Made by a program: the position numbers and the translations under genes
Shown: in pieces, positions 1-64,000 of the stretch
How positions within the stretch are numbered: the stretch's first letter is position 1
Layout: each line of letters opens with the position of its first letter
The notes under the pieces: generated by a model
The model's database searches: none
Told to the model about the DNA's origin: nothing
What the model saw: the letters and a program-made list of their open reading frames with translations, nothing else
Source of the DNA: Anaerolineales bacterium
GTDB lineage: Bacteria > Chloroflexota > Anaerolineae > Anaerolineales > Villigracilaceae
DNA length: 64,000 nucleotides
NCBI GenBank assembly: GCA_049578465.1
Contig: JBAUMB010000055.1
Span: 18,085-82,084 of the forward strand
Direction of reading: 5' to 3'

Positions 1-1
1 T

Positions 2-760
2 CATTCTTTGATTCCAACGAAAGATCGTTATTGGGCTGACCCGTTTATTGTTGTCCACCAAAAACAAAATCACATCTTTATCGAAGAAAAAATGTATGCA
101 ACCGGCCGAGGGCGAATTGCCTGTCTGACGCTCGATGAAGAAGGTAATCTAAAATCTCATCAGGTTGTGCTTGAACGTCCTTATCATCTTTCATATCCAT
201 TCATCTTTGAATATCGCGGCGAGATGTTTATGTTGCCAGAGACTGCACAAAACCGCACACTTGAAATCTATCGCTGTGTGCATTTTCCCGATCAATGGGA
301 ATTGACAACAACATTGATGAATAATATTTATGTAGTGGATGCGACTTTACTGGAACATAAAAATAAATGGTGGTTGTTTGCCAATGTTAAAGAAAAAAAT
401 GGCTCAAGCCTAGACTCTTTGTATCTGTTTTTTAGCGATGATCCGCTCTCAAATCGTTGGACGCGCCATCCATTGAATCCGATTGTTCATGATATTCATT
501 CTGCACGTCCGGCAGGAAGAATCTTTATCCGTGATGGAAACTTGATTCGTCCTTCACAGGATAATTCACACCGATATGGTTACGCAATTAAATTCAATCA
601 CATTGTCAAGTTGAGTGAAACGGAATACGAAGAGATTACCGAGTCTTCGTTTGAACCACCGCATCATGCAAAGATTCTTGCAACGCATACGTTTAATCAA
701 ATGAATGATTTAACTGTAGTTGATGCCGTTATTCGCCGCTGGAAATTCTTCTCTCGCTGA
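2..760 (+). CDS. C-terminal part of a beta-propeller (GH43-like / GINT1-like) domain protein; the 5' end lies outside the window
   Basis: The frame of the listed ORF 8..760 stays open back to the window edge. Motifs DRYWADPF, PFIFEYRGEMFMLPE and WWLFAN fit a domain often found as the C-terminal half of sugar-modifying fusion proteins. Family assignment is from motif memory only. Confidence 0.45.
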   Translation, partial: HSLIPTKDRYWADPFIVVHQKQNHIFIEEKMYATGRGRIACLTLDEEGNLKSHQVVLERPYHLSYPFIFEYRGEMFMLPETAQNRTLEIYRCVHFPDQWELTTTLMNNIYVVDATLLEHKNKWWLFANVKEKNGSSLDSLYLFFSDDPLSNRWTRHPLNPIVHDIHSARPAGRIFIRDGNLIRPSQDNSHRYGYAIKFNHIVKLSETEYEEITESSFEPPHHAKILATHTFNQMNDLTVVDAVIRRWKFFSR

Positions 761-774
761 CGTATAATCCTTGC

Positions 775-1272
775 GTGCCCATTTTGGATAAACACACTTT
801 TGAGTTCTTCAGCCGAAGCGCGGAGCAAACCAGACGCATTGGAATGCGACTCGGTGGTTTGCTTCAACCATCGGATTTGATTTGTTTGCAGGGCGATCTC
901 GGCGCAGGCAAGACCACGCTCGTGCAGGGATTGGCGCAAGGCTGGGGTTCGCTCGATGCAGTTTCGAGTCCGACGTTCGTTTTGATTAACGAATATCGCC
1001 GTCCCGACGCGTGCCAGCTTTTTCACATGGACGCGTACCGCATCGAGTCGGCGCCGGAAGCGGCTGAACTCGACTTCGACTCGATGCTCACCCGCGGCGC
1101 GTTGATCGTCGAATGGGCGGATCGTATTATTTCCGTGTTGCCCAACGAGAGATTATGGGTCAGCCTTGAATACCGAGACGAGGAACAAAGGCAGATGAAC
1201 TTTAAAGCGAACGGCGCGCGTTATGATGAAGTGTTGACTGAACTTCAAACAAATATGTTTGGAGCCGCGTGA
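775..1272 (+). CDS. tsaE: tRNA threonylcarbamoyladenosine (t6A) biosynthesis ATPase TsaE
   Basis: P-loop [23 protein letters not shown] and EWAD motifs, about 165 aa, GTG start. It sits directly upstream of tsaB, the classic gene order. Confidence 0.9.
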
Positions 1273-1940
1273 TGTTGCTCGCTGTTGATACATCCACCGC
1301 CCAAACGGGACTCGCTTTGTATGATGGAGCCAATGTCATTGTTGAGATGATGTGGCAGAGCCATCAGCATCATACCGTTGAACTGGCGCCGGCATTTGAA
1401 GAGTTGATTAAACGCGCCGAGGTTAAGATATCCGATATCGAAGCGCTGGGCGTTGCGATCGGTCCCGGTTCATTTACCAGTTTGCGCGTGGGACTATCCT
1501 TTGTTAAAGGATTGGCATTGGCGCGTAAGTTGCCAGTTATTGGAATTCCATCACTTGATATACTTGCTGCCGCGCAACCGATTGCGAAAATGCCATTAGC
1601 GGCAATCTTGCAAGCAGGCCGCACACGGATTGCATTAGGATGGTATAAAGTAGATGAAAATCAATGGAAGCCCGATGGCGAGATTAAGATTTCCACAGTG
1701 GACGCGTTCGCTGATTCTATTGATGCGCCAACTTTGGTGGCCGGTGAATTGACTTCCGAAGAACGACAGAGATTGACTCGCAAGAAAGCCTATATACATT
1801 TAGCTCCGCCTTCGCTGTGTATGCGGCGTCCCGCCGTTTTAGCGGAATTGGCTTGGACGCGTTTTCAGTCTGGTAGTGTGGATGAAGCCGCCTCGCTCGC
1901 ACCGATCTATTTGCATACCGGCGAATCCATTCAGGCATGA
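1269..1940 (+). CDS. tsaB: t6A biosynthesis protein TsaB (YeaZ)
   Basis: N-terminus [38 protein letters not shown], 4-nt overlap with tsaE. Confidence 0.9.
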   Translation: MMLLAVDTSTAQTGLALYDGANVIVEMMWQSHQHHTVELAPAFEELIKRAEVKISDIEALGVAIGPGSFTSLRVGLSFVKGLALARKLPVIGIPSLDILAAAQPIAKMPLAAILQAGRTRIALGWYKVDENQWKPDGEIKISTVDAFADSIDAPTLVAGELTSEERQRLTRKKAYIHLAPPSLCMRRPAVLAELAWTRFQSGSVDEAASLAPIYLHTGESIQA

Positions 1941-2395
1941 ACGTGCTCATTCGCAAGATGACGGTGGAAGATGTGCCGGTCGCCGCTCAGCTGGATCGCA
2001 TGTCGTTCACTTTGCCGTGGCCGGAGCATGCGTTTTATTATGAAGTAAAAAATAACTTCGCAGCGCGTTGTTTTGTCGCTGAGACCGAAGATCGAAAGGT
2101 GATTGGCATGGTCATCTCGTGGGTGATCCTTGATGAATTGCATATCGCCACAATTGCGGTTCATCCTGATTTTCGTCGCCAAGGAATCGGCGAGTTGATC
2201 TTAACGAAAGCGCTTCAAGATGGACGTGAAGCCGGGACGCAACATGCGTTGCTCGAGGTCCGCGCCGGAAACGATGCCGCGCAGAGTCTATATCGCAAGT
2301 TTGGATTCAAAGCCGTTGGCAAGCGTGCGAAATATTATAAGGATAACGGCGAAGATGCTATCTTGATGAACCTGGATGATTTGGAGTCGATATGA
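1937..2395 (+). CDS. rimI: ribosomal-protein-alanine N-acetyltransferase RimI (GNAT)
   Basis: GNAT motif A IAVHPDFRRQGIGELIL, about 150 aa, overlaps the tsaB stop; tsaE-tsaB-rimI synteny. Confidence 0.85.
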   Translation: MNVLIRKMTVEDVPVAAQLDRMSFTLPWPEHAFYYEVKNNFAARCFVAETEDRKVIGMVISWVILDELHIATIAVHPDFRRQGIGELILTKALQDGREAGTQHALLEVRAGNDAAQSLYRKFGFKAVGKRAKYYKDNGEDAILMNLDDLESI

Positions 2396-3027
2396 GCGCC
2401 GAAGAAATATTAGCGCAAGTTGCAAAAGAAGTCGCGGTGTGCGAGAAGTGTGCGCTGTTTCATTCTCGCAAGAATTCAGTACCCGGTGAAGGCCCGGCAG
2501 ATTCCGAGATCATGTTCATCGGCGAAGGTCCGGGCTTTTACGAAAATGAACAAGGACGTCCATTCGTTGGCGCATCCGGACAATTTCTCGATCAACTCCT
2601 CGCTCAAGCGGGACTCAAACGTGCAGATGTTTTTATCGGCAACGTGGTCAAATGCCGACCGCCCGGCAATCGCGATCCACAACCGGAGGAGTTGGCCGCA
2701 TGCGACGCGTATCTTGAACGTCAGATCAAAGCCATCAATCCGAGTATCATCATCACGCTGGGACGTTATTCGATGAACAAGTTCATGCCCGGTGCGAAGA
2801 TCAGCACGGTGCATGGACAGATGCGAAAAGTCGGCGAACGGTATGTGATCGCGATGTTCCATCCCGCCGCGGCGTTGCATCAAGCTTCATTGAAACCATC
2901 CATTCTGGCGGACTTTGCTAAACTTCCTGAACTGCTCGAGCAAGCGCGCAAAGGATTGGGTCGCTCCGCACCCGAAGTAAAAGAAGAAGAGCCAAAGGAA
3001 GAACCGAAACAATTGAATCTATTTTAA
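2392..3027 (+). CDS. uracil-DNA glycosylase, family 4
   Basis: CEKCALFHSRKNSVPGEGP...IMFIGEGPG...GRPFVGASGQFL and HPAAAL motifs are typical of family 4 UDG with an Fe-S cysteine pattern. Confidence 0.85.
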   Translation: MSAEEILAQVAKEVAVCEKCALFHSRKNSVPGEGPADSEIMFIGEGPGFYENEQGRPFVGASGQFLDQLLAQAGLKRADVFIGNVVKCRPPGNRDPQPEELAACDAYLERQIKAINPSIIITLGRYSMNKFMPGAKISTVHGQMRKVGERYVIAMFHPAAALHQASLKPSILADFAKLPELLEQARKGLGRSAPEVKEEEPKEEPKQLNLF

Positions 3028-3032
3028 TTACA

Positions 3033-3112
3033 TCACCAAGGCACAAAGTTTGCAAAGAATCTTTTTGCGAATCTAAAGAAGAAAACTTCGTGTCCTTATA
3101 TCTACGTGGTGA
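3033..3112. repeat. long imperfect intergenic hairpin (purine-rich GCACAAAG/GCAAAG units pairing with CTTCGTG/CTTTTTGCG units)
   Basis: TCACCA/TGGTGA outer stem (3033-3038 with 3107-3112). AAGGCACAAAG (3038-3048) pairs with CTTCGTGTCCTT (3086-3097). Fills the gap between the udg stop and the island. Confidence 0.5.
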
Positions 3113-3128
3113 ACAAAAAAGGAAATGA

Positions 3129-4451
3129 ATGTCAACCAAAGAAACCCTCATCAAAAAATTTCAAGATAAATCTGCAAGAATTGGAATCCTCGGCATGGGA
3201 TATGTTGGGATGCCGCTGGCAGTTGCGTTCGCCGAGACGGGCTTCAATGTCCTCGGCATTGACCCGGATCAGCGCAAGACGGATACGTTCAAAAAAAACA
3301 TTTCATACATTCAGGATGTGCCGACCGAAACTGTGGCGCGCTTGCATAAAAGTGGAAAGTTGAATATGACCACTGACTTCGCCGCGTTGAAAGATATGGA
3401 TGCGGTCAGCATTTGTGTACCCACGCCTCTGCGTCAAACCGGCGATCCGGATATGTCGTTCATCAATTCAGCGGCGGATCAACTCGCGAAATATGTCCAC
3501 AAAGGAATGGTTGTTGTTTTGGAATCAACCACTTATCCCGGCACGACGCGTGAAGTGATGATTCCGAAATTGACGGAACAATCCGGACTGAAAGTGGGCG
3601 AGGATATCTTCATTTGCTTCTCGCCTGAACGAGTCGATCCTGGGCGAAAAGATTGGACCACATTGAACACGCCGAAAGTCATAGGCGGAATTACGGCCGC
3701 GTGTGTTGAAGTTGCTGAGGCTTGGTACGGCGGCGCAATCAAGACCATCGTGCCGGTTTCTTCTGCAGAAGCGGCAGAGATGGCGAAACTATTGGAAAAC
3801 ACCTTCCGCATGATTAATATTGGATTGGTCAATGAACTCGCGATCATGTGCGAACGTTTGGGCGTGGATGTTTGGGAGGTCATTGATGCCGCGGCGACGA
3901 AACCGTTTGGCTTTATGAAGTTCACACCGGGTCCTGGTTTGGGCGGACATTGCATCCCGATTGACCCGTTATATCTTTCATGGAAAATGAAAGAGATGAA
4001 TTACAATGCGCGCTTCATCGAGTTGGCATCCGAGATCAATACGAACATGCCGCGCTATGTCGTCAGCCGCATTTTGGATGCAATGAATGACCGCGGCAAA
4101 GTTTTAAAAGGATCAAAGGTGTTGGTACTTGGCGTAGCCTACAAACCGGATATTGACGATGTGCGCGAGTCACCCGCGCTGGATGTGATCGCATTGTTAA
4201 AGAAAAAAGGCGCGCAGGTTTCGTATCATGACCCGTACATCCCGCAGATTCATCATGAACATGAAGGCTGGAAGATGGACAGCGTCAAAGACGCGATGCA
4301 AGCTGTCAAGGAATCGGATGCGGTGGTGATTGTCACCAATCATAAAGCGTATGATTACCCAGCAATCCTTGCCCAAGCAAAATTTGTATTCGATAGCCGC
4401 AATGCGTTGGGAAAATTAGGAAAAGAAAGCGACAAAGTCGCAAGGCTCTAA
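3129..4451 (+). CDS. nucleotide-sugar 6-dehydrogenase (UDP-glucose/GDP-mannose dehydrogenase family; substrate not assignable)
   Basis: N-terminal Rossmann IGILGMGYVGMPLAVAFA, catalytic-Cys region PGPGLGGHCIPIDP, about 440 aa. Confidence 0.85.
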   Translation: MSTKETLIKKFQDKSARIGILGMGYVGMPLAVAFAETGFNVLGIDPDQRKTDTFKKNISYIQDVPTETVARLHKSGKLNMTTDFAALKDMDAVSICVPTPLRQTGDPDMSFINSAADQLAKYVHKGMVVVLESTTYPGTTREVMIPKLTEQSGLKVGEDIFICFSPERVDPGRKDWTTLNTPKVIGGITAACVEVAEAWYGGAIKTIVPVSSAEAAEMAKLLENTFRMINIGLVNELAIMCERLGVDVWEVIDAAATKPFGFMKFTPGPGLGGHCIPIDPLYLSWKMKEMNYNARFIELASEINTNMPRYVVSRILDAMNDRGKVLKGSKVLVLGVAYKPDIDDVRESPALDVIALLKKKGAQVSYHDPYIPQIHHEHEGWKMDSVKDAMQAVKESDAVVIVTNHKAYDYPAILAQAKFVFDSRNALGKLGKESDKVARL

Positions 4452-4453
4452 TT

Positions 4454-5425
4454 ATGGGAAAGTATTTGGTCACCGGCGCGGCGGGTTTCATTGGCGCACG
4501 CACCTCGGAAATGTTGATTGAAGATGGACACACCGTCGTCGGTGTGGATAACCTGAACGACGCATATGATCCGCGCATGAAAGAATATCGCTTGAAGAAA
4601 TTGCAAGCCTTGCCGAGATTTGCATTTCATCAATTGGATATTTCTGACAAATCCGTCATTGATCATTTCAAAGGTGAAAAACTTGACGGAGTCATTAATC
4701 TTGCAGCGCGCGCGGGTGTGCGTTACAGCGTTGAGAATCCGTGGGCGTATGTCAATGCCAACGTGGTTGGCACATTGAATATGCTGGAGTTGTGCAAGCA
4801 AAGTGAGACAAAGAAATTTATCTTCGCCTCCACATCCAGCATTTATGGAGCGAATCCTCCGTATCCAACACCGGAAGCCGCTTCGAGCAGTGAGCCGCTT
4901 CAACCGTATGCCGCCAGTAAAAAAGGCGCGGAAGCGTTGTGTCATTCATATCATCATTTATATGATATTGATGTTACGGTCGTACGCTTTTTCACCGTGT
5001 ATGGTCCCGCGGGCAGACCGGACTTGGCGTTGTTCCGTTTTGTGCAATGGATTAGCGAAGGACGACCGGTGCGCGTAAATGGCGACGGGAATCAATCGCG
5101 CGGCTTTACATACATTGATGACATCGCGCGCGGCACGATGCTTGCGCTCAAACCGCTTGGATACGAAATCATTAACATTGGCGGACATGAAGTCATCACC
5201 ATCAATGATTCAATTAAATTGATTGAAGAGTTGACCGGTAAAAAAGCAAACGTTCAATATGGCGCGCCGAATTTGGCGGATATGTTCACCAATTGGGCGG
5301 ATGTCAGCAAAGCAAAAAAACTTTTGGGCTGGGCGCCTCAAGTGGGACTCCGCGAGGGCGTGAAAAAGTTAATTGATTGGTACGCCGCTGAGAGGTCGTG
5401 GGCGAGCGGGATTTTGACTCCGTGA
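4454..5425 (+). CDS. NAD-dependent nucleotide-sugar epimerase, UDP-glucuronate 4-epimerase-like SDR
   Basis: VTGAAGFIGA Rossmann motif, NDAYDPRMKEYRLKKL (the YYD..LK..RL-type motif of uronate 4-epimerases), YAASK catalytic motif. Lies directly after the dehydrogenase. Confidence 0.75.
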   Translation: MGKYLVTGAAGFIGARTSEMLIEDGHTVVGVDNLNDAYDPRMKEYRLKKLQALPRFAFHQLDISDKSVIDHFKGEKLDGVINLAARAGVRYSVENPWAYVNANVVGTLNMLELCKQSETKKFIFASTSSIYGANPPYPTPEAASSSEPLQPYAASKKGAEALCHSYHHLYDIDVTVVRFFTVYGPAGRPDLALFRFVQWISEGRPVRVNGDGNQSRGFTYIDDIARGTMLALKPLGYEIINIGGHEVITINDSIKLIEELTGKKANVQYGAPNLADMFTNWADVSKAKKLLGWAPQVGLREGVKKLIDWYAAERSWASGILTP

Positions 5426-6762
5426 ATTCTTGGCGTCATCGGTTTGAATCGTGGCGTGCAGATAACATCCTGCGCCGCGTCGTTCGCAACAGCGGATATT
5501 TATTCAGCTCCACAACTATTTCTGCGGTATTAGGTTTCGTGCAAGGAATCTTTGCCGTGCGCCTGCTCGGCATTAACGGTTATGGACTCGCGGTTGGCAC
5601 GATCATTTTGTTTGCGTCGAATGTGAACCGTTTGCTATCGTTCCGTATGAGCGAAGTGATGGTGAAATATTTGGCGGAAGCGCTGACGAATGAAAAGTAT
5701 CAGCGCGCCGCGGCCATCGTCAAAGCCATCGGGTTGGTCGAAGGTTTTACTTCGGTCGCCGCCTATCTGATTTTATTGGCATTGACTCCCTGGGCGGCGC
5801 GCACATTTGCAAAAGATCCGGCCACCGCTCCGCTCTTTGCGTTCTATGGTCTTTCTCTTTTGTCGAATCTGATTTATGAAACTTCGACCGGCGTTCTGCA
5901 AGCCACCGATCGCTTCGACCGCGTGGCGGTGATCAATTTGATTCAAAGTATCATCACCGCGGCGATGATCTTTGCGGATTTTGTTTTGAAGCGCGGCATG
6001 GTGGATATTTTGACCGCCTATCTTGTTGGCAAAACATTTACCGGCATTGCCGTGATTTATTTTGCAGTGCTCGAATTGAATAAAGTCCTCGGCAAGGATT
6101 GGATTCGCGCTTCGCTTCGTCAATTGACTGATTGGCGTTCGATTGGCGGTTTCGCGATCAATACCAACTTGAATGGCACGATCACGCTCTTTGTGCGCGA
6201 TAATGCGCCGTTGTACCTTGCCGCGTTTGCAACCGTGACCGAAGTCGGTTATTTCAAACTCGCCTTGAGTCTGGTTAGCATCGTTTCATTGCCCATCGAG
6301 CCGTTCATCTGGCCCACCTATGCCGAGTTGACGCGCAGTATCGCTTTGCGACAGTGGAAGGAAACGAAACGACTCTTGCGCCGCGTCAGCGCGATTGCGG
6401 GCGGCTGGACTCTTGCGGCCGGCGGCGGATTGGTCGCGTTCGGATGGTGGCTTCTGCCGTTCGTGTATGGCGCTGACGCGCGTCCCGCGTATTTCTCGTT
6501 AGCCATTTTGCTGATCGGCTATGGAATGGCAAACGTCTTTCATTGGAATCGTCCGCTGTTGCTGGCGTTTGGAATGCCGGGCTTTCCGGTGATAGCGATG
6601 ACCGTGGTCGGCGTGGTGGAGATCGCATTGATCTTTTTGCTCGTGCCGCATTACGGCTATCTGGCGGAGTCCGCTATCGTTTCTGGATACTTCGTGGTCG
6701 CCATCGGCTGGATCGTTTGGCGCGGCTTGAGCGTGCTTCATCAAAAGGAAATAACCACATGA
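5398..6762 (+). CDS. MOP-superfamily oligosaccharide flippase (Wzx-like polysaccharide biosynthesis protein)
   Basis: About 450 aa, roughly 12-14 hydrophobic segments, position in a glycan locus. An alternative GTG start at 5422 gives a GTGA overlap with the upstream stop and may be the real start. Confidence 0.7.
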   Translation: MGERDFDSVNSWRHRFESWRADNILRRVVRNSGYLFSSTTISAVLGFVQGIFAVRLLGINGYGLAVGTIILFASNVNRLLSFRMSEVMVKYLAEALTNEKYQRAAAIVKAIGLVEGFTSVAAYLILLALTPWAARTFAKDPATAPLFAFYGLSLLSNLIYETSTGVLQATDRFDRVAVINLIQSIITAAMIFADFVLKRGMVDILTAYLVGKTFTGIAVIYFAVLELNKVLGKDWIRASLRQLTDWRSIGGFAINTNLNGTITLFVRDNAPLYLAAFATVTEVGYFKLALSLVSIVSLPIEPFIWPTYAELTRSIALRQWKETKRLLRRVSAIAGGWTLAAGGGLVAFGWWLLPFVYGADARPAYFSLAILLIGYGMANVFHWNRPLLLAFGMPGFPVIAMTVVGVVEIALIFLLVPHYGYLAESAIVSGYFVVAIGWIVWRGLSVLHQKEITT

Positions 6763-6770
6763 AAAAATTA

Positions 6771-6839
6771 ACCGCGAAGAACGCAAAGCCCGCTAAGAAA
6801 AACAAAAGAATTCTTTGCGCTCTTGGCGAGCTTCGCGGT
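6771..6839. repeat. long imperfect intergenic hairpin of the same architecture (CGCGAAG/CGCAAAG units versus CTTTGCG/CTTCGCG units)
   Basis: ACCGCGAAG (6771-6779) is the exact complement of CTTCGCGGT (6831-6839). Inner CGCAAAG/CTTTGCG pairing and a central AAAGAATTCTTT palindrome. Confidence 0.55.
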
Positions 6840-6880
6840 TCGAATCTTTTCTTTTGTTTATATTGATTTAGAAAGAACTT

Positions 6881-8008
6881 ATGAAGATCGTTGCGATTGC
6901 AGGCTCGCGCATTCCATCGGATACCGCCAACAGCATTCAAGTGATGAAGGCTTGCCAGGCGTTGGTTCAACTCGGACATGAACTCACGCTGATTATCCCG
7001 GCAAATCCATCTTCTATTCAACATCCTCCGGTGGACGAAATCGCATCGTTATACGGGCTTCAAACTTCTTTTAACATTGAATGGTTATCTTCCATCAATC
7101 GCCGCTTGTTCACGTGGCAGGCGGTGCAGCGCGCCCGCGCACTCCAGCCCGATCTGCTTTACGTATGGATGGTTCAATCCGCCGTTTTTGGATTACTGAC
7201 GCATTTGCCGGTGGTCTTTGAGATTCATATTCAGCCCTCTGGATTGCTTGGTCCGGTGTGGCATCGTTGGTTCGCGCGCATTCGCGGACGCAAGCGCTTG
7301 GTTTCGATCACGCGCGCGCTCGTGGATGTTTTGCAGAATCAATTCAGTGTTCAACTCAATGCAGATGAAATTGTCATTGCGCCCAATGGCGTTGACCTTG
7401 AACGATTCGCTTCATTGCCCAAGCCGGTTACGGCGCGACGACAATTGAACTTCGTCGAAGCCCCGACCGTGATGTGTACCGGTCATCTCTACGCGGGACG
7501 CGGCGTTGAACTCTTCATTGAGTTGGCGCGCAGAATTCCAAGCGCGCAATTCGTGTGGGTTGGCGGACGCCCTCAGGATGTCAATGAATGGCGCGCAAAA
7601 GCCTCATCTCAAAATTTGCAAAACGTTTTGTTCACCGGCTTCATCCCCAATCGTGATCTTCCGTTATATCAATCCGCGGCGGACGTATTGCTCATGCCGT
7701 ATGCGCGTTCGATCTTTGGCTCGAGCGGTTCAGCGGACTCTGCCGCGGTTGCCAGCCCGATGAAGATGTTCGAATACATGGCGGCGGAACGCGCCATCAT
7801 CACCAGCGACTTGCCGGTGATCCGCGAAGTGCTGAATGAAACGAACGCCGTCTTTTGCCCGCCCGATGATGTGAACGCTTGGAAGACTGCACTCGAAAAT
7901 TTACTTGCGGTTGAATCTCGGCGACTGATGTTTGCGAAACAAGCGCGCTTCGCGGTAGAAAATCATACATGGATTGCGCGAGCTCGGCATGTGTTGAATG
8001 GATTTTAG
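6881..8008 (+). CDS. glycosyltransferase family 4 (GT-B)
   Basis: N-terminal MKIVAIAG..., C-terminal half with GGRP...LLMPY...KMFEYMAAERAIITSD (E-x7-E-like region). Confidence 0.8.
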   Translation: MKIVAIAGSRIPSDTANSIQVMKACQALVQLGHELTLIIPANPSSIQHPPVDEIASLYGLQTSFNIEWLSSINRRLFTWQAVQRARALQPDLLYVWMVQSAVFGLLTHLPVVFEIHIQPSGLLGPVWHRWFARIRGRKRLVSITRALVDVLQNQFSVQLNADEIVIAPNGVDLERFASLPKPVTARRQLNFVEAPTVMCTGHLYAGRGVELFIELARRIPSAQFVWVGGRPQDVNEWRAKASSQNLQNVLFTGFIPNRDLPLYQSAADVLLMPYARSIFGSSGSADSAAVASPMKMFEYMAAERAIITSDLPVIREVLNETNAVFCPPDDVNAWKTALENLLAVESRRLMFAKQARFAVENHTWIARARHVLNGF

Positions 8009-8108
8009 CAAGCGAGCTTTTTCAAAGGTTCGCCAGTTTTTAGGCTTATACCATTAGCAATTCCCATTTTGTGGTTTATAAACCTTTTTGTGATTCTTGT
8101 ATCTGTAA

Positions 8109-8537
8109 TTACTTGAAAAATAATTCTTTGAGCGTTAATAACAATGAAAGAGTGAAAGATATTCCCAACAATATATCTCGTCCGTTTTCTATAGTTCTAT
8201 CAATCCATTTCCCAAAATGATTCTTTCGCTCATACTTTGCTCGGCGATAAGCAGAAGATAATAAGAAAACGTGTCCATTTTCTTGAGTTTCAATATACCC
8301 GAGTTTTTCAAGGCTTGTTATTGGGTTGCCTTTGGGTATTTCAAATTGAGTACTATCGTCTGTCCCGTCTCCAATCAGTACATAAAAATATAAGCCATCT
8401 GGGCTATGAGTAGCACAAAGCACATCAAGAGACTCATCACGTTGTGCTCTATCGACTAATGCGACCAATATTTTGGCTACTGATTTAGGAAGAGGATCAC
8501 TGAGGTTCAGAGATTCCATAATTTGCCTTACCTTCAT
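8109..8537 (-). CDS. hypothetical protein with a C-terminal membrane anchor, in an AT-rich islet
   Basis: 142-aa ORF on the opposite strand to all neighbours. Single C-terminal hydrophobic segment ILLGISFTLSLLLTL. No family recognised. Confidence 0.5.
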   Translation of the reverse strand: MKVRQIMESLNLSDPLPKSVAKILVALVDRAQRDESLDVLCATHSPDGLYFYVLIGDGTDDSTQFEIPKGNPITSLEKLGYIETQENGHVFLLSSAYRRAKYERKNHFGKWIDRTIENGRDILLGISFTLSLLLTLKELFFK

Positions 8538-8692
8538 GTAGTAGAAATTTTGTATCTAAGCTCAGGTTGATTAATATGAAAGTAAATCTTGTACATAATT
8601 ATACGCCCGTGTGAAAAACTTGTTCTAATATTATGCGCACAGGCACGGATCATATTCTCTCAATAAAGCAGGTGGGGTAGAATAAGCCCGAT

Positions 8693-10303
8693 ATGCAAAC
8701 CCAAAAACTCTTTCTTAAAGATTTTCTTTTCATCCTGCCTGTCTCTTTGATTCTCGGCGCGGGGCTGGCATCCATCCAAAATGGCGCGTGGTGGATCGGC
8801 TGGCTGGGTTTTTCCGCGCTCTTCATCGTTGGGTTGATCGCGCTGGTCATTGCATGGCGTTGGGGCGAGGGCGGCAAGACTCTCGCATGGATGATCGGGC
8901 TTGCACTTCTGCTTCGGCTGGCGGCGGGCGTCGCAGTTTATATTGCCTTGCCCATCAACGGTCATAATTCTGCGGACGATAAAGCCGGTTATGTCTTCAC
9001 CGACGCGCATCGCCGCGACGATCAAGCCTGGGGACTCGCCAGTTCAGATAAGCCATTGTGGTCGGCGTTCGATCAAAGCTATTACACCGATCAGTACGGT
9101 GGATTGCTTGCCTTCAGCGCGATTACGTATCGAGTTCTTTCGCCGGATGCACATCGTCCGTTGTTGATTCTTCTGCTCGCGGCTTTGACCGCTGCACTCG
9201 GCGTTCCCTTTCTTTATAAAGCCACGCGTCTGCTCTGGGATGATAAGCTGGCAACCGTTACCTGTTGGCTTTTTGTTCTCTATCCCGAATCGATTCTTAC
9301 TGGCGGCGCGCAAATGCGTGAGCCGTTTCTTTTAACATTTATTGCGATGTCATTATGGGGCTTTGCCGATTGGTTGAAACAAGGACAAAGCGTTGCCCTG
9401 AGCCTGTTGAAGGGTCACGGTTGGATTTGGATGGCGATTGGCTTCGTCGGGATGTTGATGGTTTCACCGGCAATTGCATTGGCAACTTTGGTGATCTTTG
9501 CCGTTTGGGTTTATTTGCGCGGCGATCATAAACGAATCCCATGGCAAGCATTGGTTGTGCTCTCTGTGATTTTTATTCTCGGTCTACTCGTTCTTTTATG
9601 GGAATTGAATCGTACTCACGATTTCGGCTCTTCATCTCCGGTTGGTATGGTCTTGGATTGGGTCCGCAACGCTGTGAAATACAATATATATCGCCTCGAA
9701 CGCGGCTCGGGTTGGATTCAATCGTTATTCAGAAAAATGAGCACCAGCGGACAATTATTGTTTGCAATCATTTATGGCTTCTTGCAACCGGTTCTGCCCG
9801 CCGCATTCATCGAGCCGACCACGTTGACTTGGAAGATCATTGCCATTCTGCGCGCAATGGGATGGTATGCGATTTTACCGTTGATGATTTACAGTTTGAT
9901 TGCAGCTTGGCGCACACCGCCTGGATCGGAACGCCGTGTGTGGCTTTGGATTTCCGCCGTCTCATGGGTGTGGATTTTGATCTGCTCTATTAAAGCCGGT
10001 GGCGATCAATGGGACAATCCGCGTTATCGGTTGATTCTTTTCGCTTTCGAAGCATTGACCGCCGGTTATGCCTGGACGTGGTGGCGCGCGCATCGTGATG
10101 CCTGGTTGCCGCGCATTACGCTAGTCGAGGTGTTGGCAGTGTTGATCTTCCTGGAATGGTATATCAGCCGTTATTATCATTGGGGCGGACAAATGCCGTT
10201 CTTCTTGATGATCGGCTTGATCGTACTGGTCAGTGTTGTGATTATCGGCGGGGGCTGGCTTTGGGATCGACGTGCCGCTTCAAAGTCCCGCTTGACACGC
10301 TAA
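8693..10303 (+). CDS. polytopic membrane protein, GT-C-like (function unknown)
   Basis: 536 aa with more than 10 hydrophobic segments. Acidic loop motif FTDAHRRDDQAW follows the first TM block. No confident family. Confidence 0.5.
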   Translation: MQTQKLFLKDFLFILPVSLILGAGLASIQNGAWWIGWLGFSALFIVGLIALVIAWRWGEGGKTLAWMIGLALLLRLAAGVAVYIALPINGHNSADDKAGYVFTDAHRRDDQAWGLASSDKPLWSAFDQSYYTDQYGGLLAFSAITYRVLSPDAHRPLLILLLAALTAALGVPFLYKATRLLWDDKLATVTCWLFVLYPESILTGGAQMREPFLLTFIAMSLWGFADWLKQGQSVALSLLKGHGWIWMAIGFVGMLMVSPAIALATLVIFAVWVYLRGDHKRIPWQALVVLSVIFILGLLVLLWELNRTHDFGSSSPVGMVLDWVRNAVKYNIYRLERGSGWIQSLFRKMSTSGQLLFAIIYGFLQPVLPAAFIEPTTLTWKIIAILRAMGWYAILPLMIYSLIAAWRTPPGSERRVWLWISAVSWVWILICSIKAGGDQWDNPRYRLILFAFEALTAGYAWTWWRAHRDAWLPRITLVEVLAVLIFLEWYISRYYHWGGQMPFFLMIGLIVLVSVVIIGGGWLWDRRAASKSRLTR

Positions 10304-10319
10304 CCACAGGGTTTATAAT
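10292..10319 (+). promoter_or_regulatory. consensus sigma-70-type promoter for gmd: TTGACA-N16-TATAAT
   Basis: TTGACA at 10292-10297 (inside the last codons of the upstream gene), 16-nt spacer, TATAAT at 10314-10319. RBS GAAGAGGAG and ATG 10359 lie downstream. Confidence 0.6.
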
Positions 10320-10333
10320 TCAACAGTTGAATT
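10317..10333. promoter_or_regulatory. perfect 17-bp palindrome AATTCAACAGTTGAATT overlapping the gmd -10 box (candidate operator)
   Basis: 8+1+8 perfect inverted repeat checked base by base. Shares TATAATTCA...TGAATTTTGA with the site at 34228-34252. Confidence 0.55.
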
Positions 10334-10358
10334 TTGAGTTGGTTTGAAGAGGAGTTAA

Positions 10359-11324
<966 letters not shown>

Positions 11325-11400
11325 GTTGTTAAAATTTTTTATGAATTCAAGCGCAGCCTGCCGACGATAGTTCTGGATCCATTCTCGGAGTTTTATCGAA

Positions 11401-13782
11401 ATGAGTTTTTTTCCATCATGGCGAATTCCAAGTATAAGAAATAATCGGATTTATATTTCTTTGCTGCTGGGAATAGCCTTCGGGATAGTTTTTGGGCTTT
11501 CTGTCTACAGTTATTGGCTCATAGATATTATTTCCTCTACTAGCAAGCGCACGATTTTATATACAATATTAATCGCCCTTGGAGGGGCAGCCGGTTATTT
11601 CTTTATTCTGGATTTATGGGTGATACCGCGATTGCTTGAAATGCAGAGGTCGCCGCGTTGGAAATTAATAGGATGCAGTATTTTAACGGCGGTTCTTTTG
11701 ATGTTCGCCGGCACAAGCGCCTGGCGATCGTCGTCAAGATATATAACTTTTTTCCTGCCGACACAATCCTTGAAAATCACCGTATCCTCGCCGAAGGATA
11801 TTTCGAATTCAGGCGTAAACATCTGGGGAGTTGAAACATCGATTGGGAATGTCCCTTACAATGCGATGAATTATCAAGGCTGGAAGAGAAATGAATATCA
11901 GCTTGATCTGATAGATTCATCGAAGAACAGTTTGGAATGGACAGGAGTGACAGGCGGACAGGCTCAGATCTTTTTGAATGTGCCTTCCCAGACGGGTTGG
12001 GTCATTTTCTCATGGAATGGAAACAGCCAAACGATTAATTTTTCCTCAGCAATTAACGGAAAACTTTCTTACACGGAGCACTTTATCGTTCCGTTTTATG
12101 CTTCTCGAGCTATGGTGCTTTTGTTGGTTTTTCTTAACTTTATTGTGGTATGTTGTGCGATCAATCTTTTGATTTGGGAAAAAAGAATTGCAATTCAGAA
12201 TTATCTTCACCGATCGACATTAACATTATCTTATAGAACCAGTTACGAATCAGCCGAGACGAATCATGCAAAAGAGGGCAAGCCGATTGCATTTCTGGGC
12301 TGGATCGCCGCTATGGGCATAGTCGTTATAGCCTTTCTGCTCCGCGCTTTTAATTTGGAGAGTCTTCCCCCTTACACAGACGAATATGCTCATTTGATTG
12401 CCGCAAAAGCTATTGTGCTTGGTGCTCCTTTAAACGCCGTATATCAACGGAGTTTGTATATGGTTACTTTGCCGGTCGCCTTTTTCTTTCGGGTCTTTGG
12501 CGTTGAATTATGGACCGCCCGCTTGACCGGCGTATTGTTTAACGTATTAGCTATTATCCCCTTGTATTTGATTACAAAAAAGATTAATCGGCAGGTGGCC
12601 ATTTTATCCTGCATACTGTACGCAACGAGTCCTTGGATTATTGCTGTCTCTAGAAATGTGAGGGAGTATGCATATTATCCCTTCTACTTTTACTGGATCA
12701 TTTATGGCATGGTCTTATTTATCGAGCGGTTTCCAGATCACTTTGTTCTTGGGAATTTTAAAAAAACGTTCGACCCTAAAACTGCTTTTCTTGGAATAGC
12801 TCTCGCTCTTCCCCCGATCTATAGCATTATTGTCGATCCCGATTCCACTTTCAAAGTAATACTAATTGCCTATATCGTAGGGGGCCTGTTTTTGTTAGCG
12901 AAGTTTGATTTAAAAAGTAAAATCAATTTATGGTTCTTGGCTGTTTTAGGGATCGGACTTATTGTCGGCGGGGAAGTGTATCTAACGAGTCAGCAGGGCA
13001 GCGTTGCTCTTTATCCGGTTTTCAACAGCGATCCATTGCGTTTTTTTTTCTTCAATCCTGAGCAACAATGGTATTTCAATAGGCTGACGATTATCCCTGC
13101 CCTTTTGTCTATCGGCGCAATCGTCATAAGTCTGCTTTCTTATCAGTCGAACTTCATCCCTTCGTTTCTGATTTCACTTTATTTTGCCGGTCTATCTTTC
13201 TTTGTCTTTTTTTTCCGGCGGACGATTCATCCTCGCTATATATTCAATCTGCAATTTTGGTATATTCTCCCTATTGCTATCGGCTTATATTCCATATGGG
13301 CTTTGTTACAGGCAGTTCTACCCCGAATCGGCGTTATCAAATTGCTTGTCACATTCATCGCGGCGGTTTTATTTTTTAATGCCGTTCAGGTATTGCTGCC
13401 CACATTTTATAATCGATATGGTTATATGCCGATTACAGGAGAATATCATGATGAAGTGAGACCGGTTTATTCGTTCATGCTCGACAAAGTTGAGAAAAGC
13501 GATGTATTGATTTCAACTATTTATGGTAGTTATGTGCGTTGGATCGGCATGCCAAAATTTGAGACGCTTTACTCCTATGAGCCCGAAAAATCTCAGAAAT
13601 ACGTTTATTCAATTATTAAACAAAATAAGACGGGTTGGATTGTCTTGGATACTCGCCGGAGCTCGCCCGGAAGACCTTTGCCCCGCGAAACGATTTCTAT
13701 AGAAGGTAAAGAGGTGGAGTATATTGGTGAATTTGCAGATCAATACCTTTGGATGTGGAAAACGGAAAATACCTCCCCATGA
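11401..13782 (+). CDS. GT39/ArnT-like (PMT_2-type) polyprenyl-phosphate-sugar-dependent glycosyltransferase with an extra N-terminal module
   Basis: 793 aa. The central part has LRAFNLESLPPYTDEYAHLIAAKA (acidic DE motif after a TM) followed by many TMs. The first 270 aa or so are TM segments plus a beta-rich soluble insert. Confidence 0.7.
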   Translation: MSFFPSWRIPSIRNNRIYISLLLGIAFGIVFGLSVYSYWLIDIISSTSKRTILYTILIALGGAAGYFFILDLWVIPRLLEMQRSPRWKLIGCSILTAVLLMFAGTSAWRSSSRYITFFLPTQSLKITVSSPKDISNSGVNIWGVETSIGNVPYNAMNYQGWKRNEYQLDLIDSSKNSLEWTGVTGGQAQIFLNVPSQTGWVIFSWNGNSQTINFSSAINGKLSYTEHFIVPFYASRAMVLLLVFLNFIVVCCAINLLIWEKRIAIQNYLHRSTLTLSYRTSYESAETNHAKEGKPIAFLGWIAAMGIVVIAFLLRAFNLESLPPYTDEYAHLIAAKAIVLGAPLNAVYQRSLYMVTLPVAFFFRVFGVELWTARLTGVLFNVLAIIPLYLITKKINRQVAILSCILYATSPWIIAVSRNVREYAYYPFYFYWIIYGMVLFIERFPDHFVLGNFKKTFDPKTAFLGIALALPPIYSIIVDPDSTFKVILIAYIVGGLFLLAKFDLKSKINLWFLAVLGIGLIVGGEVYLTSQQGSVALYPVFNSDPLRFFFFNPEQQWYFNRLTIIPALLSIGAIVISLLSYQSNFIPSFLISLYFAGLSFFVFFFRRTIHPRYIFNLQFWYILPIAIGLYSIWALLQAVLPRIGVIKLLVTFIAAVLFFNAVQVLLPTFYNRYGYMPITGEYHDEVRPVYSFMLDKVEKSDVLISTIYGSYVRWIGMPKFETLYSYEPEKSQKYVYSIIKQNKTGWIVLDTRRSSPGRPLPRETISIEGKEVEYIGEFADQYLWMWKTENTSP

Positions 13783-13857
13783 TGATATGATTGCTTAACT
13801 CTTGGCTCACTGATCGATAAATTGCAATCACAATTAACTAGCGAAAGAAATATATAA

Positions 13858-14814
13858 ATGACCATCTCCCTAATTATTCCTGTTTATAACGAAGAAGAAA
13901 ATCTATCCGTTCTCTTCGACGCGGTCATCAAGGCTATGACGCCGTTGAAAAAACCGTGGGAGGTGATCTTTGTCAATGACGGGAGCACAGACGGAAGTCT
14001 CGAAGTGTTGAGGGAATTGGCTAAAAAAGATAAACACGTTCGTGTAATTGTTTTTCGTCGCAACTTTGGACAAACCGCGGCGATCTCAGCCGGTATTGAT
14101 CATGCCAAAGGAGAAGCCATCGTTTTGCTGGATGCCGATCTCCAAAACGATCCCGCCGATATCCCAATGTTATTATCCAAACTCGAAGAGGGCTACGATG
14201 TAGTCAGCGGCTGGCGCAAGGATCGAAAAGACAATGCCATCACGCGCACTCTGCCTTCGATGATGGCGAACGGTTTGATCTCGTGGGTGACCGGCGTCCA
14301 TCTGCATGATTATGGCTGTACGCTTAAAGCATATCGCCGCGAAGTATTGGACGAATTTCGGTTGTATGGCGAGACCCATCGTTTCATCCCCGTCTTTGCT
14401 CATTCGGTGGGGGCACGCATCGTAGAACTACCAGTTCATCATCATCCGCGCCTTCATGGAAAAGCAAAATATGGTTTGGAGCGGACCATGAAGGTGGTGC
14501 TCGATCTGTTCACTGTTAAATTCCTGCTGAGCTATGGAAACAAACCGATCCGCTTGTTTGGCGGCACCGGAATGGTATTGATGTTTGCAAGTTTTGTGAC
14601 CCTTATATATCTCTTTGTCCGTAAAATCATCGAAAGCACTTCCGTGACCGCCTCGCCACTTTTGCCGCTGGCCATCATGTTTTTGATCCTCGGGTTTCAA
14701 TCCATTCTCATGGGATTGATCGCAGAACTTCTGGTGCGCACCTATCATGAGTCTCAGCGCAAACCCACTTACACGGTAAGAGAAATTATTGAAGGTAGAA
14801 AGGAACGCAAATGA
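13858..14814 (+). CDS. GT2 polyprenyl-phosphate glycosyltransferase (GtrB/ArnC/DPM1-like)
   Basis: ISLIIPVYNEEENL, FVNDGSTDGS, VLLDADLQNDP, two C-terminal TMs; typical GtrB architecture. Confidence 0.85.
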   Translation: MTISLIIPVYNEEENLSVLFDAVIKAMTPLKKPWEVIFVNDGSTDGSLEVLRELAKKDKHVRVIVFRRNFGQTAAISAGIDHAKGEAIVLLDADLQNDPADIPMLLSKLEEGYDVVSGWRKDRKDNAITRTLPSMMANGLISWVTGVHLHDYGCTLKAYRREVLDEFRLYGETHRFIPVFAHSVGARIVELPVHHHPRLHGKAKYGLERTMKVVLDLFTVKFLLSYGNKPIRLFGGTGMVLMFASFVTLIYLFVRKIIESTSVTASPLLPLAIMFLILGFQSILMGLIAELLVRTYHESQRKPTYTVREIIEGRKERK

Positions 14815-15734
14815 CAGATTGGCTTTCAGACAATCGCCGCTTCCTTCTTCGGTTTGTGGGAACCTTGCTCGCCATCGGCTTGATCGTTTTCCTCTTTCGA
14901 GGTCAGGGCTGGGACGAGATCGTCACGGCGTTTAAACAAATTTCGTTTTCGCAAATTCTGCTTGCGTTCGTGTTGATTCTGCTTTCACGCTTTTGTGTCG
15001 TCCTGCGCTGGTACATTTTGCTGCGTGCCGGAAATGTCAAGATTTCCTTTTCCGATGCGCTCGCGCTGACCTTTACAGGCTTGTTCTCTTCAAACTTTTT
15101 GCCAACGACGATTGGCGGCGACGTGGTTCGATTGGCTGGTGCGATGCAGATGGGATACGACCGTGCTGTCAGCCTCGCTTCCTTGGTCGCGGACCGATTG
15201 ATTGGTGCCCTTGCAATGATCTTCACCGTACCTTTTGGCTTGATCCCGGCATGGCATATCCTGGCGTCAGCGTCTTCCGCATCAGCGATGGCTGTACCAG
15301 CTATCTTTCAAAAGACATGGGATTTCATCAAACGGACCTTGCAGACGTTTTCGATTTGGTTTAAGAATCCGCTGGCTTTATTCGCGGCGCTCGCTTGCAC
15401 GTGGGGACATGTGCTCTGCACCTGCCTGGCTCTTGCTGTTTTGATTTCTGCGCTAGGCGAACACATGTCTTTTTGGCTCATCGTCGGCTTATGGAGCATC
15501 TCTTATTTTGTTACGCTCATTCCGATTTCCATCAATGGATATGGCGTGCAGGAACTCTCATTAACCTTTTTGTTTTCCAGGGTAGGCGGAATTAGCCCAG
15601 CCGCGGGTCTGACATTGGCTGTTATGATCCGTGTTTTCTACATGGTAGCCAGTTTGCCGGGAGCAGTGTATCTGCCTGCCATTCTGTCTGCCATGGATCT
15701 TGATCGCGAACCCGAATCTAAAAACGAATTATGA
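14811..15734 (+). CDS. UPF0104 / lysyl-PG-synthase-TM-region family 'flippase-like' membrane protein
   Basis: 307 aa, about 8 TMs, FLPTTIGGDVVR motif typical of this family, ATGA overlap with the GT2 gene. Confidence 0.7.
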   Translation: MTDWLSDNRRFLLRFVGTLLAIGLIVFLFRGQGWDEIVTAFKQISFSQILLAFVLILLSRFCVVLRWYILLRAGNVKISFSDALALTFTGLFSSNFLPTTIGGDVVRLAGAMQMGYDRAVSLASLVADRLIGALAMIFTVPFGLIPAWHILASASSASAMAVPAIFQKTWDFIKRTLQTFSIWFKNPLALFAALACTWGHVLCTCLALAVLISALGEHMSFWLIVGLWSISYFVTLIPISINGYGVQELSLTFLFSRVGGISPAAGLTLAVMIRVFYMVASLPGAVYLPAILSAMDLDREPESKNEL

Positions 15735-17698
15735 AACCGATCTCATCGAAGACATTTTGGCAGACCTATCTTGGCTTCGGATTTTTTATCGGCCTCTTTG
15801 CGCTGTATCAGACTTTCACTCATGTTGCTACAATGGATGTGTCCATCTGGCATTCCAAATGGACGATTTTGCTTCTTGGATTCATCGTCACAATTGTTGG
15901 AAGCGCATTATTAAATTATGGTTTGCAAGCCGGTAGAGCAGAGAAATTCTTTGAGCGGCTTGAAAATATAAAGCTGAATAGTGCGTGGCGCTGGCTAATA
16001 TTCCTTCCCTTAATTGCGGTTGCTTTCGTGCCTCCTTTTGTTAAGCTATTTATTTTCGGCAAAACTCTGCCTGAGTTTTTTCCATTGCTGTGGGTTTTCT
16101 GGTGGATATGTTTGTTGCAAATGGCTTCATGGAAACTGGCAACAAGGAATTCGTGGGCGGCGTCTTTTGCATCGGTTGTTTTGATTCAAGTTGTTGCCTA
16201 TCAAGTTTATGCAAATCTACAGGTTATCACCACGGATCCGTTTTCCATTGATTATTCCGAGACCAGCCGCTTTTATTATGGTTCCTTGTGGTTAAGTCAA
16301 TCTCTCTATGGAATGAAAGCGCCGCTTTCTCCGTGGCACGCCACGCGATATATTCTGATGGCGATTCCGTTTTTGATTCGCGGACTTCCGCTCTGGGCGC
16401 ATCGACTCTGGCAAGCGCTTTTTTTATGGATAGGAATCACCAGCCTTTCATCATGGCTTCTTGTGCGTCGTTTGCATCTCGGTAATAAAGCATTGGCATG
16501 GTTAGTTGCATGTTGGAGCTTTGTCTATCTTTTGCAAGGTCCCGTTTATTATTATTTGCAAGTTTGTGTCATCATTATCCTGTGGGGCGTAGAAATAAAA
16601 CATCCTTGGCGATCATTGATCGCGGTGTTGGTCGCCTCGTTTTGGGCCGGGATGAGCGGCGTGAATTGGTATCCGGTTCCGGCGGCGTTGGCTGCGGCTT
16701 TAGTTCTGCTTGAACAACCGGTTTCTGAATCAAAAAATATTTGGCAATATTTGGTCAAGCCGTTGATGTGGGGCGTGCTCGGATTGGGCATCGCATTTGC
16801 GGGTCAGGCGTTTTATATTTTTATATCCGGTTATAAAGACCTCAGCCTATTTCATTCCAGTTTGACTTCGGCGCTGTTGTGGAATCGATTGCTTCCGAGC
16901 CCGGCGTTTCCGCTCGGAATTTTGCCGGGGATCATTTTGATTTCGCTTCCATTGTGGCTCGGACTTTGGTTTGCTCTGCGCGGCCGACTTAATCGTTTGC
17001 ATCCGATTCGCATGATCAGCTTGGGTTTGATATTGTTGGTTTTGTTCCTCGGATGTTTGGCGGTCAGCGTCAAGATCGGCGGCGGCGCGGACTTGCATGA
17101 TATGGATTCGTACGAAGTTCTTTTGCAAATCATCGCAGTTTATTTTTGTGCGAATCAAGTCCGTCCCGAATCTGGGAATGCGGAATGGGGAATAATACCT
17201 TGGCCGGTTCTTGTTCTCGTGATCATCATTCCGTTTGTTTTTCCGCTCGACTATGTTGGCAACTGGGTCAAGTATAACAACCGTCGAGCGCAAGCCGATA
17301 TCAAGACTTTGCAAGCCGCTGTCGCCCCAGCCGCGGCGCATGGAGGCGAAGTTCTTTTTATTTCGGAACGCCAATTGATCACGTTCGATTACATTCAAGG
17401 TGTGCCGCTTGTGCCGGATGATGAAATCGTGGAGTTGATGGAAATTGCGATGTCGAATAATCAGCCTGCACTTTCACAATTTTATTCCGATCTTCGTCAA
17501 CATCGTTTTGCATTGATCGTTTCCCGCAAGTTGAACACCAGCATCAAAACCGGCGAGGCGTTTTCCGAGGAGAACAATGCCTGGAGCCAAGACATCGCGG
17601 CTCCCATCCTGTGCGAATATCAACCGGTTCTAAGTTTGCAAAGCAATAACCTTCAGGTTTATGCTCCCAAGACCACTGGGACAGAATCTTGTCCATAA
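15731..17698 (+). CDS. large polytopic membrane protein with a C-terminal soluble domain, GT-C-like; paralogue A1 of 26255..28630
   Basis: 655 aa. Shares DPFSIDYSETSRFYYGSLW, LLWNRLLPSPAFPLGILPG, VKIGGGADLHDMDSY and a tail of about 130 aa (FSEENNAW...CEYQP) with the 791-aa protein. Confidence 0.55.
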   Translation: MKPISSKTFWQTYLGFGFFIGLFALYQTFTHVATMDVSIWHSKWTILLLGFIVTIVGSALLNYGLQAGRAEKFFERLENIKLNSAWRWLIFLPLIAVAFVPPFVKLFIFGKTLPEFFPLLWVFWWICLLQMASWKLATRNSWAASFASVVLIQVVAYQVYANLQVITTDPFSIDYSETSRFYYGSLWLSQSLYGMKAPLSPWHATRYILMAIPFLIRGLPLWAHRLWQALFLWIGITSLSSWLLVRRLHLGNKALAWLVACWSFVYLLQGPVYYYLQVCVIIILWGVEIKHPWRSLIAVLVASFWAGMSGVNWYPVPAALAAALVLLEQPVSESKNIWQYLVKPLMWGVLGLGIAFAGQAFYIFISGYKDLSLFHSSLTSALLWNRLLPSPAFPLGILPGIILISLPLWLGLWFALRGRLNRLHPIRMISLGLILLVLFLGCLAVSVKIGGGADLHDMDSYEVLLQIIAVYFCANQVRPESGNAEWGIIPWPVLVLVIIIPFVFPLDYVGNWVKYNNRRAQADIKTLQAAVAPAAAHGGEVLFISERQLITFDYIQGVPLVPDDEIVELMEIAMSNNQPALSQFYSDLRQHRFALIVSRKLNTSIKTGEAFSEENNAWSQDIAAPILCEYQPVLSLQSNNLQVYAPKTTGTESCP

Positions 17699-17718
17699 TA
17701 TTACTCTAGAGGCCCATA

Positions 17719-18426
17719 GTGAAACGTTCTGGTGAATATGCCGATCGCGGAGATTATCATGTCCATCTGAGAAAAGACTGGCCGTATTTGCCGGTCTATC
17801 TTGAGAAGATGAGACTCGCGCATAAATTTTTGGATGAATGCGGCAAGCGCGCGTCCATCTATGATATGGGTTGCGGCGAGGGCGTGCTGGTCAATGAATA
17901 CCGCGAAAGGGGTTATCAGGTCACCGGCATGGATTTGAATTATTCATCCCAATACATTGTTCAGAGAAGTTTTCTCGAAACGGGTTTAGCCGACGAATCG
18001 GTTGATGTGCTGATGTGCCTCGATGTGCTGGAACACCTTCCGTATTGGGATCAGGAACGCGCGGTCACTGAATTCGCGCGGATTTTAAAGCCGGGCGCCA
18101 AAGCGCTGATCACGGTTCCGAATCTGGCGCATCTCGCCTCACGCATCTCTTTCTTCTTTTCCGGCAAGCTGGTGCGCACCTCTAGCATTGACCGCCATCC
18201 CGGCGACCGTCCCATCATCGAGTATGTGAAGATGTTCGAAAAGCATTTCCACATTCGTTGGCGCAAAGGAATCTTTCCAACTTTTCCGATGCTTTCGGTG
18301 CTGACCGTGATCATGCCGTCTAATGTCATCGGCTTGCACAGACTCTACAATCGTTTGATCGCTTATCCCAATTGGTGTTTCCTCAACGCGTTCTTGTTGG
18401 AAAAACCTGAAGAGCCTCATTCTTAA
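17719..18426 (+). CDS. class I SAM-dependent methyltransferase
   Basis: Motif I IYDMGCGEGVL, acidic post-I GMDLN, LMCLDVLEHLP, LKPGAKALITVPN; GTG start. Confidence 0.8.
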   Translation: MKRSGEYADRGDYHVHLRKDWPYLPVYLEKMRLAHKFLDECGKRASIYDMGCGEGVLVNEYRERGYQVTGMDLNYSSQYIVQRSFLETGLADESVDVLMCLDVLEHLPYWDQERAVTEFARILKPGAKALITVPNLAHLASRISFFFSGKLVRTSSIDRHPGDRPIIEYVKMFEKHFHIRWRKGIFPTFPMLSVLTVIMPSNVIGLHRLYNRLIAYPNWCFLNAFLLEKPEEPHS

Positions 18427-18430
18427 TCCG

Positions 18431-19561
18431 ATGAAAATCCTGTTGATCAATAGCGAATATCCTCCAATCGGCGGCGGCGCGGGCAATGCCAGCTCAAATA
18501 TTGCGCGGGTGCTTGCTCAACGAGGTCATAATGTTTTGGTTCTGACTTCACGTTGGAATGATTTGCCTTTTGAAGAGACGCGCGCTGGAGTAAAAATTAT
18601 TCGTTTGTCCACACTGCGCCGCAAGATGGATCGCTCCAACGCGCTCGAACAAATTTCATTTATCTTCGGCGCTTCTTTCCGGACCTTTGGCTTGGTCCGT
18701 CAATTCAAGCCGGATGTTACTTTGGCTTTTTTCGGCTTGCCTTCAGGCGCAGTCGGTTTGCTTTTGAAGTGGCTTTATCGGATCCCCTATGTTATTTCTT
18801 TGCGCGGCGGAGATGTGCCCGGCTTTCGTCCTTATGATTTTCGCATTTACCATAAATTGTCCGCGCCGTTTTTACATCTAATTTGGAAAAACGCCTTTTC
18901 GATTATTGCCAATAGTCAGGGCTTACGGGACCTTGCACTGGCTTTTGATGCGCGTTATGAGATTTCGGTTATTCCCAACGGCGTGGATGTGAATCAATTT
19001 GAAATATCCCGCCGCGATTGGTCATCGCCGCGTATCCTATCCGTTGGACGCGTGGTCTATCAAAAAGGATTTGATCTCGCAATGCGTGCCTTGTCCCGGT
19101 TGAAAGATTCAGAATGGACATGGACGATTGCCGGTGATGGCCCGCAAACCGAAACGTTAAAGGCAATGTCGGAAGAGTATGGTATAAACGAACGCATCCG
19201 CTTTATGGGTTGGCTTTCAACAGAACAACTCAAGGAGCAGTATGCCGCGGCGACGCTGTTTTTATTTCCATCAAGAGATGAGGGCATGCCGAATGCAATC
19301 TTGGAAGCGATGGCAAGCGGATTGCCGGTTGTCGCAACGAAAATCGCAGGCAATGAAGAATTGGTCCTGGATGGCGAAACGGGAAAACTTGTCCCGACGG
19401 AGGATGTGGAGTCGCTTCGAGAATCGCTGGGACCATTCCTGGGCGATGCGAAGATGCGGGAACAAATGGGGAATGCCGCGCATCAAAGAGTCGAATCGTC
19501 ATTTAGTTGGAATCGAGTTACGGAACATTATGAGTTAATCTTAGAAAAGGCGGTGAAATAA
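18431..19561 (+). CDS. glycosyltransferase family 4
   Basis: MKILLINSEYPPIGGGAG..., FLFPSRDEGMPNAILEAMASGLPVVAT (E-x7-E). Confidence 0.85.
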   Translation: MKILLINSEYPPIGGGAGNASSNIARVLAQRGHNVLVLTSRWNDLPFEETRAGVKIIRLSTLRRKMDRSNALEQISFIFGASFRTFGLVRQFKPDVTLAFFGLPSGAVGLLLKWLYRIPYVISLRGGDVPGFRPYDFRIYHKLSAPFLHLIWKNAFSIIANSQGLRDLALAFDARYEISVIPNGVDVNQFEISRRDWSSPRILSVGRVVYQKGFDLAMRALSRLKDSEWTWTIAGDGPQTETLKAMSEEYGINERIRFMGWLSTEQLKEQYAAATLFLFPSRDEGMPNAILEAMASGLPVVATKIAGNEELVLDGETGKLVPTEDVESLRESLGPFLGDAKMREQMGNAAHQRVESSFSWNRVTEHYELILEKAVK

Positions 19562-21447
19562 TGTGCGGTATTTGCGGATTATCTTATTCAAACAATCGCC
19601 TGGGTGATCGTGAAGTTTTAGAAAAAATGAATGCGGCGATTCGTCATCGCGGACCCGATAGCGATGGTTTTTATGTGGCGCAGGGCGTTGGGCTTGCGGT
19701 GCGGCGGCTTGCCATTATCGATGTGAAGGGCGGCGACCAGCCGATCGCAAACGAAGATGGATCGATCCAGATCGTCTTTAATGGCGAATGTTATAACTAT
19801 CCTGAGATGCGTGTGGAACTCGAACGCCGCGGCCATCGTTTTTCGACAAAGACGGATACGGAATGTATTGTCCATTTTTATGAAGATGAGGGCGATGATT
19901 GTGTAAAACGCTTGCGTGGCATGTTTGCCTTTGCATTATGGGACATGCGTAAACGCCGTTTATTGATCGCACGCGACCGCCTTGGCAAGAAACCCATCTA
20001 TTACACGATTCAAAATGGCGAGTTATATTTTTGCGCCGAGTTGAACGGCCTGCTCAAGGCCTTGCCGCATCGTCCCGAAATTGATCTTGAAGCAATTGAT
20101 TTATATTTGAGCTTACAATATGTTCCCGAACCGCGCACGGTTTATCAGGATATTTATAAACTCCCAGCCGCGCATACGTTGGTTTGGGAAAATGGACAGG
20201 CGAAGCTTAATCGTTATTGGGATTATTCGTATCAACCCAAATGGACCGGTAACGAAAACGATCTCGCAGAGGAATTGCGCCTCCGTTTGCGCGAGGCGGT
20301 CAAAATGCGCCTCATCAGCGAAGTGCCGCTCGGCGCGCATTTGAGCGGCGGACTCGATTCGAGCATCGTCGTGGCGCTCATGGCGGAGTTGAGCGACGCG
20401 CCGGTCAAAACATTCTCAGTCGGTTTTCAGGAAGAAGAATTTTCCGAACTGTCTTATGCGCGTGCGGTCGCGCAAAAATATTCCACTGACCATCACGAAT
20501 TCACGTTGACCTATGGCGATATTCCTGCAACGTTGGAAAAGATCATCTGTCATTTCGGCGAACCATTTGCAGATGCTTCGGCAATTCCGCTTTATCATCT
20601 TTCACTGCTGACGCGTCAATATGTGACGGTCGCATTGAACGGCGATGGCGGCGATGAGGATTTCGCGGGGTATCAGCGCTACTGGCTTGATCCATTTGCC
20701 AACAAGTATTTGCAGGCGCCTCCATTCTTGACGCGAAATTTAGTTCCGTCCATCGCGCATCATCTCCCCGATCATTCCACACGACCGACCGGTCAAAGCT
20801 TCGTCAACGGATTGAAACGTCTCGAACAACTTCCGCGCGTGGATCGCCGTGCCAGCATTTTGCGTTGGGGTTCGTACTTCGCTCCGTGGCAGAGACAACA
20901 GCTTTGGAAGGAAGAGCATTGGAAAAATTTCCGCGCCGATAACGCCGAATCTTTATTGGCCGAATCTTTTGATAAAGCTGACGGTTCTTTCCTCGACCGG
21001 ACGCTTTATACCGATTTGCATAATTATTTGCCCGGTGATTTGTTGGTCAAAGCGGATCGCATGACGATGGCTGCGTCGCTCGAAGGGCGTTCGCCGTTTC
21101 TCGATCAAGAAATCGTGGAGTGGTCCGCGCGTTTGCCGGATTCGCTCAAAGTTCGCGGCCGAAGCGGAAAATATTTATTGAAGAAAGCTTTCGCGAATGA
21201 TTTGCCGGAGAACGTTCGGTCGCACGGCAAACAGGGATTCGGGATCCCGTTGGCGGCTTGGTTCCGCGGTCCGCTTGCGGATTGGTCGCGCGAATTATTG
21301 CTCGGTGTTGAAAGCCCTTTGAGCGGTTTATTCAATCAACCTGCGTTACAGAATCTCATTAATGAGCATACACAAGCCCGCGCCGATCATGGCAAACGTC
21401 TTTATGCGCTTAGCATGCTGGCGTTGTGGATGAACAATATCAATTAA
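19561..21447 (+). CDS. asparagine synthase (glutamine-hydrolysing) family amidotransferase, AsnB/WbpS-like
   Basis: N-terminal MCGICG (Ntn Cys2), SGGLDSS PP-loop, 628 aa. Confidence 0.9.
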   Translation: MCGICGLSYSNNRLGDREVLEKMNAAIRHRGPDSDGFYVAQGVGLAVRRLAIIDVKGGDQPIANEDGSIQIVFNGECYNYPEMRVELERRGHRFSTKTDTECIVHFYEDEGDDCVKRLRGMFAFALWDMRKRRLLIARDRLGKKPIYYTIQNGELYFCAELNGLLKALPHRPEIDLEAIDLYLSLQYVPEPRTVYQDIYKLPAAHTLVWENGQAKLNRYWDYSYQPKWTGNENDLAEELRLRLREAVKMRLISEVPLGAHLSGGLDSSIVVALMAELSDAPVKTFSVGFQEEEFSELSYARAVAQKYSTDHHEFTLTYGDIPATLEKIICHFGEPFADASAIPLYHLSLLTRQYVTVALNGDGGDEDFAGYQRYWLDPFANKYLQAPPFLTRNLVPSIAHHLPDHSTRPTGQSFVNGLKRLEQLPRVDRRASILRWGSYFAPWQRQQLWKEEHWKNFRADNAESLLAESFDKADGSFLDRTLYTDLHNYLPGDLLVKADRMTMAASLEGRSPFLDQEIVEWSARLPDSLKVRGRSGKYLLKKAFANDLPENVRSHGKQGFGIPLAAWFRGPLADWSRELLLGVESPLSGLFNQPALQNLINEHTQARADHGKRLYALSMLALWMNNIN

Positions 21448-21462
21448 ATAGATCACACTTGG

Positions 21463-22569
21463 TTAAATTAATTTTGAAATTGTGCTGAGTGCGGTCTGAA
21501 CGGTCTTTTCCCAAGTAAAATTGTTCGCCTGTGCGAAACCTTTGAGCCGCAGGGAATCTCGCAGAGTGGAATCGCCCGCCATTTTTATCATTCCATCGGC
21601 TATGGATTGTTGGGAATAGGCATCTACAATCAGAGCTGCATCGCCGGTAATTTCCGGCAAGGAAGTTTGGTTGGAAGCCAGCACAGGTGAGCCGCACTGA
21701 AATGCTTCCAAGACCGGCAACCCTAAGCCTTCAAACAGCGAAGGATAAACTGTGAACTGCGCCAAGGAGTAGATTGACGCCATGTCAGCGAGCGGGACTT
21801 TGCCAAGCTGGTGAACGCGTGCAGCAATCGATCCCTTCAACCGGCTGATTACATCATCTGTATTCCAGGCGACGCTTCCGGTGAAATATAAATGATGCGG
21901 TATCCGATCCTGAATCATTTCGAATGCATCCAGCAGGCGATTAAAGTTTTTGCGTGGTGAAATATTGGTGGGGAAAAAGATGAAGGGCTCACTTAATTGA
22001 TAGCGCGTCCGCACTTCACTCAGGGTGTTTGCATCACTCACGGGTTGATAAACCTTTGATGCTGCGCCATAGATGTTCACCACCTTTTCTGGCTGAACGT
22101 TCAATAGCCGGATGACATCCTGTCGAGTATGCTCGGAAATGGTGAAGACCGCCGCTGCGTTGTGAGCGGAGAACGGCATCGCTCGTCGCATATATAAGGT
22201 ATCCAGTTTCTTGTACGGGTTGAGATTAGTGTAAAAATATCCCAAATCAAGCATAATGGGGATGGCGATACAGGAAAGCCGAACTGATATCGTTCCCTTG
22301 GGAAAAATAACAAGGGAGATTTGATCTCTCTTCACCTGTTGCGGAAGCAAGACATGATCCCAAAAGAAAGTATTTAGCCCAGGGATGACCCGTTCAATCG
22401 CTTGTTCGAATAGTCCCAGCGGTTCGGGACTGTTATAATAAACGTGTATCTCATAATCACGGGCTTGACGGATTAATTCGCGTGTGAAGCCTTCCGTATA
22501 TGAATTTGGACCGCTAAATACTTTGCCAAGTCCGCGAGCAGAAATTCCGATTTTTGGTTTTGTAGTCAT
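21463..22569 (-). CDS. glycosyltransferase family 4
   Basis: YPSLFEGLGLPVLEAFQCGSPVLASN (E-x7-E) in the C-terminal half. One of only three minus-strand genes in the island. Confidence 0.8.
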   Translation of the reverse strand: MTTKPKIGISARGLGKVFSGPNSYTEGFTRELIRQARDYEIHVYYNSPEPLGLFEQAIERVIPGLNTFFWDHVLLPQQVKRDQISLVIFPKGTISVRLSCIAIPIMLDLGYFYTNLNPYKKLDTLYMRRAMPFSAHNAAAVFTISEHTRQDVIRLLNVQPEKVVNIYGAASKVYQPVSDANTLSEVRTRYQLSEPFIFFPTNISPRKNFNRLLDAFEMIQDRIPHHLYFTGSVAWNTDDVISRLKGSIAARVHQLGKVPLADMASIYSLAQFTVYPSLFEGLGLPVLEAFQCGSPVLASNQTSLPEITGDAALIVDAYSQQSIADGMIKMAGDSTLRDSLRLKGFAQANNFTWEKTVQTALSTISKLI

Positions 22570-22598
22570 TGAGCAATTTTGAAGAGGAATATCATAAA

Positions 22599-23294
22599 AT
22601 GTCAGAAGACAAAGATGCTTATCCTTTCCTTCCCATGTTTTCGATGCAGATAAGCCGATATGCGTATCAAATCCCTTATTTTTATCAAAGATGGATTCGT
22701 CCTGAGAGAACCTTTATCTTTTGCGGCAAACCATATAAGTATTTTCTCCATCCGTATAATACCACATGGCGGAATGAACGTTGCGTTGAGCTGGCGATTG
22801 TGATGGAATATCTAAGAAATCAAAATCCTGCCGATATCCTAGAAGTGGGCAATGTTCTTTCTCATTACGTTCGTTCCGCGCATACTGTGATTGATCGATA
22901 TGAAAGAGGCAGAAGTGTTATTGCCCAAGATATTGTCGATTATCAAAGTAATCAATCTTATCAGCTCGTGATATGTATATCTACACTTGAGCATATCGGG
23001 TTTGATGAAAGACCGCAAAATCCTGGAAAATATAAGCAAGCGATCCAAGTCATGCGTTCCATGCTCACTCGAGGTGGAAAATTGATCGTAACTGTTCCGC
23101 TTGGCTATAATCCTGCCATCGATTCGGATTTAGAAGCGGGTATCTTGCCCTTTGACGAGATACATTTCCTAAAGCGCACTTCATATGAAACATGGCTGGA
23201 GACGCAGTGGAATGATGTTAAAGATGTGGCTTACGGGACTCCATTTAGGGCCGCCAACGCGATTGCAGTTTGTGTTGGCGGGCCGGTGTTGTAG
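22599..23294 (+). CDS. methyltransferase-fold protein with a degenerate SAM motif I
   Basis: ILEVGNVLSHY replaces GxGxG. LVICISTLEHIGFDE and GGKLIVTVP are Methyltransf_11-like. The ORF track starts at TTG 22569, but ATG 22599 preceded by GAAGAGGAA is the more plausible start. Confidence 0.5.
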   Translation: MSEDKDAYPFLPMFSMQISRYAYQIPYFYQRWIRPERTFIFCGKPYKYFLHPYNTTWRNERCVELAIVMEYLRNQNPADILEVGNVLSHYVRSAHTVIDRYERGRSVIAQDIVDYQSNQSYQLVICISTLEHIGFDERPQNPGKYKQAIQVMRSMLTRGGKLIVTVPLGYNPAIDSDLEAGILPFDEIHFLKRTSYETWLETQWNDVKDVAYGTPFRAANAIAVCVGGPVL

Positions 23295-23318
23295 TAGATT
23301 CTTGGTCAGCGAGGAAAA

Positions 23319-24020
23319 ATGCCGTTTTACGAAAACTTTACAATGAAGAATCCTACTTCATTCGGCACGAAGATGGCGGCTAAAGAGGCGGATAACGTCT
23401 TAAAGGCAATCATAAGCCACCGTTCAAAAGTCGATTCAGTATTGGAATTAGGACCGGGACGCGGACCCTTTATGCGGGCATGCAAGCTTCGAGGCTTGGA
23501 TTATACATGCGCTGATATTTCGTGGACCGCATTGCGTAATTTATCCGGCGTAGAAAAAAGAGTCCAAACGCTCGTGCCGCCTCTGCCTTTTGCTTCCCAA
23601 GCTTTTGATATCGCGTTTGCCTCCAATGTCCTGGAGCACATGTTAGATTTTCGCCACGCCCTTTTATTGATAGAAGAAATGAAACGAACTGTGCGCCCCG
23701 GCGGATTAATTTGCCATCGTGTGCCCAACGCAATGGCTTGGGGATTGCATTTCTGGAATGGAGATTATACACATAGCTTTTTTACAACCCCGCGCACTGT
23801 TTCTCAGGTATATCTCGATGCTGGGCTGAATATCTTGGCTATTTATCCGGTTTCCGGTTTTTTGGTTGGTGCGTTGGCGAGACCCGCATCGCTTTTTGGT
23901 TATCTTGTCCCATCTTGGTTATTCGATCACGGGGCAAATCGTTCATCGCTTTCGCAAATGCTATACAGCGCAAAAACAACTCTCTTTTTAGGCTTTCTTA
24001 TCATTGGCCAGAAAAAATAA
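23319..24020 (+). CDS. class I SAM-dependent methyltransferase with a hydrophobic C-terminal tail
   Basis: VLELGPGRGPF motif I, CADIS, FDIAFASNVLEHM, VRPGGLI; C-terminal hydrophobic segments. Confidence 0.75.
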   Translation: MPFYENFTMKNPTSFGTKMAAKEADNVLKAIISHRSKVDSVLELGPGRGPFMRACKLRGLDYTCADISWTALRNLSGVEKRVQTLVPPLPFASQAFDIAFASNVLEHMLDFRHALLLIEEMKRTVRPGGLICHRVPNAMAWGLHFWNGDYTHSFFTTPRTVSQVYLDAGLNILAIYPVSGFLVGALARPASLFGYLVPSWLFDHGANRSSLSQMLYSAKTTLFLGFLIIGQKK

Positions 24021-24243
24021 AGAATACAATTGCGATGGCTGGTCCGCCTTTCAGCCAAATTGAAGCTCATTCAAAGAATTTATAAATATTATTTCGGGTA
24101 TGCTAATGGCAAAGGCGGAGTTCTTCTTTTGGAAGCGATGAAGACAAGACGGTCTCGCTTAACGAGCTTCTCACTTTCCCATACAAATTGAGTTTTCTAC
24201 CACTGGTAAAATAACGAGATCAATAATAATCTTTGGAGTATCC

Positions 24244-25146
24244 ATGCAAGTGTATAATCTAAAATTGGATTTCATGGTGGTCGGAGCAGAAAGATGCGGA
24301 ACTACTTGGCTCGCGGATATGCTGCGTCAGCACCGGGATGTTTTTATCCCCGTGCAAAAAGAAATCCATTACTTCAATCGCAAGTTTGTGGATTTTCCCG
24401 ATATCGATAACTATAATTTCGATAAACCCATAGATTGGTATTGGCGGTTTTATGCTGAAGCAGCCGCGGGGCAAAAAAAGGGGGAGGTCTGTCCGTCTTA
24501 CCTCTGGGACATAGCGGCGCCTGAACGCATCCATGCATTCGACCCGGAAATAAAAATCATGGTCATGTTACGGAATCCTATTGAGCGGACTTTTTCAGCC
24601 TATCGATTTTGGATGCAGCGCGGAGTCGTGAGACCTATGCCGTTCCGGGAAGCTGTTAAGCGTTATTCGGATTTGCTTTTACAGCGAAGCATGTATTTTG
24701 ATCAACTAACGCGTTATTACAATTTTTTTCCCAAAGAACAAATCCGAGTGTGGTGTACAGATAGCTCCCCGGCGACTACGATGGTTTCATTTCTTAAGGA
24801 TGCGGAAGATTTTATTGGTGTACAGCAATTTGTGCCGGAAAATGCCTTATCGCGGTCTAATGTTACCAGTGTATCTCGCTTCTGGATTATCAGTTGGCTA
24901 ATGGCTCGATTTCGCCGTTTTCTCCGCCGCTATCGGGCATTCTCCTGGCCAGTCGATCTTTTGCGGAAGGTGAAGATTGCGGATCAGATGGAGTTCATGC
25001 GACGACGGAATATGACTGAGACCCTTCCTACGGAAATCTCGATGATGACAGAGCAGGATCGGATTTGGTTGACAAGTCTTTTGCAAAAAGATATTCAGAA
25101 TTTAGAAGCTTTACTAAAAATCGATCTAAGCGCTTGGAGGTCTTAA
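24244..25146 (+). CDS. sulfotransferase (PAPS-dependent)
   Basis: 5'-PSB-type loop VVGAERCGTTWLADML and 3'-PB-type LRNPIERTFSAYRF. Confidence 0.8.
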   Translation: MQVYNLKLDFMVVGAERCGTTWLADMLRQHRDVFIPVQKEIHYFNRKFVDFPDIDNYNFDKPIDWYWRFYAEAAAGQKKGEVCPSYLWDIAAPERIHAFDPEIKIMVMLRNPIERTFSAYRFWMQRGVVRPMPFREAVKRYSDLLLQRSMYFDQLTRYYNFFPKEQIRVWCTDSSPATTMVSFLKDAEDFIGVQQFVPENALSRSNVTSVSRFWIISWLMARFRRFLRRYRAFSWPVDLLRKVKIADQMEFMRRRNMTETLPTEISMMTEQDRIWLTSLLQKDIQNLEALLKIDLSAWRS

Positions 25147-25174
25147 AGGCTTTTTGTCCGGCTCATAAGTACAT

Positions 25175-26221
25175 ATGAAATTTCAAACTCTACGTCAGTT
25201 TTTCTCTTCCATGCATATCGGTGATAAATGGAAAGATGCTCTCAAGATTGCTCTAGCTTTGGCGCTCACAGGCTTCATCCTTTCAAAGACCAGTCTTCAT
25301 GACATCATCGCCCTTCGAGATATCATTTCCTGGCCGTGGCTCATTATCAGTCTGGTGGTATTTTTTGCAATGACTATTGTGAAAGCGGCGCAGTATTGGG
25401 CGCTATTCGATAGGCGATTTCCATATCCACAGGTATTAAGGGTCGTGACTTTGCAAAACGCCCTGACGAATCTTATTTCGAATGCGGCTGGGATTGCATC
25501 CTACCTGACCATGTTTCGCGTTGAACAAAAGGTCAAATTGAGATACTCTGGAACGATCTTCATCATCACAAAAGCCGGCGATCTGTTCTGCATGAGCTTC
25601 TTTCTCCTTCTTTCAACCTTGTGGGTGTGGACGCGAATTAATGTTTTGCGTGAACTCGTTATTCTTATCTTGATCGTGAGTTGTCTGGCACTACTTGCTT
25701 TTTGGACGGCTGTTTTTATGCGCCAGAAATTTATTCTTCAGTTGCAAAAAGTCATGCACTGGACGCGGCTCGACCGGGTTTCTATTTTAGAACGCGGCTT
25801 GAACATGCTTCAATCCGTGGCCGAACAGGAACAGCGAACGGTCATTCGCATGTTCCTGCTGGGTCTTCTGCTTTCGATGAGCTATATGTCTCTTACCATG
25901 GCATATAGTTACAGCAGGATTCAGACATTCCATATTCCGCTTGATTTATGGGCAATCATCTTCATTGCTTCATTGCTTCAATTTGTTTCTGTCATTCCCA
26001 TTCAGATTTTCGGAGGCCTTGGAGTTAACGAAGTTACCTTATTATATTTGTACGGCCTTTTTGGTATCGTTCAAGCGGATATTCCCGCAATTTTGGTGGC
26101 CTCGCGTGTATTGTTTTACTTGTTCAACCTTTCTCTTTTGCTTTATATTCCCATCGACACAATCACTGCCAGATTCAAACCCATCAAAAAAGAAGAAGTG
26201 GATAAGGTAAATGAAGCCTGA
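25175..26221 (+). CDS. UPF0104 / 'flippase-like' membrane protein (second copy)
   Basis: 348 aa, about 8 TMs, same overall layout as 14811..15734, again directly upstream of a GT-C-like paralogue. Confidence 0.65.
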   Translation: MKFQTLRQFFSSMHIGDKWKDALKIALALALTGFILSKTSLHDIIALRDIISWPWLIISLVVFFAMTIVKAAQYWALFDRRFPYPQVLRVVTLQNALTNLISNAAGIASYLTMFRVEQKVKLRYSGTIFIITKAGDLFCMSFFLLLSTLWVWTRINVLRELVILILIVSCLALLAFWTAVFMRQKFILQLQKVMHWTRLDRVSILERGLNMLQSVAEQEQRTVIRMFLLGLLLSMSYMSLTMAYSYSRIQTFHIPLDLWAIIFIASLLQFVSVIPIQIFGGLGVNEVTLLYLYGLFGIVQADIPAILVASRVLFYLFNLSLLLYIPIDTITARFKPIKKEEVDKVNEA

Positions 26222-26254
26222 TGACAATTTATTCATTGTCAAAAATTCTGCTAT

Positions 26255-28630
26255 TTGATTCTTAAAAAGGTCAAAATGATTCACAGCTCAAAACATACCT
26301 TTCGCTGGCTTTTATTGACAGGCTGGATAATTGCGGCTGGATCGGCCTCGATTGAAATTGTTAAGATTCCCCGCGCTCAAGTCGATTGGACGAGGGTTTT
26401 ATCTGCGACCGGCTTATTAACGCTTACGGCTTACGTTCTACTTTTAATTTTGGGCCTGGTTGCTTTTGTTTTTTATTTCCTCGGTTCGACAACTTTGAAT
26501 AGCTTAACGCAACAAGTTTCGCGTCCGCGTTGGATGCGCTGGCTGGCTGTCGCCGTATTAATTCTATCCGTTATCTGGTTTTATCTTTATTCGCCGCTGC
26601 AGGATGTGTTGAATGGTCCATGGTTACAGCTGATTTTTTCTTTCGGCTTGACGGCATGGATTGTTATGCTCATCTCGCCTCGCCGTCAGCTTTTCGGCGG
26701 CTGGGAGGAATTTATTTTTGCGGTCAGCTTGTTTCTCTTCCCGCGTATCGTTCAAGAATTGCGCGTTCTTTTTACACAAGCGTGGGTATATCGCCTCGCT
26801 GTATTGTTTGGTTATTTGATTATCATCGCTTTGGCCACGATTCTTTTTTCATCATATAACCAAAAGTTAATTAAAGGGCTGATGACATTTCGCGACCGGA
26901 TCGGCTGGACTCGTTGGGTCGTCATTGCCTTGGCTTTTTGTGGTCCCGCGCTCTTTTATATTTTTGCAGGCTCCAAGATTTATACTAGCAATCCAAATAT
27001 ACGTTTTCTTTTCCTGCTGATTGAACTGTTTTTAGTCTCCGTATTGCTCAATAAAAAAAGCGAACATTTGGTTTCTGCAAAAACAGTATTGATCAGTGTT
27101 TTTGCGCTCGCTCTAGTTTCTGTTTTGCTTACAATGTTATTGTCGGTAACCAATTATCCATTTTCTATGACTTGGTCGGAAGGCGACCGCTTCTACGAAG
27201 ACTCGCTGTTCTTCGGCCAGCATCTTTACAATTATTCAGGCTTCATTGTCAATCCTTATGCTTCGCCGGGCGCGTATCTGCCAACGTCAGTGTTCTTTCT
27301 CGTTCCGGGTTTATCGATCGGCTTATTCCGCCTGTGGAATGTATTGCTGTCGATCATTCCGCCAATCCTGATCGTATTGATTCTGGCGCCCAAGATTCGG
27401 AATCTTTATATTCGGATTGGCTTTGCCCTTTGGATGATGTTATTTTTTATTTTAGAAGCGCCTCTTCATCCGCCGTTTATGATTGCCGCCATTCTTGTAT
27501 TTGCGTTTATGTTTTCAGAATCCATTGTGGTTCGCGCAGTTTCGCTGGCCGTTGCTAGTTTCTATGTGGGACTCAGCCGCTGGACTTGGCTTCCAGTTAT
27601 AGCCGGCTGGGGAATTTTGATTGATCTGATTTTATATTATCCGCATCGCCGCGGACCTTTTATTCGCCGCGTAGCCCCGACTCTTTTTCTGGCGCTGGTT
27701 GGGCTTTTGCCCGGCCTCACCACAGTTTTTATAGCCCACCCCAATTTTGGAGGCGGAGCCAATTTGATCAATAATCAACCGTTGTTGTGGTATCGCCTGC
27801 TTCCCAACCCAACCCTTCCCCTAGGAATTCTCTTAACAGCCATTCTTTACAGCGGTCCCTTAGTCGCGGTTTTGATTTGGTGGATTGTCTCTCGACGTTG
27901 GCAATTGGACTGGTTGCAATTGCTGGCAATAGGAGCGGGCTTGGCGATCTTTTTCATCGGCGGTTTGGTGGTCAGCTCCAAGATCGGCGGCGGCGGCGAT
28001 CTTCATAATCTAGATATGTACCTGATGACGCTGGTGCTGATCTTTATGCTGGGTCTTTATAATTTTTTATCTTCCGATAATATCTCAGTGACTGGCTGGC
28101 CCGTTTGGATTCAAATCGCGTTATGTTTGGCCATTCTTCTTCCAATTTATTCGATAACCCCGCTTCCGCGCGATTCGGCTTATGATCCCAGTTTGGGTTT
28201 GCCCAGTCAGCAAGTCGCTCAACAAGAATTAACGGATATTAATAGCCATATCTCACACTCCAGCCAGCAGGGCTTGGTCTTGATGATGGATCAGCGTCAA
28301 CTGCTGACGTTTAACTATGTGAGTCGGATTCCGTTCGTACCGGATTACGAAAAAAAATATGTAATGGATCAGGCGATGGGCGGCAACGCGGCGTATTTCC
28401 AAAATTATTATCAAGACCTTGCCAAGAAACGTTTTAGTTTGATCGTCACGGAAGTGCTTCGATTGCGGCGTACCACCGGCGCCTTTTCGGATGAGAACAA
28501 CGATTGGGTCGATTGGGTCTCCAAGCCCACACTTTGTTTCTATCAGCCATTGGCAACCTACGATGATATCAATGTGCAATTGCTAATTCCGCGCCAGAAT
28601 ATATCCGATTGCCAGAAATATCTCAAATGA
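26255..28630 (+). CDS. large polytopic membrane protein with a C-terminal soluble domain, GT-C-like; paralogue A2 of 15731..17698
   Basis: YPFSMTWSEGDRFYEDSLF, LLWYRLLPNPTLPLGILLT, SKIGGGGDLHNLDMY, FSDENNDW...CFYQP. The track start is TTG 26255; ATG 26276 is an alternative. Confidence 0.55.
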   Translation: MILKKVKMIHSSKHTFRWLLLTGWIIAAGSASIEIVKIPRAQVDWTRVLSATGLLTLTAYVLLLILGLVAFVFYFLGSTTLNSLTQQVSRPRWMRWLAVAVLILSVIWFYLYSPLQDVLNGPWLQLIFSFGLTAWIVMLISPRRQLFGGWEEFIFAVSLFLFPRIVQELRVLFTQAWVYRLAVLFGYLIIIALATILFSSYNQKLIKGLMTFRDRIGWTRWVVIALAFCGPALFYIFAGSKIYTSNPNIRFLFLLIELFLVSVLLNKKSEHLVSAKTVLISVFALALVSVLLTMLLSVTNYPFSMTWSEGDRFYEDSLFFGQHLYNYSGFIVNPYASPGAYLPTSVFFLVPGLSIGLFRLWNVLLSIIPPILIVLILAPKIRNLYIRIGFALWMMLFFILEAPLHPPFMIAAILVFAFMFSESIVVRAVSLAVASFYVGLSRWTWLPVIAGWGILIDLILYYPHRRGPFIRRVAPTLFLALVGLLPGLTTVFIAHPNFGGGANLINNQPLLWYRLLPNPTLPLGILLTAILYSGPLVAVLIWWIVSRRWQLDWLQLLAIGAGLAIFFIGGLVVSSKIGGGGDLHNLDMYLMTLVLIFMLGLYNFLSSDNISVTGWPVWIQIALCLAILLPIYSITPLPRDSAYDPSLGLPSQQVAQQELTDINSHISHSSQQGLVLMMDQRQLLTFNYVSRIPFVPDYEKKYVMDQAMGGNAAYFQNYYQDLAKKRFSLIVTEVLRLRRTTGAFSDENNDWVDWVSKPTLCFYQPLATYDDINVQLLIPRQNISDCQKYLK

Positions 28631-28667
28631 ACGGATTTGATCCATTGATGGTTGAGTTATATTTGTA

Positions 28668-30671
28668 ATGAAAACGCTGATGGATTTTGCTCCGTTGATA
28701 TTATGGGCTTTGCTCTGGATTAGCGGCGGATATCTGCTGACCGCCAGCTTGTTCCGCTTGCGACGCAGTGAAGCCGCGCTGATTGGATTGGGCATTGGGC
28801 TTGTCACCGAAACGTGGCTTGCCAATCTTTTGGCGCAAATGATTCCCGTTGTGATTGCATTCTGGCTTGCCGCAGTGTTGACTTTGATAGGCGGCTTGGT
28901 TGCGGTTTTCGTTTTGAAAAGAAAAAACATTAAGATCAATTTTTCTTTTTCGTTCAACCACTGGTTGATTCTTTTTTTGCTTACGATTCTTTTTATCTCC
29001 ATCGGGCGCGGACTGGCGCTCTTTGACGATTATCAAAACCTTCCGACCATCTCTCTGATGGCAACCGGCGACATCCCGCCGCATTTCGCGCTCGATCCGC
29101 ATTTCAGCTTTAACTATCATTACTTCCTTTTGTTATTCGCCACTCAATTCATGCGCCTCGGTTCGATGTTCCCATGGACCGCGCTCGATGTCTCACGCGG
29201 CTTGATCATTGCGTTGCCGCTGATGCTGGCGTGGCTGTGGGCGTATCGCATGACTCGCAATCGCATCGCCTCCGTTTTGACAAGCGTAATGCTGATGTTC
29301 GCAGGCGGAGCGCGCTGGCTGTTGTTATTATTGCCTCAGCCTATTTTGCAATTGATCTCGAATCAAATTACGCTAATCGGTTCTGCGGCTGAGACCGCAC
29401 CCGATCTGGTCCGCGCCATGCTTGCAAATTGGAAGATCGACGGCGATGGTCCTATCCCGTTTCCGTTTGCATTTCACAGCGGCATCTTTCAATCGTATGT
29501 GATGAACGGCTTTACCGGAATCTCCGGCATGGCTTTTATCATCGTTTTACTTTTGCTCCTCACTGCACAGCGTTGGCGCAATCCGTTTGCAGGCGTGATC
29601 ACATTCATTCTATTTTCTGCGTTGGCGTTGACAAATGAAGTGCTGTTCGGATTGATCGGGCTTGGTTTTATATTCGCGGTGATCGTTTGGATCATCACAC
29701 ATCGTTCGTTCAAATTACCCTCAAGTTTGATTCGTTGGGTTGCTGTTCTCGTGCCGGTTGGTTTAACGGCGCTGATTCAAGGTGGAGTGTTCACCGGGAT
29801 CGTGCGCGCCCGCTTCACGTCCGGACCCGGAAGCGGCGGTTCCTATTTCGACGCGACTCCTAATCTCGTCTGGCCTCCTTCAATCATCTCGGCTCATTTC
29901 GGCGCTTTATCTTTATTTAATCCCGCGCAATTGATCGTTGCATTGACAGAAATCGGGCCGATCATTCTTGCATTGCCATTGGTCATCATTTGGGGACGGA
30001 AAACGCTGCGCACACAGAACTGGTATGAAGCCGCATTGATCGGCACATTTGCATGGAGTGTGCCGTCGCTGTTTGTGGCGTTCAAAGGCCCGCTTTATAC
30101 AGCCACGCCGCGTTTGTTGGATGGACTCTTATTTGCCTGCACGCTTTATGCGGTTCCATTGTTTTGGATTTGGGCGCGCAAAAGAAGTGATGCTTTGCGA
30201 AGCGTTGTTGTTTTGGGCGGATTGGTAACAATCTTCGCGGGCTTGATGTTATTCGGCATTCAATTGATCTCGATTCAAAAGCCGGTGACCACCACATTCA
30301 TCAGCGATTTGGATGCGAAAGTGGCGGCTAAATATTGGAATAAATTAAAGCCTGGAAGCTTGGTGCTTGATCCATCAACTTATCAAGGTCCGACCATCTT
30401 TGGCCGTGCAACCGATTCTTCTGTCACATGGTATGCGCCCAAGCCGGAATGGCAGGCGTTGATTGCCAGCCCCGATCCGCATCAAATTTATGCGGAAGGC
30501 TATGACTACTTTTATTTTGGGATTGATTATTGGAATCAATTGACGCCGCAACAGCAAGCCGCGCTACAGCAACCATGCGTCAAGAAATTATATGAAGTGG
30601 ATGGCATTCACAGCCTAACGGATTATCGCAAAGATTTCCGCCGCCTGCTGGATGTTTCGGCGTGTAAATAA
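28668..30671 (+). CDS. large polytopic membrane protein, GT-C-like; paralogue B1 of 32173..34191
   Basis: 667 aa. ALFDDYQNLPTISLMATGDIPPHFALDP...YHYF...FPWTALDVSRG and C-terminal LLDVSACK match the 672-aa protein (GVGDDYAHFPLVSIIAAGDIPPHYSLNP...YHYA...FPWSAWDISRA...LIDITNCK). Confidence 0.55.
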   Translation: MKTLMDFAPLILWALLWISGGYLLTASLFRLRRSEAALIGLGIGLVTETWLANLLAQMIPVVIAFWLAAVLTLIGGLVAVFVLKRKNIKINFSFSFNHWLILFLLTILFISIGRGLALFDDYQNLPTISLMATGDIPPHFALDPHFSFNYHYFLLLFATQFMRLGSMFPWTALDVSRGLIIALPLMLAWLWAYRMTRNRIASVLTSVMLMFAGGARWLLLLLPQPILQLISNQITLIGSAAETAPDLVRAMLANWKIDGDGPIPFPFAFHSGIFQSYVMNGFTGISGMAFIIVLLLLLTAQRWRNPFAGVITFILFSALALTNEVLFGLIGLGFIFAVIVWIITHRSFKLPSSLIRWVAVLVPVGLTALIQGGVFTGIVRARFTSGPGSGGSYFDATPNLVWPPSIISAHFGALSLFNPAQLIVALTEIGPIILALPLVIIWGRKTLRTQNWYEAALIGTFAWSVPSLFVAFKGPLYTATPRLLDGLLFACTLYAVPLFWIWARKRSDALRSVVVLGGLVTIFAGLMLFGIQLISIQKPVTTTFISDLDAKVAAKYWNKLKPGSLVLDPSTYQGPTIFGRATDSSVTWYAPKPEWQALIASPDPHQIYAEGYDYFYFGIDYWNQLTPQQQAALQQPCVKKLYEVDGIHSLTDYRKDFRRLLDVSACK

Positions 30672-30672
30672 C

Positions 30673-32100
30673 TTAAACAAATTTTATCCTGCGTGCCGCG
30701 AACCAAACCATCCGAAGCAAAAGCCAGCCGTGCTTCCAGCGTGAGATGTTGGTTGAACCATATGTCCGCTCGCGATAACGGATGGGCAGGTCAATAATTT
30801 TAAGATTCAACTTTGCGGCGCCGAAGAGCAAATCGAAATCACCGAAAGGATCGAAATCACCGAAATAAGAACGGTGCGCGGCAATCTGTTCGTAATCTTT
30901 GCGCCATAAAACTTTGGTTCCGCATAATGTATCTTTGAGGTGTTGTCCCAACAGCCATGAGAAGGCTGAACTAAAAAATTTATTTCCGATAAAATTCAAA
31001 CCGCGCATCGCTTCTTTTTCCATCGGATAAACCAAGCGCACGCCGTTGATAAATTCTCCGCGGCCCGAACGAAGGGCTTCGTAAAAGCGCGGCAGATCTT
31101 CCGGCGGGACGGTTAGATCGGCATCGAGAACCATCAGAATATCACCGGAAGCTTTTGCGAAACCGAGACGAACCGCATCCGCTTTGCCGATGCCGGTTTG
31201 GCGCAGAAGCAGACTCGAGGTCGAGGGATGAGCCGCCATTTCTTTTTCAATTGCATGATAGGTATCGTCGCGTGAATGTCCTTCGACAAAGATCAATTCG
31301 GTCGCGCGTCCCATCTTCGGAGTCCGTTCAAAGATGGCTTTGATGTTGCCCGACTCGTTTCGCGCCGGAATGATAATTGAAACACTGGGTTCGTCGTTGT
31401 TTGTTTCTGCTCGCGGCTTGGCAATGACGAAATTAGAAAGCGCAAAATCTCGAAACGGCCACAGCCGGACAAGGAATTTATTGGCAAAGCCTCCGAGCGG
31501 AAAGGGCCATAAAATTTCCTGCGATTGTCGAATGACATCAAAGCCTGCCAAGCTGAGCATGTTTGAAACATCCGCGCGTGTAAGCCAATTTTGATCAAGC
31601 ATCGGCACCGCCAGATTTAATCGTTGCGCAACGGTCAGGGGAAATTGCCAAAGACCGCTGTAAAAATTTAGAATCAGGCGAGTGTGAGGCTCACATAATG
31701 ATCGAACTTGTTCAAAGACTTGTTGAACATCCCATAGGTCATTGACCAAATCAGAAAGAATGATTGCATCAAAGGGTTCGCGCAGAGCGGACAGATCATG
31801 AGCATCGGCATTCATGAATTCGAGTCCCGCGTGATGCGCATGAGCGCGCTGAATCATCTCCGTGGAAAAGTCTACGCCCACGCCGCGTGCGGGTTGAAGC
31901 GCTGCAAGCAAATCTCCCGTTCCGCATCCGATCTCCAATACACGTTGACGCGGATTGATCAGGAAACGATAGATTTCTTGAACGCGGCGATGATAGAATT
32001 TTCCCCAACCATCCCACGAATCGCGCTTGCGTGCGATGTGGTCCCAGTGAGCGATGTGACTCTTTTGGTACTGCACAGCAGTTTCATCGTTTGAGTTCAT
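30673..32100 (-). CDS. bifunctional class I SAM methyltransferase / GT2 (DPM1/GtrB-like) glycosyltransferase
   Basis: N-terminal VLEIGCGTGDLL motif I and FDAIILSDLV. C-terminal VSIIIPARNESGNI, VEGHSRDDT, MVLDADLTVPPEDL. Confidence 0.8.
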   Translation of the reverse strand: MNSNDETAVQYQKSHIAHWDHIARKRDSWDGWGKFYHRRVQEIYRFLINPRQRVLEIGCGTGDLLAALQPARGVGVDFSTEMIQRAHAHHAGLEFMNADAHDLSALREPFDAIILSDLVNDLWDVQQVFEQVRSLCEPHTRLILNFYSGLWQFPLTVAQRLNLAVPMLDQNWLTRADVSNMLSLAGFDVIRQSQEILWPFPLGGFANKFLVRLWPFRDFALSNFVIAKPRAETNNDEPSVSIIIPARNESGNIKAIFERTPKMGRATELIFVEGHSRDDTYHAIEKEMAAHPSTSSLLLRQTGIGKADAVRLGFAKASGDILMVLDADLTVPPEDLPRFYEALRSGRGEFINGVRLVYPMEKEAMRGLNFIGNKFFSSAFSWLLGQHLKDTLCGTKVLWRKDYEQIAAHRSYFGDFDPFGDFDLLFGAAKLNLKIIDLPIRYRERTYGSTNISRWKHGWLLLRMVWFAARRIKFV

Positions 32101-32118
32101 TATATAATGCGAATCATC

Positions 32119-32135
32119 AATTCTGATTTAGAATA
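32119..32135. promoter_or_regulatory. weaker operator-like site AATTCTGATTTAGAATA in the divergent promoter region
   Basis: Fits AATTC-N7-GAAT(T) with one outer mismatch. It lies between the divergent starts at 32100 (-) and 32173 (+), next to a minus-strand TATAAT (32151-32146) and an 8-bp inverted repeat AGAATATA-N10-TATATTCT (32130-32155). Confidence 0.3.
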
Positions 32136-32172
32136 TAGCTCTGCTATTATATTCTGTTCTTTGTGAGGCACC

Positions 32173-34191
32173 ATGTATTGGCTTAGAACTACAAGCACAA
32201 TAGAGCCCTTGCTTTTCATGATCTCTTCGCTTTTATGGGCAGCAGGAGGATGGCTCTTAGTTGTCCATAGCGGACGATTTCTTAAGCGCGAACGTTTGAT
32301 CATGGGCATTGCTTCGGGGATGTTATTATATATTCTTATTGGAAATGCATTGGGTCATTGGTTTCCCGCATATCCGGCTTTTGCGTCTGCGGCCATCATG
32401 GTGTTTGTAATCGGCTTATGGGCTTCCAGAAAATCGAAAATCCGCTGGTCTGATTTGATCAGTTTGGAAGTTGGCTTTCAACTGCTGGCGTTAATCCTCA
32501 TTTTTATTCTTTTCGAATTAATCATGAGGGGTTTGGGCGTTGGTGATGATTACGCACACTTCCCATTGGTCTCTATTATAGCGGCGGGGGATATTCCGCC
32601 TCATTATTCGCTCAACCCCGATATATTTTTGCCCTACCATTATGCGCTGGATTTATTTGCCGCGAGCATGGTTCGGATCGGAGGATTTTTTCCGTGGAGC
32701 GCTTGGGATATCAGCCGCGCATTTGCAGTTTCATTGACTCTTGTTTGTAGTTGGTTGTGGATAAGACGCATCACGCGCAGTAAGTTTGGAGCATTTTTGG
32801 GTTCTCTCTTCATCGCATTCGGAATGGGCACGCGCTGGATATTGGCGTTATTGCCATCATCGTGGATGAATAATATCGCTTCCAATATTCATCTCATTGG
32901 CTCATCTCTTGATACTGCTAATACTTTGGCGGCGGCCCTTTCCCGCTCGTGGGTGATTGACGGCGGTCCTCCCGTGCCTATTCCTTATGCGTTTGCGAAT
33001 GGAATTTTGAATCCGTTAACTTTTGATTGGGGCGGCGCGTCATCCCTGCCGTTTCTTGCGATTATTCTAATTCTCATGATTTGCGGCCGACTCAAATTGA
33101 AGTGGAGCGGTCTCTTGCTTTTGGGAGCCGCGATTCTATCTTTGGCTTTAAGCGCTGAGCATATCTTTATTTTGCTTGATCTCGGAATCGCCTTCGCGAT
33201 TCTTGTCATGATTATCCGCCGCCGATTGTCTCTTCCGCAGATCATATCCTCCTTTTGGGGACAACTTATCCTCGTGCTCATCGTTACTGGGGGACTTAGC
33301 CTCGTCCAGGGAGGAGTGATTACAGAGCTTGCCCGAACTTATTTTGAAGGGACTCGAGGCGTAGGAGCCGCCTCTTCGGGAAATTTTTCTCTGCGCTGGC
33401 CCCCTTCTTTTTTCGACAGCCATATGGGAAGTTTATCCTTAACGGATTGGAGACAGCTTATTGTGATCTTAGCCGAATGTGGGCCCATTCTGCTTTTATT
33501 TCCGATCATAATATCGCGTTTACGAAACGATATCAAACATAATCGAATAACGGAGTTCGGTTTTGGTATCGCATCATTCTTTGGAGTGGTTATTCCTTTA
33601 TTTGTTAGTTACGCGGCAGCCAGAGATATTACCCGTATCACGGCGTTGGGGTTGCTCCTATGGCATTTGCTTGCTATTCAACCCATCTGGAGATTCGTTC
33701 AGCGAGCCTCGCGTGGATACAGAATTTTCACAGCATTGGGTTATGCTATTACTATCTTTGGCGGTATTGCACTGTTCGCTTATCAATGCACTGCCATCTT
33801 CGCACCGCAAGTGTCATCGTTCGTTTCAAGCATGGACAGCCGCATGAGCCAGATTTACTGGGATCGCCTTGACTCGCGTCTCATGGTTTTTGACTCTACA
33901 GGTTATCGCGGTCAAACTTTATTTGGACTTCTCTCGATAGATACGATAGATGGCTTTACTAAAAGCCAGTATTTGCCCTACCAAAAGAATCCAAATCCTT
34001 ATGACCTTCGCAAGGCGGGATTCGGTTATATTTATCTGGATAAACGTTATTGGGATCATCTTTCCGTAACCGATCAGCAGGCGTTATATCCTTCTTGCGC
34101 CCGCGTGATGAATCGAATGGAAAAAATGAACGATGCCACCGGTGAACTTTCTGATTTTCGCGTCTTAATTGATATTACTAATTGCAAATAA
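32173..34191 (+). CDS. large polytopic membrane protein, GT-C-like; paralogue B2 of 28668..30671
   Basis: See 28668..30671; collinear shared motifs over the whole length. Confidence 0.55.
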   Translation: MYWLRTTSTIEPLLFMISSLLWAAGGWLLVVHSGRFLKRERLIMGIASGMLLYILIGNALGHWFPAYPAFASAAIMVFVIGLWASRKSKIRWSDLISLEVGFQLLALILIFILFELIMRGLGVGDDYAHFPLVSIIAAGDIPPHYSLNPDIFLPYHYALDLFAASMVRIGGFFPWSAWDISRAFAVSLTLVCSWLWIRRITRSKFGAFLGSLFIAFGMGTRWILALLPSSWMNNIASNIHLIGSSLDTANTLAAALSRSWVIDGGPPVPIPYAFANGILNPLTFDWGGASSLPFLAIILILMICGRLKLKWSGLLLLGAAILSLALSAEHIFILLDLGIAFAILVMIIRRRLSLPQIISSFWGQLILVLIVTGGLSLVQGGVITELARTYFEGTRGVGAASSGNFSLRWPPSFFDSHMGSLSLTDWRQLIVILAECGPILLLFPIIISRLRNDIKHNRITEFGFGIASFFGVVIPLFVSYAAARDITRITALGLLLWHLLAIQPIWRFVQRASRGYRIFTALGYAITIFGGIALFAYQCTAIFAPQVSSFVSSMDSRMSQIYWDRLDSRLMVFDSTGYRGQTLFGLLSIDTIDGFTKSQYLPYQKNPNPYDLRKAGFGYIYLDKRYWDHLSVTDQQALYPSCARVMNRMEKMNDATGELSDFRVLIDITNCK

Positions 34192-34224
34192 GTTAAGTCC
34201 CCGGGTTTTCAGTTTCCCATATCG

Positions 34225-34233
34225 TGTTATAAT
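34225..34233 (+). promoter_or_regulatory. extended -10 promoter element TGTTATAAT upstream of the winged-helix regulator gene
   Basis: TGn + TATAAT at 34225-34233; no good -35 box. Confidence 0.5.
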
Positions 34234-34247
34234 TCAGATGCTGAATT
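34231..34247. promoter_or_regulatory. 17-bp palindrome AATTCAGATGCTGAATT overlapping the -10 box (candidate operator, same motif as at gmd)
   Basis: 7+3+7 inverted repeat. Half-sites AATTCA/TGAATT are identical to 10317-10333, with the same position relative to TATAAT and the same 3' flank TTTGA. Confidence 0.55.
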
Positions 34248-34745
34248 TTGAATTACGAAGTGCTGCGCATGGAATCTTCTAACGATACGATTAGCGAACT
34301 GTCTTTACTGGAACAAGTGGAACTTGATCCCGACGTGAATCAATCTGCACTGGCGACGCAATTGGGCGTGGCAGTTGGAACCGTTAACTGGCACCTTAAA
34401 AGATTGATCGCTAAGGGCTATGTCAAAGTTCAGCGCGCGGAGCGCAAGAAACTTCGCTACATCATCACACCGGAAGGCATTGCTCTGCGCGCCCGACTTA
34501 CCGTGGATTACATCGAGCGTTCCTTCGACGTCTATCGTAAAACTCGCTCGCGGGTCAAAAAACATTTGAATGCGATTCATTCAGCGGGCTTTAAGAAAGT
34601 TCGGATTGTTGGTGATGGCGATATCGCGGATATTTGCCGCCTTTCGTGCATCGAGCAAGGCATTGTAGTTGTACAGGATAAGAATGTTCCTGCCCTTGAA
34701 ATCAAAGGATATAAAGTTTTCTTGAATATAGGAGAAGCCAAATGA
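34248..34745 (+). CDS. winged-helix (MarR/ArsR-like) transcriptional regulator with a small Rossmann-like C-terminal domain
   Basis: HTH region NQSALATQLGVAVGTVNWHLKRLIAKGYVKV; C-terminal KKVRIVGDGDIADI. The promoter layout (-10 at 34228) argues that ATG 34269 (MESSND...) is the true start, not TTG 34248. Confidence 0.7.
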   Translation: MNYEVLRMESSNDTISELSLLEQVELDPDVNQSALATQLGVAVGTVNWHLKRLIAKGYVKVQRAERKKLRYIITPEGIALRARLTVDYIERSFDVYRKTRSRVKKHLNAIHSAGFKKVRIVGDGDIADICRLSCIEQGIVVVQDKNVPALEIKGYKVFLNIGEAK

Positions 34746-35770
34746 GAACGGAACGTCATATCTTGATCACGGGCGGCGCGGGATATATCGGTTCGCTCCT
34801 GACCTCGGAGTTGCTGCGCGCCAACTATCGCGTGACCGTTGTCGACAGCCTATTGTTCGGCGGCGAGTCTTTGCTTGGATTTTTGCACCACCCTAATTTT
34901 CATTTTGTCAAAGCAGATGTGACTGAGCCTCATAAGATCAAAGATGTGGTGCGCGACCATTCTGCAAGCGAGAAATGGCCCAAGCCTGATGCGGTGGTTC
35001 ATCTGGCGGCGATTGTGGGATTCCCTGCTTGCCAGGCGGTCGGCAAGCAGGTGGCGTGGAAGTATAACGTCGAGGCGACGAAAATGGTCTTCGAGCAGGT
35101 GTCCGACTTGGGTGCGGAACGATTCGTGTTTTCATCCACCTATAGTAATTATGGTCTCTCGACCGATGGCAAACCGGTTACCGAAGAATCACCGCTCATG
35201 CCGCAATCTCTATATGCCGAAACGAAAGTTGCCGCAGAGCAATATTTGCTTGAACAGAAAGACGCGACCTGTTCGCCTTTATTGTTTCGCTTTGCGACGT
35301 TATATGGAATTTCGCCGCGCACACGTTTTGATTTGATCATCAATCAATTTGTCTTGGATGCTTTTACAAAGCGCCAACTGTTGATTTATCAACGCGGCTA
35401 TTCGCGTTCGTTCGTGCATGTCCGGGATGTGGTGCGCGGCATTATGATTGGTTTGGATGCGGCGCAGAAAAAAGTGCGCGGGCAAATTTATAACCTCGGC
35501 AGTGACGATGGTAACTATACTAAGGATCAAATCGTAAAACTGGTGTTGCGGCGCATGCCTGAAACGGAAGTCGAATATAAAGACTTGACTTTTGGCGGCG
35601 ATATGCGCGACATCACCGTTTCATTTGCCAAGATCAAGCGTGAACTTGGATTTGAAACAACGCTGGATGTGGACGATGGCATTCGCGATTTATTGTTTGC
35701 GCTGAAGACGGGATTGATTCGCAATCCGTTGGATGAACGTTACCGGAACGCGCAATTTATTGTGCAATAA
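34742..35770 (+). CDS. NAD-dependent nucleotide-sugar epimerase/dehydratase (SDR; specificity unknown)
   Basis: ILITGGAGYIGS, YAETK catalytic motif, 342 aa, ATGA overlap with the regulator gene. Confidence 0.8.
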   Translation: MRTERHILITGGAGYIGSLLTSELLRANYRVTVVDSLLFGGESLLGFLHHPNFHFVKADVTEPHKIKDVVRDHSASEKWPKPDAVVHLAAIVGFPACQAVGKQVAWKYNVEATKMVFEQVSDLGAERFVFSSTYSNYGLSTDGKPVTEESPLMPQSLYAETKVAAEQYLLEQKDATCSPLLFRFATLYGISPRTRFDLIINQFVLDAFTKRQLLIYQRGYSRSFVHVRDVVRGIMIGLDAAQKKVRGQIYNLGSDDGNYTKDQIVKLVLRRMPETEVEYKDLTFGGDMRDITVSFAKIKRELGFETTLDVDDGIRDLLFALKTGLIRNPLDERYRNAQFIVQ

Positions 35771-35787
35771 TATTGGGAGAATAAATT

Positions 35788-36759
35788 ATGGCTGAAAGTT
35801 TTTGGCAAAACAAACGCGTCATTTTGACCGGCGGCGCGGGCTTTCTCGGTTCATTTGTGACAGAGAAGCTCAAAGGACGCGGCGCGATAGATATTTTTAT
35901 TCCGCGTATAGAGAATTACAATCTTGTTGATCCAAGCGATATTCGCCGCATGTATGATAATGCACTAAAAGGTGTAAGCCCAAAAGATATTGTTATCATT
36001 CACTTGGCTGCGCACGTTGGCGGGATCGGCGCCAACCGCGAACATCCGGCTGAATTTTTCTATGATAATTTGATGATGGGTGTGGAATTGATACATCAGG
36101 CATATCAGCGCGGCGTCGGTAAGTTTGTCGCAATTGGAACGGTCTGTGCTTATCCCAAGTTCACGCCCGTTCCATTCAAGGAAGAAGATTTATGGATCGG
36201 TTATCCTGAGGAGACCAATGCGCCGTATGGATTGGCGAAGAAGATGTTGCTGGTGCAGGCGCAATCGTATCGCCAGCAATATGGATTCAATGCGATTTAT
36301 CTTTTGCCGGTCAATCTTTATGGACCGCGCGATAACTTCAATCTACAATCATCCCATGTGATTCCGGCATTGATCCGCAAAGCCATTGAAGCCAAGGAAC
36401 GCGGCGAAAAGGAATTGTTGGTGTGGGGCGATGGCACACCGACGCGTGAATTTTTATACGTCGAAGATGCGGCAGATGGAATCATCAGCGCTGCGGAAAA
36501 ATATAATGGTTCTGAGCCGGTCAATCTCGGATCGGGCTACGAGATTTCGATCAAAAATTTGACCGAGATGATTGTTCGTCAAACTGGCTTCGAGGGAAAA
36601 CTGGTTTGGCAGACCGATAAACCCAACGGTCAACCGCGTCGAGGTCTGGATGTGAGCCGGGCGAAAGAATATTTTGGATGGAGTGCGCAAGTCCCGTTTG
36701 AAGAAGGGATGCGCCGCACCATCGAGTGGTTCAAGGAGAATCGTTCAAAGATTAAATAG
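35788..36759 (+). CDS. fcl: GDP-L-fucose synthase (GDP-4-keto-6-deoxymannose 3,5-epimerase/4-reductase)
   Basis: [51 protein letters not shown]; classic Fcl/WcaG motifs. Confidence 0.88.
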
Positions 36760-36761
36760 AT

Positions 36762-37610
36762 ATGGCAAAATCAATTGAGCTTGCTCGTCAACCAGAAACA
36801 ATTTATATCAAACCGTCCACCGGCTTGACCGCGCTCAACTTGCGCGACTTGTGGATCTATCGCGAACTGGTTTACTTCATGATCTGGCGCGATATCAAAG
36901 TGCGTTATAAGCAAACCGTGCTGGGCGCGGCATGGGCGATCATTCAGCCGGTGCTGACAATGCTGGTCTTCAACTTCATCTTTGGTAGTATCGCTAAAGT
37001 TCCGACCGATGGCATTCCCTATCCAATCTTTTCGTACACAGCGCTGTTGCCGTGGGGCTTGTTCAGCGCGGCGTTGAACAATGCCAGCCGTTCGCTGACG
37101 ACGAACACGAGCATGGTGACCAAGATTTATTTCCCGCGCCTTGTGCTTCCGCTGGCATCGGTGCTGGGCAACTTGGTGGATTTTGCCATCGCATTCCTAA
37201 TCCTGATCGTGATGATGTTCTATTACAAAGTAACGCCCACGGCCGCCATCTGGACCTTGCCGTTGTTCATCCTCCTTTCGATCATAGCCGCGCTGGGCGT
37301 TTCGTTATGGCTGGCCGCCATCAACGTTCAATATCGCGACGTGAACTACGTCCTGCCGTTCCTGACTCAATTCTGGATGTTCGTTACGCCGGTGGCTTAT
37401 TCATCCAAAGTGATTTCGCCCAAATGGCAGATCGTTTATTCGCTCAACCCGATGGCCGGCGTGGTCAATGGTTTTCGCTGGGCACTGCTCGGCACGCCCA
37501 CCGGTCCCAATTTGCAACTGCTTGTTTCGGTGGGCGTTTCTCTGATTGTCCTCGTGACCGGTTTATTCTACTTCCGCTACATGGAGCGGACGTTTGCGGA
37601 CATGATCTAA
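36762..37610 (+). CDS. wzm: ABC-2 type polysaccharide export permease (Wzm/TagG-like)
   Basis: RDIKVRYKQTVLGAAWAIIQPVLTMLVF N-terminal signature, 6 TMs, 282 aa. Confidence 0.85.
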   Translation: MAKSIELARQPETIYIKPSTGLTALNLRDLWIYRELVYFMIWRDIKVRYKQTVLGAAWAIIQPVLTMLVFNFIFGSIAKVPTDGIPYPIFSYTALLPWGLFSAALNNASRSLTTNTSMVTKIYFPRLVLPLASVLGNLVDFAIAFLILIVMMFYYKVTPTAAIWTLPLFILLSIIAALGVSLWLAAINVQYRDVNYVLPFLTQFWMFVTPVAYSSKVISPKWQIVYSLNPMAGVVNGFRWALLGTPTGPNLQLLVSVGVSLIVLVTGLFYFRYMERTFADMI

Positions 37611-37611
37611 C

Positions 37612-38904
37612 ATGACTACTGCTATTCGAGTTGATCACTTAGGCAAACGGTATCGCATCGGCGCGATGCAGACAAGATTCCATTATGGAATGCTGCGCGA
37701 CGTGCTGATGGATGTGGCGATGACTCCGGTGCACGTGTTTCGATCCATGACCGGCAAGTCCATGCGCGGCGCCGAAAACTTTTCTTACATTTGGGCGCTC
37801 AACGATGTTTCGTTTGAAGTTCAAGAAGGACAAGTGCTGGGCATCATCGGACGCAACGGCGCGGGCAAAAGCACTCTGCTCAAAATTTTAGCGCGCGTCA
37901 CCGAGCCGACGAAGGGCACGGTCTCCGTGCGCGGACGGGTTGGTTCGCTGCTTGAGGTCGGCACCGGCTTTCATCCGGAACTGACCGGCCGTGAAAACAT
38001 CTATCTCAACGGTGCGGTGCTTGGTATGAGACGCGGCGAGACCGAAAGAAAGTTCGACGAGATCGTGGCTTTCTCTGAGGTTGAGCAGTTCATTGATACG
38101 CCGGTCAAACGCTATTCGTCCGGAATGTATCTGCGGCTGGCGTTCGCAGTCGCCGCGCACCTTGAGCCGGAAATCCTGGTTGTGGATGAAGTCCTCGCAG
38201 TAGGCGACGCCGAATTCCAAAAGAAATGTCTCGGCAAGATGGGTGATGTGGCGCAACAAGGACGAACGGTTTTGTTTGTCAGTCACAACATGTCGGCTGT
38301 GCTGCGCCTGACTCAGGAAGCGCTTGTCATTGATAAAGGTCGCTTGATGATGCGCGCTCCTACCGCCGAAGCGGTAGATTATTATCTTTCCGCCGGACAC
38401 GCCGACGCGGGCGAACGTATTTGGGAAGCGGATGAAGTGCCTGAAATGGCTGCGCCGTTCACACCCATTTCTTTAAGGTTGAAAGATATGCGCGGGACTA
38501 TCGTAGATACGCTTCGCTCGACCGAACCGGCTGCCATTGAATTTGAATATCAACTCAGCGCGCCGACCACCGGTTTGCGCGTCGGTTTTTATCTCAGCAC
38601 CATGCGCGGCGATTATGTGTTGACCTCCTTCGATACCGATGAACCCGAAAAATTTGAGAAGTTCAGCGCGCGCAAAGCCGGACGATATGTCAGCCGTTGT
38701 ACCATTCCCGCCGACCTGTTCAACGAAGGCCGTTATTCGTTGGGAGTCAACGCCAGCTCGTTCGGAGTCCGCCGCTATTTTCTCGACGAGAACGCTCTGG
38801 CTTTTAACGTAGATGTTTCCGGCGCTCCCGGAACACATTGGCCCGAACCGCGTGTGGGGCCGATTCGCCCGCGCCTGGATTGGAAAATTGAAAAGTTAGA
38901 TTGA
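37612..38904 (+). CDS. wzt: polysaccharide export ABC ATPase (Wzt/TagH-like) with a C-terminal beta-sandwich extension of about 180 aa (Wzt_C-like)
   Basis: Walker A GRNGAGKST, signature YSSGMYLRLAF, Walker B ILVVDE. Residues from about 250 to 430 form an extra domain. Confidence 0.88.
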   Translation: MTTAIRVDHLGKRYRIGAMQTRFHYGMLRDVLMDVAMTPVHVFRSMTGKSMRGAENFSYIWALNDVSFEVQEGQVLGIIGRNGAGKSTLLKILARVTEPTKGTVSVRGRVGSLLEVGTGFHPELTGRENIYLNGAVLGMRRGETERKFDEIVAFSEVEQFIDTPVKRYSSGMYLRLAFAVAAHLEPEILVVDEVLAVGDAEFQKKCLGKMGDVAQQGRTVLFVSHNMSAVLRLTQEALVIDKGRLMMRAPTAEAVDYYLSAGHADAGERIWEADEVPEMAAPFTPISLRLKDMRGTIVDTLRSTEPAAIEFEYQLSAPTTGLRVGFYLSTMRGDYVLTSFDTDEPEKFEKFSARKAGRYVSRCTIPADLFNEGRYSLGVNASSFGVRRYFLDENALAFNVDVSGAPGTHWPEPRVGPIRPRLDWKIEKLD

Positions 38905-40508
38905 TGGTTACAAAATCAGCGCTGCGTTCGTTGGCTGGCGATTTACCTTTCATTGCCGAACTCGATTGGATGCTTCGACAGAAGAATCGCGCGCACAACG
39001 ATCACTTCTCGCTCGAACGATTAAAGAAATCGTTGCCCGAGGCGGTGAAAACCGCAGAGACATTTGCCGCGTCTGCGAAGCCGGGCAAAAAGATTTTATT
39101 TTTTTCAACCCTGCATTATTGGATCGAACAATCGGCATATATCTCGCTTGTGCTAGCTGGGCTCGGACATCAAGTCACCTTGATGACGTTGCCTTATTCC
39201 GAATGGCATAAGCGCATGGATAACTTTACGCAACGCCAGCGCATTCTGCACACGCGTGACACGTTGAAACCGATTGAGCCGCTGGTCAAACACGTTTCAT
39301 TGCTTGACCTCAAAGATTCGGCATCGTTGCCAGATAAACTTCGCACCGATATTGAACAGATCAGTTTGTGGGATACGCAATATACACTGATGCGCGAAGA
39401 AGTGGATATGAATAACGCATCTGACCGCGCTGTATATGATCTGCGCCTCGAACGAAATTCTTTTGCGGCGTGCGCTGCGCTGGCTTGGATGCAGACGAAC
39501 AAACCGGATGTTGTTCTTGTCCCCAATGGTTTGATCCTTGAAATGGGAATCGTTTTTCGTGTGGCGCGTTATCTTGATATTCCAACCATGACGTTTGAAT
39601 TCAACGATCAGCGCGAGCAGATTTGGTTGGCACAGAATTCATCCATCATGCGGCAGGAAACAGATTATCTTGTTGACGCTCGTTGCAAACTTCCGATGAA
39701 CGATGCAATGTATGAACGCCTGGCCGATTTAGAGAACGCACGACGCGGTGCGCGCGTTTGGGGAAAATCCAAACGCTTGTGGCAATACGTCTCTTCTCAA
39801 GGCGGAGAGGCGACGAAGAAATTGCTTGAACTCGATGATCGTCCGGTTGTCATGTTGGCTGCAAATGTATTGGGCGATAGCTTAACGCTTGGACGCAACA
39901 TCTTCGCTGAGTCAATGACCGAATGGATCAAGCGCACGGTTCAATTTTTTGCAACCCGCTCAGATGTCCAGTTGGTGATTCGAGTTCATCCCGGCGAAAC
40001 GATTGTTCCAAAAGCGAAATCTATGGCGCAAGTTGTGCGCGAGGCTCTGCCGTCGTTGCCGGAATACATTCATGTCATCGCCGCGGCTGATAAAGTCAAC
40101 ACATATGATCTCATCGAGATTGCCGATTTAGGTTTGGCGTATACCACCACGGTCGGACTCGAGACCGCCATGAATGATCGTCCTGTGATCTCGTGCGGCC
40201 AAACGCATTATCGCGGCCGCGGCTTTACGCTCGATCCAAATTCTTGGAAAGAATATTTTACAACGCTGAAAAAAGTTTTATCGGATCTGCCCGCTTATCG
40301 TCTGAACGAGGCGCAGGTAGAATCCGCCTGGAATTATGCATATCGTTTTTTCTTTGAGTACCCGCGCCCGTTCCCGTGGCGCTTGATGAATTTCTGGGAC
40401 GATCTCGCGGTGTGGCCGCTTGGTAAAGTGCTTGGCGCTGAAGGTCAAGCTGAATTTGGCGAGACGTTCAAGTTTTTGGTTGGCGAACCGTTTACGTGGA
40501 AGAACTAA
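38904..40508 (+). CDS. uncharacterised GT-B-like protein, possibly capsule-synthesis (KpsC/KpsS, CMP-sugar transferase)-like
   Basis: C-terminal half QLVIRVHPGE...YDLIEIADLGLAYTTTVGLETAMNDRPVISCGQTHYRGRGFT resembles the HP...G.ETA...P....G...Y..GF pattern of Capsule_synth proteins. TGATG overlap with wzt (the track lists TTG 38901). Confidence 0.4.
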   Translation: MVTKSALRSLAGDLPFIAELDWMLRQKNRAHNDHFSLERLKKSLPEAVKTAETFAASAKPGKKILFFSTLHYWIEQSAYISLVLAGLGHQVTLMTLPYSEWHKRMDNFTQRQRILHTRDTLKPIEPLVKHVSLLDLKDSASLPDKLRTDIEQISLWDTQYTLMREEVDMNNASDRAVYDLRLERNSFAACAALAWMQTNKPDVVLVPNGLILEMGIVFRVARYLDIPTMTFEFNDQREQIWLAQNSSIMRQETDYLVDARCKLPMNDAMYERLADLENARRGARVWGKSKRLWQYVSSQGGEATKKLLELDDRPVVMLAANVLGDSLTLGRNIFAESMTEWIKRTVQFFATRSDVQLVIRVHPGETIVPKAKSMAQVVREALPSLPEYIHVIAAADKVNTYDLIEIADLGLAYTTTVGLETAMNDRPVISCGQTHYRGRGFTLDPNSWKEYFTTLKKVLSDLPAYRLNEAQVESAWNYAYRFFFEYPRPFPWRLMNFWDDLAVWPLGKVLGAEGQAEFGETFKFLVGEPFTWKN

Positions 40509-41344
40509 TGGCAGAAAACACCAAGCAACAAGTCCGGGAATTTTATGATCAGATTGGCTGGTCGCAAGTCGGCGAAGGGTTGTATCAAAACGCTCGCTAC
40601 GAAGATCTGCGATCCGTTTCACACGACTATATTCATCGTTGTCATTTGCGCGTCAATCGTTATATCGCTTCGCGCGGCGACTTTTTGCTGGACGCCGGTT
40701 CCGGTCCGGTTCAATGGCCCGAATATTTGACCTACTCCGAAGGCTATCACTTTCGCGTCTGTCTTGATATATCCATCACGGCATTGAGAGAAGCACGCAC
40801 GCGGCTTGGTGCGAAAGGTTTGTATGTTGTCGCAGATATAGCCAACCTTCCATTCAAGGCTGACGCGTTTGACGGCATTGTTTCGATGCATACGATTCAT
40901 CATTTGCCGCTGAGTGATCATCGCGGCGCGTATCTTGAATTGCATCGCGTTCTCAAATCAAATCGAACAGCGGCAATCGTCAACGGCTGGGATCATCCGC
41001 GTTTGGTGTTAGTCACGCGTCCATTAGTTCGTTTGATTCGATTTATCCGAAGCGGCAGTTTTGGCAAACGAAAAAAGAATTGGCAAGCCGAAGATGAACA
41101 AGAAGGCACCTTCGTTAAAAAATTGACGCCGCGCTGGTTGAAACAAGAGTTGCATGATGTGGATTTTGAAATCTTCGCGTGGCGCAGTCTCAGCACCGTG
41201 TTTCTTAAAACCGTTGTCAATCCACGTTGGGGAGGCAAACCATTTTTGCGTTTTGTGTTCTGGCTCGAAGATCGTTTCCCGCGCTTCTTTGGCGAGAACG
41301 GACAATATCCGTTGATTGTGATTCGTAAATCGGAAGCCAAGTAA
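40508..41344 (+). CDS. class I SAM-dependent methyltransferase
   Basis: FLLDAGSGPVQ motif I, VVADIANLPFKADAFDGIVSMHTIHHL. A TAATG overlap makes ATG 40508 the likely start (the track lists GTG 40496). Confidence 0.8.
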   Translation: MAENTKQQVREFYDQIGWSQVGEGLYQNARYEDLRSVSHDYIHRCHLRVNRYIASRGDFLLDAGSGPVQWPEYLTYSEGYHFRVCLDISITALREARTRLGAKGLYVVADIANLPFKADAFDGIVSMHTIHHLPLSDHRGAYLELHRVLKSNRTAAIVNGWDHPRLVLVTRPLVRLIRFIRSGSFGKRKKNWQAEDEQEGTFVKKLTPRWLKQELHDVDFEIFAWRSLSTVFLKTVVNPRWGGKPFLRFVFWLEDRFPRFFGENGQYPLIVIRKSEAK

Positions 41345-41346
41345 AT

Positions 41347-42213
41347 ATGGAATTGGAACTCGACATTCCTGATAGCGCCAGTCAATGGTACAAACTGAAA
41401 AAGAATCCGCGCCTGTTTTTTTGGTGGATGTTTCATCGAGCTACAACGCCGTTGCGCGTCCTGCCGGACTTTCTCGTGATCGGAGTAATGAAAGGCGGCA
41501 CAACTTCCTTCTTCAATTATCTGGCTCGGCATCCGCGGATCAATCCTCCGTTTCGCAAAGAAATAAAATTCTTTGACATCCACTATCCTGAAGGACTCGG
41601 CTGGTATCGCGCTCACTTTCCAACATGCTTCAAGATGAAGCCGGGGATGGCCACCGGCGAAGCGACGCCGTATTATATTTTTCATCCGACCGCGGCGAAT
41701 CGAATCGCGAAACTTTTGCCAAATGTTAAATTGATCGCGTTGCTTCGTAATCCTGTTGACCGCGCTTATTCGCATTACAATCACATGGTGCGCGTCGGCA
41801 GGGAATCTTTACCTTTTGAAGATGCCATCGGGCATGAAGCGGAGCGATTAAGCGGCGAAGAAGAGAAGATTATCGCCGATCCTCGCTATTCCACCTTTAA
41901 TCATCTGCATTATTCCTATCTCGCGCGCGGAAGATACATTGAACAACTTCAAAAATGGTTCGCGCTTTTTCCGCGTGAGCAAATGCTGATCCTTGCCAGC
42001 GAAGAGATTTATACTTCACCTGCCACCGCGTATCGCAAAGCGACAGAATTTCTTGGATTATCGGACTGGACGCCGAATGATTTCAAAACTTATAAGCAAG
42101 GTGTTTACGAAGAGATGCCTGCATCAACGCGGAATCATTTGATTAAATATTATCGTCCTTATAATCAAAAACTATACGGTTATTTGAAGAGAAATTTCGA
42201 TTGGGACAAGTAA
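41347..42213 (+). CDS. sulfotransferase (PAPS-dependent)
   Basis: FLVIGVMKGGTTSFFNYL (5'-PSB) and LLRNPVDRAYSHYNH (3'-PB). Confidence 0.8.
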   Translation: MELELDIPDSASQWYKLKKNPRLFFWWMFHRATTPLRVLPDFLVIGVMKGGTTSFFNYLARHPRINPPFRKEIKFFDIHYPEGLGWYRAHFPTCFKMKPGMATGEATPYYIFHPTAANRIAKLLPNVKLIALLRNPVDRAYSHYNHMVRVGRESLPFEDAIGHEAERLSGEEEKIIADPRYSTFNHLHYSYLARGRYIEQLQKWFALFPREQMLILASEEIYTSPATAYRKATEFLGLSDWTPNDFKTYKQGVYEEMPASTRNHLIKYYRPYNQKLYGYLKRNFDWDK

Positions 42214-42214
42214 C

Positions 42215-43429
42215 ATGAGTATAAAAACTGCAAATTCCAATCTCAATAAAACCATTTTGATTTTTGTTGTTGTACTAATGATGATGGCGTGCGTTGCCAT
42301 ACCAGCTACAACTCCAGTTTCGATTGCTTCTCCAACTCCATTACCAGCAGCTCAAATACATATCAAGGACGTGACAAGCTGGAAATGGACCGAGATACCT
42401 GTTCCAGTTATTAAACCATTTTCTCAACATCCACAAGTATTGATTGATTCAAAGGGAAGAATTCATTTATTGTGGGACACTTTGGGTGGTTCTGATAATG
42501 CTTTTATATATCATTCTTATTTTGACGCAGGACAATGGACATCACCAAAGCCTATTGCATCAACTTTAGGAACATCATCTATAGTAACAGCGCCACTTGC
42601 AACTCCAGACGGTGCAATTCATGTTCTTTGGTATAACCAATTACAACTTGGCGGCCCTTATCGCTTGATGTACGCAAAATATGATGGCGCAAATTGGAGC
42701 CCAGAAGTAGAACTTTATCGTTCTGATAAAGACCCAAATCTTAGTGGCAGTTTGTTTTCAGACTCTCAATCAGTAGTCCATGCGGTTATACGAGTACCAA
42801 AAGGTTTGGGTTCTGATTTTCTATATTTGACGAATACTACTAATGGTTGGCAAATTCAACAATCTATCTTGCCTCAAGGGTTAAACGATCTGATTATGTG
42901 GAAATATGAATCTGATAGTGATGGGGGTGTTCGACTTTATGGTAGAGATTTAAATGGCCAACTAAACTTTGCTTATTGGAAAAACAATGCTGCCACAACA
43001 CAACAAACAAATATTACTTTAAAAATGTACGATCATGACTTTGGCGACAATCTAGGAAATTATTATATATATCGAATTGGTGATGTGCCAATTCCAGGCG
43101 GAACGACAACAGGTGTTTATTCTCAATGTATTGATACAAACTTAACTTTATGGCCGGAGCAACTTTTGTCCGGAGAGAACAAAGTTGTTACTGCGCCTCA
43201 AATTGCTCAAAGCGCATCTCGTACAGTTATGTCATGGATTACAAGTGATAACCAAGTCCAATTTCTTTTTCCGAAGGGCTGTGGTAAAGCTGATTTATTT
43301 ACATTACCCTTGCCAAAAGTTATCTTTGTACGGCAGTCTCTTTCATTGGCTATAAGTGATTCGCCTAACAAACTTTGTATTCTTAATAGAGCCGGTGAAT
43401 TTGAAATGTATTGTGCAGATATGCAATAA
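42215..43429 (+). CDS. predicted lipoprotein with a repeated BNR/sialidase-like beta-propeller blade pattern
   Basis: Signal peptide plus lipobox-like LMMMAC. At least 3-4 repeats of the form hVLW...hhY..YDG..W(S/T): HLLWDT..IYHSYFDAGQWTSP, HVLWYN..LMYAKYDGANWSPE, FLYLTNTTNGWQIQ. The gene is visibly AT-richer than its flanks. Confidence 0.55.
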   Translation: MSIKTANSNLNKTILIFVVVLMMMACVAIPATTPVSIASPTPLPAAQIHIKDVTSWKWTEIPVPVIKPFSQHPQVLIDSKGRIHLLWDTLGGSDNAFIYHSYFDAGQWTSPKPIASTLGTSSIVTAPLATPDGAIHVLWYNQLQLGGPYRLMYAKYDGANWSPEVELYRSDKDPNLSGSLFSDSQSVVHAVIRVPKGLGSDFLYLTNTTNGWQIQQSILPQGLNDLIMWKYESDSDGGVRLYGRDLNGQLNFAYWKNNAATTQQTNITLKMYDHDFGDNLGNYYIYRIGDVPIPGGTTTGVYSQCIDTNLTLWPEQLLSGENKVVTAPQIAQSASRTVMSWITSDNQVQFLFPKGCGKADLFTLPLPKVIFVRQSLSLAISDSPNKLCILNRAGEFEMYCADMQ

Positions 43430-43453
43430 TTAACGATAAGTGGAGTTATCTAA

Positions 43454-44464
43454 ATGAACTGGAAAAATCAAGTTGTATTAGTCACTGGCGGCACGGGATC
43501 GTTCGGCAAGAAATTCGTCGAGATCATGCTCAAGGATTTCAAGCCGAAGAAGATCATCATCTATAGCCGCGATGAGTTGAAGCAATATGAAATGCAGGCT
43601 TCGGGATTTAATCATCCCTCGATGCGTTATTTCATCGGCGACGTGCGCGACCGCGAGCGTCTTCTGCGCGCCATGCAGGGTGTGGATGTAATTGTCCATG
43701 CCGCGGCATTGAAGCAGGTGCCCGCCTGCGAATATAATCCGATGGAAGCGGTGAAGACTAATATCATGGGCACGAGCAACGTGGTCGAAGCCGCGCTGGA
43801 TGCAGATGTCAAAAAAGTGATGGCACTCAGCACCGATAAAGCTGTCAACCCGGTGAATTTATATGGCGCGACCAAACTCGCGGCGGAGAAGTTGACCGTT
43901 CAAAGTAACGCGTATGCCGCGGGTTCAGCGACCCGCTATTCGTGCGTTCGATACGGAAACGTGGTCGGGAGTCGCGGTTCGGTGGTGCCGGTCTTTCTGA
44001 AGCAACGCGAGTCGGGCAAGGTTACAATCACCGATGATCGCATGACGCGCTTTTGGTTGTCGTTGGAACAAGGCGTCCGATTTGTAATTACTTGCATCGA
44101 ACAAATGGAAGGCGGCGAAGTCTTCGTGCCAAAGATTCCGAGCATGAAAGTGATTGATCTCGCCAAAGCCATCGCGCCGAATGCGGATGTAAATGTGATC
44201 GGCATTCGGCCCGGTGAGAAGTTGCATGAGGTTTTGATCTCTGAAGATGAGGCGCGCAACACTGTTGAGTTGGATCAGATGTTTGTAGTTCAACCGGCGG
44301 AGGCGTTTTGGTTCGGCTACTCGTGGCAAAAGCAAGGAAAATTGCTTTCGGACGGATATCGTTATTCAAGCGACAATAATAAGGAATGGCTGGATGTGAA
44401 CGGCATCAAAAGATTTGTCGAGCCGTTCGAGAAGTTGTTTGCCGCTGGAAAGCTGGAAGGATAG
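43454..44464 (+). CDS. pseB: UDP-N-acetylglucosamine 4,6-dehydratase (inverting), PseB/FlaA1-type
   Basis: VLVTGGTGSFGKKF, IIIYSRDELKQ, YGATKLAAEK, VRYGNVVGSRGSVVP, MTRFW, GIRPGEKLHEVLI, YSSDNNKEWL. Collinear with H. pylori FlaA1 as I remember it. Confidence 0.85.
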   Translation: MNWKNQVVLVTGGTGSFGKKFVEIMLKDFKPKKIIIYSRDELKQYEMQASGFNHPSMRYFIGDVRDRERLLRAMQGVDVIVHAAALKQVPACEYNPMEAVKTNIMGTSNVVEAALDADVKKVMALSTDKAVNPVNLYGATKLAAEKLTVQSNAYAAGSATRYSCVRYGNVVGSRGSVVPVFLKQRESGKVTITDDRMTRFWLSLEQGVRFVITCIEQMEGGEVFVPKIPSMKVIDLAKAIAPNADVNVIGIRPGEKLHEVLISEDEARNTVELDQMFVVQPAEAFWFGYSWQKQGKLLSDGYRYSSDNNKEWLDVNGIKRFVEPFEKLFAAGKLEG

Positions 44465-44467
44465 GAG

Positions 44468-44491
44468 CGATATTCGAGTGATTGAATATCG
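44468..44491. repeat. perfect 8-bp inverted repeat CGATATTC-N8-GAATATCG between pseB and the RmlD-like gene
   Basis: Checked base by base: 44468-44475 is the reverse complement of 44484-44491. Confidence 0.5.
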
Positions 44492-44500
44492 AACATTATC

Positions 44501-45421
44501 ATGCGATTGCTGATCACCGGTTCAAGTGGACTCCTCGGTCTAAATTTGGCTTTGGATGCAACGCGCACGCATCACGTCATTGGCGTGGATCGCAGTACGC
44601 TTGCGTCCGTTCCATTTGAGTTGATCCACGCCGATCTTCTTGATCCGGACGCCGCGTATAGAATCGTCTCCAAATCCAAGCCGGATGCGGTCATCCATTG
44701 CGCGGCACTGGCGGACGTGGATGTCTGCGAATCGAATCCCGATCTTGCGTATCAGATGAATGCAGATTTGCCGGCGCGGCTGGCTGATGCTTGTGCGCGG
44801 CGTCAAGTTCGCCTCATTCACATTTCGACAGATGCAGTTTTCGATGGGCAAAGGGAGGATGTTTACGTCGAGGGCGATGCTCCAAACCCGAAAGGCGTTT
44901 ATGCTAAAACAAAACTAGAGGGCGAACGCGCCGTTTTGCAAGTTAATCCACTAGCGATTGTGGCGCGTGTTAATTTTTATGGCTGGTCATTGAGCGGCAA
45001 GCGAAGTCTCGCCGAGTTCTTTATCAACAACCTCAGCACCGGCAAGAGCGTCAACGGTTTTACCGACGTGCTTTTTTGTCCGATGCTGGTCAATCATCTG
45101 GGCGATGTTTTGCTTGCGATGTTGGATCGCGGCTTGCGCGGTTTATATCATGTGGTGGGTCCGCAGGCGATGAGCAAATATCAGTTCGGAGTTGAGATCG
45201 CGCGCAAGTTTGGATTGAAGGAAAACCTGATTTCGCCGCAGTCCGTGGATAAGTCCAGCCTGACTGCACGCCGTTCCCACAATTTGTGGCTGTCTACTCA
45301 CAAATTGTCCACCGATTTGGATATGACTCTCCCGTCTTTCTCCACCGGCTTGAACGAGTTTAATACACAATACCAGCAGGGTTATCCACAGAAAATCCGC
45401 AGTTATCAACAGAATTCCTAA
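44501..45421 (+). CDS. RmlD-like (dTDP-4-dehydrorhamnose reductase family) sugar 4-ketoreductase
   Basis: MRLLITGSSGLLG, AVIHCAALADVDVCE, YAKTKLEGE, 306 aa. Confidence 0.75.
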   Translation: MRLLITGSSGLLGLNLALDATRTHHVIGVDRSTLASVPFELIHADLLDPDAAYRIVSKSKPDAVIHCAALADVDVCESNPDLAYQMNADLPARLADACARRQVRLIHISTDAVFDGQREDVYVEGDAPNPKGVYAKTKLEGERAVLQVNPLAIVARVNFYGWSLSGKRSLAEFFINNLSTGKSVNGFTDVLFCPMLVNHLGDVLLAMLDRGLRGLYHVVGPQAMSKYQFGVEIARKFGLKENLISPQSVDKSSLTARRSHNLWLSTHKLSTDLDMTLPSFSTGLNEFNTQYQQGYPQKIRSYQQNS

Positions 45422-45430
45422 AGGTGAGAC

Positions 45431-46498
45431 ATGGAAATCAAACTGCATGACCGAACCATTGGATCGAATCATCCGACCTATTTCATCGCTGACATCGCCG
45501 CAAATCATGACGGCGATTTGGAACGTGCCAAACTATTGATCCGCCTCACGCGCCAAGCCGGAGCGGACGCGGCTAAATTCCAGAATTTTGACGCGCCGAA
45601 AATTGTTTCTGATTACGGCTTCTCGCACATGAACGCGCAAGTGAGTCATCAAGCCTCGTGGAAAAATTCGGTGACGGAGGTTTATCGCGCCGCGTCGATT
45701 CCGTTTGAATGGACGATGATTTTAAAAGAAGAGTGCGAGAAAGTCGGCATCCATTATTTTTCATCGCCGTATGATTTCGAAGCCATTGATTTTCTCGATC
45801 CTTATGTTGAAATCTATAAAGCCGGTTCGGGCGAAATTGATTGGATCGAAGCCTTGGAGCGCATGGCGAGCAAAGGCAAACCGTTCTTTGTCGCAACGGG
45901 CGCGTCAACGATCGGCGAAGTTCAGCGCGCGGTTCATGCCATCTTGAAAATCAACAAGCAATTGGTGTTGATGCAATGCAATACCAATTACACTGCCAGC
46001 CCGAAGAATTATGATCATCTGCATGTCAACGTATTGAAGACATATGCGACGATGTTTCCGGATGTAATTCTGGGATTGTCGGATCACACACACGCGGTCG
46101 CGCCGGTTCTCGCGGCGGTGACGCTGGGTGCGCGCGTCATTGAGCGGCACTTCACCGATAGCAATGACCGCGAAGGTCCCGATCATAAATTTGCGATGAA
46201 CCCCGAGAACTGGGCAAAGATGGTGGAAGAGACTCGTTTATTGGAACGCTCATTGGGCGGCGCTGATAAATTCATCGTGGAGAACGAAAAAGATACTGCC
46301 ATCGTTCAGCGTCGTTGTCTGCGTGCGGCGCGTGAAATTAAAGCAGGTGAAATTTTTACGCGCGATATGATCGACGTGCTCCGTCCTGCCACGCCGGGCG
46401 CGATCAAGCCCTATGAAATTCCGGACGTGATCGGTACGAAGGCATTGCATGATTTTAAATTGGGTCAAGAATTGAGATGGACGGATTTGGGCGCGTAA
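45431..46498 (+). CDS. nonulosonic acid synthase (NeuB/PseI/LegI/SpsE family) with a C-terminal SAF domain
   Basis: PTYFIADIAANHDGDLERAKLLI, AKFQNF, LGLSDHT, ERHFT, C-terminal IKAGEIFTRDMIDVLRP. Confidence 0.85.
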   Translation: MEIKLHDRTIGSNHPTYFIADIAANHDGDLERAKLLIRLTRQAGADAAKFQNFDAPKIVSDYGFSHMNAQVSHQASWKNSVTEVYRAASIPFEWTMILKEECEKVGIHYFSSPYDFEAIDFLDPYVEIYKAGSGEIDWIEALERMASKGKPFFVATGASTIGEVQRAVHAILKINKQLVLMQCNTNYTASPKNYDHLHVNVLKTYATMFPDVILGLSDHTHAVAPVLAAVTLGARVIERHFTDSNDREGPDHKFAMNPENWAKMVEETRLLERSLGGADKFIVENEKDTAIVQRRCLRAAREIKAGEIFTRDMIDVLRPATPGAIKPYEIPDVIGTKALHDFKLGQELRWTDLGA

Positions 46499-46507
46499 AT
46501 TAATAAT

Positions 46508-47653
46508 ATGCGGATCATTTATTTCTCCAAAGATTATTCGCCTCACGATCATCGGTTCTTGTCTGCGTTAGCAGAAACTGAACATGAAGTTTTTTATTTG
46601 AAGTTGGAAAGAAATTTGCGGCAAGTTGAGGATCGCCCCGTACCTTCACAAATCCAGCAGATATTATGGAAAGGCGGACAAACTTCATTTCGATGGCGCG
46701 ATGTGCCGCGTTTGACTTTGGATTTGAAACGCGTCATTAAAGAAATCAAACCTGATTTGATTCACGCCGGTCCGATTCAAACTTGCGCGTTGATTACAGT
46801 GTTATCAGGTTTTCATCCCATTCTGACGATGTCTTGGGGCTTTGACTTGATGCAGGATGCCGAACGTAATTCGTGGATGAAACGGATCACGCGCTATGTA
46901 TTGCATAGGAGTGATTTTTTCACAAGCGATGCACAAATCACGCGTGACAAAGCAGTTGCTTATGGAATGAATCCGGATCGCACTGTGGTTTTTCCGTGGG
47001 GCGTGGATTTAAAACATTTTAGTACTCAGCAATCAGTGGTTAGCAAAAGAACGCAAAGCACAAAAAACAAAACGCAAAACGCAAAACGGAAATCGTTTGT
47101 CTTGTTTTGTAATCGTGCGTGGGAGCCGCGCTATGGCGTGGATGTGCTCGCCAAAGCATTTGTTAAGGTTGCGAGCCAACGCGATGACGTTAGTTTGCTT
47201 TTGCTTGGCGGCGGCTCGCAGACAAATATGATTCGACAAATCCTGATGAATGGCGGCGTGCTTGACCGCGCACAATTCGCTGGGCAAGTTTCACAACGCG
47301 ACTTGCCGCGCTGGTATGATATGGCTGATCTTTATATTTCGCCGTCGCACGTTGACGGTTCCTCTGTTTCATTGATGGAAGCATTGGCTTGCGGATTGCC
47401 GTGTCTCCTTTCAGATATTCCTGCCAACAAGGAATGGATTGATGAAGGAGTCAACGGCTGGCTGTTCCCGGATGGAAATGCGGATATACTTGCTGAAAAA
47501 ATTTTGGCAGTGATCGCTCAAAGAAGAAAGTTGACTCCAATCAGCCGCGCCGCTCGAAAGTCCGCGGAAGAGCGGGCTGATTGGAAAAAGAATTTTGCCA
47601 AGCTGCTCGAAGCTTATGAGCAGACCATCCAATTTTATAGGAGGTCCAAATGA
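46508..47653 (+). CDS. glycosyltransferase family 4
   Basis: MRIIYFSKDYSPHDHRF..., ISPSHVDGSSVSLMEALACGLPCLLSD. Contains a K/T/Q-rich interdomain linker (see findings). Confidence 0.8.
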   Translation: MRIIYFSKDYSPHDHRFLSALAETEHEVFYLKLERNLRQVEDRPVPSQIQQILWKGGQTSFRWRDVPRLTLDLKRVIKEIKPDLIHAGPIQTCALITVLSGFHPILTMSWGFDLMQDAERNSWMKRITRYVLHRSDFFTSDAQITRDKAVAYGMNPDRTVVFPWGVDLKHFSTQQSVVSKRTQSTKNKTQNAKRKSFVLFCNRAWEPRYGVDVLAKAFVKVASQRDDVSLLLLGGGSQTNMIRQILMNGGVLDRAQFAGQVSQRDLPRWYDMADLYISPSHVDGSSVSLMEALACGLPCLLSDIPANKEWIDEGVNGWLFPDGNADILAEKILAVIAQRRKLTPISRAARKSAEERADWKKNFAKLLEAYEQTIQFYRRSK

Positions 47654-47925
47654 TCGTATCTCTTATCCTCACTTTGGTCGCTGTGATTTTTGCGGTGATC
47701 ATTGCGCTGGAAAATACAACGATGGTTCAGGTCACGTTTTTTGGTTATGGCGTTCAAGGCGCAGTTGGAATCTTCCTGCTGATCGCATTGGGTGCGGGCG
47801 TGGTGTTGGGCATCCTGCTGATGATCCCGGCCTTGATCGGGCGCAGTTGGACGGTGATGCAAAGCAAGCGCAAAATCGCCCAATTGGAAAATAAGCCATC
47901 CAGAAAAAAGGCGAGCTCGAATTAA
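47650..47925 (+). CDS. LapA-domain (DUF1049) small membrane protein
   Basis: 91 aa, two TMs separated by a short loop, basic tail ending in a short helix ([10 protein letters not shown]). ATGA overlap with the GT4 gene. Confidence 0.65.
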
Positions 47926-47948
47926 TTTTTTGTTTTGAAGAAGGGATA

Positions 47949-48707
47949 ATGATGCCTGATAAAAAAGAATTTCAAGGAGCGTGGACCGTCGTAACCGGAG
48001 GCTCACGCGGAATTGGCCGCGCCATTGCGTTGGACTTTGCATCGAAAGGCGCGAATGTGGCGATTGTGTATCTCGACCATCTTGCGCAAGGCCAGCAGGT
48101 TTTGAATGAACTCAAAGCGCTCGGAGTCGAAGCCGAAGAACATGCTACCGACGTAAAAGATTTTTCCGCGATCCAGCAATTGTTTGCCGACATCATCAAG
48201 CGGCATGGACGCATTGATGCGCTGGTCAATTGCGCGGGCATCAACCGCGACCGAACATTTCCTAAGCTCACGTCTGAGCAATGGCAGGAAGTGATTGACA
48301 CCAATTTAACGGGCGCGTTCAATTGCAGTAAAGCCGTGTGGGATCAGATGAAGACACAGAATTACGGACGCATCGTCAGCATCAGTTCGGTGGTAGGACA
48401 GGCTGGCAATTTTGGACAAGCGAATTATTCGGCGTCCAAAGCGGGACTGCTTGGCTTTACAAAATCGCTGGCATTGGAAGGTGCGCGCAACAACATCACC
48501 GCCAACGCGATCTGTCCCGGCTTTATTGATACCGATATGGTGCGCGCTATTCCCGCTGATGCGTTGGAAAAAGTCGTGCAGAAAATTCCGATCCAAAGAC
48601 TCGGTCAGCCCGACGAGATTGCGCGTGCAGTGACGTTCCTCGCTTCGCCCGCGTCCGGATACATTACCGGTCAAGTGATCGCGGTCAACGGCGGATTGTA
48701 CATGTGA
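47949..48707 (+). CDS. fabG: SDR, 3-oxoacyl-(acyl-carrier-protein) reductase FabG-like
   Basis: [19 protein letters not shown]...YSASK catalytic triad region, [20 protein letters not shown]. Confidence 0.85.
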
Positions 48708-48714
48708 GAACGCA

Positions 48715-49470
48715 ATGTTAACTCTTGAATCATTAACTTCTGCATTTCGCGATCTCGGCGTTCAAACCGGAGATACGTTGCTTGTCCACAGTTCTTACAA
48801 ATCGCTCGGCGAGGTAAATGGCGGGCCGCAAACCGTTATCGACGCGTTGCTCGCCACTCTCGGCGCGGACGGAACGCTCATCATGCCATCCTTTAATTTC
48901 GATTTCAATAAAGGCAAGCCATGGGATGTGCGCTCCACGCCGTCGCAGATGGGAATCTTAACGGAGTTTGCCCGCAAGGATCCGCGCGCGAAGCGGGTCT
49001 TTCATCCGATTTATTCATTTGCCATCATCGGCAAACATGCTGAGATGTTGGGAAGTCTACGTTATAAGAGCGCGTATGAACGCAATTCGGTCTTCGGCAA
49101 ACTGCGTGACCTTGATGGCAAGATCACGGTGATTGGATTATCGTATAACAACAGCATGACCTTCTTCCATCACATCGAACAGATGGAGGGTGTGGACTAT
49201 CGCTTTTTGAAACAATTCACCGGAGAAGTCACGGATTGGGATGGCACGACGAAAGTGGATACGTTTGAGATGTTCGTGCGCGATATTGATAAAGGCGTCA
49301 AGACGATGGTTGACCCGATGGGCGAGTTGATGGAAAAGGCTGGCGTGATCAAGTCCAAGAAGATTGGCGATGCGGACGTGAAGTTGATGAAGGCGAATGA
49401 AGTCTATGCCTTCACCGCACGCGAGATGCGACGCGATCCGCATTTGTTGTATTACATCAAGAAGGATTGA
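48715..49470 (+). CDS. aminoglycoside 3-N-acetyltransferase (AAC(3)/Antibiotic_NAT) family acyltransferase
   Basis: LLVHSSYKSLGEVNGGPQTVIDALLATLGADGTLIMPSFNF, FHHIE. Layout typical of the family. Confidence 0.75.
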   Translation: MLTLESLTSAFRDLGVQTGDTLLVHSSYKSLGEVNGGPQTVIDALLATLGADGTLIMPSFNFDFNKGKPWDVRSTPSQMGILTEFARKDPRAKRVFHPIYSFAIIGKHAEMLGSLRYKSAYERNSVFGKLRDLDGKITVIGLSYNNSMTFFHHIEQMEGVDYRFLKQFTGEVTDWDGTTKVDTFEMFVRDIDKGVKTMVDPMGELMEKAGVIKSKKIGDADVKLMKANEVYAFTAREMRRDPHLLYYIKKD

Positions 49471-49476
49471 AATTAT

Positions 49477-49521
49477 TCGTTGGTCGAGTAGCCGCGAAGC
49501 GGCGTATCGAGACCAAGACGA
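49477..49521. repeat. REP-like imperfect hairpin TCGTTGGTCGAGTAGCCGC-GAA-GCGGCGTATCGAGACCAAGACGA
   Basis: GCCGC/GCGGC apical stem with a GAA loop, then TCGA/TCGA, TTGG/CCAA and TCG/CGA helices separated by bulges. Confidence 0.5.
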
Positions 49522-49568
49522 CGTGGCAATCTCAACTATCATTAAAGAAATTGATTAAATTAAAACAT

Positions 49569-49600
49569 GAGATCGCTTCTCGAAGACTCGCAATGACATT
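49569..49600 (-). repeat. short palindromic repeat, copy 1 (reverse complement AATGTCATTGCGAGTCTTCGAGAAGCGATCTC)
   Basis: The 14-nt 5' arm is identical to the copy at 56162, and the 10-nt 3' arm differs at 1 position. Lies directly upstream of the 49606 start. A GCAATCTC fragment also occurs at 49526-49533. Confidence 0.55.
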
Positions 49601-49605
49601 AAATT

Positions 49606-50931
49606 ATGAAATCCTATTCCTCTCTCAAATCTATTCTCGCTGAATTCTTTCCATTGCATCGAACGCTTGCATCCGATGATCAAGATAAAACACTGGAGAT
49701 CGTCGGCTTATACATGCCCGACTCGTCAAACTATACGATTGAAACATATGCACCGCGCACGCCGGTCTGGACGTGGAAAGTGCCCGAGCGATATGTTGTC
49801 CACGAAGCATATTTGGAGATCGAAAACGGCGAGCGAATTGTAGATTTCAAAGACAATCCGCTTCACATCGTTTCGTATTCATTGCCAATTGATCGAGTGA
49901 TGAGTTGGGATGAATTGCAACCACATCTGTATTTCAACGAGAAGCGTCCGAACGCGGTGCCATGGATTTTCAAATATTACGAACGCGATTGGGGCTTTTG
50001 TTTATCAAAGAGCGCATTCGATCAACTTTCGCGTGACAAAAAATATCATGCCGTCATTCGTTCTGAATTCATCACCGATCCTAAGCAAGGATTTAAAGTT
50101 GCTAGTGCTGTCATCCACCCTCAAGGCGGAGCGAATCCAAGCGCGGGCGAAATCATTATTCAGGCGCACACCTGTCATCCGATGCAAGCTAACGATGACG
50201 GCGCGGGCGTGGTCAGCGCAATAGAGTTGGCGCGGCGACTCGCCGAGAAGCCGTTACCGGCGGGGTCAATGAGCGTCCGCTTCTGGTTTGGGCCTGAAAC
50301 GATTGGCACGATTGCTTATCTCGCTCACAATGAGTCGCTCATCCCAAATCTGCGCGGCGGCATCTTCATGGAAATGACCGGCAATCAAAATAAAATCGCG
50401 TGGCATCACACGCGTCAGCATAACCATCTGTTGGATCGAATCACGAATTATGTTTTGCGTGATGTGGATCATGATGAGCGCGACTTCGCCGCCGCGCCTG
50501 CCAATGATGAACGCGTCATCAACGGGCCCGGAGTCAATGTGCCGTGCATCTCGCTCAATCGCTGGCCCTACGAGGAATATCACACTACTGACGACAACCT
50601 CGACATCATGCACGAAGATATGCTGGTCGGCGCGGCGGATGTTGCAGAAAAAATTATCCACATTTACGCCAGCAATTACATTCCCAAGCGCACGTTCCGC
50701 GGTCCCGTTTTTCTTTCAGGTCACGGACTTTGGGTGGATTGGCGTGACAATTGGGAACTGAATCGCGCCATCGAAAAGATCATGATGCGCTTTGAAGGTC
50801 AACATTCGGTCTTCGATATTGCCGAGCAGGTCGGGCTCGATTACGAAGTGGTGCGCGACTACGTCGAAAAATTCCGCGCCAAAGGTTTTGTTGTGCCTCT
50901 GCCGATTCCATCGCTGGCGGAAATTTCATAA
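49606..50931 (+). CDS. M28 aminopeptidase-like protein (DUF2172/DUF4910 type) with a C-terminal winged-helix-like tail
   Basis: HTCHPMQANDDGAGVVSAIELARRL and FWFGPETIGTIAYL resemble M28 metal-ligand motifs. 441 aa. C-terminal DIAEQVGLDYEVVRDYVEKFRAKGFV. Confidence 0.6.
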   Translation: MKSYSSLKSILAEFFPLHRTLASDDQDKTLEIVGLYMPDSSNYTIETYAPRTPVWTWKVPERYVVHEAYLEIENGERIVDFKDNPLHIVSYSLPIDRVMSWDELQPHLYFNEKRPNAVPWIFKYYERDWGFCLSKSAFDQLSRDKKYHAVIRSEFITDPKQGFKVASAVIHPQGGANPSAGEIIIQAHTCHPMQANDDGAGVVSAIELARRLAEKPLPAGSMSVRFWFGPETIGTIAYLAHNESLIPNLRGGIFMEMTGNQNKIAWHHTRQHNHLLDRITNYVLRDVDHDERDFAAAPANDERVINGPGVNVPCISLNRWPYEEYHTTDDNLDIMHEDMLVGAADVAEKIIHIYASNYIPKRTFRGPVFLSGHGLWVDWRDNWELNRAIEKIMMRFEGQHSVFDIAEQVGLDYEVVRDYVEKFRAKGFVVPLPIPSLAEIS

Positions 50932-50951
50932 ATAAAATCAAAGGAGAAACT

Positions 50952-51275
50952 ATGACCATTTTTATTTTGATCCTTGCATTGATCCTTGCTATTGTAGCCG
51001 TCGCGTTTGCGCTTCAAAATCCGTTGATCGTGACGGCAACTTTCTTCACCCTCAGCATGAAAGGCTCGCTGGCTTTATTTGTGCTGATTGGTGTTGGTGT
51101 GGGTATTGTCATCGGCGTTCTTGCCATGTTACCTTCCGTCTTAAAAGGTGCGCTCACAGTGTCGCGTCATCGCAAACAGATCAACACGTTGGAAAAATCT
51201 TTAAACGAACAAAAGAAAACAAAACCTGATGAGGCGAGCGATAAAATAAAATCTGATGAGACGCCTAAGTCGTAA
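50952..51275 (+). CDS. LapA-domain (DUF1049) small membrane protein (second copy)
   Basis: 107 aa, same two-TM plus basic helix layout (RHRKQINTLEKSL) as 47650..47925, good RBS AAAGGAG. Confidence 0.65.
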   Translation: MTIFILILALILAIVAVAFALQNPLIVTATFFTLSMKGSLALFVLIGVGVGIVIGVLAMLPSVLKGALTVSRHRKQINTLEKSLNEQKKTKPDEASDKIKSDETPKS

Positions 51276-51278
51276 AAG

Positions 51279-52094
51279 ATGAGCACTCGAGTCGTTGCCG
51301 TCATTCAAGGGCGGATGAGTTCGTCGCGTTTGCCCGGAAAGATTCTGGCCGATATCGCCGGAGGACCGATGTTGCAGCGCGTCTTCATCCGGACCTCGCG
51401 GGCAGCTACCGTTAACGAGACCATCTTTGCCACGACAACCGATTCGACAGACGATCCCGTGGCGGAATATTGCGACTTCAGCGGAATCCCTTTTACGCGC
51501 GGCAGTTTGTATGATGTGCTGGATCGTTACTATCAAACGGCAAAGGAATCAAAAGCCGATATCGTTGTCCGCATCACAGCCGATTGTCCGGTGATTGATC
51601 CGGTGTTGATTGATGATGTTGTTAACACGTTGCTTGATGACAAATTTGATTTTGTCTGCAACCGCTTACCTCCGCCGTGGCATCGCACCTATCCAATCGG
51701 TTTGGATGTCGAAGCTTGTACATTCAAAGTTTTGGCGAAAGCATGGAAAGAAGCCAAAGAACCTCAACACCGTGAACATGCCATGCCGTATTTTTATGAA
51801 GGCGTGGAACTGACTCGTCAAAGCCGAACACTAGAAGCTGGCATTTCTCCGCGCGGATTCAAAGTCGCCTTATTGCATCACACTGCTGATTTTGGCGATT
51901 ATCGCTGGACGGTGGACACGCCCGAAGATTTGGAATTCATGCGGCAGGTTTACAGTCGCTTCGATGGACGCGATGATTTTTCGTGGAAGGAAGTTTTGGA
52001 TTTGGTTCACAACGAACCTAAGTTGATGGAAATCAATGCAGGCGTGAAACATAAAACCTTGAAGGATATTGATAAGAGGGCGTTGAAACGTTAG
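51279..52094 (+). CDS. SpsF-type cytidylyltransferase (acylneuraminate cytidylyltransferase family)
   Basis: VVAVIQGRMSSSRLPGKIL, VVRITADCPVIDP, REHAMPYFYE, YRWTVDTPEDLEFM. Collinear with B. subtilis SpsF as remembered. Confidence 0.8.
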   Translation: MSTRVVAVIQGRMSSSRLPGKILADIAGGPMLQRVFIRTSRAATVNETIFATTTDSTDDPVAEYCDFSGIPFTRGSLYDVLDRYYQTAKESKADIVVRITADCPVIDPVLIDDVVNTLLDDKFDFVCNRLPPPWHRTYPIGLDVEACTFKVLAKAWKEAKEPQHREHAMPYFYEGVELTRQSRTLEAGISPRGFKVALLHHTADFGDYRWTVDTPEDLEFMRQVYSRFDGRDDFSWKEVLDLVHNEPKLMEINAGVKHKTLKDIDKRALKR

Positions 52095-52105
52095 AAAGTT
52101 GTAAG

Positions 52106-52145
52106 GTTTGCAGGTTCGAACGTTCCAACATTTAAACTTGTAAAC
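52106..52145 (+). repeat. intercistronic RNA hairpin (11-bp stem including two G-U pairs)
   Basis: GTTTGCAGGTT (52106-52116) pairs with AACTTGTAAAC (52135-52145). The loop contains the GTTCGAAC/AACGTT palindromes. Sits between the spsF-like stop and the next start. Confidence 0.4.
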
Positions 52146-52146
52146 A

Positions 52147-53064
52147 TTGAACATGTCATTAATAACCTTATTCTCTGCTCCCAAACCGTTCACCGATCCG
52201 CACATTGCGCTGATCCAGTGCAACGCGCTGCACTCATGGACTCTGCTTCTCGATGTGGAAGTCATCCTGCTTGGGAATGAAGAAGGATTATCGCAAGCGG
52301 CAAAACAATTTGGCGCGAAGCATATTCCGAATGTGAAATGCAATGACAATGGCACGCCATTGATTTCATCCATGTTTGAGTTGGCGCGGCAAAATAGTCA
52401 AAGCGAATTGTTATGCATTATCAACGCAGATATTATTCTGATGCCAGATTTTGTCGAAGCCGCGAAACAAGTTGCAAAACTAAAAGAACAATTTGTTTTG
52501 TTGAGTCGGCGTTGGGACTTGGATATCATTCAACCGATCGAATTCACCGAAGGCTGGCAGAGTCGGCTGGAAGCAACTGTCAGAACGCAGGGACAGCTTC
52601 ATCGTCCCGCGGGAAGCGATTTTTTTCTTTTTCCAAAAACCTGCTATCAAGATATTCCAAACTTCACCATCGGTCGCGCGGGCTGGGACAATTGGATGAT
52701 TTACAAAGCGCGCCAGCAAAAATGGTCGGTGATCGATTGCACGCCGTCGGTGAGGATCGTGCATCAGAGCCATGATTACTCTCACCTGCCTGATGCGAAG
52801 CCACATTACGAGCATCCGGACACGGACGAGAACATTCGTCTCGCGGGCGGACAAGCCAACATTCGTTACACAGTCTTGGATTCAACGCATCAATTGGTCA
52901 GTGGTAAACTTGCGCGCCCGAAGATGTCATATCTGCGCTTCATGCGCGGCGTGGAACTATTTCTGCGCGCAGTATTTTTCTTCCTGCCTGATGATATGAT
53001 TGAAAATGTCGCCCGCCCAAAGCGATGGAAGAAGCGGATACAAAAAATCTTTAGTCGGAAATAG
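52147..53064 (+). CDS. hypothetical GT-A-like protein
   Basis: LITLFSAPKPF..., CIINADIILMPDF (DxD-like position), GRAGWDNWM. Family not recognised with confidence. ATG at 52153 is an alternative start. Confidence 0.45.
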   Translation: MNMSLITLFSAPKPFTDPHIALIQCNALHSWTLLLDVEVILLGNEEGLSQAAKQFGAKHIPNVKCNDNGTPLISSMFELARQNSQSELLCIINADIILMPDFVEAAKQVAKLKEQFVLLSRRWDLDIIQPIEFTEGWQSRLEATVRTQGQLHRPAGSDFFLFPKTCYQDIPNFTIGRAGWDNWMIYKARQQKWSVIDCTPSVRIVHQSHDYSHLPDAKPHYEHPDTDENIRLAGGQANIRYTVLDSTHQLVSGKLARPKMSYLRFMRGVELFLRAVFFFLPDDMIENVARPKRWKKRIQKIFSRK

Positions 53065-53068
53065 ATTC

Positions 53069-54103
53069 ATGCGTAAAGGTCAAAACCCCGCCAAGTTCGT
53101 CAAAGACGTTGCCCGCCCCGAGCGGATCACGGTTGCGTTGCTGAATTACATTCCGTTCCTGAGCGGATTCTATGCCGAGACGCTTGATGTGTTGAAAGTC
53201 TGCATGGAGTCGATGCGAAAGGACGCGGGCTTGCCGTTTGACTTGATGGTCTTCGACAACGGTTCGTGCGCTGAAGTGCGCGACTTTCTGATCACAGAAA
53301 AAGAAGAAGGGCAAATTCAATATTTGATTCTCGCCGAGAAGAACATGGGCAAAGGCGGCGCATGGAATATCATCCTCGCGGGCGCACCGGGCGAGATCAT
53401 CGCATATACCGATAGCGATGTTTTGTTTTCTCCCAAATGGCTTTCGCGTTCTGTGGAGATTCTCGAAACATTTCCCAACGTTGGCATGGTGACCGCGCGT
53501 CCCTTTCGCACGCCGCCTGAGTTTTACGAATCGACTCTTAAATGGGCACGGAAAAATGCGAAGCTCGAAGACGGACAATTTATTCCGTGGGAAACATTCT
53601 TGGAATTCAATCTTTCACTTGGACAAACTGAAGAAGAGAATAAAAAAATCTATGCTGAGACAAAAGATTGGCGCATTACTTACAATCCGCCAGCCGATGG
53701 TCGAGTAGGCGGTGATGGTCTCGATACGCAAAGAACGCTACTCGACCACCGCCATATCGAGACCAAGGCGAAACCAATTATTGCTTTTGCTGGCGCTTCG
53801 CATTGGCAATTCACCGCGTACAAATCCACGCTCCAGCAATTCCTGCCCTTTGACATGGATAAGCCCATGGGACAAGTCCGCCAGCTGGACAAGCGCATGA
53901 ACGACGCGGGCTTGTTGCGGCTGATGGTCTCCGACCCGCTGGCGATGAACATGTCCAATACGCTGGGATATTTGCGCGGTGAACTCAAAGCGCAAAGCTC
54001 CAAACGCAAAGCAAGTTTTGGCAAGCGTATATTGGAAATTGGATTTATCAAGAAGATGTTGCTGGCGGTGTACAACAAGATTTTCAATTGGTATTATTCA
54101 TAG
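53069..54103 (+). CDS. glycosyltransferase family 2
   Basis: ITVALLNYIP..., LMVFDNGSCAEVRDFL, YTDSDVLFSPKW. The track ORF begins at 53000 and overlaps the upstream gene; ATG 53069 follows the upstream stop by 4 nt. Confidence 0.75.
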   Translation: MRKGQNPAKFVKDVARPERITVALLNYIPFLSGFYAETLDVLKVCMESMRKDAGLPFDLMVFDNGSCAEVRDFLITEKEEGQIQYLILAEKNMGKGGAWNIILAGAPGEIIAYTDSDVLFSPKWLSRSVEILETFPNVGMVTARPFRTPPEFYESTLKWARKNAKLEDGQFIPWETFLEFNLSLGQTEEENKKIYAETKDWRITYNPPADGRVGGDGLDTQRTLLDHRHIETKAKPIIAFAGASHWQFTAYKSTLQQFLPFDMDKPMGQVRQLDKRMNDAGLLRLMVSDPLAMNMSNTLGYLRGELKAQSSKRKASFGKRILEIGFIKKMLLAVYNKIFNWYYS

Positions 54104-54133
54104 AAATTGGGAAGGACATAGGAGTAAAAAGTC

Positions 54134-54667
54134 ATGCCGACAACCAGCCATTTATATAAACCTAGCATTCGAAATACTAGGGTATTAATCCTCGTTTTTT
54201 CTATATTATTATTTCTTATCGGTCTAATGTTTGTTCCTACTATTTTTTCTATGCTTGCCAAGCAAGTGCCATTCGATAAATCCGAGTTTTATAACGTGGT
54301 TGAGAATTTTCTACTTTTTTCGGTATTGTCTCCTTTGTGCCTTTCCTTTTTTAACAATCTTTACCCGGATATTTTTACGAATGATAAAGGATTGCAAATT
54401 GTGACTATTAGGAAATTTGATATATCTTGGACTAACGTAGTGGAAATCAGGCCTGCTAAATTGTTCGGATTGTTTAGGCTGAAAAGTTTAAGTATTGTAA
54501 TTACAAAAGGAAAACTGACGATCTGGCATAATCTCTACGGTTTAATGTATGCAAGATTAAATCAACCGTCTTTTTTAATCTCATCATCCATTAGCAATAA
54601 TGATTTATTGATAAAGACTATTTCAACACATATTAAAAAGGGCAATCGTGTTGCGCAACCGAATTAA
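54134..54667 (+). CDS. hypothetical membrane protein (2 N-terminal TMs plus a small beta-rich domain)
   Basis: 177-aa ORF in a clearly AT-rich stretch. TMs VLILVFSILLFLIGLMFVPTIF and FLLFSVLSPLCLSFF. No family recognised. Confidence 0.5.
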   Translation: MPTTSHLYKPSIRNTRVLILVFSILLFLIGLMFVPTIFSMLAKQVPFDKSEFYNVVENFLLFSVLSPLCLSFFNNLYPDIFTNDKGLQIVTIRKFDISWTNVVEIRPAKLFGLFRLKSLSIVITKGKLTIWHNLYGLMYARLNQPSFLISSSISNNDLLIKTISTHIKKGNRVAQPN

Positions 54668-56163
54668 TGTCCAAACACATCTTCATCTCCGCCGACCACG
54701 GCATGGCAATCATCTACTTCTTGCAAAGCGACGTCCTCCCGACGTTGCTGAATGCGGGCGTTGAAATCGTCGTGCTCACCGATGATGAAACCAAAGATCA
54801 AATTGCCAAACGCTTTGCAGATGTCGCGCTGAGCGGAGGGTCGAGTAGCGAAGCATATCGAGACCCGAAGTCGAAGCGTCTTATCTTCGAAGGCTTGCGC
54901 CTCAAACAAGCCAACGACTACGCGGCAAAATTCAAACCGCGCCTGCAATGGCTGCTCGTCTACCTGCGCCGCGTCGGCGGCTCGTGGCATATCAACACCG
55001 AAGCCATGGACAGCCACATCTGGGAAGTCTGGGCGGAGAACGGTTGGAAATTCCGTTTGGGCATTTGGATTCCGTCCGCGCTTGCGATTCTTTTATTGCG
55101 GACATTTTCCTTCGCGCGCAAATTTCTAGTGCAGATGCAGAACCGCTTCATTCCCCGCCCGAATCTTTATTCCGATTTATTTGAAAAGTACCAGCCCGAT
55201 CTGGTAATCGCTTCGACGGCAGGCTGGCGTCTTGACCGTTATCTGCTGCGTGAAGCGACTCTGCATCACGTGCCGACCATGGCAGCGATTGTCGGTTGGG
55301 ATAATCCGTCGAGTTATTCCATCTCCGGCGCGCACATGGATTATGCGACCTGCTGGTCGCAACTTCAAAAAGATGAATTGGTCTACGGCTCGGATTGGAA
55401 TCCAAAGCGCGTGAACATCGGTGGTATCCCGTCGTATGACGGATATTTCAGAAAAGAGTGGCAATTATCGAAGGACGATTATTTCAAACTGCATGGGCTC
55501 GATCCCAATCGCAAGTTGATTTCGTATGCCTGTTCCTTCGTCCATTTCGCGCCGAACTATCCAAACATGGAAGCGCTTGCGAAATTAGTTTCATCCGATG
55601 CATTGGTTGAACCTTCGCAATTATTGATTCGATTGCATCCGAGTCACTTTCAAGATAAACCGAAAATCTTCGCCGATGAACGCGAACGAATCTTTGCACT
55701 CGAGAAACAATATCCCAACGTGCATGTCGTTAAGCCGGTTGCCTTGGGCGGATCGCTCGGCTATTACAGCGGTGAAGACATGGACGAGAAATCATCCATG
55801 ATGGCGCACTCCGATGTACTGGTCACGGTCTATTCCACGATGGTTGTTGAAACCGCTGTCCATGACACGCCGATTGTCGCGGCAGTCATCGATACACCCG
55901 GCGGCTGGAATGTGCCGAAGAAATATTCTTTGTCATTGAAAAAGATTGGCAATTGGCCCACGCATAAACGTTTCCGCGATGCGAAAGCCGGACGCGTCGC
56001 CGAGAACGAGAATCAACTTCGGGACGCGATCAATCTCTATTTAACGAATCCCGCTCTCGACGCGTCAGAACGCCGCAAGTTCATCGAACGGGAAATCACT
56101 TATACTGATGCAACTGCTGGCAAGCGTACGGCGGAATACATTTTGAAGATTCTTAATTCATAA
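54667..56163 (+). CDS. uncharacterised GT-B-like protein (TagB/TagF- or capsule-synthesis-like C-terminal half)
   Basis: QLLIRLHPSH...HSDVLVTVYSTMVVETAVHDTPIVAAV shares a signature with 38904..40508 (QLVIRVHPGE...ADLGLAYTTTVGLETAMNDRPVIS). Confidence 0.4.
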   Translation: MSKHIFISADHGMAIIYFLQSDVLPTLLNAGVEIVVLTDDETKDQIAKRFADVALSGGSSSEAYRDPKSKRLIFEGLRLKQANDYAAKFKPRLQWLLVYLRRVGGSWHINTEAMDSHIWEVWAENGWKFRLGIWIPSALAILLLRTFSFARKFLVQMQNRFIPRPNLYSDLFEKYQPDLVIASTAGWRLDRYLLREATLHHVPTMAAIVGWDNPSSYSISGAHMDYATCWSQLQKDELVYGSDWNPKRVNIGGIPSYDGYFRKEWQLSKDDYFKLHGLDPNRKLISYACSFVHFAPNYPNMEALAKLVSSDALVEPSQLLIRLHPSHFQDKPKIFADERERIFALEKQYPNVHVVKPVALGGSLGYYSGEDMDEKSSMMAHSDVLVTVYSTMVVETAVHDTPIVAAVIDTPGGWNVPKKYSLSLKKIGNWPTHKRFRDAKAGRVAENENQLRDAINLYLTNPALDASERRKFIEREITYTDATAGKRTAEYILKILNS

Positions 56164-56198
56164 TGTCATTGCGAGGCGCGTAGCGATAAAGCAATCTC
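56162..56198 (+). repeat. short palindromic repeat, copy 2 (AATGTCATTGCGAGGCGCGTAGCGATAAAGCAATCTC)
   Basis: ATTGC/GCAAT arms, same element as 49569-49600 in the opposite orientation, overlapping the stop codon of 54667..56163 (shares its last two bases). Confidence 0.55.
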
Positions 56199-56212
56199 AG
56201 GATAAAATAGTC

Positions 56213-56662
56213 ATGACCGGAAAACGAAACATGTTTCTCTTTTATTTCTCCATCACGCTCGCCATCGCCTCCAGCGCACTCTATCACTTTAGCCAGAAGT
56301 CCACACCAACAGATGTCAACCCCGCAGTTGCCATCATGGTCACGTACGCGGTTGCGTTTTGTCTGACCGTGATCTTAGCTTTCTTCATCCCAACCAAAAT
56401 TGGATTCCTCGCCGAACTACGGCAATTGAATTGGGCAAGCTATCTGTTGGCATTTTCCGTCGTCGGACTCGAAGTTGGCTTTCTGCTCGTTTATCGTTCC
56501 GGCTGGAACATTGGCATCGCCGCGGTGCTGGTCAATGTGGTGGCTTCGTTATTATTAGTGCCAGTTGCTTTACTGGTATTCAAGCAACACCTCTCTTGGA
56601 TTAACATCATCGGCATTCTGGTTTGTCTGGCTGGACTGGTTATGCTAAACTGGAAGAGATAG
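56213..56662 (+). CDS. small DMT/EamA-like membrane protein (4-5 TMs)
   Basis: 149 aa, almost entirely hydrophobic, single EamA-like half-transporter layout comparable in size to ArnE/ArnF-type subunits. Confidence 0.55.
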   Translation: MTGKRNMFLFYFSITLAIASSALYHFSQKSTPTDVNPAVAIMVTYAVAFCLTVILAFFIPTKIGFLAELRQLNWASYLLAFSVVGLEVGFLLVYRSGWNIGIAAVLVNVVASLLLVPVALLVFKQHLSWINIIGILVCLAGLVMLNWKR

Positions 56663-56680
56663 TTTGGAGCGATTATCATA

Positions 56681-57709
56681 ATGTTTTCTCGTTTCAAAAG
56701 TGCTGCACGTATTCTTATTAAGGGCGAACCTAAAAAGAAACAACGCAATCCGATTCCTGCCATCACGCTTGATGAAATTGCAGAGATCAAGCAATTCTTC
56801 CCGCGCGAGAAATTTTTCATCTTTGGTCATGCGCGTTCTGGGACGACGCTTCTCATGCGGCTTGTGCGCTTGCACCCCGAAGTGCATTGCGATTATCAGG
56901 CACACTACTTCACGCGCAAACCATTGTTGAAATCACTGGTCGATTCACTTGAGATCGAAGAATGGCTGACGCGCAAATCGAATCGTTGGAATCACGGGCG
57001 CGATCTCTCGCCGCTTGTTCTGCGTGCATCAGCGGACATCATCATGGAACGCGAAGCGGCTCGCGAAGGCAAAATGATTATTGGCGATAAAAGCCCCTCA
57101 TCCATGATTCACGGTCAAGCTGTGCGTGACATGCAAGCGGTCTATCCCGACGCAAAATTAGTTTACATCGTCCGTGATGGACGCGATGTATTAATCTCGG
57201 AACGTTTCCGTAACTTTGTGGAAGATTCAAAATTCCTGACATCCGAAGATAAACGCATCATCGAAGAATTACGCAAGGATCAGAATCAATTTACAAATGG
57301 CACGCGCTCGATTTTCACCGAACCATTTATCCGACGCGTGGCAAAAGGTTGGATTACGAATTTGCAGGAAATCGAAGACGAAGGACAACGATTGTTCGAT
57401 AAAAATTATTTTTCCTTGCGATATGAAGATTTGCTCAGCGACTCATTTAATGAAATGACGCGGTTATGGAAATTTCTCGCCGTGAAAAAAGTTGATAAAC
57501 CGTTATCGAAGATGATCAAGATAGAGATGGAGTCAAACCCGGATGAGGAGTGGCAGGCTCAACGGGATGAAGGAATCGCTTCGTTCCTTCCGAAAGGTCA
57601 GGCTGGTAATTGGGAGAGACTTTTCACGGCGAGGGATAAATCCGTCTTCAAAGAAGTTGCAGGTGAGATGTTAATTAAGTGGAAGTATGAGAAGGATTTG
57701 AATTGGTGA
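56681..57709 (+). CDS. sulfotransferase (PAPS-dependent)
   Basis: FFIFGHARSGTTLLMRLV (5'-PSB loop), YIVRDGRDVLIS (3'-PB position). Confidence 0.8.
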   Translation: MFSRFKSAARILIKGEPKKKQRNPIPAITLDEIAEIKQFFPREKFFIFGHARSGTTLLMRLVRLHPEVHCDYQAHYFTRKPLLKSLVDSLEIEEWLTRKSNRWNHGRDLSPLVLRASADIIMEREAAREGKMIIGDKSPSSMIHGQAVRDMQAVYPDAKLVYIVRDGRDVLISERFRNFVEDSKFLTSEDKRIIEELRKDQNQFTNGTRSIFTEPFIRRVAKGWITNLQEIEDEGQRLFDKNYFSLRYEDLLSDSFNEMTRLWKFLAVKKVDKPLSKMIKIEMESNPDEEWQAQRDEGIASFLPKGQAGNWERLFTARDKSVFKEVAGEMLIKWKYEKDLNW

Positions 57710-57712
57710 AAG

Positions 57713-58702
57713 ATGAAATTTCTCATTGCTGGACTCGGCTCGATTGGCCGCCGACATTTTCGCAACCTGATTTCGTTCGGCGAAAAAGATATTGTCTTGC
57801 TTCGTTCTCATCGCGCCACTTTATCCGATGATGAACTAGCTGGCTATCCCGTTGAAACAAATTTAAATGAAGCGCTAAAAAAATATAAACCTGATGCCGT
57901 TATCATTTCAAATCCAACCGCATTGCATCTGGATATTGCAATTCCGTCTGCAAATGCAGGCTGTTCGATTTTGATTGAAAAGCCGATCTCGAATTCGCTA
58001 GACCAAATTGATCAACTCGAATATGCGCTTGCAAAAGGCGGCGGGCAACTGCTCGTCGGCTTTCAATTCCGCTTTCATCCGACTTTGCAAAAAGCTGCGC
58101 AATTGTTAAAAGAAAATGCCATCGGCAAACCGCTTTCTTTTCACGCGCATTGGGGCGAGTATCTTCCCGATTGGCATCCGTGGGAAGATTTCAAACAAAG
58201 TTATGCGGCTCGATCTGATTTGGGCGGCGGCGTCATTTTCACTTTGACTCATCCGCTCGATTATCTCCGCATGTTGCTCGGTGAAGTGGATTCGCTTTGG
58301 GCTTTCACCGGCGCGTCGAATCTCGGACTCGAAGTGGAAGACACGGCGGAAATTGGTTTGAAGCTGAAGAGCGGCGCGCTCGGCTCCGTTCATTTGGATT
58401 ACAATCAACAGCCGCCCAGTCATCGCTGGGAAATTGTCGGCTCGAACGGCACGATGAAATGGGATAACGCCTCAGGCAATCTGGATGTGTTTTCAGCAGA
58501 GAAAAAAGATTGGGAAACATATCAGCCCCCCGCGGGCTTCGAACGAAACGTGATGTTCATCGAAGAAATGAAACATTTCATTGCCGTTGCCCAGAAAAAA
58601 GAATCGCCTATCTGCACATTAGACGATGGCAAACAAGCTTTGCGATTAGCGTTGGCGGCACATGAGTCTGAAAGAAGAGGAACTTTAGTAAAATTGAGTT
58701 AG
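57713..58702 (+). CDS. Gfo/Idh/MocA family sugar oxidoreductase
   Basis: MKFLIAGLGSIGRRH Rossmann motif, ILIEKP motif, 329 aa. Confidence 0.85.
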   Translation: MKFLIAGLGSIGRRHFRNLISFGEKDIVLLRSHRATLSDDELAGYPVETNLNEALKKYKPDAVIISNPTALHLDIAIPSANAGCSILIEKPISNSLDQIDQLEYALAKGGGQLLVGFQFRFHPTLQKAAQLLKENAIGKPLSFHAHWGEYLPDWHPWEDFKQSYAARSDLGGGVIFTLTHPLDYLRMLLGEVDSLWAFTGASNLGLEVEDTAEIGLKLKSGALGSVHLDYNQQPPSHRWEIVGSNGTMKWDNASGNLDVFSAEKKDWETYQPPAGFERNVMFIEEMKHFIAVAQKKESPICTLDDGKQALRLALAAHESERRGTLVKLS

Positions 58703-58705
58703 GAG

Positions 58706-60724
58706 ATGTTCGTGAATAAACTTCGCTCGTTGATCAAATCGGAATTATTTATCGCCATATTTTTGTTGGTCGCAGTTTCGGCGATTGCCTATCTGCCGTT
58801 CATCGCGCATTTCAGTTATTTCAATGACGATTGGTATGAGATGTTCGCCACGGGCACGCGTGGACCAATGATATTTATTGATATTTTTAGCGTTGATCGT
58901 CCTGCCCGCGCTCTTCTGATGATTCCGTTATATATTCTTTTTGGACGAAATCCATTTCCTTATAATGTAAGCGCTTATTTGTTCCGCTTGTTTAGCGGCT
59001 TGTCGGTTCTTTGGAGCCTGCGCATGGTCTGGCCCCAGCAGAAACGTTTGGCAACGTTGGCGGCTTTGTTTTATTTGATCTATCCCGGCTTTTTATCCCA
59101 ACCGAATGCGATTGATTTTCAGTCGCACATCGCCGGATTATTCTTTGCGACTTTTTCCATCGCCTTGACTTTGAAAGCGGTCAAGACCCAAAGCTTGTGG
59201 ACAAGGATTCTCCTGAGCGGATTATCCATATTCTTTGGTTTCGCCTATCTGAGTCAGATGGAATATTATGCGGGCTATGAGGTTGTGCGCTTGGTCCTTC
59301 TTTTTATTCTTGCAGGGCAAACCGAAAAGAATTTCTTTGCTAAGTTGAAGCGCGCGGTGTTGTGGTATTTACCGTTCATCGTTGTGCCTATCATCTTTTT
59401 TACGTGGCGGCTGTTTTTCTTTCAAGATGTCCGCAAGCAGACGGATATAAGCCTACAATTGGGGAGTTTAATTACTGCTCCGTGGCATACGATTCTACTT
59501 TGGAGCGCCACGCTGATTCAAAACATGGTGGATGTCACAGTGCTGGCTTGGGTTGTGCCGTTCTATCATGCTTTTGCAAATCTGCCACCCATCAATGTTT
59601 TTCTCGGTTTGGGCGCCGCGTTGATTGCGATCCTGTTTGCATGGATTTCATTAAGACGGATCTCTTTGGATTCCGCATCGGAAACCGGCTGGCAATTAGA
59701 AAACTTATGGACTGGGCTGGTCATCGTTGCAGGCGGTTTGGCTCCGATCATTGCAGCCAATCGCGGCGTAGACTTTAGCGACTTTTCGCGCTATTCCGTG
59801 ATCAGCATGTTTGGTGCCGCAATGATTCTTGCGGTTTTTATTGATCGCCTAAAGAATTACGGATTCCAGCTTGGATTTATTTTGCTCTTGATCAGCATTG
59901 CTGTCATTACCCACTTTGAAAATGGCGCCAGTTATGCGCACTCTGCAGATTCAAATAATGTTTTTTGGTGGCAGGTGAGCTGGCGTATTCCTCAAATGAA
60001 ACCGGGGACAACGCTTGTGGTTAATTATCCTTTTGGACAGGCAGGTGAGGATTATACGATCTGGTCGCCCGCCGATATGATCTATTATCCCCAAAGCCAG
60101 AGTCAAAAATTCATCCAACCCGCTATTTATGCTGCGCTGTTGAATCACGATGCGGTGAACAAAGTTCTATCCAACAAAGGAGTCGAATACGACACGCGCC
60201 GCGGCTCCATTCACACATTTACAAATTACAGCAATATTCTTGTAATTACCCAACCCACGTCGGCTTCGTGTGTTCACGTTATCGATGGAAATCAAACGGA
60301 ATTGTCATCCTATGAGGATGAGCGCGTGATGTTGATGGCACCCTATTCGCAAATCCAGGATGTTATGCCAGAGAAGCAATTCAAAACCCCGCCGCAATTT
60401 CCGTTTGGGTCGGAGCCGACGCGGAACTGGTGCTATTATTATGAGAAAGCTTCGTATGCTGGTCAGATTGGGGATTGGCAGACCGTCCTCAATCTAGGTG
60501 ATCAAACTGAGAAGCTTCGCCTCGTCCCTCAGGATTTAATTGAATGGATGCCGTTCCTGCAAGCCTATGCTCATTTTGGAAATCAAGCCCAGCTTACAGA
60601 GTTGGCGCATCCCATCAAATCCGATCCATACGTGACAACACAAGCCTGCCGAATCTTAACTGGGATGCAGTTAGATTCATCCACAATGGATCTCGTAAAA
60701 AGCCTCTACTGCGTTTCAAAATAG
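58706..60724 (+). CDS. large polytopic membrane protein, GT-C-like
   Basis: 672 aa. FNDDWYEMF acidic motif after the first TM, then more than 10 TMs and a C-terminal soluble domain of about 200 aa. GTG 58712 (6 nt after AGGAG) is an alternative start. Confidence 0.55.
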   Translation: MFVNKLRSLIKSELFIAIFLLVAVSAIAYLPFIAHFSYFNDDWYEMFATGTRGPMIFIDIFSVDRPARALLMIPLYILFGRNPFPYNVSAYLFRLFSGLSVLWSLRMVWPQQKRLATLAALFYLIYPGFLSQPNAIDFQSHIAGLFFATFSIALTLKAVKTQSLWTRILLSGLSIFFGFAYLSQMEYYAGYEVVRLVLLFILAGQTEKNFFAKLKRAVLWYLPFIVVPIIFFTWRLFFFQDVRKQTDISLQLGSLITAPWHTILLWSATLIQNMVDVTVLAWVVPFYHAFANLPPINVFLGLGAALIAILFAWISLRRISLDSASETGWQLENLWTGLVIVAGGLAPIIAANRGVDFSDFSRYSVISMFGAAMILAVFIDRLKNYGFQLGFILLLISIAVITHFENGASYAHSADSNNVFWWQVSWRIPQMKPGTTLVVNYPFGQAGEDYTIWSPADMIYYPQSQSQKFIQPAIYAALLNHDAVNKVLSNKGVEYDTRRGSIHTFTNYSNILVITQPTSASCVHVIDGNQTELSSYEDERVMLMAPYSQIQDVMPEKQFKTPPQFPFGSEPTRNWCYYYEKASYAGQIGDWQTVLNLGDQTEKLRLVPQDLIEWMPFLQAYAHFGNQAQLTELAHPIKSDPYVTTQACRILTGMQLDSSTMDLVKSLYCVSK

Positions 60725-60734
60725 AACAATAGTT

Positions 60735-60743
60735 TGCTATAAT
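60735..60743 (+). promoter_or_regulatory. extended -10 element TGCTATAAT upstream of sat/cysC
   Basis: TGn + TATAAT at 60735-60743, embedded in the inverted repeat GAACAAT-N11-ATTGTTC (60724-60748). Weak -35 TTTCAA at 60714-60719. Confidence 0.4.
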
Positions 60744-60795
60744 TGTTCCTTGCTTTTCAAAGCCAATCCGCAGAGTTTCTCTGCAAATCTAATAG

Positions 60796-62529
<1,734 letters not shown>

Positions 62530-62538
62530 ATAATTTGA

Positions 62539-64000
62539 ATGAAGATCCGCATTACGCCTCGCCTCGTTTCTTTCCTGATCCTCGGCCTGCTGACCCTTAT
62601 CGGGATATTCCTCGTGCTCCGATCCACACCCGAGGGTCTTGGCTTGTCCGATGATTCGATCGCGTATATTGCGGGTGCGCGCAGTCTGCTGGCAGGACAT
62701 GGTTATCGTGAAGCATGGCTGGTAAGCGATAATCCGATCACACATTTCCCACCCGGATTTTCTTCCGCGCTGACTGTAATCGGTTTATTTGGATTGGATC
62801 CGTTGCGCGGTGCGCGCTTCCTCAATGCTTTATTGTTTGGATTAAGCACAGGGCTGATCGGCACCCTTGGTTGGCGCATGACAAAGTCGCTAGTTGCGGG
62901 ACTTGTGCTGGCCGCGCTGTTCGTTTTGAATGGATCATTATTGCAAGTTTATACAACAGCGATGAGTGAGCCGCTCTTCATCTTTTTGAGTCTGCTCGCG
63001 TTCTGGATGTTCGATCTATATTTTGAACGCGACATGCATTGGTTATGGATGATCGCTTGCGGAGTCTTCGTCGGCGCGGCATACTTGACGCGTTATGCCG
63101 GACTAGCTTTAGTCGCCACATTTCTTTTTGCATTGTTTCTCCTGCACAATACCTGGCGAAAGCGACTCGTCAGTGTGGGAATATTTCTCGCAAGCGTTTT
63201 GCCATTTGTTGTCGGCTGGTCAATTCGCAACATCATCGTCGCAGGCAATGCCACCAATCGCGAATTGATATGGCATCCGATCACGGCCAGCAATTTCAAT
63301 ACCACGCTTTATACGATCTCGCAATTTCTTGTTCCTGTGGAAGATTGGCGCAAACAATTATACAAAACTCCCGTGCTGTTTATTGCTCTCACGACATTGA
63401 TTTTATTAGTAGTGTTGGTTTGGGTAATAATCAAGGCATGGAATTATTTTGGAACACATTCACCAGCATCATCAGAGACAATTTCATTTTCAACAGGTTT
63501 ATATGTCTTTGGATACATTGCCTCAATCATTGCTTCGATGTTGCTCTTTGACGCCTCCACGAAATTTCAGTTACGGATTCTTGCGCCCATCTTTATCTCG
63601 CTGTTAATTCTACTTGTGTTGTTTGGGGTTTGGTTATGGCAGAAGCGCCGCGAGGCGGCCATTCTATTAGCATTATTTTTTATAGGCATATCTATTTACA
63701 ATCAAATCGCGACCGTGCAAGACCTTTCAAAAGGCGGACAAGGATTCGCTTCCTTTGATTGGTACGACTCAAAGGCAATCGCTTATTTGCGTACCATCCC
63801 TCGCGCACTGATGATTTACACTAATGAAACGGGCGCGGTATATTTATATACCAACCGTCCCACTTATTCTTTGCCGAATCGTTTTGATCCAGTAACTGCT
63901 CAAGTTCGATCCGGTTATGAACAAGGCGTAGCATTAATGCATCAACAGATTCTGAATAAGAAAGCGGTGCTGGCAATCTTTGCGAGCGGTGAACAATCAT
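62539..64000 (+). CDS. GT39/ArnT-like polytopic glycosyltransferase, 3' end outside the window (absent from the supplied ORF track)
   Basis: I translated this myself. ATG 62539: MKIRITPRLVSFLILGLLTLIGIFLVLRSTPEGLGLSDDSIAYIAGARSLLAGHGYREAW... It stays open to base 64000, with many TM segments and a DDS acidic motif after TM1. Confidence 0.65.
   Translation, partial: MKIRITPRLVSFLILGLLTLIGIFLVLRSTPEGLGLSDDSIAYIAGARSLLAGHGYREAWLVSDNPITHFPPGFSSALTVIGLFGLDPLRGARFLNALLFGLSTGLIGTLGWRMTKSLVAGLVLAALFVLNGSLLQVYTTAMSEPLFIFLSLLAFWMFDLYFERDMHWLWMIACGVFVGAAYLTRYAGLALVATFLFALFLLHNTWRKRLVSVGIFLASVLPFVVGWSIRNIIVAGNATNRELIWHPITASNFNTTLYTISQFLVPVEDWRKQLYKTPVLFIALTTLILLVVLVWVIIKAWNYFGTHSPASSETISFSTGLYVFGYIASIIASMLLFDASTKFQLRILAPIFISLLILLVLFGVWLWQKRREAAILLALFFIGISIYNQIATVQDLSKGGQGFASFDWYDSKAIAYLRTIPRALMIYTNETGAVYLYTNRPTYSLPNRFDPVTAQVRSGYEQGVALMHQQILNKKAVLAIFASGEQS

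Follow-up and report, generated by a model that had tools for sequence, protein, structure and literature searches.

The window analysed here, 64,000 nucleotides from an uncultured Anaerolineales (Chloroflexota) bacterium, contains a genuine gene island exceeding 61 kb in length, whose function is most likely to build and decorate cell-envelope sugar polymers. We favour, with a probability of roughly 60%, a modular locus for one or more envelope glycans that depend on an ABC transporter for export and to which several GT-C enzymes, acting outside the membrane, add sugars from polyprenyl-phosphate donors. The first island gene encodes a Ugd-type UDP-glucose/GDP-mannose 6-dehydrogenase (3129–4451; all features are on the plus strand unless stated otherwise), and the island does not stop at the window end but runs on for 10 kb or more. 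The Ugd gene comes after UDG both in the window and in a relative, L001. Our own CDS list, starting at 3129, placed 49 of the 52 CDS on the plus strand, exactly as in the original prediction, and the remaining three (8109–8537, 21463–22569 and 30673–32100) on the minus strand. The ORF at 8109–8537 belongs to no family and has no counterpart in L001, and may therefore be spurious. Every one of the eight predicted translational-coupling overlaps was found, with ATGA/TAATG-type junctions at 14811, 15731, 19561, 34742, 38901/38904, 40496/40508, 47650 and 54667. Profile searches of every CDS showed the predicted enzyme inventory to be essentially correct, and the general reading as an island for a decorated (methyl, sulfate, acidic sugar) envelope glycan or for glycosylation holds. 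As in the original prediction, the island could not be matched to a described locus; literature searches returned none.

Comparison with related genomes showed a core with the order 8693-family gene, Gmd, ArnC/GtrB-like GT2, UPF0104, 15731-family gene and GT4, which was collinear, on one strand and with fixed offsets, in 41–45 of the 45 species-level genomes with full flanks. The GT2 and UPF0104 genes were present in 45/45, GT4 in 43/45, Gmd in 42/45 (at about 79% identity in related loci) and the 8693-family gene in 41/45, in every case no more than 10 kb away from the 15731 homologue. Relatives of 15731 were found in at least 582 species-representative genomes; the core is common to hundreds of related species and is found across many Anaerolineae genomes. 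In 17 long metagenome loci around 28668 homologues, genes of the 15731/26255 family were found in 13, the ArnC-like GT2 in 12, Fcl in 9, the methyltransferase–GT2 fusion in 8, Wzm in 8 and Wzt in 7, these last four at 72–78% identity. The same backbone covers at least 48 kb of one 1.28-Mb contig, with homologues 47–56% identical. Genes 11401 and 21463–25146 are missing from L001, an 87%-identical relative, and an 11401 homologue was detectable in only 5 of the 45 loci. The island extends past the window and is not a fixed unit: it consists of a core conserved throughout the order and a conserved ABC-transporter module with strain-variable blocks inserted. Sulfate, methyl and ulosonic acid are handled by accessory blocks that differ between genomes.

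The family assignments establish precursor supply as the first of four likely stages. Uronic acids would be made by Ugd (UDPG_MGDP_dh N, central and C domains at 144, 112 and 102 bits in Pfam) and an NAD-dependent sugar-nucleotide epimerase/dehydratase, a candidate uronate epimerase (4454–5425; Pfam Epimerase, 197 bits); both scored above the Pfam gathering scores, in agreement with the predicted uronic-acid gene pair. A glutamine-dependent amidotransferase of the AsnB family (19561–21447; Asn_synthase, 330 bits, plus GATase_7) is a candidate uronamide former and may amidate them. A GDP-6-deoxyhexose would be supplied by Gmd, a GDP-mannose 4,6-dehydratase (10359–11324; GDP_Man_Dehyd, 440 bits), together with an Fcl-like SDR (35788–36759) and an SDR sugar-nucleotide epimerase/reductase (34742–35770; Epimerase, 136 bits; no NCBIfam equivalog passed). 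In the predicted gmd/fcl pair the gmd assignment stands, but the 35788 product, although above its Pfam threshold, is only GDP-L-fucose synthase-like, its full-length match to NCBIfam GDPFucSynFcl scoring 295 bits against a cut-off of 500. A 6-deoxy-hexosamine and an ulosonic acid would come from an inverting PseB-type UDP-GlcNAc 4,6-dehydratase (43454–44464; equivalog TIGR03589, 502 bits vs 408), an RmlD-like 4-keto reductase (44501–45421; RmlD_sub_bind, 219 bits; TIGR01214, 202 bits, under 224), a NeuB-family ulosonic-acid synthase (45431–46498; NeuB, 223 bits, plus SAF) and a cytidylyltransferase of the CMP-ulosonic-acid synthetase type (51279–52094; CTP_transf_3, 93 bits). The pseB/neuB/spsF set of the original prediction was recovered for PseB as an equivalog, but the NeuB and PseI equivalogs and the KdsB-type NCBIfam models were all under their cut-offs, and the set had no aminotransferase and no PseG/PseH-type match. 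As judged by equivalog tests, the ulosonic-acid pathway is incomplete. PAPS would be provided by a fused sulfurylase/kinase, a bifunctional PAPS synthase with PUA_2, ATP sulfurylase and APS kinase domains (60802–62529; 163, 276 and 192 bits).

In the cytoplasm, GT4 and GT2 enzymes would then build a polyprenyl-linked glycan, for which the initiating transferase would be encoded elsewhere. The four predicted GT4 proteins, at 6881–8008 (Glyco_trans_1_4, Glycos_transf_1, Glyco_transf_4), 18431–19561 (the core member; Glycos_transf_1, 138 bits), 21463–22569 (minus strand, variable block; 77 bits) and 46508–47653 (108 bits), and the three predicted GT2 domains, at 13858, in the C-terminal half of 30673 and at 53000–54103 (Glycos_transf_2, 49.7 bits), were all above Pfam gathering scores. 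The GT-A-like call at 52147–53064 is weak, the match to Glyco_tranf_2_3 (E 0.0016) reaching 18.9 bits against a cut-off of 27. Pfam scans of every CDS gave no match to phosphoglycosyl-transferase (Bac_transf, MraY/WecA), Wzy, Wzz or transposase families, as had been predicted, and the window contains no LCP-type ligase; the start and the attachment of the polymer are therefore untraceable within it.

Soluble sulfotransferases and methyltransferases would decorate or cap this glycan. SAM-dependent methyltransferases were found at 17719–18426 (Methyltransf_23, _11, _25), 23319–24020 (Methyltransf_23, _11) and 40496–41344 (Methyltransf_11, _25), and with the fused domain in 30673 four of the five predicted methyltransferase domains were supported by HMMs. 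The fifth, predicted at 22599 (ORF 22569–23294; GC 0.42), contains methyltransferase-like motif strings only and was rejected, since Methyltransf_12 was under threshold (E 0.06). A PAPS-dependent sulfotransferase (24244–25146; Sulfotransfer_1, 45.3 bits vs 22) and two further sulfotransferases (41347–42213; Sulfotransfer_1, 60.1 bits, and Sulfotransfer_3, 49.2 bits; 56681–57709; Sulfotransfer_3, 85.7 bits, and Sulfotransfer_1, 66.5 bits) passed the Pfam thresholds, as did the PAPS synthase. The 58706-family gene adjoins the PAPS synthase gene in L086–L088, and the order sulfotransferase, GFO/IDH/MocA oxidoreductase (57713–58702; Pfam), 58706-family gene, PAPS synthase and PMT is retained in a genome with a 58706 homologue of only 44% identity, which strengthens the prediction that the island has its own sulfation supply.

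Other products in the island are a TagF-like glycerophosphotransferase-family protein (54667–56163; Glyphos_transf, 31.5 bits vs 22.1), a FabG-like SDR (47949–48707; adh_short_C2, 228 bits; NCBIfam 3-oxoacyl-ACP reductase), an AAC(3)-family N-acetyltransferase (48715–49470; Antibiotic_NAT, 156 bits), a DUF4910/DUF2172/M28 peptidase-like protein (49606–50931; Pfam) and two LapA-domain membrane proteins, one of 91 aa whose gene has an ATGA overlap with the preceding gene (47650–47925; LapA_dom, 50 bits) and a second at 50952–51275 (44 bits). The 42215–43429 product has a hydrophobic N-terminal segment, no Pfam or PDB match and low GC (0.38; GC3 0.25), and is probably secreted and foreign; the 54134–54667 product belongs to no family, has two predicted TM segments and is also encoded at low GC (0.33).

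Export of the finished chain would be by Wzm/Wzt, as suggested by the components present. The ABC-transporter module is headed by a MarR/winged-helix regulator (34248–34745; HTH_24, MarR_2), a type also found upstream of Wzm/Wzt in L002, L004 and L005. Wzm is an ABC-2 permease (36762–37610; ABC2_membrane, 76 bits), and the Wzt ATPase (37612–38904; ABC_tran, 83 bits) has a C-terminal carbohydrate-binding-type domain (Wzt_C, 31.5 bits vs 30.4), which suggests recognition of a terminal cap. The gene that follows, as it does after Wzt in L002 and L005, encodes a Capsule_synth (KpsS/KpsC-type) family transferase (38901–40508; 34.6 bits vs 20), a candidate ulosonic-acid transferase or chain cap that may attach a terminal ulosonic acid. 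A Wzx/MOP-type flippase-like membrane protein with nine hydrophobic segments in a hydropathy scan (5398–6762; Polysacc_synt, 34.2 bits vs 28.2; Polysacc_synt_3, 29.4 bits) was also above the Pfam threshold. The prediction of two export routes is uncertain: the Wzx-like protein is accompanied by neither Wzy nor Wzz nor an initiating transferase. By analogy with a characterised three-component system, in which a MATE-family flippase flips a lipid-linked monosaccharide (PMC11127046), the 5398 protein may instead act on such a substrate.

Lipid-linked sugar donors for extension outside the membrane would be made by an ArnC/GtrB-type polyprenyl-phosphate glycosyl synthase (13858–14814), which showed full-length PDB alignments to ArnC (1e-62) and GtrB sll0501 (1e-43); in NCBIfam, its scores of 234 bits for ArnC and 184 bits for PgfS fell short of the equivalog cut-offs. 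The protein encoded on the minus strand at 30673–32100 is a fusion of an N-terminal methyltransferase (Methyltransf_25) and a C-terminal GT2 (Glycos_transf_2); the GT2 half appears closest to polyprenyl-P-sugar synthases (best PDB matches, spanning only about 110 aa, DPMS 5mlz at 2e-13 and ArnC at 5e-12) and possibly also loads polyprenyl phosphate. This fusion adjoins the 28668 homologue in L002, L003, L005 and 8 of the 17 metagenome loci (72% identity). Flipping of these donors would fall to the UPF0104 proteins, to the Wzx-like and EamA proteins, or to both groups. Both predicted UPF0104 proteins passed the Pfam thresholds, a UPF0104/MprF-flippase-domain protein at 14811–15734 (LPG_synthase_TM, 124 bits; TIGR00374 'flippase-like domain', 62.9 bits vs 43.2) and a second at 25175–26221 (LPG_synthase_TM, 61.2 bits vs 33.4). 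The described cases of UPF0104 flippases concern phospholipids and glycolipids, none polyprenyl-phosphate sugars (PMC12713373; bioRxiv 10.1101/2022.03.11.483950). Three-component systems have been described (PMC11127046, PMC8035078), and archaeal AglD is a GT2 fused to UPF0104 (PMC5898192). A small membrane protein with a single EamA domain (56213–56662; 26.3 bits, just under 28.2) is a possible small flippase or transporter.

Of the eight large GT-C-like membrane enzymes that had been predicted, seven are supported, through their own HMM matches in two cases, predicted structures in four and HMM matches of family members in one. The size range given for all eight (536–793 aa) could not be kept, as the protein from 62539 runs off the window. 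Only two of the eight passed a GT-C HMM threshold: the strain-variable PMT_2-type protein of 793 aa (11401–13782; GC 0.41; PMT_2, 29.4 bits vs 26.1) and the PMT/PMT_2-type protein with a GLSDDS motif (62539–64000, from the frame translation; PMT, 32.9 bits vs 22.7; PMT_2, 27.8 vs 26.1), which has 516–539 aa in relatives. The other six showed no Pfam or NCBIfam match even at E≤10.

AlphaFold2 models searched with Foldseek argue for a GT-C fold in two paralogous pairs, each from a family that no HMM matches. The first pair is 15731–17698 (motif SETSRFY; family-invariant E177, R180, Y182) and 26255–28630 (SEGDRFY; 27% identity over 659 aa, E 3e-49 in BLASTP); the 15731 model (pLDDT 90.7) had AftA, ArnT, 9n9j_I and PimE as its top four PDB matches, which were marginal (E 1e-3 to 0.09, TM ~0.4). 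The second pair, 28668–30671 (FDDY; invariant D121, Y122) and 32173–34191 (GDDY; 32% identity over 676 aa, E 2e-109), was represented by a 28668 model (pLDDT 85) whose 18 best matches were AftA, DPY19, PglB, yeast/human oligosaccharyltransferase entries and ArnT (E 4e-7 to 1e-3). The seventh protein, a divergent PMT_2-like GT-C candidate of 536 aa (8693–10303), itself has no Pfam match; PMT_2 was matched by 18 of 68 members of its family at E≤1 (best 6.8e-8), and the invariant residues of the family include D104, R108 and D109. It is a partner of the 15731 family, and two fusion proteins, P0383 and P0386, each combine domains resembling 8693 and 15731. For the polytopic protein at 58706–60724 (motif NDDWY; invariant D41, D42, W43, Y44), no Pfam, NCBIfam or PDB sequence match was found even across 57 family members, and hhalign against A2 and A4 was negative; motif and topology make it a GT-C candidate. 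The invariant acidic residues in these four families (E177; D121; D104, D109; D41, D42) directly follow a TM segment, on the side predicted by the positive-inside rule to be outside the cell.

The seven or eight GT-C enzymes would transfer sugars to the exported polymer or to another surface acceptor. If the acceptor were a protein instead of a polysaccharide, the island would be a protein-glycosylation system, a rival that the sequence does not separate from the ABC-transporter-dependent envelope glycan favoured here. The logic proposed for such a glycan is the same as in mycobacterial arabinogalactan assembly and in side-chain addition to the streptococcal rhamnose cell-wall polysaccharide. 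The assembly logic of the island is already known from other bacteria, and several of its membrane-enzyme families are without any public model.

Genes are named here by their start coordinate in the window. From 3129 to the window end, 49 of 52 CDS were found on the + strand (six-frame ORF list and frame translation of the last 1.5 kb), in agreement with the original prediction, and all eight overlapping stop/start junctions that it quoted were present in the junction table. The minus-strand exceptions were a GT4 gene (21463–22569), a methyltransferase–GT2 fusion (30673–32100) and a doubtful 142-aa ORF (8109–8537). This ORF showed no family match and lies antisense inside an AT-rich spacer of 685 bp (8009–8692) that separates a GT4 gene from 8693. 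In the 87%-identical relative L001, the equivalent spacer is only about 318 bp; the spacer may be promoter DNA or what is left of an insertion. Upstream of 3129, Pfam analysis of the region 8–3027 showed genes for a GINT1_N-domain protein, TsaE, TsaB, RimI and uracil-DNA glycosylase (UDG); position 3129 was regarded as the true left border because of these housekeeping genes, and the junction from UDG to Ugd is also seen in L001. The GINT1_N match of the first gene (8–760, + strand), which directly precedes the TsaE–TsaB–RimI–UDG genes, is strong at 153 bits; this domain forms the N-terminal part of glucosamine inositolphosphorylceramide transferase 1. The right border is absent from the window: the ORF starting at 62539 runs past the window end, and the locus extends at least 10 kb further in relatives. 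Scans of the window for tRNA genes and Rfam families gave no matches, and hence no RNA landmarks or integration sites in it. An origin as a mobile element or prophage was rejected, as integrase and transposase matches were lacking and the flanking housekeeping genes are conserved in relatives.

Most of the gene calls made previously from the sequence were upheld above curated thresholds (Pfam for all CDS, NCBIfam for selected CDS). The methyltransferase call for 22599 failed by HMM (E 0.06), and of the GT-A-like call for 52147 only a weak likeness was left. Several genes were found in addition to those predicted: an AsnB-type amidotransferase (19561), a MarR-type regulator (34248), a KpsS/KpsC-family "Capsule_synth" protein (38901) immediately 3′ of Wzt, two LapA-domain mini-proteins (47650 and 50952), a FabG-like SDR, an AAC(3)-like acetyltransferase and a DUF4910/M28-like protein (47949–50931), a TagF-like protein (54667), an EamA-type small membrane protein (56213) and a GFO/IDH/MocA oxidoreductase (57713). 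The LapA ("lipopolysaccharide assembly protein A") domains are carried by small membrane proteins inside the island (47650–47925 and 50952–51275, + strand); Chloroflexota are generally regarded as having no LPS. The LCP ligase family gave no match among the window CDS in Pfam scans, searches of 38901 against PDB sequences returned nothing, and an exact-match look-up found no identical copy of the 11401 protein on record. Compared to an island mean GC of 0.48, low values were found for three genes on the + strand, 54134–54667 (0.33), 11401–13782 (0.41) and 22569–23294 (0.42); L001, a close relative, lacks both 11401 and 22569, which are thus considered strain-variable cargo within a conserved backbone. 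Between a sulfotransferase gene and PseB lies 42215–43429 (+ strand), encoding a protein of 404 aa whose N-terminal segment is hydrophobic; it matched no family and no PDB entry, the sole Pfam hint being a weak match to BNR_4 (E 0.18). Its strongly deviant composition (GC 0.38 and GC3 0.25 versus the island mean of 0.48) makes it appear a recent foreign insertion.

The predicted number of eight large membrane proteins was confirmed, the eighth (from 62539) being truncated by the window end. Two passed GT-C HMMs: 11401 (PMT_2, 29.4 versus a threshold of 26.1) and the protein starting at 62539 (PMT, 32.9 versus 22.7; PMT_2, 27.8 versus 26.1). The other six, which form two paralogous pairs (15731 with 26255 and 28668 with 32173) and two singletons (8693 and 58706), showed no Pfam or NCBIfam match even at E≤10. 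The GT-C calls thus fell below HMM thresholds for six of the eight proteins, an outcome that the original prediction had named as counting against it; of these six, the call was rescued by structure for four and by family-level matches for a fifth. Database searches with 15731, 28668, 58706 and 8693 detected several hundred relatives of each, without a precomputed Pfam domain, and the named sources were Anaerolineales, Anaerolineae or Chloroflexi. We refer to each protein with its relatives as a family, with 26255 included in the 15731 family and 32173 in the 28668 family. Profiles of the four families gave no meaningful match to PDB sequences, and all hhalign comparisons among them were negative or insignificant, so that the families could not be linked to each other by sequence.

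In a Foldseek search of the PDB, the top four matches of the AlphaFold2 model of 15731 (pLDDT 90.7) were AftA, ArnT, 9n9j_I and PimE, all marginal (E 1e-3 to 0.09, TM about 0.4). For the model of 28668 (pLDDT 85.1), the 18 best matches were all GT-C-type or oligosaccharyltransferase entries (AftA, DPY19, PglB, yeast and human OST, and ArnT), with E-values from 4e-7 to 1e-3. AftA (8if8) was the best structural match of both modelled families. According to these models the 15731 and 28668 families are predicted to have the GT-C fold, an assignment that would extend to 26255 and 32173 through paralogy. Identity as Wzy or O-antigen ligase was rejected for both families, since neither was present among their structural neighbours. 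The 8693 family, in which 18 of 68 members scanned singly matched PMT_2 (best 6.8e-8), is taken as a probable divergent PMT_2-like GT-C. For the 58706 family, a profile search against PDB sequences, hhalign and Pfam scans of 57 members gave only scattered chance matches or nothing; a putative GT-C status is suggested by the invariant D41-D42-W43-Y44, which immediately follows TM segment 1, and by a large C-terminal domain in which no TM segments are predicted. Invariant acidic residues follow a TM segment in every family (E177 in the 15731 family, D121 in the 28668 family, D41/D42 in the 58706 family and D104/D109 in the 8693 family), and the positive-inside rule would place the loop that carries them outside the cell. 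A polyprenyl-phosphate-linked sugar is the putative donor of the GT-C candidates, as suggested by their linkage to ArnC/GtrB-type GT2 genes. By family or structure, the island encodes at least seven GT-C-type enzymes.

Two export routes had been predicted. For the ABC exporter, Wzm matched ABC2_membrane with 76 bits and Wzt matched ABC_tran with 83 bits, and the Wzt_C domain was detected slightly over its cut-off (31.5 versus 30.4 bits). The Capsule_synth-type protein 38901 and the methyltransferase 40496 are candidate chain terminators by position only. Of the Wzx/Wzy-dependent route, the Wzx-like protein was retrieved (34.2 bits); Wzy and Wzz gave no match in the Pfam scans of the window CDS, and although divergent Wzy proteins can evade HMMs, both unassigned polytopic proteins that were modelled are GT-Cs by predicted structure. 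These scans also agreed with the prediction in giving no match to mobile-element families or to a phosphoglycosyl transferase of the WecA/WbaP type, and the initiating transferase may be encoded outside the window.

The predicted sulfation module with PAPS synthesis in the same locus was confirmed: all three sulfotransferases were above the gathering score, the PAPS synthase is a fusion of PUA_2, ATP-sulfurylase and APS-kinase domains, and the adjacency is kept in the related loci L086–L088. The order sulfotransferase–GFO/IDH/MocA–58706-family–PAPS synthase–PMT is maintained both where identity is 83% and where it falls to 44%. The PMT gene of relatives is followed by an SDR, a cytidylyltransferase–phosphatase fusion, a second NeuB-type synthase, one or more sulfotransferases and a second Capsule_synth gene, which suggests a second ulosonic-acid module. 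This downstream stretch spans 12095–22013 in L086 and L087 and 12133–21511 in L088, and its NeuB-type synthase is about 291 aa. An extra sulfotransferase was present in L086 and L087, a BrnT toxin gene in L086 and a 23S_rRNA_IVP gene in L088. The proposed pseB/neuB/spsF set in the window stood in part: PseB passed as an equivalog (502 versus 408), whereas the synthase and the cytidylyltransferase were below equivalog cut-offs, with scores of the NeuB-family synthase of 237 for PseI (cut-off 340) and 261 for NeuB (cut-off 400). An RmlD-like reductase gene directly follows PseB, and no DegT-type aminotransferase or PseG/PseH-type protein was matched in the window. The canonical pseudaminic-acid pathway was rejected, as the set of PseB, PseC, PseH, PseG, PseI and PseF is incomplete.

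Relatives of 15731 were found in at least 582 genomes when one genome per GTDB species was scanned. The closest relatives, with proteins 80–89% identical, are MAGs from soils and fens; their labels are Anaerolineales, Anaerolineae or "uncultured Chloroflexia" (MFD series). All 80 loci that were kept, including several from Candidatus Villigracilis species, were labelled Anaerolineae, Anaerolineales, Chloroflexi or Chloroflexota, except one labelled only "bacterium". Counts in those 45 loci that had complete flanks of 10 kb defined a core consisting of an 8693-family gene (41/45), Gmd (10359; 42/45), an ArnC/GtrB-like GT2 (13858; 45/45), UPF0104 (14811; 45/45), a 15731-family gene and a GT4 of the 18431 type (43/45). 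The core genes are on a common strand at near-constant offsets, and in all 45 loci the GT2–UPF0104 pair is followed at once by the GT-C-fold gene. From the ABC module, which in the window comprises MarR (34248), SDR, Fcl-like (35788), Wzm (36762), Wzt (37612) and Capsule_synth (38901), MarR was found in 25, Wzm in 22 and Wzt in 18 of these loci. Natural fusions of 8693-like and 15731-like domains (P0383, 1141 aa; P0386, 1164 aa) provide Rosetta-stone evidence that the two families act together. In another protein, P0379 (1091 aa), an 8693-like domain is joined to a different polytopic half at its C-terminus, for which the window has no match. Around homologues of 28668, 17 long loci contained 15731/26255-family genes (13 loci), the ArnC-like GT2 (12), Fcl (9), the methyltransferase–GT2 fusion (8), Wzm (8) and Wzt (7); the fusion, Fcl, Wzm and Wzt were 72–78% identical, compared to 44% for the GT-C itself. 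In the literature we found no described counterpart of the locus or its families from Anaerolineae or Chloroflexi.

Two related metagenomic sequences were observed. In one super-locus (L004 and L005; ena:ERZ25039477 contig_20656, 468–517 kb) the MarR–Wzm–Wzt module is doubled, and the first copy precedes a GT2 and a gene of the GT11 type (fucosyltransferase family); this suggests module duplication as one possible route of locus diversification. The near-identical contig L003 (ena:ERZ25039540 contig_50066), on which a protein fragment matches a section of 28668 with 100% identity, has the gene order of the window at 18–40 kb, with most genes split into fragments, which is consistent with uncorrected assembly indel errors rather than pseudogenes.

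The 61 kb may alternatively comprise independent co-directional loci side by side, each with its own product, namely a wall-polymer core, an ABC-transporter O-polysaccharide-like locus and a sulfated, ulosonic-acid capsule or EPS locus. We regard this as unlikely as a full account, and as partly true in that the content appears modular and variable between genomes. Downstream of the core, MarR, Wzm and Wzt are at 3–7 kb in most genomes versus 18.5–22 kb in the window, and part of the latter gap is a block (21463–25146; GT4, unknown protein, methyltransferase and sulfotransferase) that, like 11401, is missing from L001. Moreover, the second UPF0104 gene of the related locus L002 is preceded by genes other than those in the window, several genes have a deviant GC of 0.33–0.42 versus the mean of 0.48, and one 1.28-Mb contig with homologues 47–56% identical carries two MarR–Wzm–Wzt modules. 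That same contig, however, shares the backbone across a stretch of 48 kb or more, and in relatives ranging from 89% to 47% identity the modules remain adjacent, with order and strand preserved. The co-occurrence of the 15731 and 28668 families in 13 of 17 loci also argues against separate loci, as do the division of one pathway between Gmd in the core and the Fcl-like protein in the ABC module, and the presence in the window of three sulfotransferase blocks with one PAPS synthase.

The same gene set could serve protein glycosylation, with lipid-linked sugars or oligosaccharides being flipped and PMT-, DPY19- or STT3-like GT-C enzymes acting on secreted, S-layer or envelope proteins, for which actinobacterial and streptococcal O-glycosylation (Pgf) and N-glycan completion by archaeal AglD/AglS are precedents. 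The PMT and PMT_2 models passed by two proteins are named for protein O-mannosyltransferases, but the PMT_2 model is broad and passing it names no protein acceptor. DPY19, PglB and oligosaccharyltransferase entries are structural neighbours of the 28668 model, whereas the top match of both models is the polysaccharide-acting AftA, and a WWDxG-type oligosaccharyltransferase motif is absent from the invariant residues of the 28668 family. Further points in favor are PgfS, from a protein-glycosylation system, as the second-best NCBIfam match of 13858, the AglD architecture of GT2 with UPF0104 (PMC5898192), and the streptococcal GT-C enzymes that glycosylate Ser/Thr-rich regions of membrane proteins (PMC12041528). 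Nevertheless, tight linkage to Wzm/Wzt (Wzt_C) and a KpsS/C-type transferase indicates polymer export, and the island encodes no candidate acceptor protein. Due to the exporter linkage, the AftA matches and the lack of both motif and acceptor, protein glycosylation was ranked lower and is considered rather improbable.

The GT2 13858 aligns over its full length with the solved structures of ArnC (1e-62) and GtrB (1e-43) and scores below the NCBIfam equivalog cut-offs, and by this alignment it is assigned as a predicted polyprenyl-phosphate glycosyl synthase of the ArnC/GtrB type. An MprF flippase-type domain was found in 14811 (LPG_synthase_TM, 124 bits; TIGR00374 passed) and 25175. No GtrA-family match was obtained in the Pfam scans of the window, and the flippase slot of the GT2–UPF0104–GT-C triad, present in 45/45 loci and with 14811 and 15731 overlapping by 4 bases, is occupied by UPF0104. 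Alternative flippase candidates in the window are the Wzx-like 5398 and the EamA-like 56213. Archaeal AglD is a precedent for pairing of a GT2 with UPF0104 (PMC5898192). It is very unlikely that the GT2–UPF0104 pairs instead make and flip a glycolipid (a glycosylated phospholipid or lipoglycan anchor, cf. GpgSDF and HexSDF) that the membrane proteins extend into a lipoglycan: both UPF0104 genes pass the Pfam model, and phospholipids and glycolipids are described or predicted substrates of this MprF flippase domain (PMC12713373; bioRxiv 10.1101/2022.03.11.483950), but GpgS is a GT4 (PMC12713373), 13858 aligns end to end with enzymes acting on undecaprenyl phosphate, and in 45/45 loci the pair is directly followed by the gene of a GT-C fold whose known enzymes use polyprenyl-linked donors.

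A further-reaching reading, to which we give a probability of roughly one in five, is that the core and the ABC module may constitute biosynthetic machinery for the outer envelope layer found in Anaerolineae. Such a layer would consist of an acidic heteroglycan or lipoglycan bearing sulfate; its assembly would be largely extracytoplasmic and involve at least three to four GT-C families absent from current databases, some of them as heteromeric pairs (8693 with 15731). In the mode of action that we consider most likely, cytoplasmic synthesis on a polyprenyl carrier would yield a polymer that is methylated, sulfated and perhaps given an ulosonic-acid cap by 38901 before its export by Wzm/Wzt. 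In parallel, 13858 would load a monosaccharide onto polyprenyl phosphate, as may the DPMS/ArnC-like GT2 half of 30673, and, once flipped, these donors would serve the GT-C enzymes in extending or decorating the polymer on the outer side of the membrane. We speculate that the donor sugar is a GDP-mannose-derived 6-deoxyhexose, with Gmd close to the GT2 in 42/45 loci. The same operating logic is found in known three-component systems (PMC11127046, PMC8035078). With many clustered GT-Cs, the logic is most likely similar to that of mycobacterial arabinogalactan assembly.

The mycobacterial arabinogalactan and lipoarabinomannan system combines Wzm/Wzt-type galactan export, a decaprenyl-P-arabinose donor, a small flippase and clustered AftA-D and EmbA-C. 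Like it, the island brings several GT-Cs together with an ABC-2 exporter, a pathway for lipid-phosphate sugar donors and a flippase candidate, and the fusion and co-occurrence of two GT-C families recall the heteromeric EmbA–EmbB. The island differs in that it lacks the PRPP/UbiA/DprE route, has a donor synthase of the ArnC/GtrB type and a UPF0104 rather than GtrA/SMR flippase candidate, and shows no detectable sequence similarity of its enzymes to Aft or Emb. Its sugars (6-deoxyhexose, uronic and ulosonic acids), its sulfation and methylation modules and the phylum are also different.

The operon plan of 13858–14811–15731 is the same as in Gtr-type three-component systems (streptococcal GacI/GacL, which add side chains to Rha-CWPS, CsbB/YfhO and the pentofuranose systems of GT136; PMC11127046, PMC8035078, PMC9574508), with a GtrB/ArnC-like GT2, a flippase-type membrane protein and a GT-C, stop/start overlaps and a tie to an ABC-transporter-dependent polymer. 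In contrast to these systems, the flippase candidate is UPF0104/PplT and not GtrA, SMR or MATE, the GT-C family has no Pfam/NCBIfam match and has Glu in S-E-x-x-R-F-Y as the invariant acidic residue, and there are up to eight GT-Cs instead of one. In Haloferax volcanii, the Wzx-like flippase AglR and the lipid-P-sugar-dependent membrane transferase AglS complete the AglD system for the final mannose of the S-layer N-glycan. The GT2 with a UPF0104 membrane domain of this system, fused in AglD (PMC5898192), resembles the island pair. That system is archaeal, with dolichol and a protein acceptor, whereas the island GT2 and UPF0104 are separate, translationally coupled and located in a polysaccharide-type locus with Wzm/Wzt.

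Capped, ABC-exported polymers are known from the Pseudomonas aeruginosa common polysaccharide antigen (gmd-rmd-wzm-wzt-GT4s), E. coli O9a (WbdD/Wzt-CBM) and Klebsiella O12 (WbbB β-Kdo cap). The stretch 34742–41344 (SDR, Fcl-like, Wzm, Wzt with Wzt_C, KpsS/C-family protein and methyltransferase), together with Gmd in the core, is similar to these loci, except that the module is headed by a MarR-type regulator and tied to GT-C genes; no WbdD-type kinase or coiled-coil ruler was seen in the island. The pathway of the sulfated exopolysaccharide synechan is of the Wzx/Wzy type, and its locus is not known to have a GT-C set. Sulfotransferases among glycosyltransferases are shared by the island and the synechan (xss) locus of Synechocystis PCC 6803 (PMC8205485). 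Unlike that locus, the island encodes a PAPS synthase, and Pfam scans of the window gave no match to Wzy, a polysaccharide co-polymerase or an outer-membrane export protein.

The operating principles are already known, and what is new is the unusual density of eight candidate GT-C genes in about 55 kb, the candidacy of UPF0104 as flippase in a three-component system, the conservation of the core in many Anaerolineae genomes, and a sulfation module with PAPS synthase in a non-cyanobacterial bacterium. To our knowledge, sulfated bacterial polysaccharide loci are rare outside cyanobacteria, and a locus with its own PAPS synthase is relevant to biopolymers and to sulfated or ulosonic-acid EPS components. 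Three families (15731, 28668 and 58706) lack Pfam/NCBIfam matches and the 8693 family is marginally recognised; two families gain a predicted GT-C fold, and an S-E-x-x-R-F-Y active-site variant is available for testing. Anaerolineae are abundant in soils, sediments and wastewater sludge. The locus bears on the make-up of the outer envelope layers of Chloroflexota, which have been suggested to be "polysaccharides or proteins" (PMC13319060); the organism is uncultured, and every chemical step is deduced. The collinear core in hundreds of Anaerolineae species supplies concrete candidate genes for such an outer layer. If the core and the ABC module do build this layer, an arabinogalactan-like wall architecture would have arisen independently in Chloroflexota, and it could account for the multilayered, Gram-negative-staining envelopes of bacteria generally regarded as lacking a true outer membrane and LPS.

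Follow-up and report, generated by a model that had tools for sequence, protein, structure and literature searches.

A near-invariant promoter-palindrome element at two glycan gene families of Anaerolineae, very probably the operator of an adjacent winged-helix protein

In the DNA analysed here, a 64-kb window (the whole stretch of 64,000 nucleotides) from an Anaerolineales bacterium, two separate promoters carry the same -10 box fused to the same kind of palindrome. One lies in front of gmd and the other in front of a gene for a small winged-helix protein. The locus thus raises the question of whether one protein controls both promoters, and whether that protein is the one encoded beside the second copy. 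The composite TTATAATTCA-N5-TGAATTTTGA occurs exactly twice in the window, at 10313-10337, where it precedes gmd, and at 34227-34251, where it precedes the gene for a 158-aa winged-helix regulator. A recheck of the window sequence confirmed the pairing noticed in the original prediction and every site coordinate given there. The features are as follows.

10292..10297, + strand: -35 hexamer of the gmd promoter, TTGACA, located within the 3' end of an upstream 536-aa ORF
10314..10319, + strand: -10 hexamer TATAAT of the gmd promoter, the last three bases of which are the first three of the palindrome
10317..10333, no strand: palindrome AATTCAACAGTTGAATT (O-gmd, putative operator), with 8-bp arms and one central base
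10334..10337, + strand: right flank TTGA at gmd, completing TGAATTTTGA; at least 90% conserved across sites
10350..10354, + strand: Shine-Dalgarno sequence AGGAG of gmd
10359..11324, + strand: gmd, GDP-mannose 4,6-dehydratase (TIGR01472, 432.7 against a cut-off of 415)
34225..34233, + strand: extended -10 box TGTTATAAT of the regulator promoter (TG at 34225-34226, TATAAT at 34228-34233)
34231..34247, no strand: palindrome AATTCAGATGCTGAATT (O-reg, putative autoregulatory site), with 7-bp arms and three central bases
34248..34251, + strand: right flank TTGA at the regulator, conserved across sites
34269..34745, + strand: 158-aa winged-helix regulator, the candidate binder
34742..38904, + strand: SDR epimerase/reductase, fcl-like, wzm and wzt genes, closely spaced or overlapping, downstream of the regulator

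In promoter scoring, TTGACA, the 16-nt spacer and TATAAT at gmd match the sigma-70 consensus at 12/12 positions. The -35 box of the regulator promoter is weak (TTTTCA, 34206-34211), and TATAAT is fused to the palindrome there just as at gmd. Both window promoters therefore carry sigma-70-type elements, counted as either a -35/-10 pair or a TGn extended -10 box. The family consensus of the palindrome is AATTCA-R-Y-N-R-Y-TGAATT, or in its extended form (G)TTATAATTCA-RYNRY-TGAATT-T, with half-site centres 10 bp apart; this spacing fits that expected for a winged-helix-turn-helix (wHTH) dimer.

One alternative is that the resemblance arose by chance or by recent duplication of a promoter cassette, and has no regulatory meaning. 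The window scan proposed with the original prediction returned AATTCA-N5-TGAATT only before gmd and before the regulator, even with up to one mismatch, and TATAATTCA and TGAATTTTGA are each found at these two sites only. The 12-bp core alone is nevertheless weak evidence, because shuffled windows contain 0.53 core matches on average, and two or more turn up in 11 of 100 of them; within a single window the core is not significant. When the threshold is relaxed to 10/12 or better, ten window sites are found against 3.2 expected, and none of the eight imperfect sites in the window has the TAT or TTTG flanks. The full composite, by contrast, specifies 19 bases and has an expectation of about 5e-7 per window. 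Chance and duplication are refuted by the comparative data: more than 100 species-level genomes have the composite before genes of these two families, while the surrounding flanks are unconserved. We regard their remaining probability as negligible.

A scan of the 24-bp composite in about 185,000 species genomes gave at least 120 matches, of which about 113 among those listed lie on Anaerolineae/Chloroflexota contigs. Seven of the listed matches are unrelated, and an estimate assuming uniform base composition predicts about four. The gene following the motif, among the matches listed, is gmd in about 64 cases and a regulator orthologue in about 55. Three further motif-led genes among them belong to the same glycan pathway: two are GT2 genes orthologous to window 13858-14814, at 63-65% identity, and the third is a GT-C-like gene with wzm behind it. 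At least seven assemblies have both a gmd site and a regulator site. The scan covered the exact composite, and the regulon size per genome given by the matches listed is a lower bound.

The same picture emerged when loci were chosen by protein only. A perfect core is present in all 77 distinct regulator upstream regions, and a perfect 12/12 core in all five distinct gmd upstream regions (12 loci, obtained by a separate gmd protein search and contig look-ups). All of these 77 and five regions also have TAT before the core and TTG after it, and the -10 hexamer TATAAT is invariant in 84 distinct protein-selected sites. Information content in the protein-selected upstream regions falls to about zero beyond roughly 25 bp. 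No gmd lies within 4 kb of the regulator at any of the protein-selected regulator loci. Away from these gene types the element is essentially absent: the 1.47 Mb of examined loci contain 229 core sites, of which 224 are the -10 composite and five are putative tandem second operators at regulator promoters. The composite remains exact at a regulator of 42% identity (L218) and retains 11/12 positions at one of 33% identity (L220). In one clade (L014, L015, L028, L044 and L101) the regulator promoter has a second palindrome upstream of the primary one, the starts of the two lying 25 bp apart; the version in L091 has one mismatch. At L073 a single motif is followed by the regulator, an SDR gene and a long-type gmd in one gene run. 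Conservation of the element across Anaerolineae is extreme and specific to two gene families. Because more than 100 related genomes have it before these two types of gene, we take it to be, very probably, the operator of the small DNA-binding protein whose gene adjoins one copy.

The 211 distinct sites give further insight into how the element works as a promoter. A -35 box (at least 5/6) occurs alone in 92, a TGn extension alone in 41, both in two and neither in 76, so that the two features are mutually exclusive (Fisher p = 2.3e-10). Because they almost never co-occur, TATAAT appears to act as a real -10 box. TTGAC is retained at the same spacing in the gmd homologue loci, and most gmd homologues have AGGAG 3-8 nt past the motif. 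Within the palindrome the arms never vary, and the central 5 nt vary but stay R-Y-N-R-Y. This combination of invariant arms and a variable centre points to a site contacted by protein rather than a base-paired stem.

It is on these points that a role at the RNA level, either as a terminator or attenuator hairpin with a U-tract or as a 5' leader affecting translation or stability, has to be weighed. TTTT follows the palindrome, and the right half with TTTTGA would fall within the first ~15 nt of the transcript, with conservation extending past the palindrome; moreover, the regulator genes begin a median of 3 nt past the motif and have no Shine-Dalgarno sequence. However, folding predicts only weak hairpins, of -3.9 kcal/mol (z = -0.8) and -6.4 kcal/mol (z = -2.9), with at most two G-C pairs each, and the arms show no compensatory changes, all variation being in the loop. 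A transcript starting about 7 nt past the -10 box would also lack the left arm, and Rfam 15 gave no family at gathering score anywhere in the 64-kb window. We rejected an intrinsic terminator in particular, there being no stable GC-rich hairpin and neither site being called by the terminator scan. An RNA element in place of an operator is therefore very unlikely, although TTTTGA may have a leader role beside that of the operator.

The right flank deserves separate mention. Its TTG is conserved, but it is not mirrored on the left, nor is it present beside the secondary operators. The first T of the flank fits the operator, and the rest of the pattern suggests that something beyond a symmetric operator is under selection.

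Each of the two promoters stands before a run of genes. gmd heads a closely spaced run on the same strand that reaches 21447 and contains GT-C/PMT_2-like, GT2, LPG_synthase_TM-like, membrane protein, methyltransferase, GT4 and AsnB-like genes; this run is probably one operon. On the other side, the regulator run extends beyond wzt to about 42213 with Capsule_synth-like, methyltransferase and sulfotransferase genes, and the gene order after the regulator is identical in L001 and L003. The two promoters had been thought to couple GDP-fucose supply to this second run. The gmd half of that assignment holds, with a score above the TIGR01472 cut-off, but the fcl half is less certain, since the fcl-like protein scores 295.5 against an NCBIfam equivalog cut-off of 500. 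We therefore speak of a GDP-6-deoxyhexose, probably fucose; judging from this score, the end product may be a 6-deoxyhexose other than fucose.

The candidate regulator is indeed a winged-helix gene, as first supposed, but the listed TTG start (34248..34745) is not favoured: the ATG at 34269 is the most likely start because it gives 158 aa, like nearly all homologues. HTH_24 is matched in Pfam at 1.8e-11 (score 43.8 against a cut-off of 21.9), and two MarR families pass marginally (PF12802, 29.0 against 27; PF01047, 26.5 against 24.6). The AlphaFold2 model (mean pLDDT 84.5) has a wHTH at residues 4-66, a long helix at 68-105 and a small C-terminal alpha/beta domain of order beta-alpha-beta-beta-beta. 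Foldseek with the full model aligned only the wHTH, about 80 of 158 residues, to MarR-family structures at a TM-score of about 0.4, the best being FabT from Streptococcus pneumoniae (PDB 6jbx), with HcaR, MepR and MexR also among the best. A PDB profile search covered at most residues 7-91, at E of 5e-4 or worse, and gave no sequence match for the C-terminal domain; the isolated model of that domain has no significant Foldseek match in the PDB (E of 0.23 or worse), and the C-terminal 65 residues have no Pfam match even at E up to 10. The model does not show the canonical six-helix MarR fold with N- and C-terminal dimer helices, so the oligomeric state used below is an assumption. A G-x-G-D-x-A motif (residues 115-120) lies in the beta-alpha-beta unit and is invariant in alignment A2; not all distant relatives retain it. 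In long-form relatives of about 205-230 aa, the C-terminal domain is extended into a Rossmann-like pattern. A precomputed match of the long-form relatives to PF22674 (C2185-like_N) was not reproduced by hmmscan and was discarded.

Does this protein bind the element? The recognition helix GVAVGT(V/I)NWH(L/I)KR is nearly invariant in regulators encoded after the motif. In L116, however, it is altered (GTANLAIKNL) and the site is unchanged. This observation, together with the right-flank TTG, which a symmetric dimer site does not explain, would suit a different arrangement in which a transcription factor from another locus occupies a genuine operator and the adjacent winged-helix gene is only a regulated target. 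Such a factor would hardly explain why the site accompanies the regulator gene itself in 77 of 77 protein-selected cases, down to 33% identity. Two distant long-form relatives also have palindromes of similar geometry of their own: TTCA-N5-TGAA with different flanks in L221, and an imperfect ACTCA-N5-TGAAT adjoining a -10-like box in L222. Finally, a global factor should have many more targets, whereas the listed exact matches belong to one pathway. We consider a factor encoded elsewhere unlikely. The presence of the composite at the regulator's own gene in every protein-selected locus is, as far as sequence can tell, a signature of autoregulation. The comparative evidence thus supports the original proposal that one protein, the adjacent winged-helix product, would serve both promoters and link gmd with the regulator, fcl-like, wzm and wzt genes.

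The closest known systems are the autoregulated repressors of the MarR family (MarR/marO, OhrR, SlyA and FabT). They share with the present system a winged-helix DNA-reading head, an AT-rich inverted repeat of about 17-19 bp that overlaps the -10 box at the regulator's own promoter, and a small local regulon. In canonical MarR proteins, however, the wHTH is embedded between N- and C-terminal dimerisation helices, whereas here it stands at the extreme N-terminus, with one long helix and then a small alpha/beta domain behind it. Also unlike MarR systems, the site does not vary across a bacterial class, and a consensus -10 box is joined to it in register. The best NCBIfam match is TIGR04176 ("MarR family EPS-associated transcriptional regulator"), another winged-helix family at polysaccharide loci. 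The model covers residues 17-105 only, and since the score of 65.7 bits is below the cut-off of 88, the regulator is not a member by the NCBI criterion. No published operator for the TIGR04176 family was found in the literature searched.

The order of an N-terminal wHTH, a helix and a C-terminal alpha/beta domain is the same as in Rex/TrmB-type regulators. The protein differs from them in having no Pfam matches to their sensor domains, and neither its sequence nor its fold shows the C-terminal Rossmann (CoA_binding-type) domain of Rex. The Rex box is TGTGAA-N4-TTCACA, and the arm polarity here is different (TTCA...TGAA). In Escherichia coli, RcsA/RcsB controls the colanic-acid (wca) operon with gmd and fcl, and likewise subjects the genes of the GDP-fucose pathway, together with polymer export, to a single transcriptional signal. 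Unlike the system proposed here, it consists of an activator and a phosphorelay acting at a single upstream RcsAB box, with a protein family, a site and a mechanism that bear no relation to those described here.

We propose that an autoregulated dimeric wHTH repressor occludes both promoters and thereby couples GDP-6-deoxyhexose supply to the ABC-transporter glycan operon, a reading that we consider probable. Each site would be a sigma-70-type promoter with its -10 box fused to a 17-19-bp palindromic operator, to which a homodimer of the 158-aa winged-helix protein would bind. As the putative operator spans the -10 box to about +8, the position of a repressor, binding would block RNA polymerase; the protein would therefore repress its own operon (regulator, SDR, fcl-like, wzm, wzt and further genes) as well as the gmd-led operon. 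An effector would relieve repression, the small C-terminal alpha/beta domain being the likely sensor, and one signal would then switch on the supply of GDP-6-deoxyhexose precursor together with polymer assembly and export. The adjacent regulator as binder, repression upon binding and relief by an effector are the steps that we infer.

The sign of the regulation could be questioned, in that a good -35 box is often absent at regulator promoters; the regulator might then bind the same site but activate, or have a dual role, for example by remodelling the promoter or together with a co-activator, in place of simple occlusion. Proteins bound over the -10 box and the start normally repress in bacterial promoter architecture, and the putative site covers both the -10 box and the predicted start. 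Moreover, no promoter should need an activator, because the gmd promoter already has 12/12 consensus positions and those promoters that lack a -35 box show a TGn extension of the -10 box. Activation or a dual role of the regulator seems improbable to us, and repression is the reading that we carry forward.

A more speculative form of the repressor reading, which we hold to be rather doubtful, is that the protein is a minimal nucleotide-sugar sensor running a class-wide glycan switch, with TTTTGA doubling as the 5' end of a short leader. If so, the ligand domain would be the 50-residue C-terminal beta-alpha-beta domain with the G-x-G-D-x-A motif, and the ligand could be GDP-mannose, the GDP-6-deoxyhexose end product or NADP(H). 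TTTTGA would then begin a very short leader lacking a Shine-Dalgarno sequence, and a possibly sulfated, fucose-type cell-surface glycan of Anaerolineae would be under metabolite feedback or feed-forward control.

No published description of the element or of the regulator was found in the literature searched. The mechanism is ordinary in kind, the notable feature being how little the element varies, and the element would be a new, unusually invariant example of the operators of autoregulated repressors. Its near-consensus promoter and single operator would form a compact, portable switch that could seed genetic tools for Chloroflexota, and the composite could be used as a tag by which this glycan locus is recognised in metagenomes. 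Anaerolineae, few of which have been cultured, abound in soils, sediments, wastewater sludge and microbial mats. The proposed circuit comprises an operator of 19-25 bp, a candidate repressor of 158 aa and a regulon of two operons for a cell-surface glycan pathway; because it is conserved across the class, the outcome of a single binding or reporter experiment would apply to hundreds of species.

Composites of a TATAAT -10 box fused to a palindrome precede both gmd and a gene for a 158-aa winged-helix protein in the window, and both sites read as originally described.

10292-10297: -35 box TTGACA of the gmd promoter, followed by a 16-nt spacer
10314-10319: -10 box TATAAT, giving a promoter of 12/12 consensus
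10317-10333: gmd-site palindrome AATTCAACAGTTGAATT, opened by the final three bases of TATAAT
10359-11324: gmd, with a TIGR01472 score exceeding the cut-off
up to 21447: same-strand run headed by gmd (GT-C/PMT_2-like, GT2, LPG_synthase_TM-like, membrane, methyltransferase, GT4, and AsnB-like)
34225-34233: extended -10 box TGTTATAAT of the regulator promoter, with a weak -35
34231-34247: regulator-site palindrome AATTCAGATGCTGAATT, fused to the -10 box in the same register as at gmd
34269: most likely ATG start of the regulator gene, which follows the second site; then SDR, fcl-like, wzm, and wzt genes, followed by Capsule_synth-like, methyltransferase, and sulfotransferase genes

The predicted reading frame 34248..34745 does encode a winged-helix protein, but its real start is most likely this ATG and not TTG 34248. 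Both sites contain TTATAATTCA-N5-TGAATTTTGA, and TATAATTCA and TGAATTTTGA are each confined to them in the 64-kb window. A window scan for the 12-bp core AATTCA-N5-TGAATT, allowing up to one mismatch, likewise matched only these two sites. Since 11/100 shuffles reached two or more core matches, the core alone is not significant in a single window; the composite, with 19 specified bases, is far beyond chance. No alignment of the two upstream regions was found beyond ~25 bp.

Searching one genome per species (~185,000 species) with TATAATTCA-N5-TGAATTTTGA gave at least 120 matches, and ~113 among the matches listed were in Anaerolineae/Chloroflexota contigs. Seven among the matches listed were unrelated (Karelsulcia, Chitinophagales, and others), roughly as predicted from the ~4 expected under uniform composition. 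Combining the matches listed with the window and the first homologous loci yielded 128 occurrences, in which the next gene was gmd (~64; 56-100% identity to the window gmd), a regulator orthologue (~55), an orthologue of the window GT2 gene (2), or a GT-C-like gene followed by wzm (1). In one locus (L073), one motif heads a single gene run in which a long-type gmd is present along with the regulator and an SDR gene. This paralogue (~53% identical to the window gmd) also occurs in L112 and L116, has no motif of its own, and in L073 starts ~1440 nt past the motif, 3' of the SDR gene within the regulator operon. Paralogous regulator pairs, each member with its own composite, are present in the MAG assemblies CAZCPP01 (L077 and L094) and DATHRQ01 (L024 and L086); one paralogous type has an N-terminal extension of ~12-15 residues (L073, L094).

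Loci were also selected by protein similarity, which is unbiased with respect to the DNA motif. All 77 distinct metagenomic regions upstream of regulators (68-90% protein identity) had the perfect 12/12 core with TAT before and TTG after, as did 5/5 distinct regions upstream of gmd homologues (81-92% identity). The consensus from these sites is GTTATAATTCA-G-Y-N-R-C-TGAATTTTG, with approximately zero information content outside. Of the 229 core sites in 1.47 Mb of loci, 224 are -10 composites, and the other five are second operators that one clade has at its regulator promoters. At a regulator of 42% identity (L218) the composite remains exact, and at one of 33% (L220) it is 11/12. Two long-form relatives (~205-227 aa) have palindromes of similar geometry 5' of their own genes: CTGTTCAT-AGA-ATGAACAG in L221, sharing the TTCA-N5-TGAA layout, and an imperfect ACTCA-N5-TGAAT beside a -10-like box in L222.

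In the set of 211 distinct sites, a -35 box of at least 5/6 at 16-18 bp is present at 92 and TGn in its place at 41; both occur at only 2, and neither at 76 (Fisher p = 2.3e-10 for mutual exclusion). Because a good -35 box and TGn rarely co-occur, TATAAT is, judged from the sequence pattern, a working -10 box, and a transcript beginning ~7 nt past it would start within the palindrome. The palindrome could also be read as an RNA stem, but its arms are invariant, its centre varies within R-Y-N-R-Y, and 10 bp separate its half-site centres, which lie on the same helix face; this pattern is characteristic of DNA recognised by a dimeric protein. The RNA stem was rejected: hairpins are weak, a terminator scan called none at the two sites, and an Rfam search of the window gave no match.

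The clade with second operators has regulators beginning METQSDSSHDL. A second perfect AATTCA-N5-TGAATT lies at L014 1105-1121, L015 4611-4627, L028 4755-4771, L044 6778-6794, and L101 2110-2126; L091 has one with one mismatch. The second palindrome starts 25 bp 5' of the start of the primary one and covers the -35 region. Its flanks read a|core|t, which suggests A-AATTCA-N5-TGAATT-T as the ideal operator. L101 (JAGXRB010000400.1), labelled "Bacteroidetes bacterium", carries an Anaerolineae-type regulator with tandem operators and is probably mis-binned. At primary sites, TTG(A/G) 3' of the palindrome (window 10334-10337 and 34248-34251) is at least 90% conserved; this TTG is asymmetric, has no left mirror, and is not conserved beside secondary operators. 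Regulator genes begin a median of 3 nt past TTTTGA without a Shine-Dalgarno sequence, implying a leader of ~15 nt; AGGAG is present at gmd genes. The conserved TTG may serve this very short leader.

The candidate binder resembles MarR proteins only in its wHTH. An AlphaFold2 model (mean pLDDT 84.5) predicts a wHTH at the N terminus that leads into a 38-residue helix and then a small alpha/beta domain, an architecture different from the canonical MarR fold. The best named family is TIGR04176 (EPS-associated MarR), yet the score is under its cut-off. The recognition helix GVAVGT(V/I)NWH(L/I)KR is almost invariant among motif-following regulators, and G-x-G-D-x-A is invariant in the C-terminal domain, for which no significant fold or Pfam match was found. 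At 50% clustering, the family has ~800 representatives (E up to 1e-10), many of them longer with a Rossmann-like extension. Precomputed annotation places PF22674 (C2185-like_N) in the C-terminal part of the long-form proteins P0314 (L221) and P0337 (L222); hmmscan against local Pfam gave no such match at E up to 10.

Named homologues of Gmd and the regulator are from MAGs of Anaerolineales and other Chloroflexi, which places the window in that lineage. Related contigs keep the gene order 3' of the regulator although upstream neighbours differ. Directly 5' of gmd, and preceded by a GT4 gene, there is always (L206-L217) a gene for a conserved 529-536-aa protein (window 8693-10303) without a Pfam/NCBIfam match; the gmd -35 box falls inside the last codons of this gene. 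The fcl predicted for the regulator operon corresponds to an fcl-like gene (35788-36759) whose product scores under the equivalog cut-off. GDP-6-deoxyhexose genes occur in this locus together with those for two sulfotransferases (24244-25146 and 41347-42213), several methyltransferases, and Wzm/Wzt, and with nonulosonic-acid-type genes (PseB-like, RmlD-like, and NeuB; 43454-46498). This combination may indicate that the Anaerolineae bacterium makes a fucose-type surface glycan that is sulfated or methylated.

Autoregulated repression through occlusion of both promoters is the most likely mechanism, with binding and the direction of regulation inferred, and the results support the proposal that the adjacent wHTH protein is the occluding factor. 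The predicted repressor would occupy -10 to ~+8 at both promoters. Through the shared operator, and in response to a putative effector, the gmd operon (GDP-6-deoxyhexose synthesis, lipid-linked sugar transfer) and the regulator operon (polymer export by the ABC transporter, terminal modification) would be co-ordinated, and near-consensus promoters under a tight operator would allow a wide on/off range. No published description of the element was found in the literature searched. Autorepression by a wHTH protein whose palindromic operator lies across the -10 box is well known as a kind of system; the one described here is new, class-wide, and unusually invariant, and its candidate repressor has a non-canonical architecture.

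Follow-up and report, generated by a model that had tools for sequence, protein, structure and literature searches.

Two paralogous membrane proteins, encoded in a 64,000-nucleotide stretch of an Anaerolineales bacterium contig (JBAUMB010000055.1; the window, to which all positions refer), are best explained as GT-C membrane glycosyltransferases of an unnamed family, which would add a lipid-carried sugar to an extracytoplasmic cell-surface glycan. We give this explanation, together with the steps proposed below, a probability of roughly 0.7. It starts from what was observed: the homology of the pair, their predicted fold and topology, the conservation of their residues and the coupling of their genes.

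The paralogous pair and its family

Both open reading frames picked out by the first-pass annotation, which had been made from the sequence alone, were present on the forward strand (as are all features below unless stated otherwise). Paralogue 1 (P0001; 15731..17698) is a 655-aa protein of the unnamed Anaerolineales family, with a GT-C fold. Paralogue 2 (P0002/P0126; 26276..28630) belongs to the same family and has a longer N-terminal helix region (~255-270 aa). Its start is more likely to be ATG 26276 (784 aa) than TTG 26255 (791 aa), because 784 aa is the length of the window's own protein in its database record and of several of the closest orthologues. The two had been called giant membrane proteins; they are membrane proteins, but 'giant' is an overstatement for 655 and 784 aa.

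The products aligned in a single collinear BLASTP alignment of 659 columns, with 27% identity and 47% positives (E 1e-50). Judged by this alignment, the products of 15731-17698 and 26255/26276-28630 are true paralogues, their similarity being far beyond chance. Paralogy had been proposed from shared collinear blocks, and all four blocks were found in order within the end-to-end alignment: the first extracytoplasmic loop motif (EL1; aa 169-187 in P0001, aa 301-319 in P0002), the LLW.RLLP block (aa 382-400 and 510-528), the KIGGG.DLH block (aa 445-461 and 573-589), and a C-terminal tail running from ERQL/QRQL through C.YQP in both paralogues. These motif blocks were also the most conserved columns among 301 aligned family members.

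At the DNA level, detectable similarity was confined to two stretches, of 72 and 50 bp (76% identity), under the KIGGG and LLW motifs. In the family tree the paralogues fell into two deep clades (100% aLRT), and both of the taxonomic families sampled within Anaerolineales are represented in each. This dates the duplication to before those two families diverged, in line with the first-pass annotation, which had called the DNA too diverged for a recent event.

Sequence profiles did not place the family. Pfam and NCBIfam scans of both paralogues (E<=1) gave nothing meaningful, the sole match being to OSTbeta (E 0.19), and a Pfam scan of 43 aligned members at the same threshold gave scattered chance matches with no GT-C model among them. 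Specifically, PF13231 (PMT_2; GT83, ArnT-/RgtA-like), GT39 (PMT, PF02366), YfhO (PF09586), STT3 (PF02516) and the other Pfam GT-C models were matched by neither paralogue nor any of the 43 members at E<=1. The family profile found two chance matches among PDB sequences, at E>1 and with no GT-C enzyme, and an hhalign comparison with 24 local PMT_2 proteins from relatives reached a probability of only 21%. When the whole genome was searched, PF13231 matched 9 other loci, and the paralogue genes were not among them; genomes of relatives had up to 27 matches. Thus Pfam, NCBIfam, PDB-sequence and hhalign comparisons provided no sequence-level bridge to any named GT-C family. A language-model atlas search returned unnamed Chloroflexota clusters only; one cluster containing PMT_2 reached a score of 0.93 on few shared features, and is a lead only. 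The family had at first gone unrecognised, and indeed no named Pfam or NCBIfam family fits, nor did a confident placement in GT39, GT83 or YfhO emerge. Its novelty is confined to sequence, the fold and the probable mechanism being familiar. The large membrane proteins encoded nearby, P0003 (weak PMT_2) and P0004 (pair B), were also compared with the family by hhalign, and kinship was rejected (probability 0.2-0.3%).

Clustered at 50% identity, the family forms about 1,200 groups, and all of its named members are labelled 'hypothetical protein'. Of 27 genomes from the same order, 23 carried it, as against none of 273 other Chloroflexota sampled. The KIGGG peptide pattern alone occurred in at least 598 stretches across 185,579 species genomes, 579 of them confirmed relatives, and the metagenome-assembled genome records that carry the family include Anaerolineales, among them Candidatus Villigracilis. 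Among the sampled genomes, then, the family was found only in Anaerolineales. These are abundant filamentous bacteria of wastewater, soils and sediments, and their envelope chemistry is almost unknown. Two members have unusual architectures, each a single case that may be a gene-calling artefact: one of 985 aa has a C-terminal alpha/beta-hydrolase domain, and one of 1313 aa is a fusion with a pair-B-type protein.

Predicted fold, topology and conserved residues

Helices were assigned from AF2 models of both proteins, and the models were confident. In Foldseek searches both models matched GT-C enzymes and essentially nothing else, the best 30 PDB matches all being GT-C. The best structural match was ArnT, rather than OST or PMT, at a sequence identity of 9-12%. 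For P0001, GT-C matches began at residues 133-160, and the ArnT alignment extended to residue 648. Both proteins are polytopic in the models, with a helical core that matches solved GT-C enzymes, as expected for members of this superfamily. The predicted fold thus matches an ArnT/PMT/STT3-type (GT-C) glycosyltransferase, which favours the idea of a glycosyltransferase put forward in the first-pass annotation. In the nearest Atlas structure cluster outside the family (TM 0.58/0.75), 19% of the members carried PMT_2, and one Atlas cluster of the family itself had been automatically named RgtA/B/C/D-like.

In the models an extra N-terminal helix bundle precedes an 11-helix GT-C core and a C-terminal alpha/beta domain. 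The P0001 bundle (aa 1-138; 15731..16144) is made up of four predicted membrane helices (6-34, 44-67, 84-109 and 116-138) that lie outside the core, and its structure matches were weak and to unrelated helical bundles only. P0002 has about 8-9 such extra helices, as against 4 in P0001, with an inconsistent helix parity.

The helix order of the models places all polar residues that are 99-100% conserved in loops on the same side as the C-terminal domain. Short loops assigned to the inside had a K+R density of 0.18, compared to 0.07 outside, in a positive-inside count. The tail cysteines C628 and C654 co-vary, with both present in 249 members, neither in 41 and one in 11; this suggests a probable C628-C654 disulfide in the C-terminal domain, and argues that the side with the conserved loops is extracytoplasmic. 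Helix order, positive-inside count and cysteine pair thus agree on a predicted topology that puts both the tail and the KIGGG motif on the outer side of the membrane, as had been anticipated.

Conservation was calculated from the alignment of 301 members, in P0001 numbering. The EL1 motif PF....SE..R.Y..SL (aa 169-187; 16235..16291) sits 6-24 residues past core helix 142-163 in the model, and includes P170 (98%), S176 (98%), E177 (99%) and R180 (97%). Its Glu177, a candidate catalytic residue, is 14 residues past that helix, at the start of a juxtamembrane helix. The LLW.RLLP.P..P.G loop (aa 382-400; 16874..16930) joins core helices 7 and 8 on the predicted outer face and is non-helical from 380 to 396 in the model; R386 and G396 are 100% conserved, and P389 99%. 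Between core helices 9 and 10, on the same face, is the S.KIGGG.DLH..D loop (aa 445-461; 17063..17113), in which S446, K448, G450, G452, H456 and D459 are 100% conserved and G451 is found in 300 of the 301. The predicted extracytoplasmic alpha/beta domain (aa 509-655; 17255..17695) has strands at 540-543, 593-599, 630-636 and 641-646 plus helices in the model, and contains R547 (99%), E565 (99%), E614 (100%) and Y630 (100%).

These residues suggest an active site at the outer membrane boundary. Glu177 would be the general base or a metal ligand, assuming that it matches the catalytic Asp/Glu of ArnT, PMT or STT3 in space. Arg225, Arg386 and Lys448 could bind the lipid phosphate, His456 and Asp459 may also form part of the site, and the disulfide-stabilised C-terminal domain (Arg547, Glu565, Glu614, Tyr630) may help to hold the acceptor.

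Gene neighbourhood, proposed mechanism and alternatives

Upstream of P0001 lie a GT2 (13858..14814; Pfam Glycos_transf_2, E 1.5e-39) and a UPF0104/LPG_synthase_TM protein (14811..15734; Pfam PF03706, E 1.2e-35). The GT2 is ArnC/GtrB-like and is predicted to be the polyprenyl-phosphate sugar synthase that makes the lipid-linked donor: it aligned over its full length with solved ArnC (E 1e-62, residues 3-311) and with Synechocystis GtrB sll0501 (E 1e-43), and matched the NCBIfam ArnC and PgfS models below their cut-offs. The UPF0104 protein, a homologue of the MprF flippase domain with NCBIfam matches to TIGR00374 'flippase-like domain' and MprF, is a candidate flippase for lipid-linked sugars. 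ATGA overlaps at 14811-14814 (GT2/UPF0104) and 15731-15734 (UPF0104/P0001) indicate that the three genes are a translationally coupled triad, with P0001 last.

This arrangement is widely conserved. Across 62 orthologous species loci with full flanks, a UPF0104 gene was found within 2.5 kb upstream in all 62 and directly upstream in at least 57, a GT2 gene lay upstream on the same strand in 60, and the order GT2-UPF0104-family gene was kept in at least 56. Paralogue 2 is directly preceded by a second UPF0104/LPG_synthase_TM gene (25175..26221; Pfam PF03706, E 1.5e-16), whose product is 30% identical to the first over 90 aa. In P0002's own subclade all four members had a UPF0104 gene upstream, and an adjacent UPF0104 gene was missing from 13 of the 19 P0002-type genes in the tree. 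Genus g7 lacks the UPF0104 gene and the family gene together, at an otherwise syntenic locus that retains the GT2. Their joint absence speaks for the favoured explanation; the persistence of the GT2, taken with the 13 P0002-type genes, indicates that the GT2 is not dedicated to the family.

On the reverse strand at 30673..32100 is a methyltransferase-GT2 fusion (Pfam MTase + Glycos_transf_2) whose GT2 half is AglJ/DPM1-like (NCBIfam AglJ, E 1e-26, and a dolichyl-phosphate hexose transferase match). Its orthologues (71-76% identical) lie within 5 kb of P0002-type genes at five loci (L019, L023, L029, L034 and L036), and it may supply paralogue 2 as a second synthase of lipid-phosphate sugars. 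All these genes lie in some 60 kb of a glycan locus that also encodes Wzx, Wzm/Wzt, GT4s, sugar-nucleotide enzymes, and sulfo- and methyltransferases; the island holds at least two GT-C/UPF0104 pairs and four further large polytopic proteins.

The coupling of an ArnC/GtrB-like synthase with a flippase-like gene, and the predicted outside position of the conserved loops, would fit the use of a lipid-phosphate-linked donor at the outer face. From here we infer donor, acceptor, catalytic residues and flippase activity. At the cytoplasmic face the GT2 would take a single sugar from a nucleotide sugar and attach it to polyprenyl phosphate, the UPF0104 protein (14811-15734) would carry the lipid-phosphate sugar to the outer leaflet, and P0001 would pass the sugar to an acceptor outside the membrane, most likely the polysaccharide made by the locus and exported via Wzm/Wzt or Wzx. 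P0002 would carry out the same reaction with its own UPF0104 protein (25175-26221), differing in linkage, sugar or acceptor site, and its donor could come either from the GT2 at 13858..14814 or from the fused methyltransferase-GT2. The absence of a sequence-profile link to GT-C families counts against this explanation, as do the many P0002-type genes with no UPF0104 gene next to them, the GT2 not being dedicated to the family, and the ties of UPF0104 proteins to glycolipid, rather than polyprenol-sugar, pathways, namely HexSDF (PMC10128005) and GpgSDF (PMC12713373).

Three alternatives were considered. The pair could be protein glycosyltransferases, performing PMT-like O- or STT3/AglB-like N-glycosylation of an S-layer or sheath protein. 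We think this unlikely, as the best structural match is ArnT and the genes lie in a polysaccharide locus with Wzm/Wzt and Wzx exporters, with no obvious target protein gene adjacent. OSTs have the motifs WWDYG and DK/MI; the tail motifs here are ERQL/QRQL..TF, F.EENN.W and C.Y.P, and the OST motifs are not among them. Less probable again is a role as processive polymerases or ligases of lipid-linked glycans, whether Wzy/WaaL-like or in Emb/Aft-like chain extension, instead of single-sugar decoration. The least probable reading is that they are non-catalytic GT-C-like proteins (compare PIG-U in GPI transamidase), serving as lipid-binding scaffolds or obligate UPF0104 partners, possibly in a glycolipid pathway. 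Clustering of invariant Glu, Arg, Lys, His and Asp in the outer loops and the soluble domain, as seen here, is a typical feature of active sites, and the GT2 is ArnC/GtrB-like over its full length, not of the diacylglycerol glycosyltransferase type.

A more far-reaching proposal, which we regard as doubtful, is that the family represents a GT-C lineage distinct in its catalysis, to be given a CAZy family of its own, and that it works as an obligate pair with an MprF-type UPF0104 protein, the N-terminal bundle docking the translocator for direct hand-over of the sugar. If true, it would be the first tractable system to show UPF0104 flipping of polyprenyl-phosphate sugars. A complex prediction for P0001 and the neighbouring UPF0104 protein scored 0.00, below the mark, and speaks neither for nor against binding.

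For the favoured explanation, that of GT-C enzymes adding a lipid-carried sugar to an extracytoplasmic glycan, the accepted view of how such systems work is unchanged by the family. If it were annotated as a GT-C glycosyltransferase family and its motifs were defined, a conserved envelope-glycan locus would be better described in databases, and the conserved positions are concrete targets for mutagenesis. The near-universal pairing with UPF0104 adds bacterial comparative evidence on which protein flips lipid-phosphate sugars.

Comparison with known systems

ArnT (CAZy GT83; PDB 5F15/5EZM), which works with ArnC and ArnE/F, is the closest known enzyme in structure. The family differs from it in its low identity, its lack of a match to PMT_2 or any other Pfam model, its extra N-terminal helices and its motif set (SE in loop 1, LLW.RLLP and KIGGG.DLH..D). 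The putative flippase here is UPF0104, in contrast to the SMR-type ArnE/F of the ArnT system. Lipid A is an unlikely acceptor, given the Chloroflexota host and the location of the genes in a polysaccharide locus. Compared to the PMT_2 (PF13231, RgtA/B/C/D-like) proteins that are abundant in the same genomes, the family members are likewise predicted GT-C enzymes, but they do not match PF13231 and aligned poorly with the 24 local examples.

Three-component extracytoplasmic systems include GtrB/GtrA/Gtr*, CsbB/GtcA/YfhO, GacI/GacK/GacL and the GT136 pentofuranose systems (PMC11127046, PMC8035078). As in these, a predicted GT2 polyprenyl-phosphate sugar synthase, a candidate translocator and a GT-C-fold protein are encoded together in a glycan locus with an ABC or Wzx exporter. 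The polyprenyl-monophosphate-sugar GT2 is represented by the ArnC/GtrB homologue two genes upstream, its activity being assigned from homology. In place of a small dedicated flippase (GtrA, SMR or Wzx/MATE), an MprF/UPF0104 protein fills the gap between GT2 and GT-C and may do the same job (compare PMC5898192), and the GT-C belongs to no named family.

The same three kinds of protein occur together in an archaeal neighbourhood predicted by Makarova et al. 2015 (PMC5898192), which comprises UPF0104 (arCOG00899), an AglD-like GT2 and a PMT-STT3-like protein (arCOG00563), with UPF0104 as the proposed flippase. Unlike that neighbourhood, itself a prediction, the one described here is bacterial, has a GT-C of another sequence family, appears translationally coupled and recurs in at least 56 of the 62 species loci. 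The GT-C family is a new sequence family within what is probably a known kind of system, that of three-component extracytoplasmic glycosylation.

The paralogue pair and its family

P0001 (15731-17698, + strand, 655 aa) and P0002 (26255-28630, + strand, 791 aa as an open reading frame), the two paralogous membrane proteins, align in a single order over 659 columns with 27% identity (BLASTP, E 1e-50). Every shared motif block listed by the first-pass annotation was found in both, in identical order, which bears out the proposed paralogy and collinearity. The DNA is indeed too diverged for a recent duplication, as just two short patches of 76% identity are left, beneath the KIGGG and LLW motifs only. 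P0002 probably starts at ATG 26276 rather than at TTG 26255, because its own database copy and several of its closest orthologues have 784 aa; the TTG start in the ORF track probably lies 21 nt ahead of the true one. The window's genome contains two members of the family and no more. Forty members placed in a maximum-likelihood tree fell into a P0001-type and a P0002-type clade (100% aLRT). Members from two taxonomic families of the order (f1 and f2) occur in both clades, and therefore the duplication is older than the f1/f2 split.

Pfam and NCBIfam scans of P0001 and P0002 gave nothing meaningful at E ≤ 1, and a Pfam scan of all 43 members gave merely scattered chance matches. The family profile had no credible match among PDB sequences, and hhalign comparisons with the neighbouring large membrane proteins and with 24 PMT_2 proteins of relatives were not significant. 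Profile-level membership in PMT_2/GT83, GT39, YfhO or STT3 was not found. Placement in a known family, the outcome named beforehand as counting against an undescribed one, was therefore not obtained by profile, and the pair is as unrecognised as it had first appeared.

A word-indexed search returned >614 relatives for P0001 and 49 for P0002, all unnamed or ‘hypothetical protein’ and from Anaerolineales, Anaerolineae or Chloroflexi where an organism was named; none carried a precomputed Pfam domain. A profile built from 43 members (A1) matched 1,204 clusters (50% identity) at E ≤ 1e-3 and 800 at E ≤ 1e-30. A set of 301 Chloroflexota genomes comprised that of the window and 27 more from its order; the family was found in 23 of these 27 (f1, 17/19; f2, 6/8) and in none of the 273 sampled beyond the order. 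Scanning 185,579 species genomes with the pattern KIGGG[GAN][DN][LI]H matched at least 598 stretches, 579 of them confirmed relatives. The best 80 of these matches were from Chloroflexota/Anaerolineae/Anaerolineales MAGs, Candidatus Villigracilis species among them, with one titled just ‘bacterium’. Thus the family is large, unnamed and, in the samples searched, confined to Anaerolineales.

Predicted fold and conserved residues

AlphaFold2 models built from family alignments were confident, with pLDDT 91.3 and pTM 0.91 for P0001, and pLDDT 87.8 and pTM 0.87 for the 784-aa form of P0002. Structure searches with both models returned GT-C enzymes, which supports the suggestion of a glycosyltransferase. 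The first 30 rows of the P0001 Foldseek search against the PDB were exclusively GT-C enzymes (STT3, AglB, PglB, AftA, AftD, DPY19, ArnT, ALG12, PimE and Emb). In the ESM Atlas, the closest structure cluster that is not part of the family comes from Chloroflexota, and 19% of its members carry PMT_2. The Z-values of the structure matches are moderate for helical membrane proteins. Judging from the models, the family belongs to the GT-C superfamily at the level of fold (probability about 0.9); the assignment is secure because the matches are exclusive, extend from core helix 1 to the C-terminal domain and agree across three search methods.

In the model, P0001 has an N-terminal four-helix bundle outside the GT-C match (aa 1-138), a core of 11 helices (aa 142-508) and an alpha/beta C-terminal domain (aa 509-655). 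Its long first outer loop (aa 164-220) carries two juxtamembrane helices, as in GT-C enzymes. The N-terminal region of P0002 is longer (~255-270 aa), and its GT-C matches start at residues 256-290. In a single metagenomic case (P0211, 985 aa), which may reflect an error of gene calling, an Abhydrolase_1 alpha/beta-hydrolase domain (E 2e-6) lies C-terminal to the GT-C module.

Polar residues conserved at 99-100% across 301 members are Glu177 in loop 1, Arg225 and Trp227 at the start of core helix 2, Trp313 in loop 3 (where Ser309 reaches 97%), Arg386 in the LLW.RLLP loop, Ser446, Lys448, His456 and Asp459 in the KIGGG loop, and Arg547, Glu565, Glu614 and Tyr630 in the C-terminal domain. The helix order predicts that all of them share a side of the membrane with the C-terminal domain. 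Short loops facing the other way contain more Lys+Arg (0.18 versus 0.07 per residue), and the tail cysteine pair co-varies (both in 249 members, neither in 41); both observations support an extracytoplasmic position for the conserved side. The KIGGG motif and the tail are thus predicted outside the membrane, as first suggested, and the active site, like those of ArnT, PMT and STT3, at the boundary of the membrane on its outer face. Glu177 is a candidate catalytic residue.

Gene context

Directly 5′ of P0001 is a UPF0104/LPG_synthase_TM gene, a homologue of the flippase domain of MprF (PF03706, E 1e-35; TIGR00374), preceded by a GT2 with full-length homology to solved ArnC (E 1e-62) and GtrB (E 1e-43); the three genes are joined by ATGA overlaps. 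Of the 80 top-ranking orthologous loci, each from a different species, the 62 with full 2.5-kb flanks were counted. UPF0104 was present in all 62 (directly upstream in at least 57) and the ArnC-like GT2 was upstream in 60; both, with UPF0104 directly upstream, occurred in at least 56.

In a genus without the family (g7), the syntenic locus has a 70%-identical GT2, and both UPF0104 and the family gene are missing. This joint loss is a natural deletion usable for comparison, and implies that UPF0104 and the GT-C protein behave as a unit. Since g7 retains the GT2 without them, this enzyme probably supplies some other transferase as well. Two g7 loci (G175:C7 and G226:C12; L156, L157) also retain an upstream membrane protein of 644-663 aa. 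Two further large membrane proteins (8693-10303 and 11401-13782, both +) flank a GDP-mannose dehydratase gene and are syntenic in relatives; one has 536 aa and no family, the other 793 aa and a weak PMT_2 match (29 bits). The latter may also use the donor that the ArnC-like GT2 would supply, because its gene lies directly before that of the GT2.

A second UPF0104 gene precedes P0002, and each of the four members of its subclade shows the same; most other P0002-type genes are not preceded by one. A methyltransferase-GT2 fusion (30673-32100, - strand), with SAM-methyltransferase and AglJ/DPM1-like GT2 halves, recurs <5 kb from P0002-type genes in relatives and is 71-76% identical across genomes, versus 31-48% for the surrounding GT-C genes. 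As a candidate for a second donor synthase, it may yield another lipid-linked sugar, possibly a methylated one.

Elsewhere the window consists of a gene island for cell-surface glycans, with a UDP-sugar dehydrogenase, epimerases, GDP-mannose dehydratase and NeuB, Wzx, Wzm/Wzt and several GT4s, and AsnB-type amidotransferase, sulfo- and methyltransferases. A 241-aa ORF (22569-23294, +), lying between GT4 and methyltransferase genes in the stretch toward the second UPF0104/GT-C pair, has no Pfam/NCBIfam match. Pair B, two more large polytopic paralogues (28668-30671 and 32173-34191, +; 667 and 672 aa; 32% identical, E 1e-109), also has none, and hhalign gave no link to the P0001/P0002 family. 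Pair-B genes often follow genes of the P0001/P0002 family in other genomes, and one metagenomic protein (P0235, 1313 aa) fuses the two, a single case that may stem from gene calling. PMT_2-type GT-C genes are strongly expanded in these bacteria: the window's genome has 9 matches, and one relative from its order has as many as 27.

Comparison with known glycosylation systems

The best reading of the GT2, UPF0104 and GT-C genes is a three-component extracytoplasmic glycosylation module, in which the GT2 would synthesize a lipid-phosphate sugar, UPF0104 would translocate it and the GT-C protein would transfer the sugar. Of the two functions originally proposed, a glycosyltransferase is likely and is supported by the fold; a polymerase is not favoured. 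Because UPF0104 proteins are also tied to glycolipid pathways (PMC10128005; PMC12713373), the acceptor may instead be a lipid, or the donor something other than a polyprenol-linked sugar.

Under the three-component module, what is new is the sequence family, which is useful for annotation; the kind of enzyme and the pathway logic are already well known and will not surprise a specialist. The same set of synthase, translocator and GT-C transferase is found in the GtrB/GtrA/Gtr*, ArnC/ArnEF/ArnT, GacI/K/L and GT136 systems (PMC11127046, PMC8035078). The window's module differs from GtrA/ArnEF-type systems in having UPF0104 in the translocator position, a role beside such partners that was predicted for archaea in 2015, as a prediction only (PMC5898192). 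The coupling of GT2, UPF0104 and GT-C genes is useful as comparative evidence in favour of a lipid-sugar flippase role for UPF0104.
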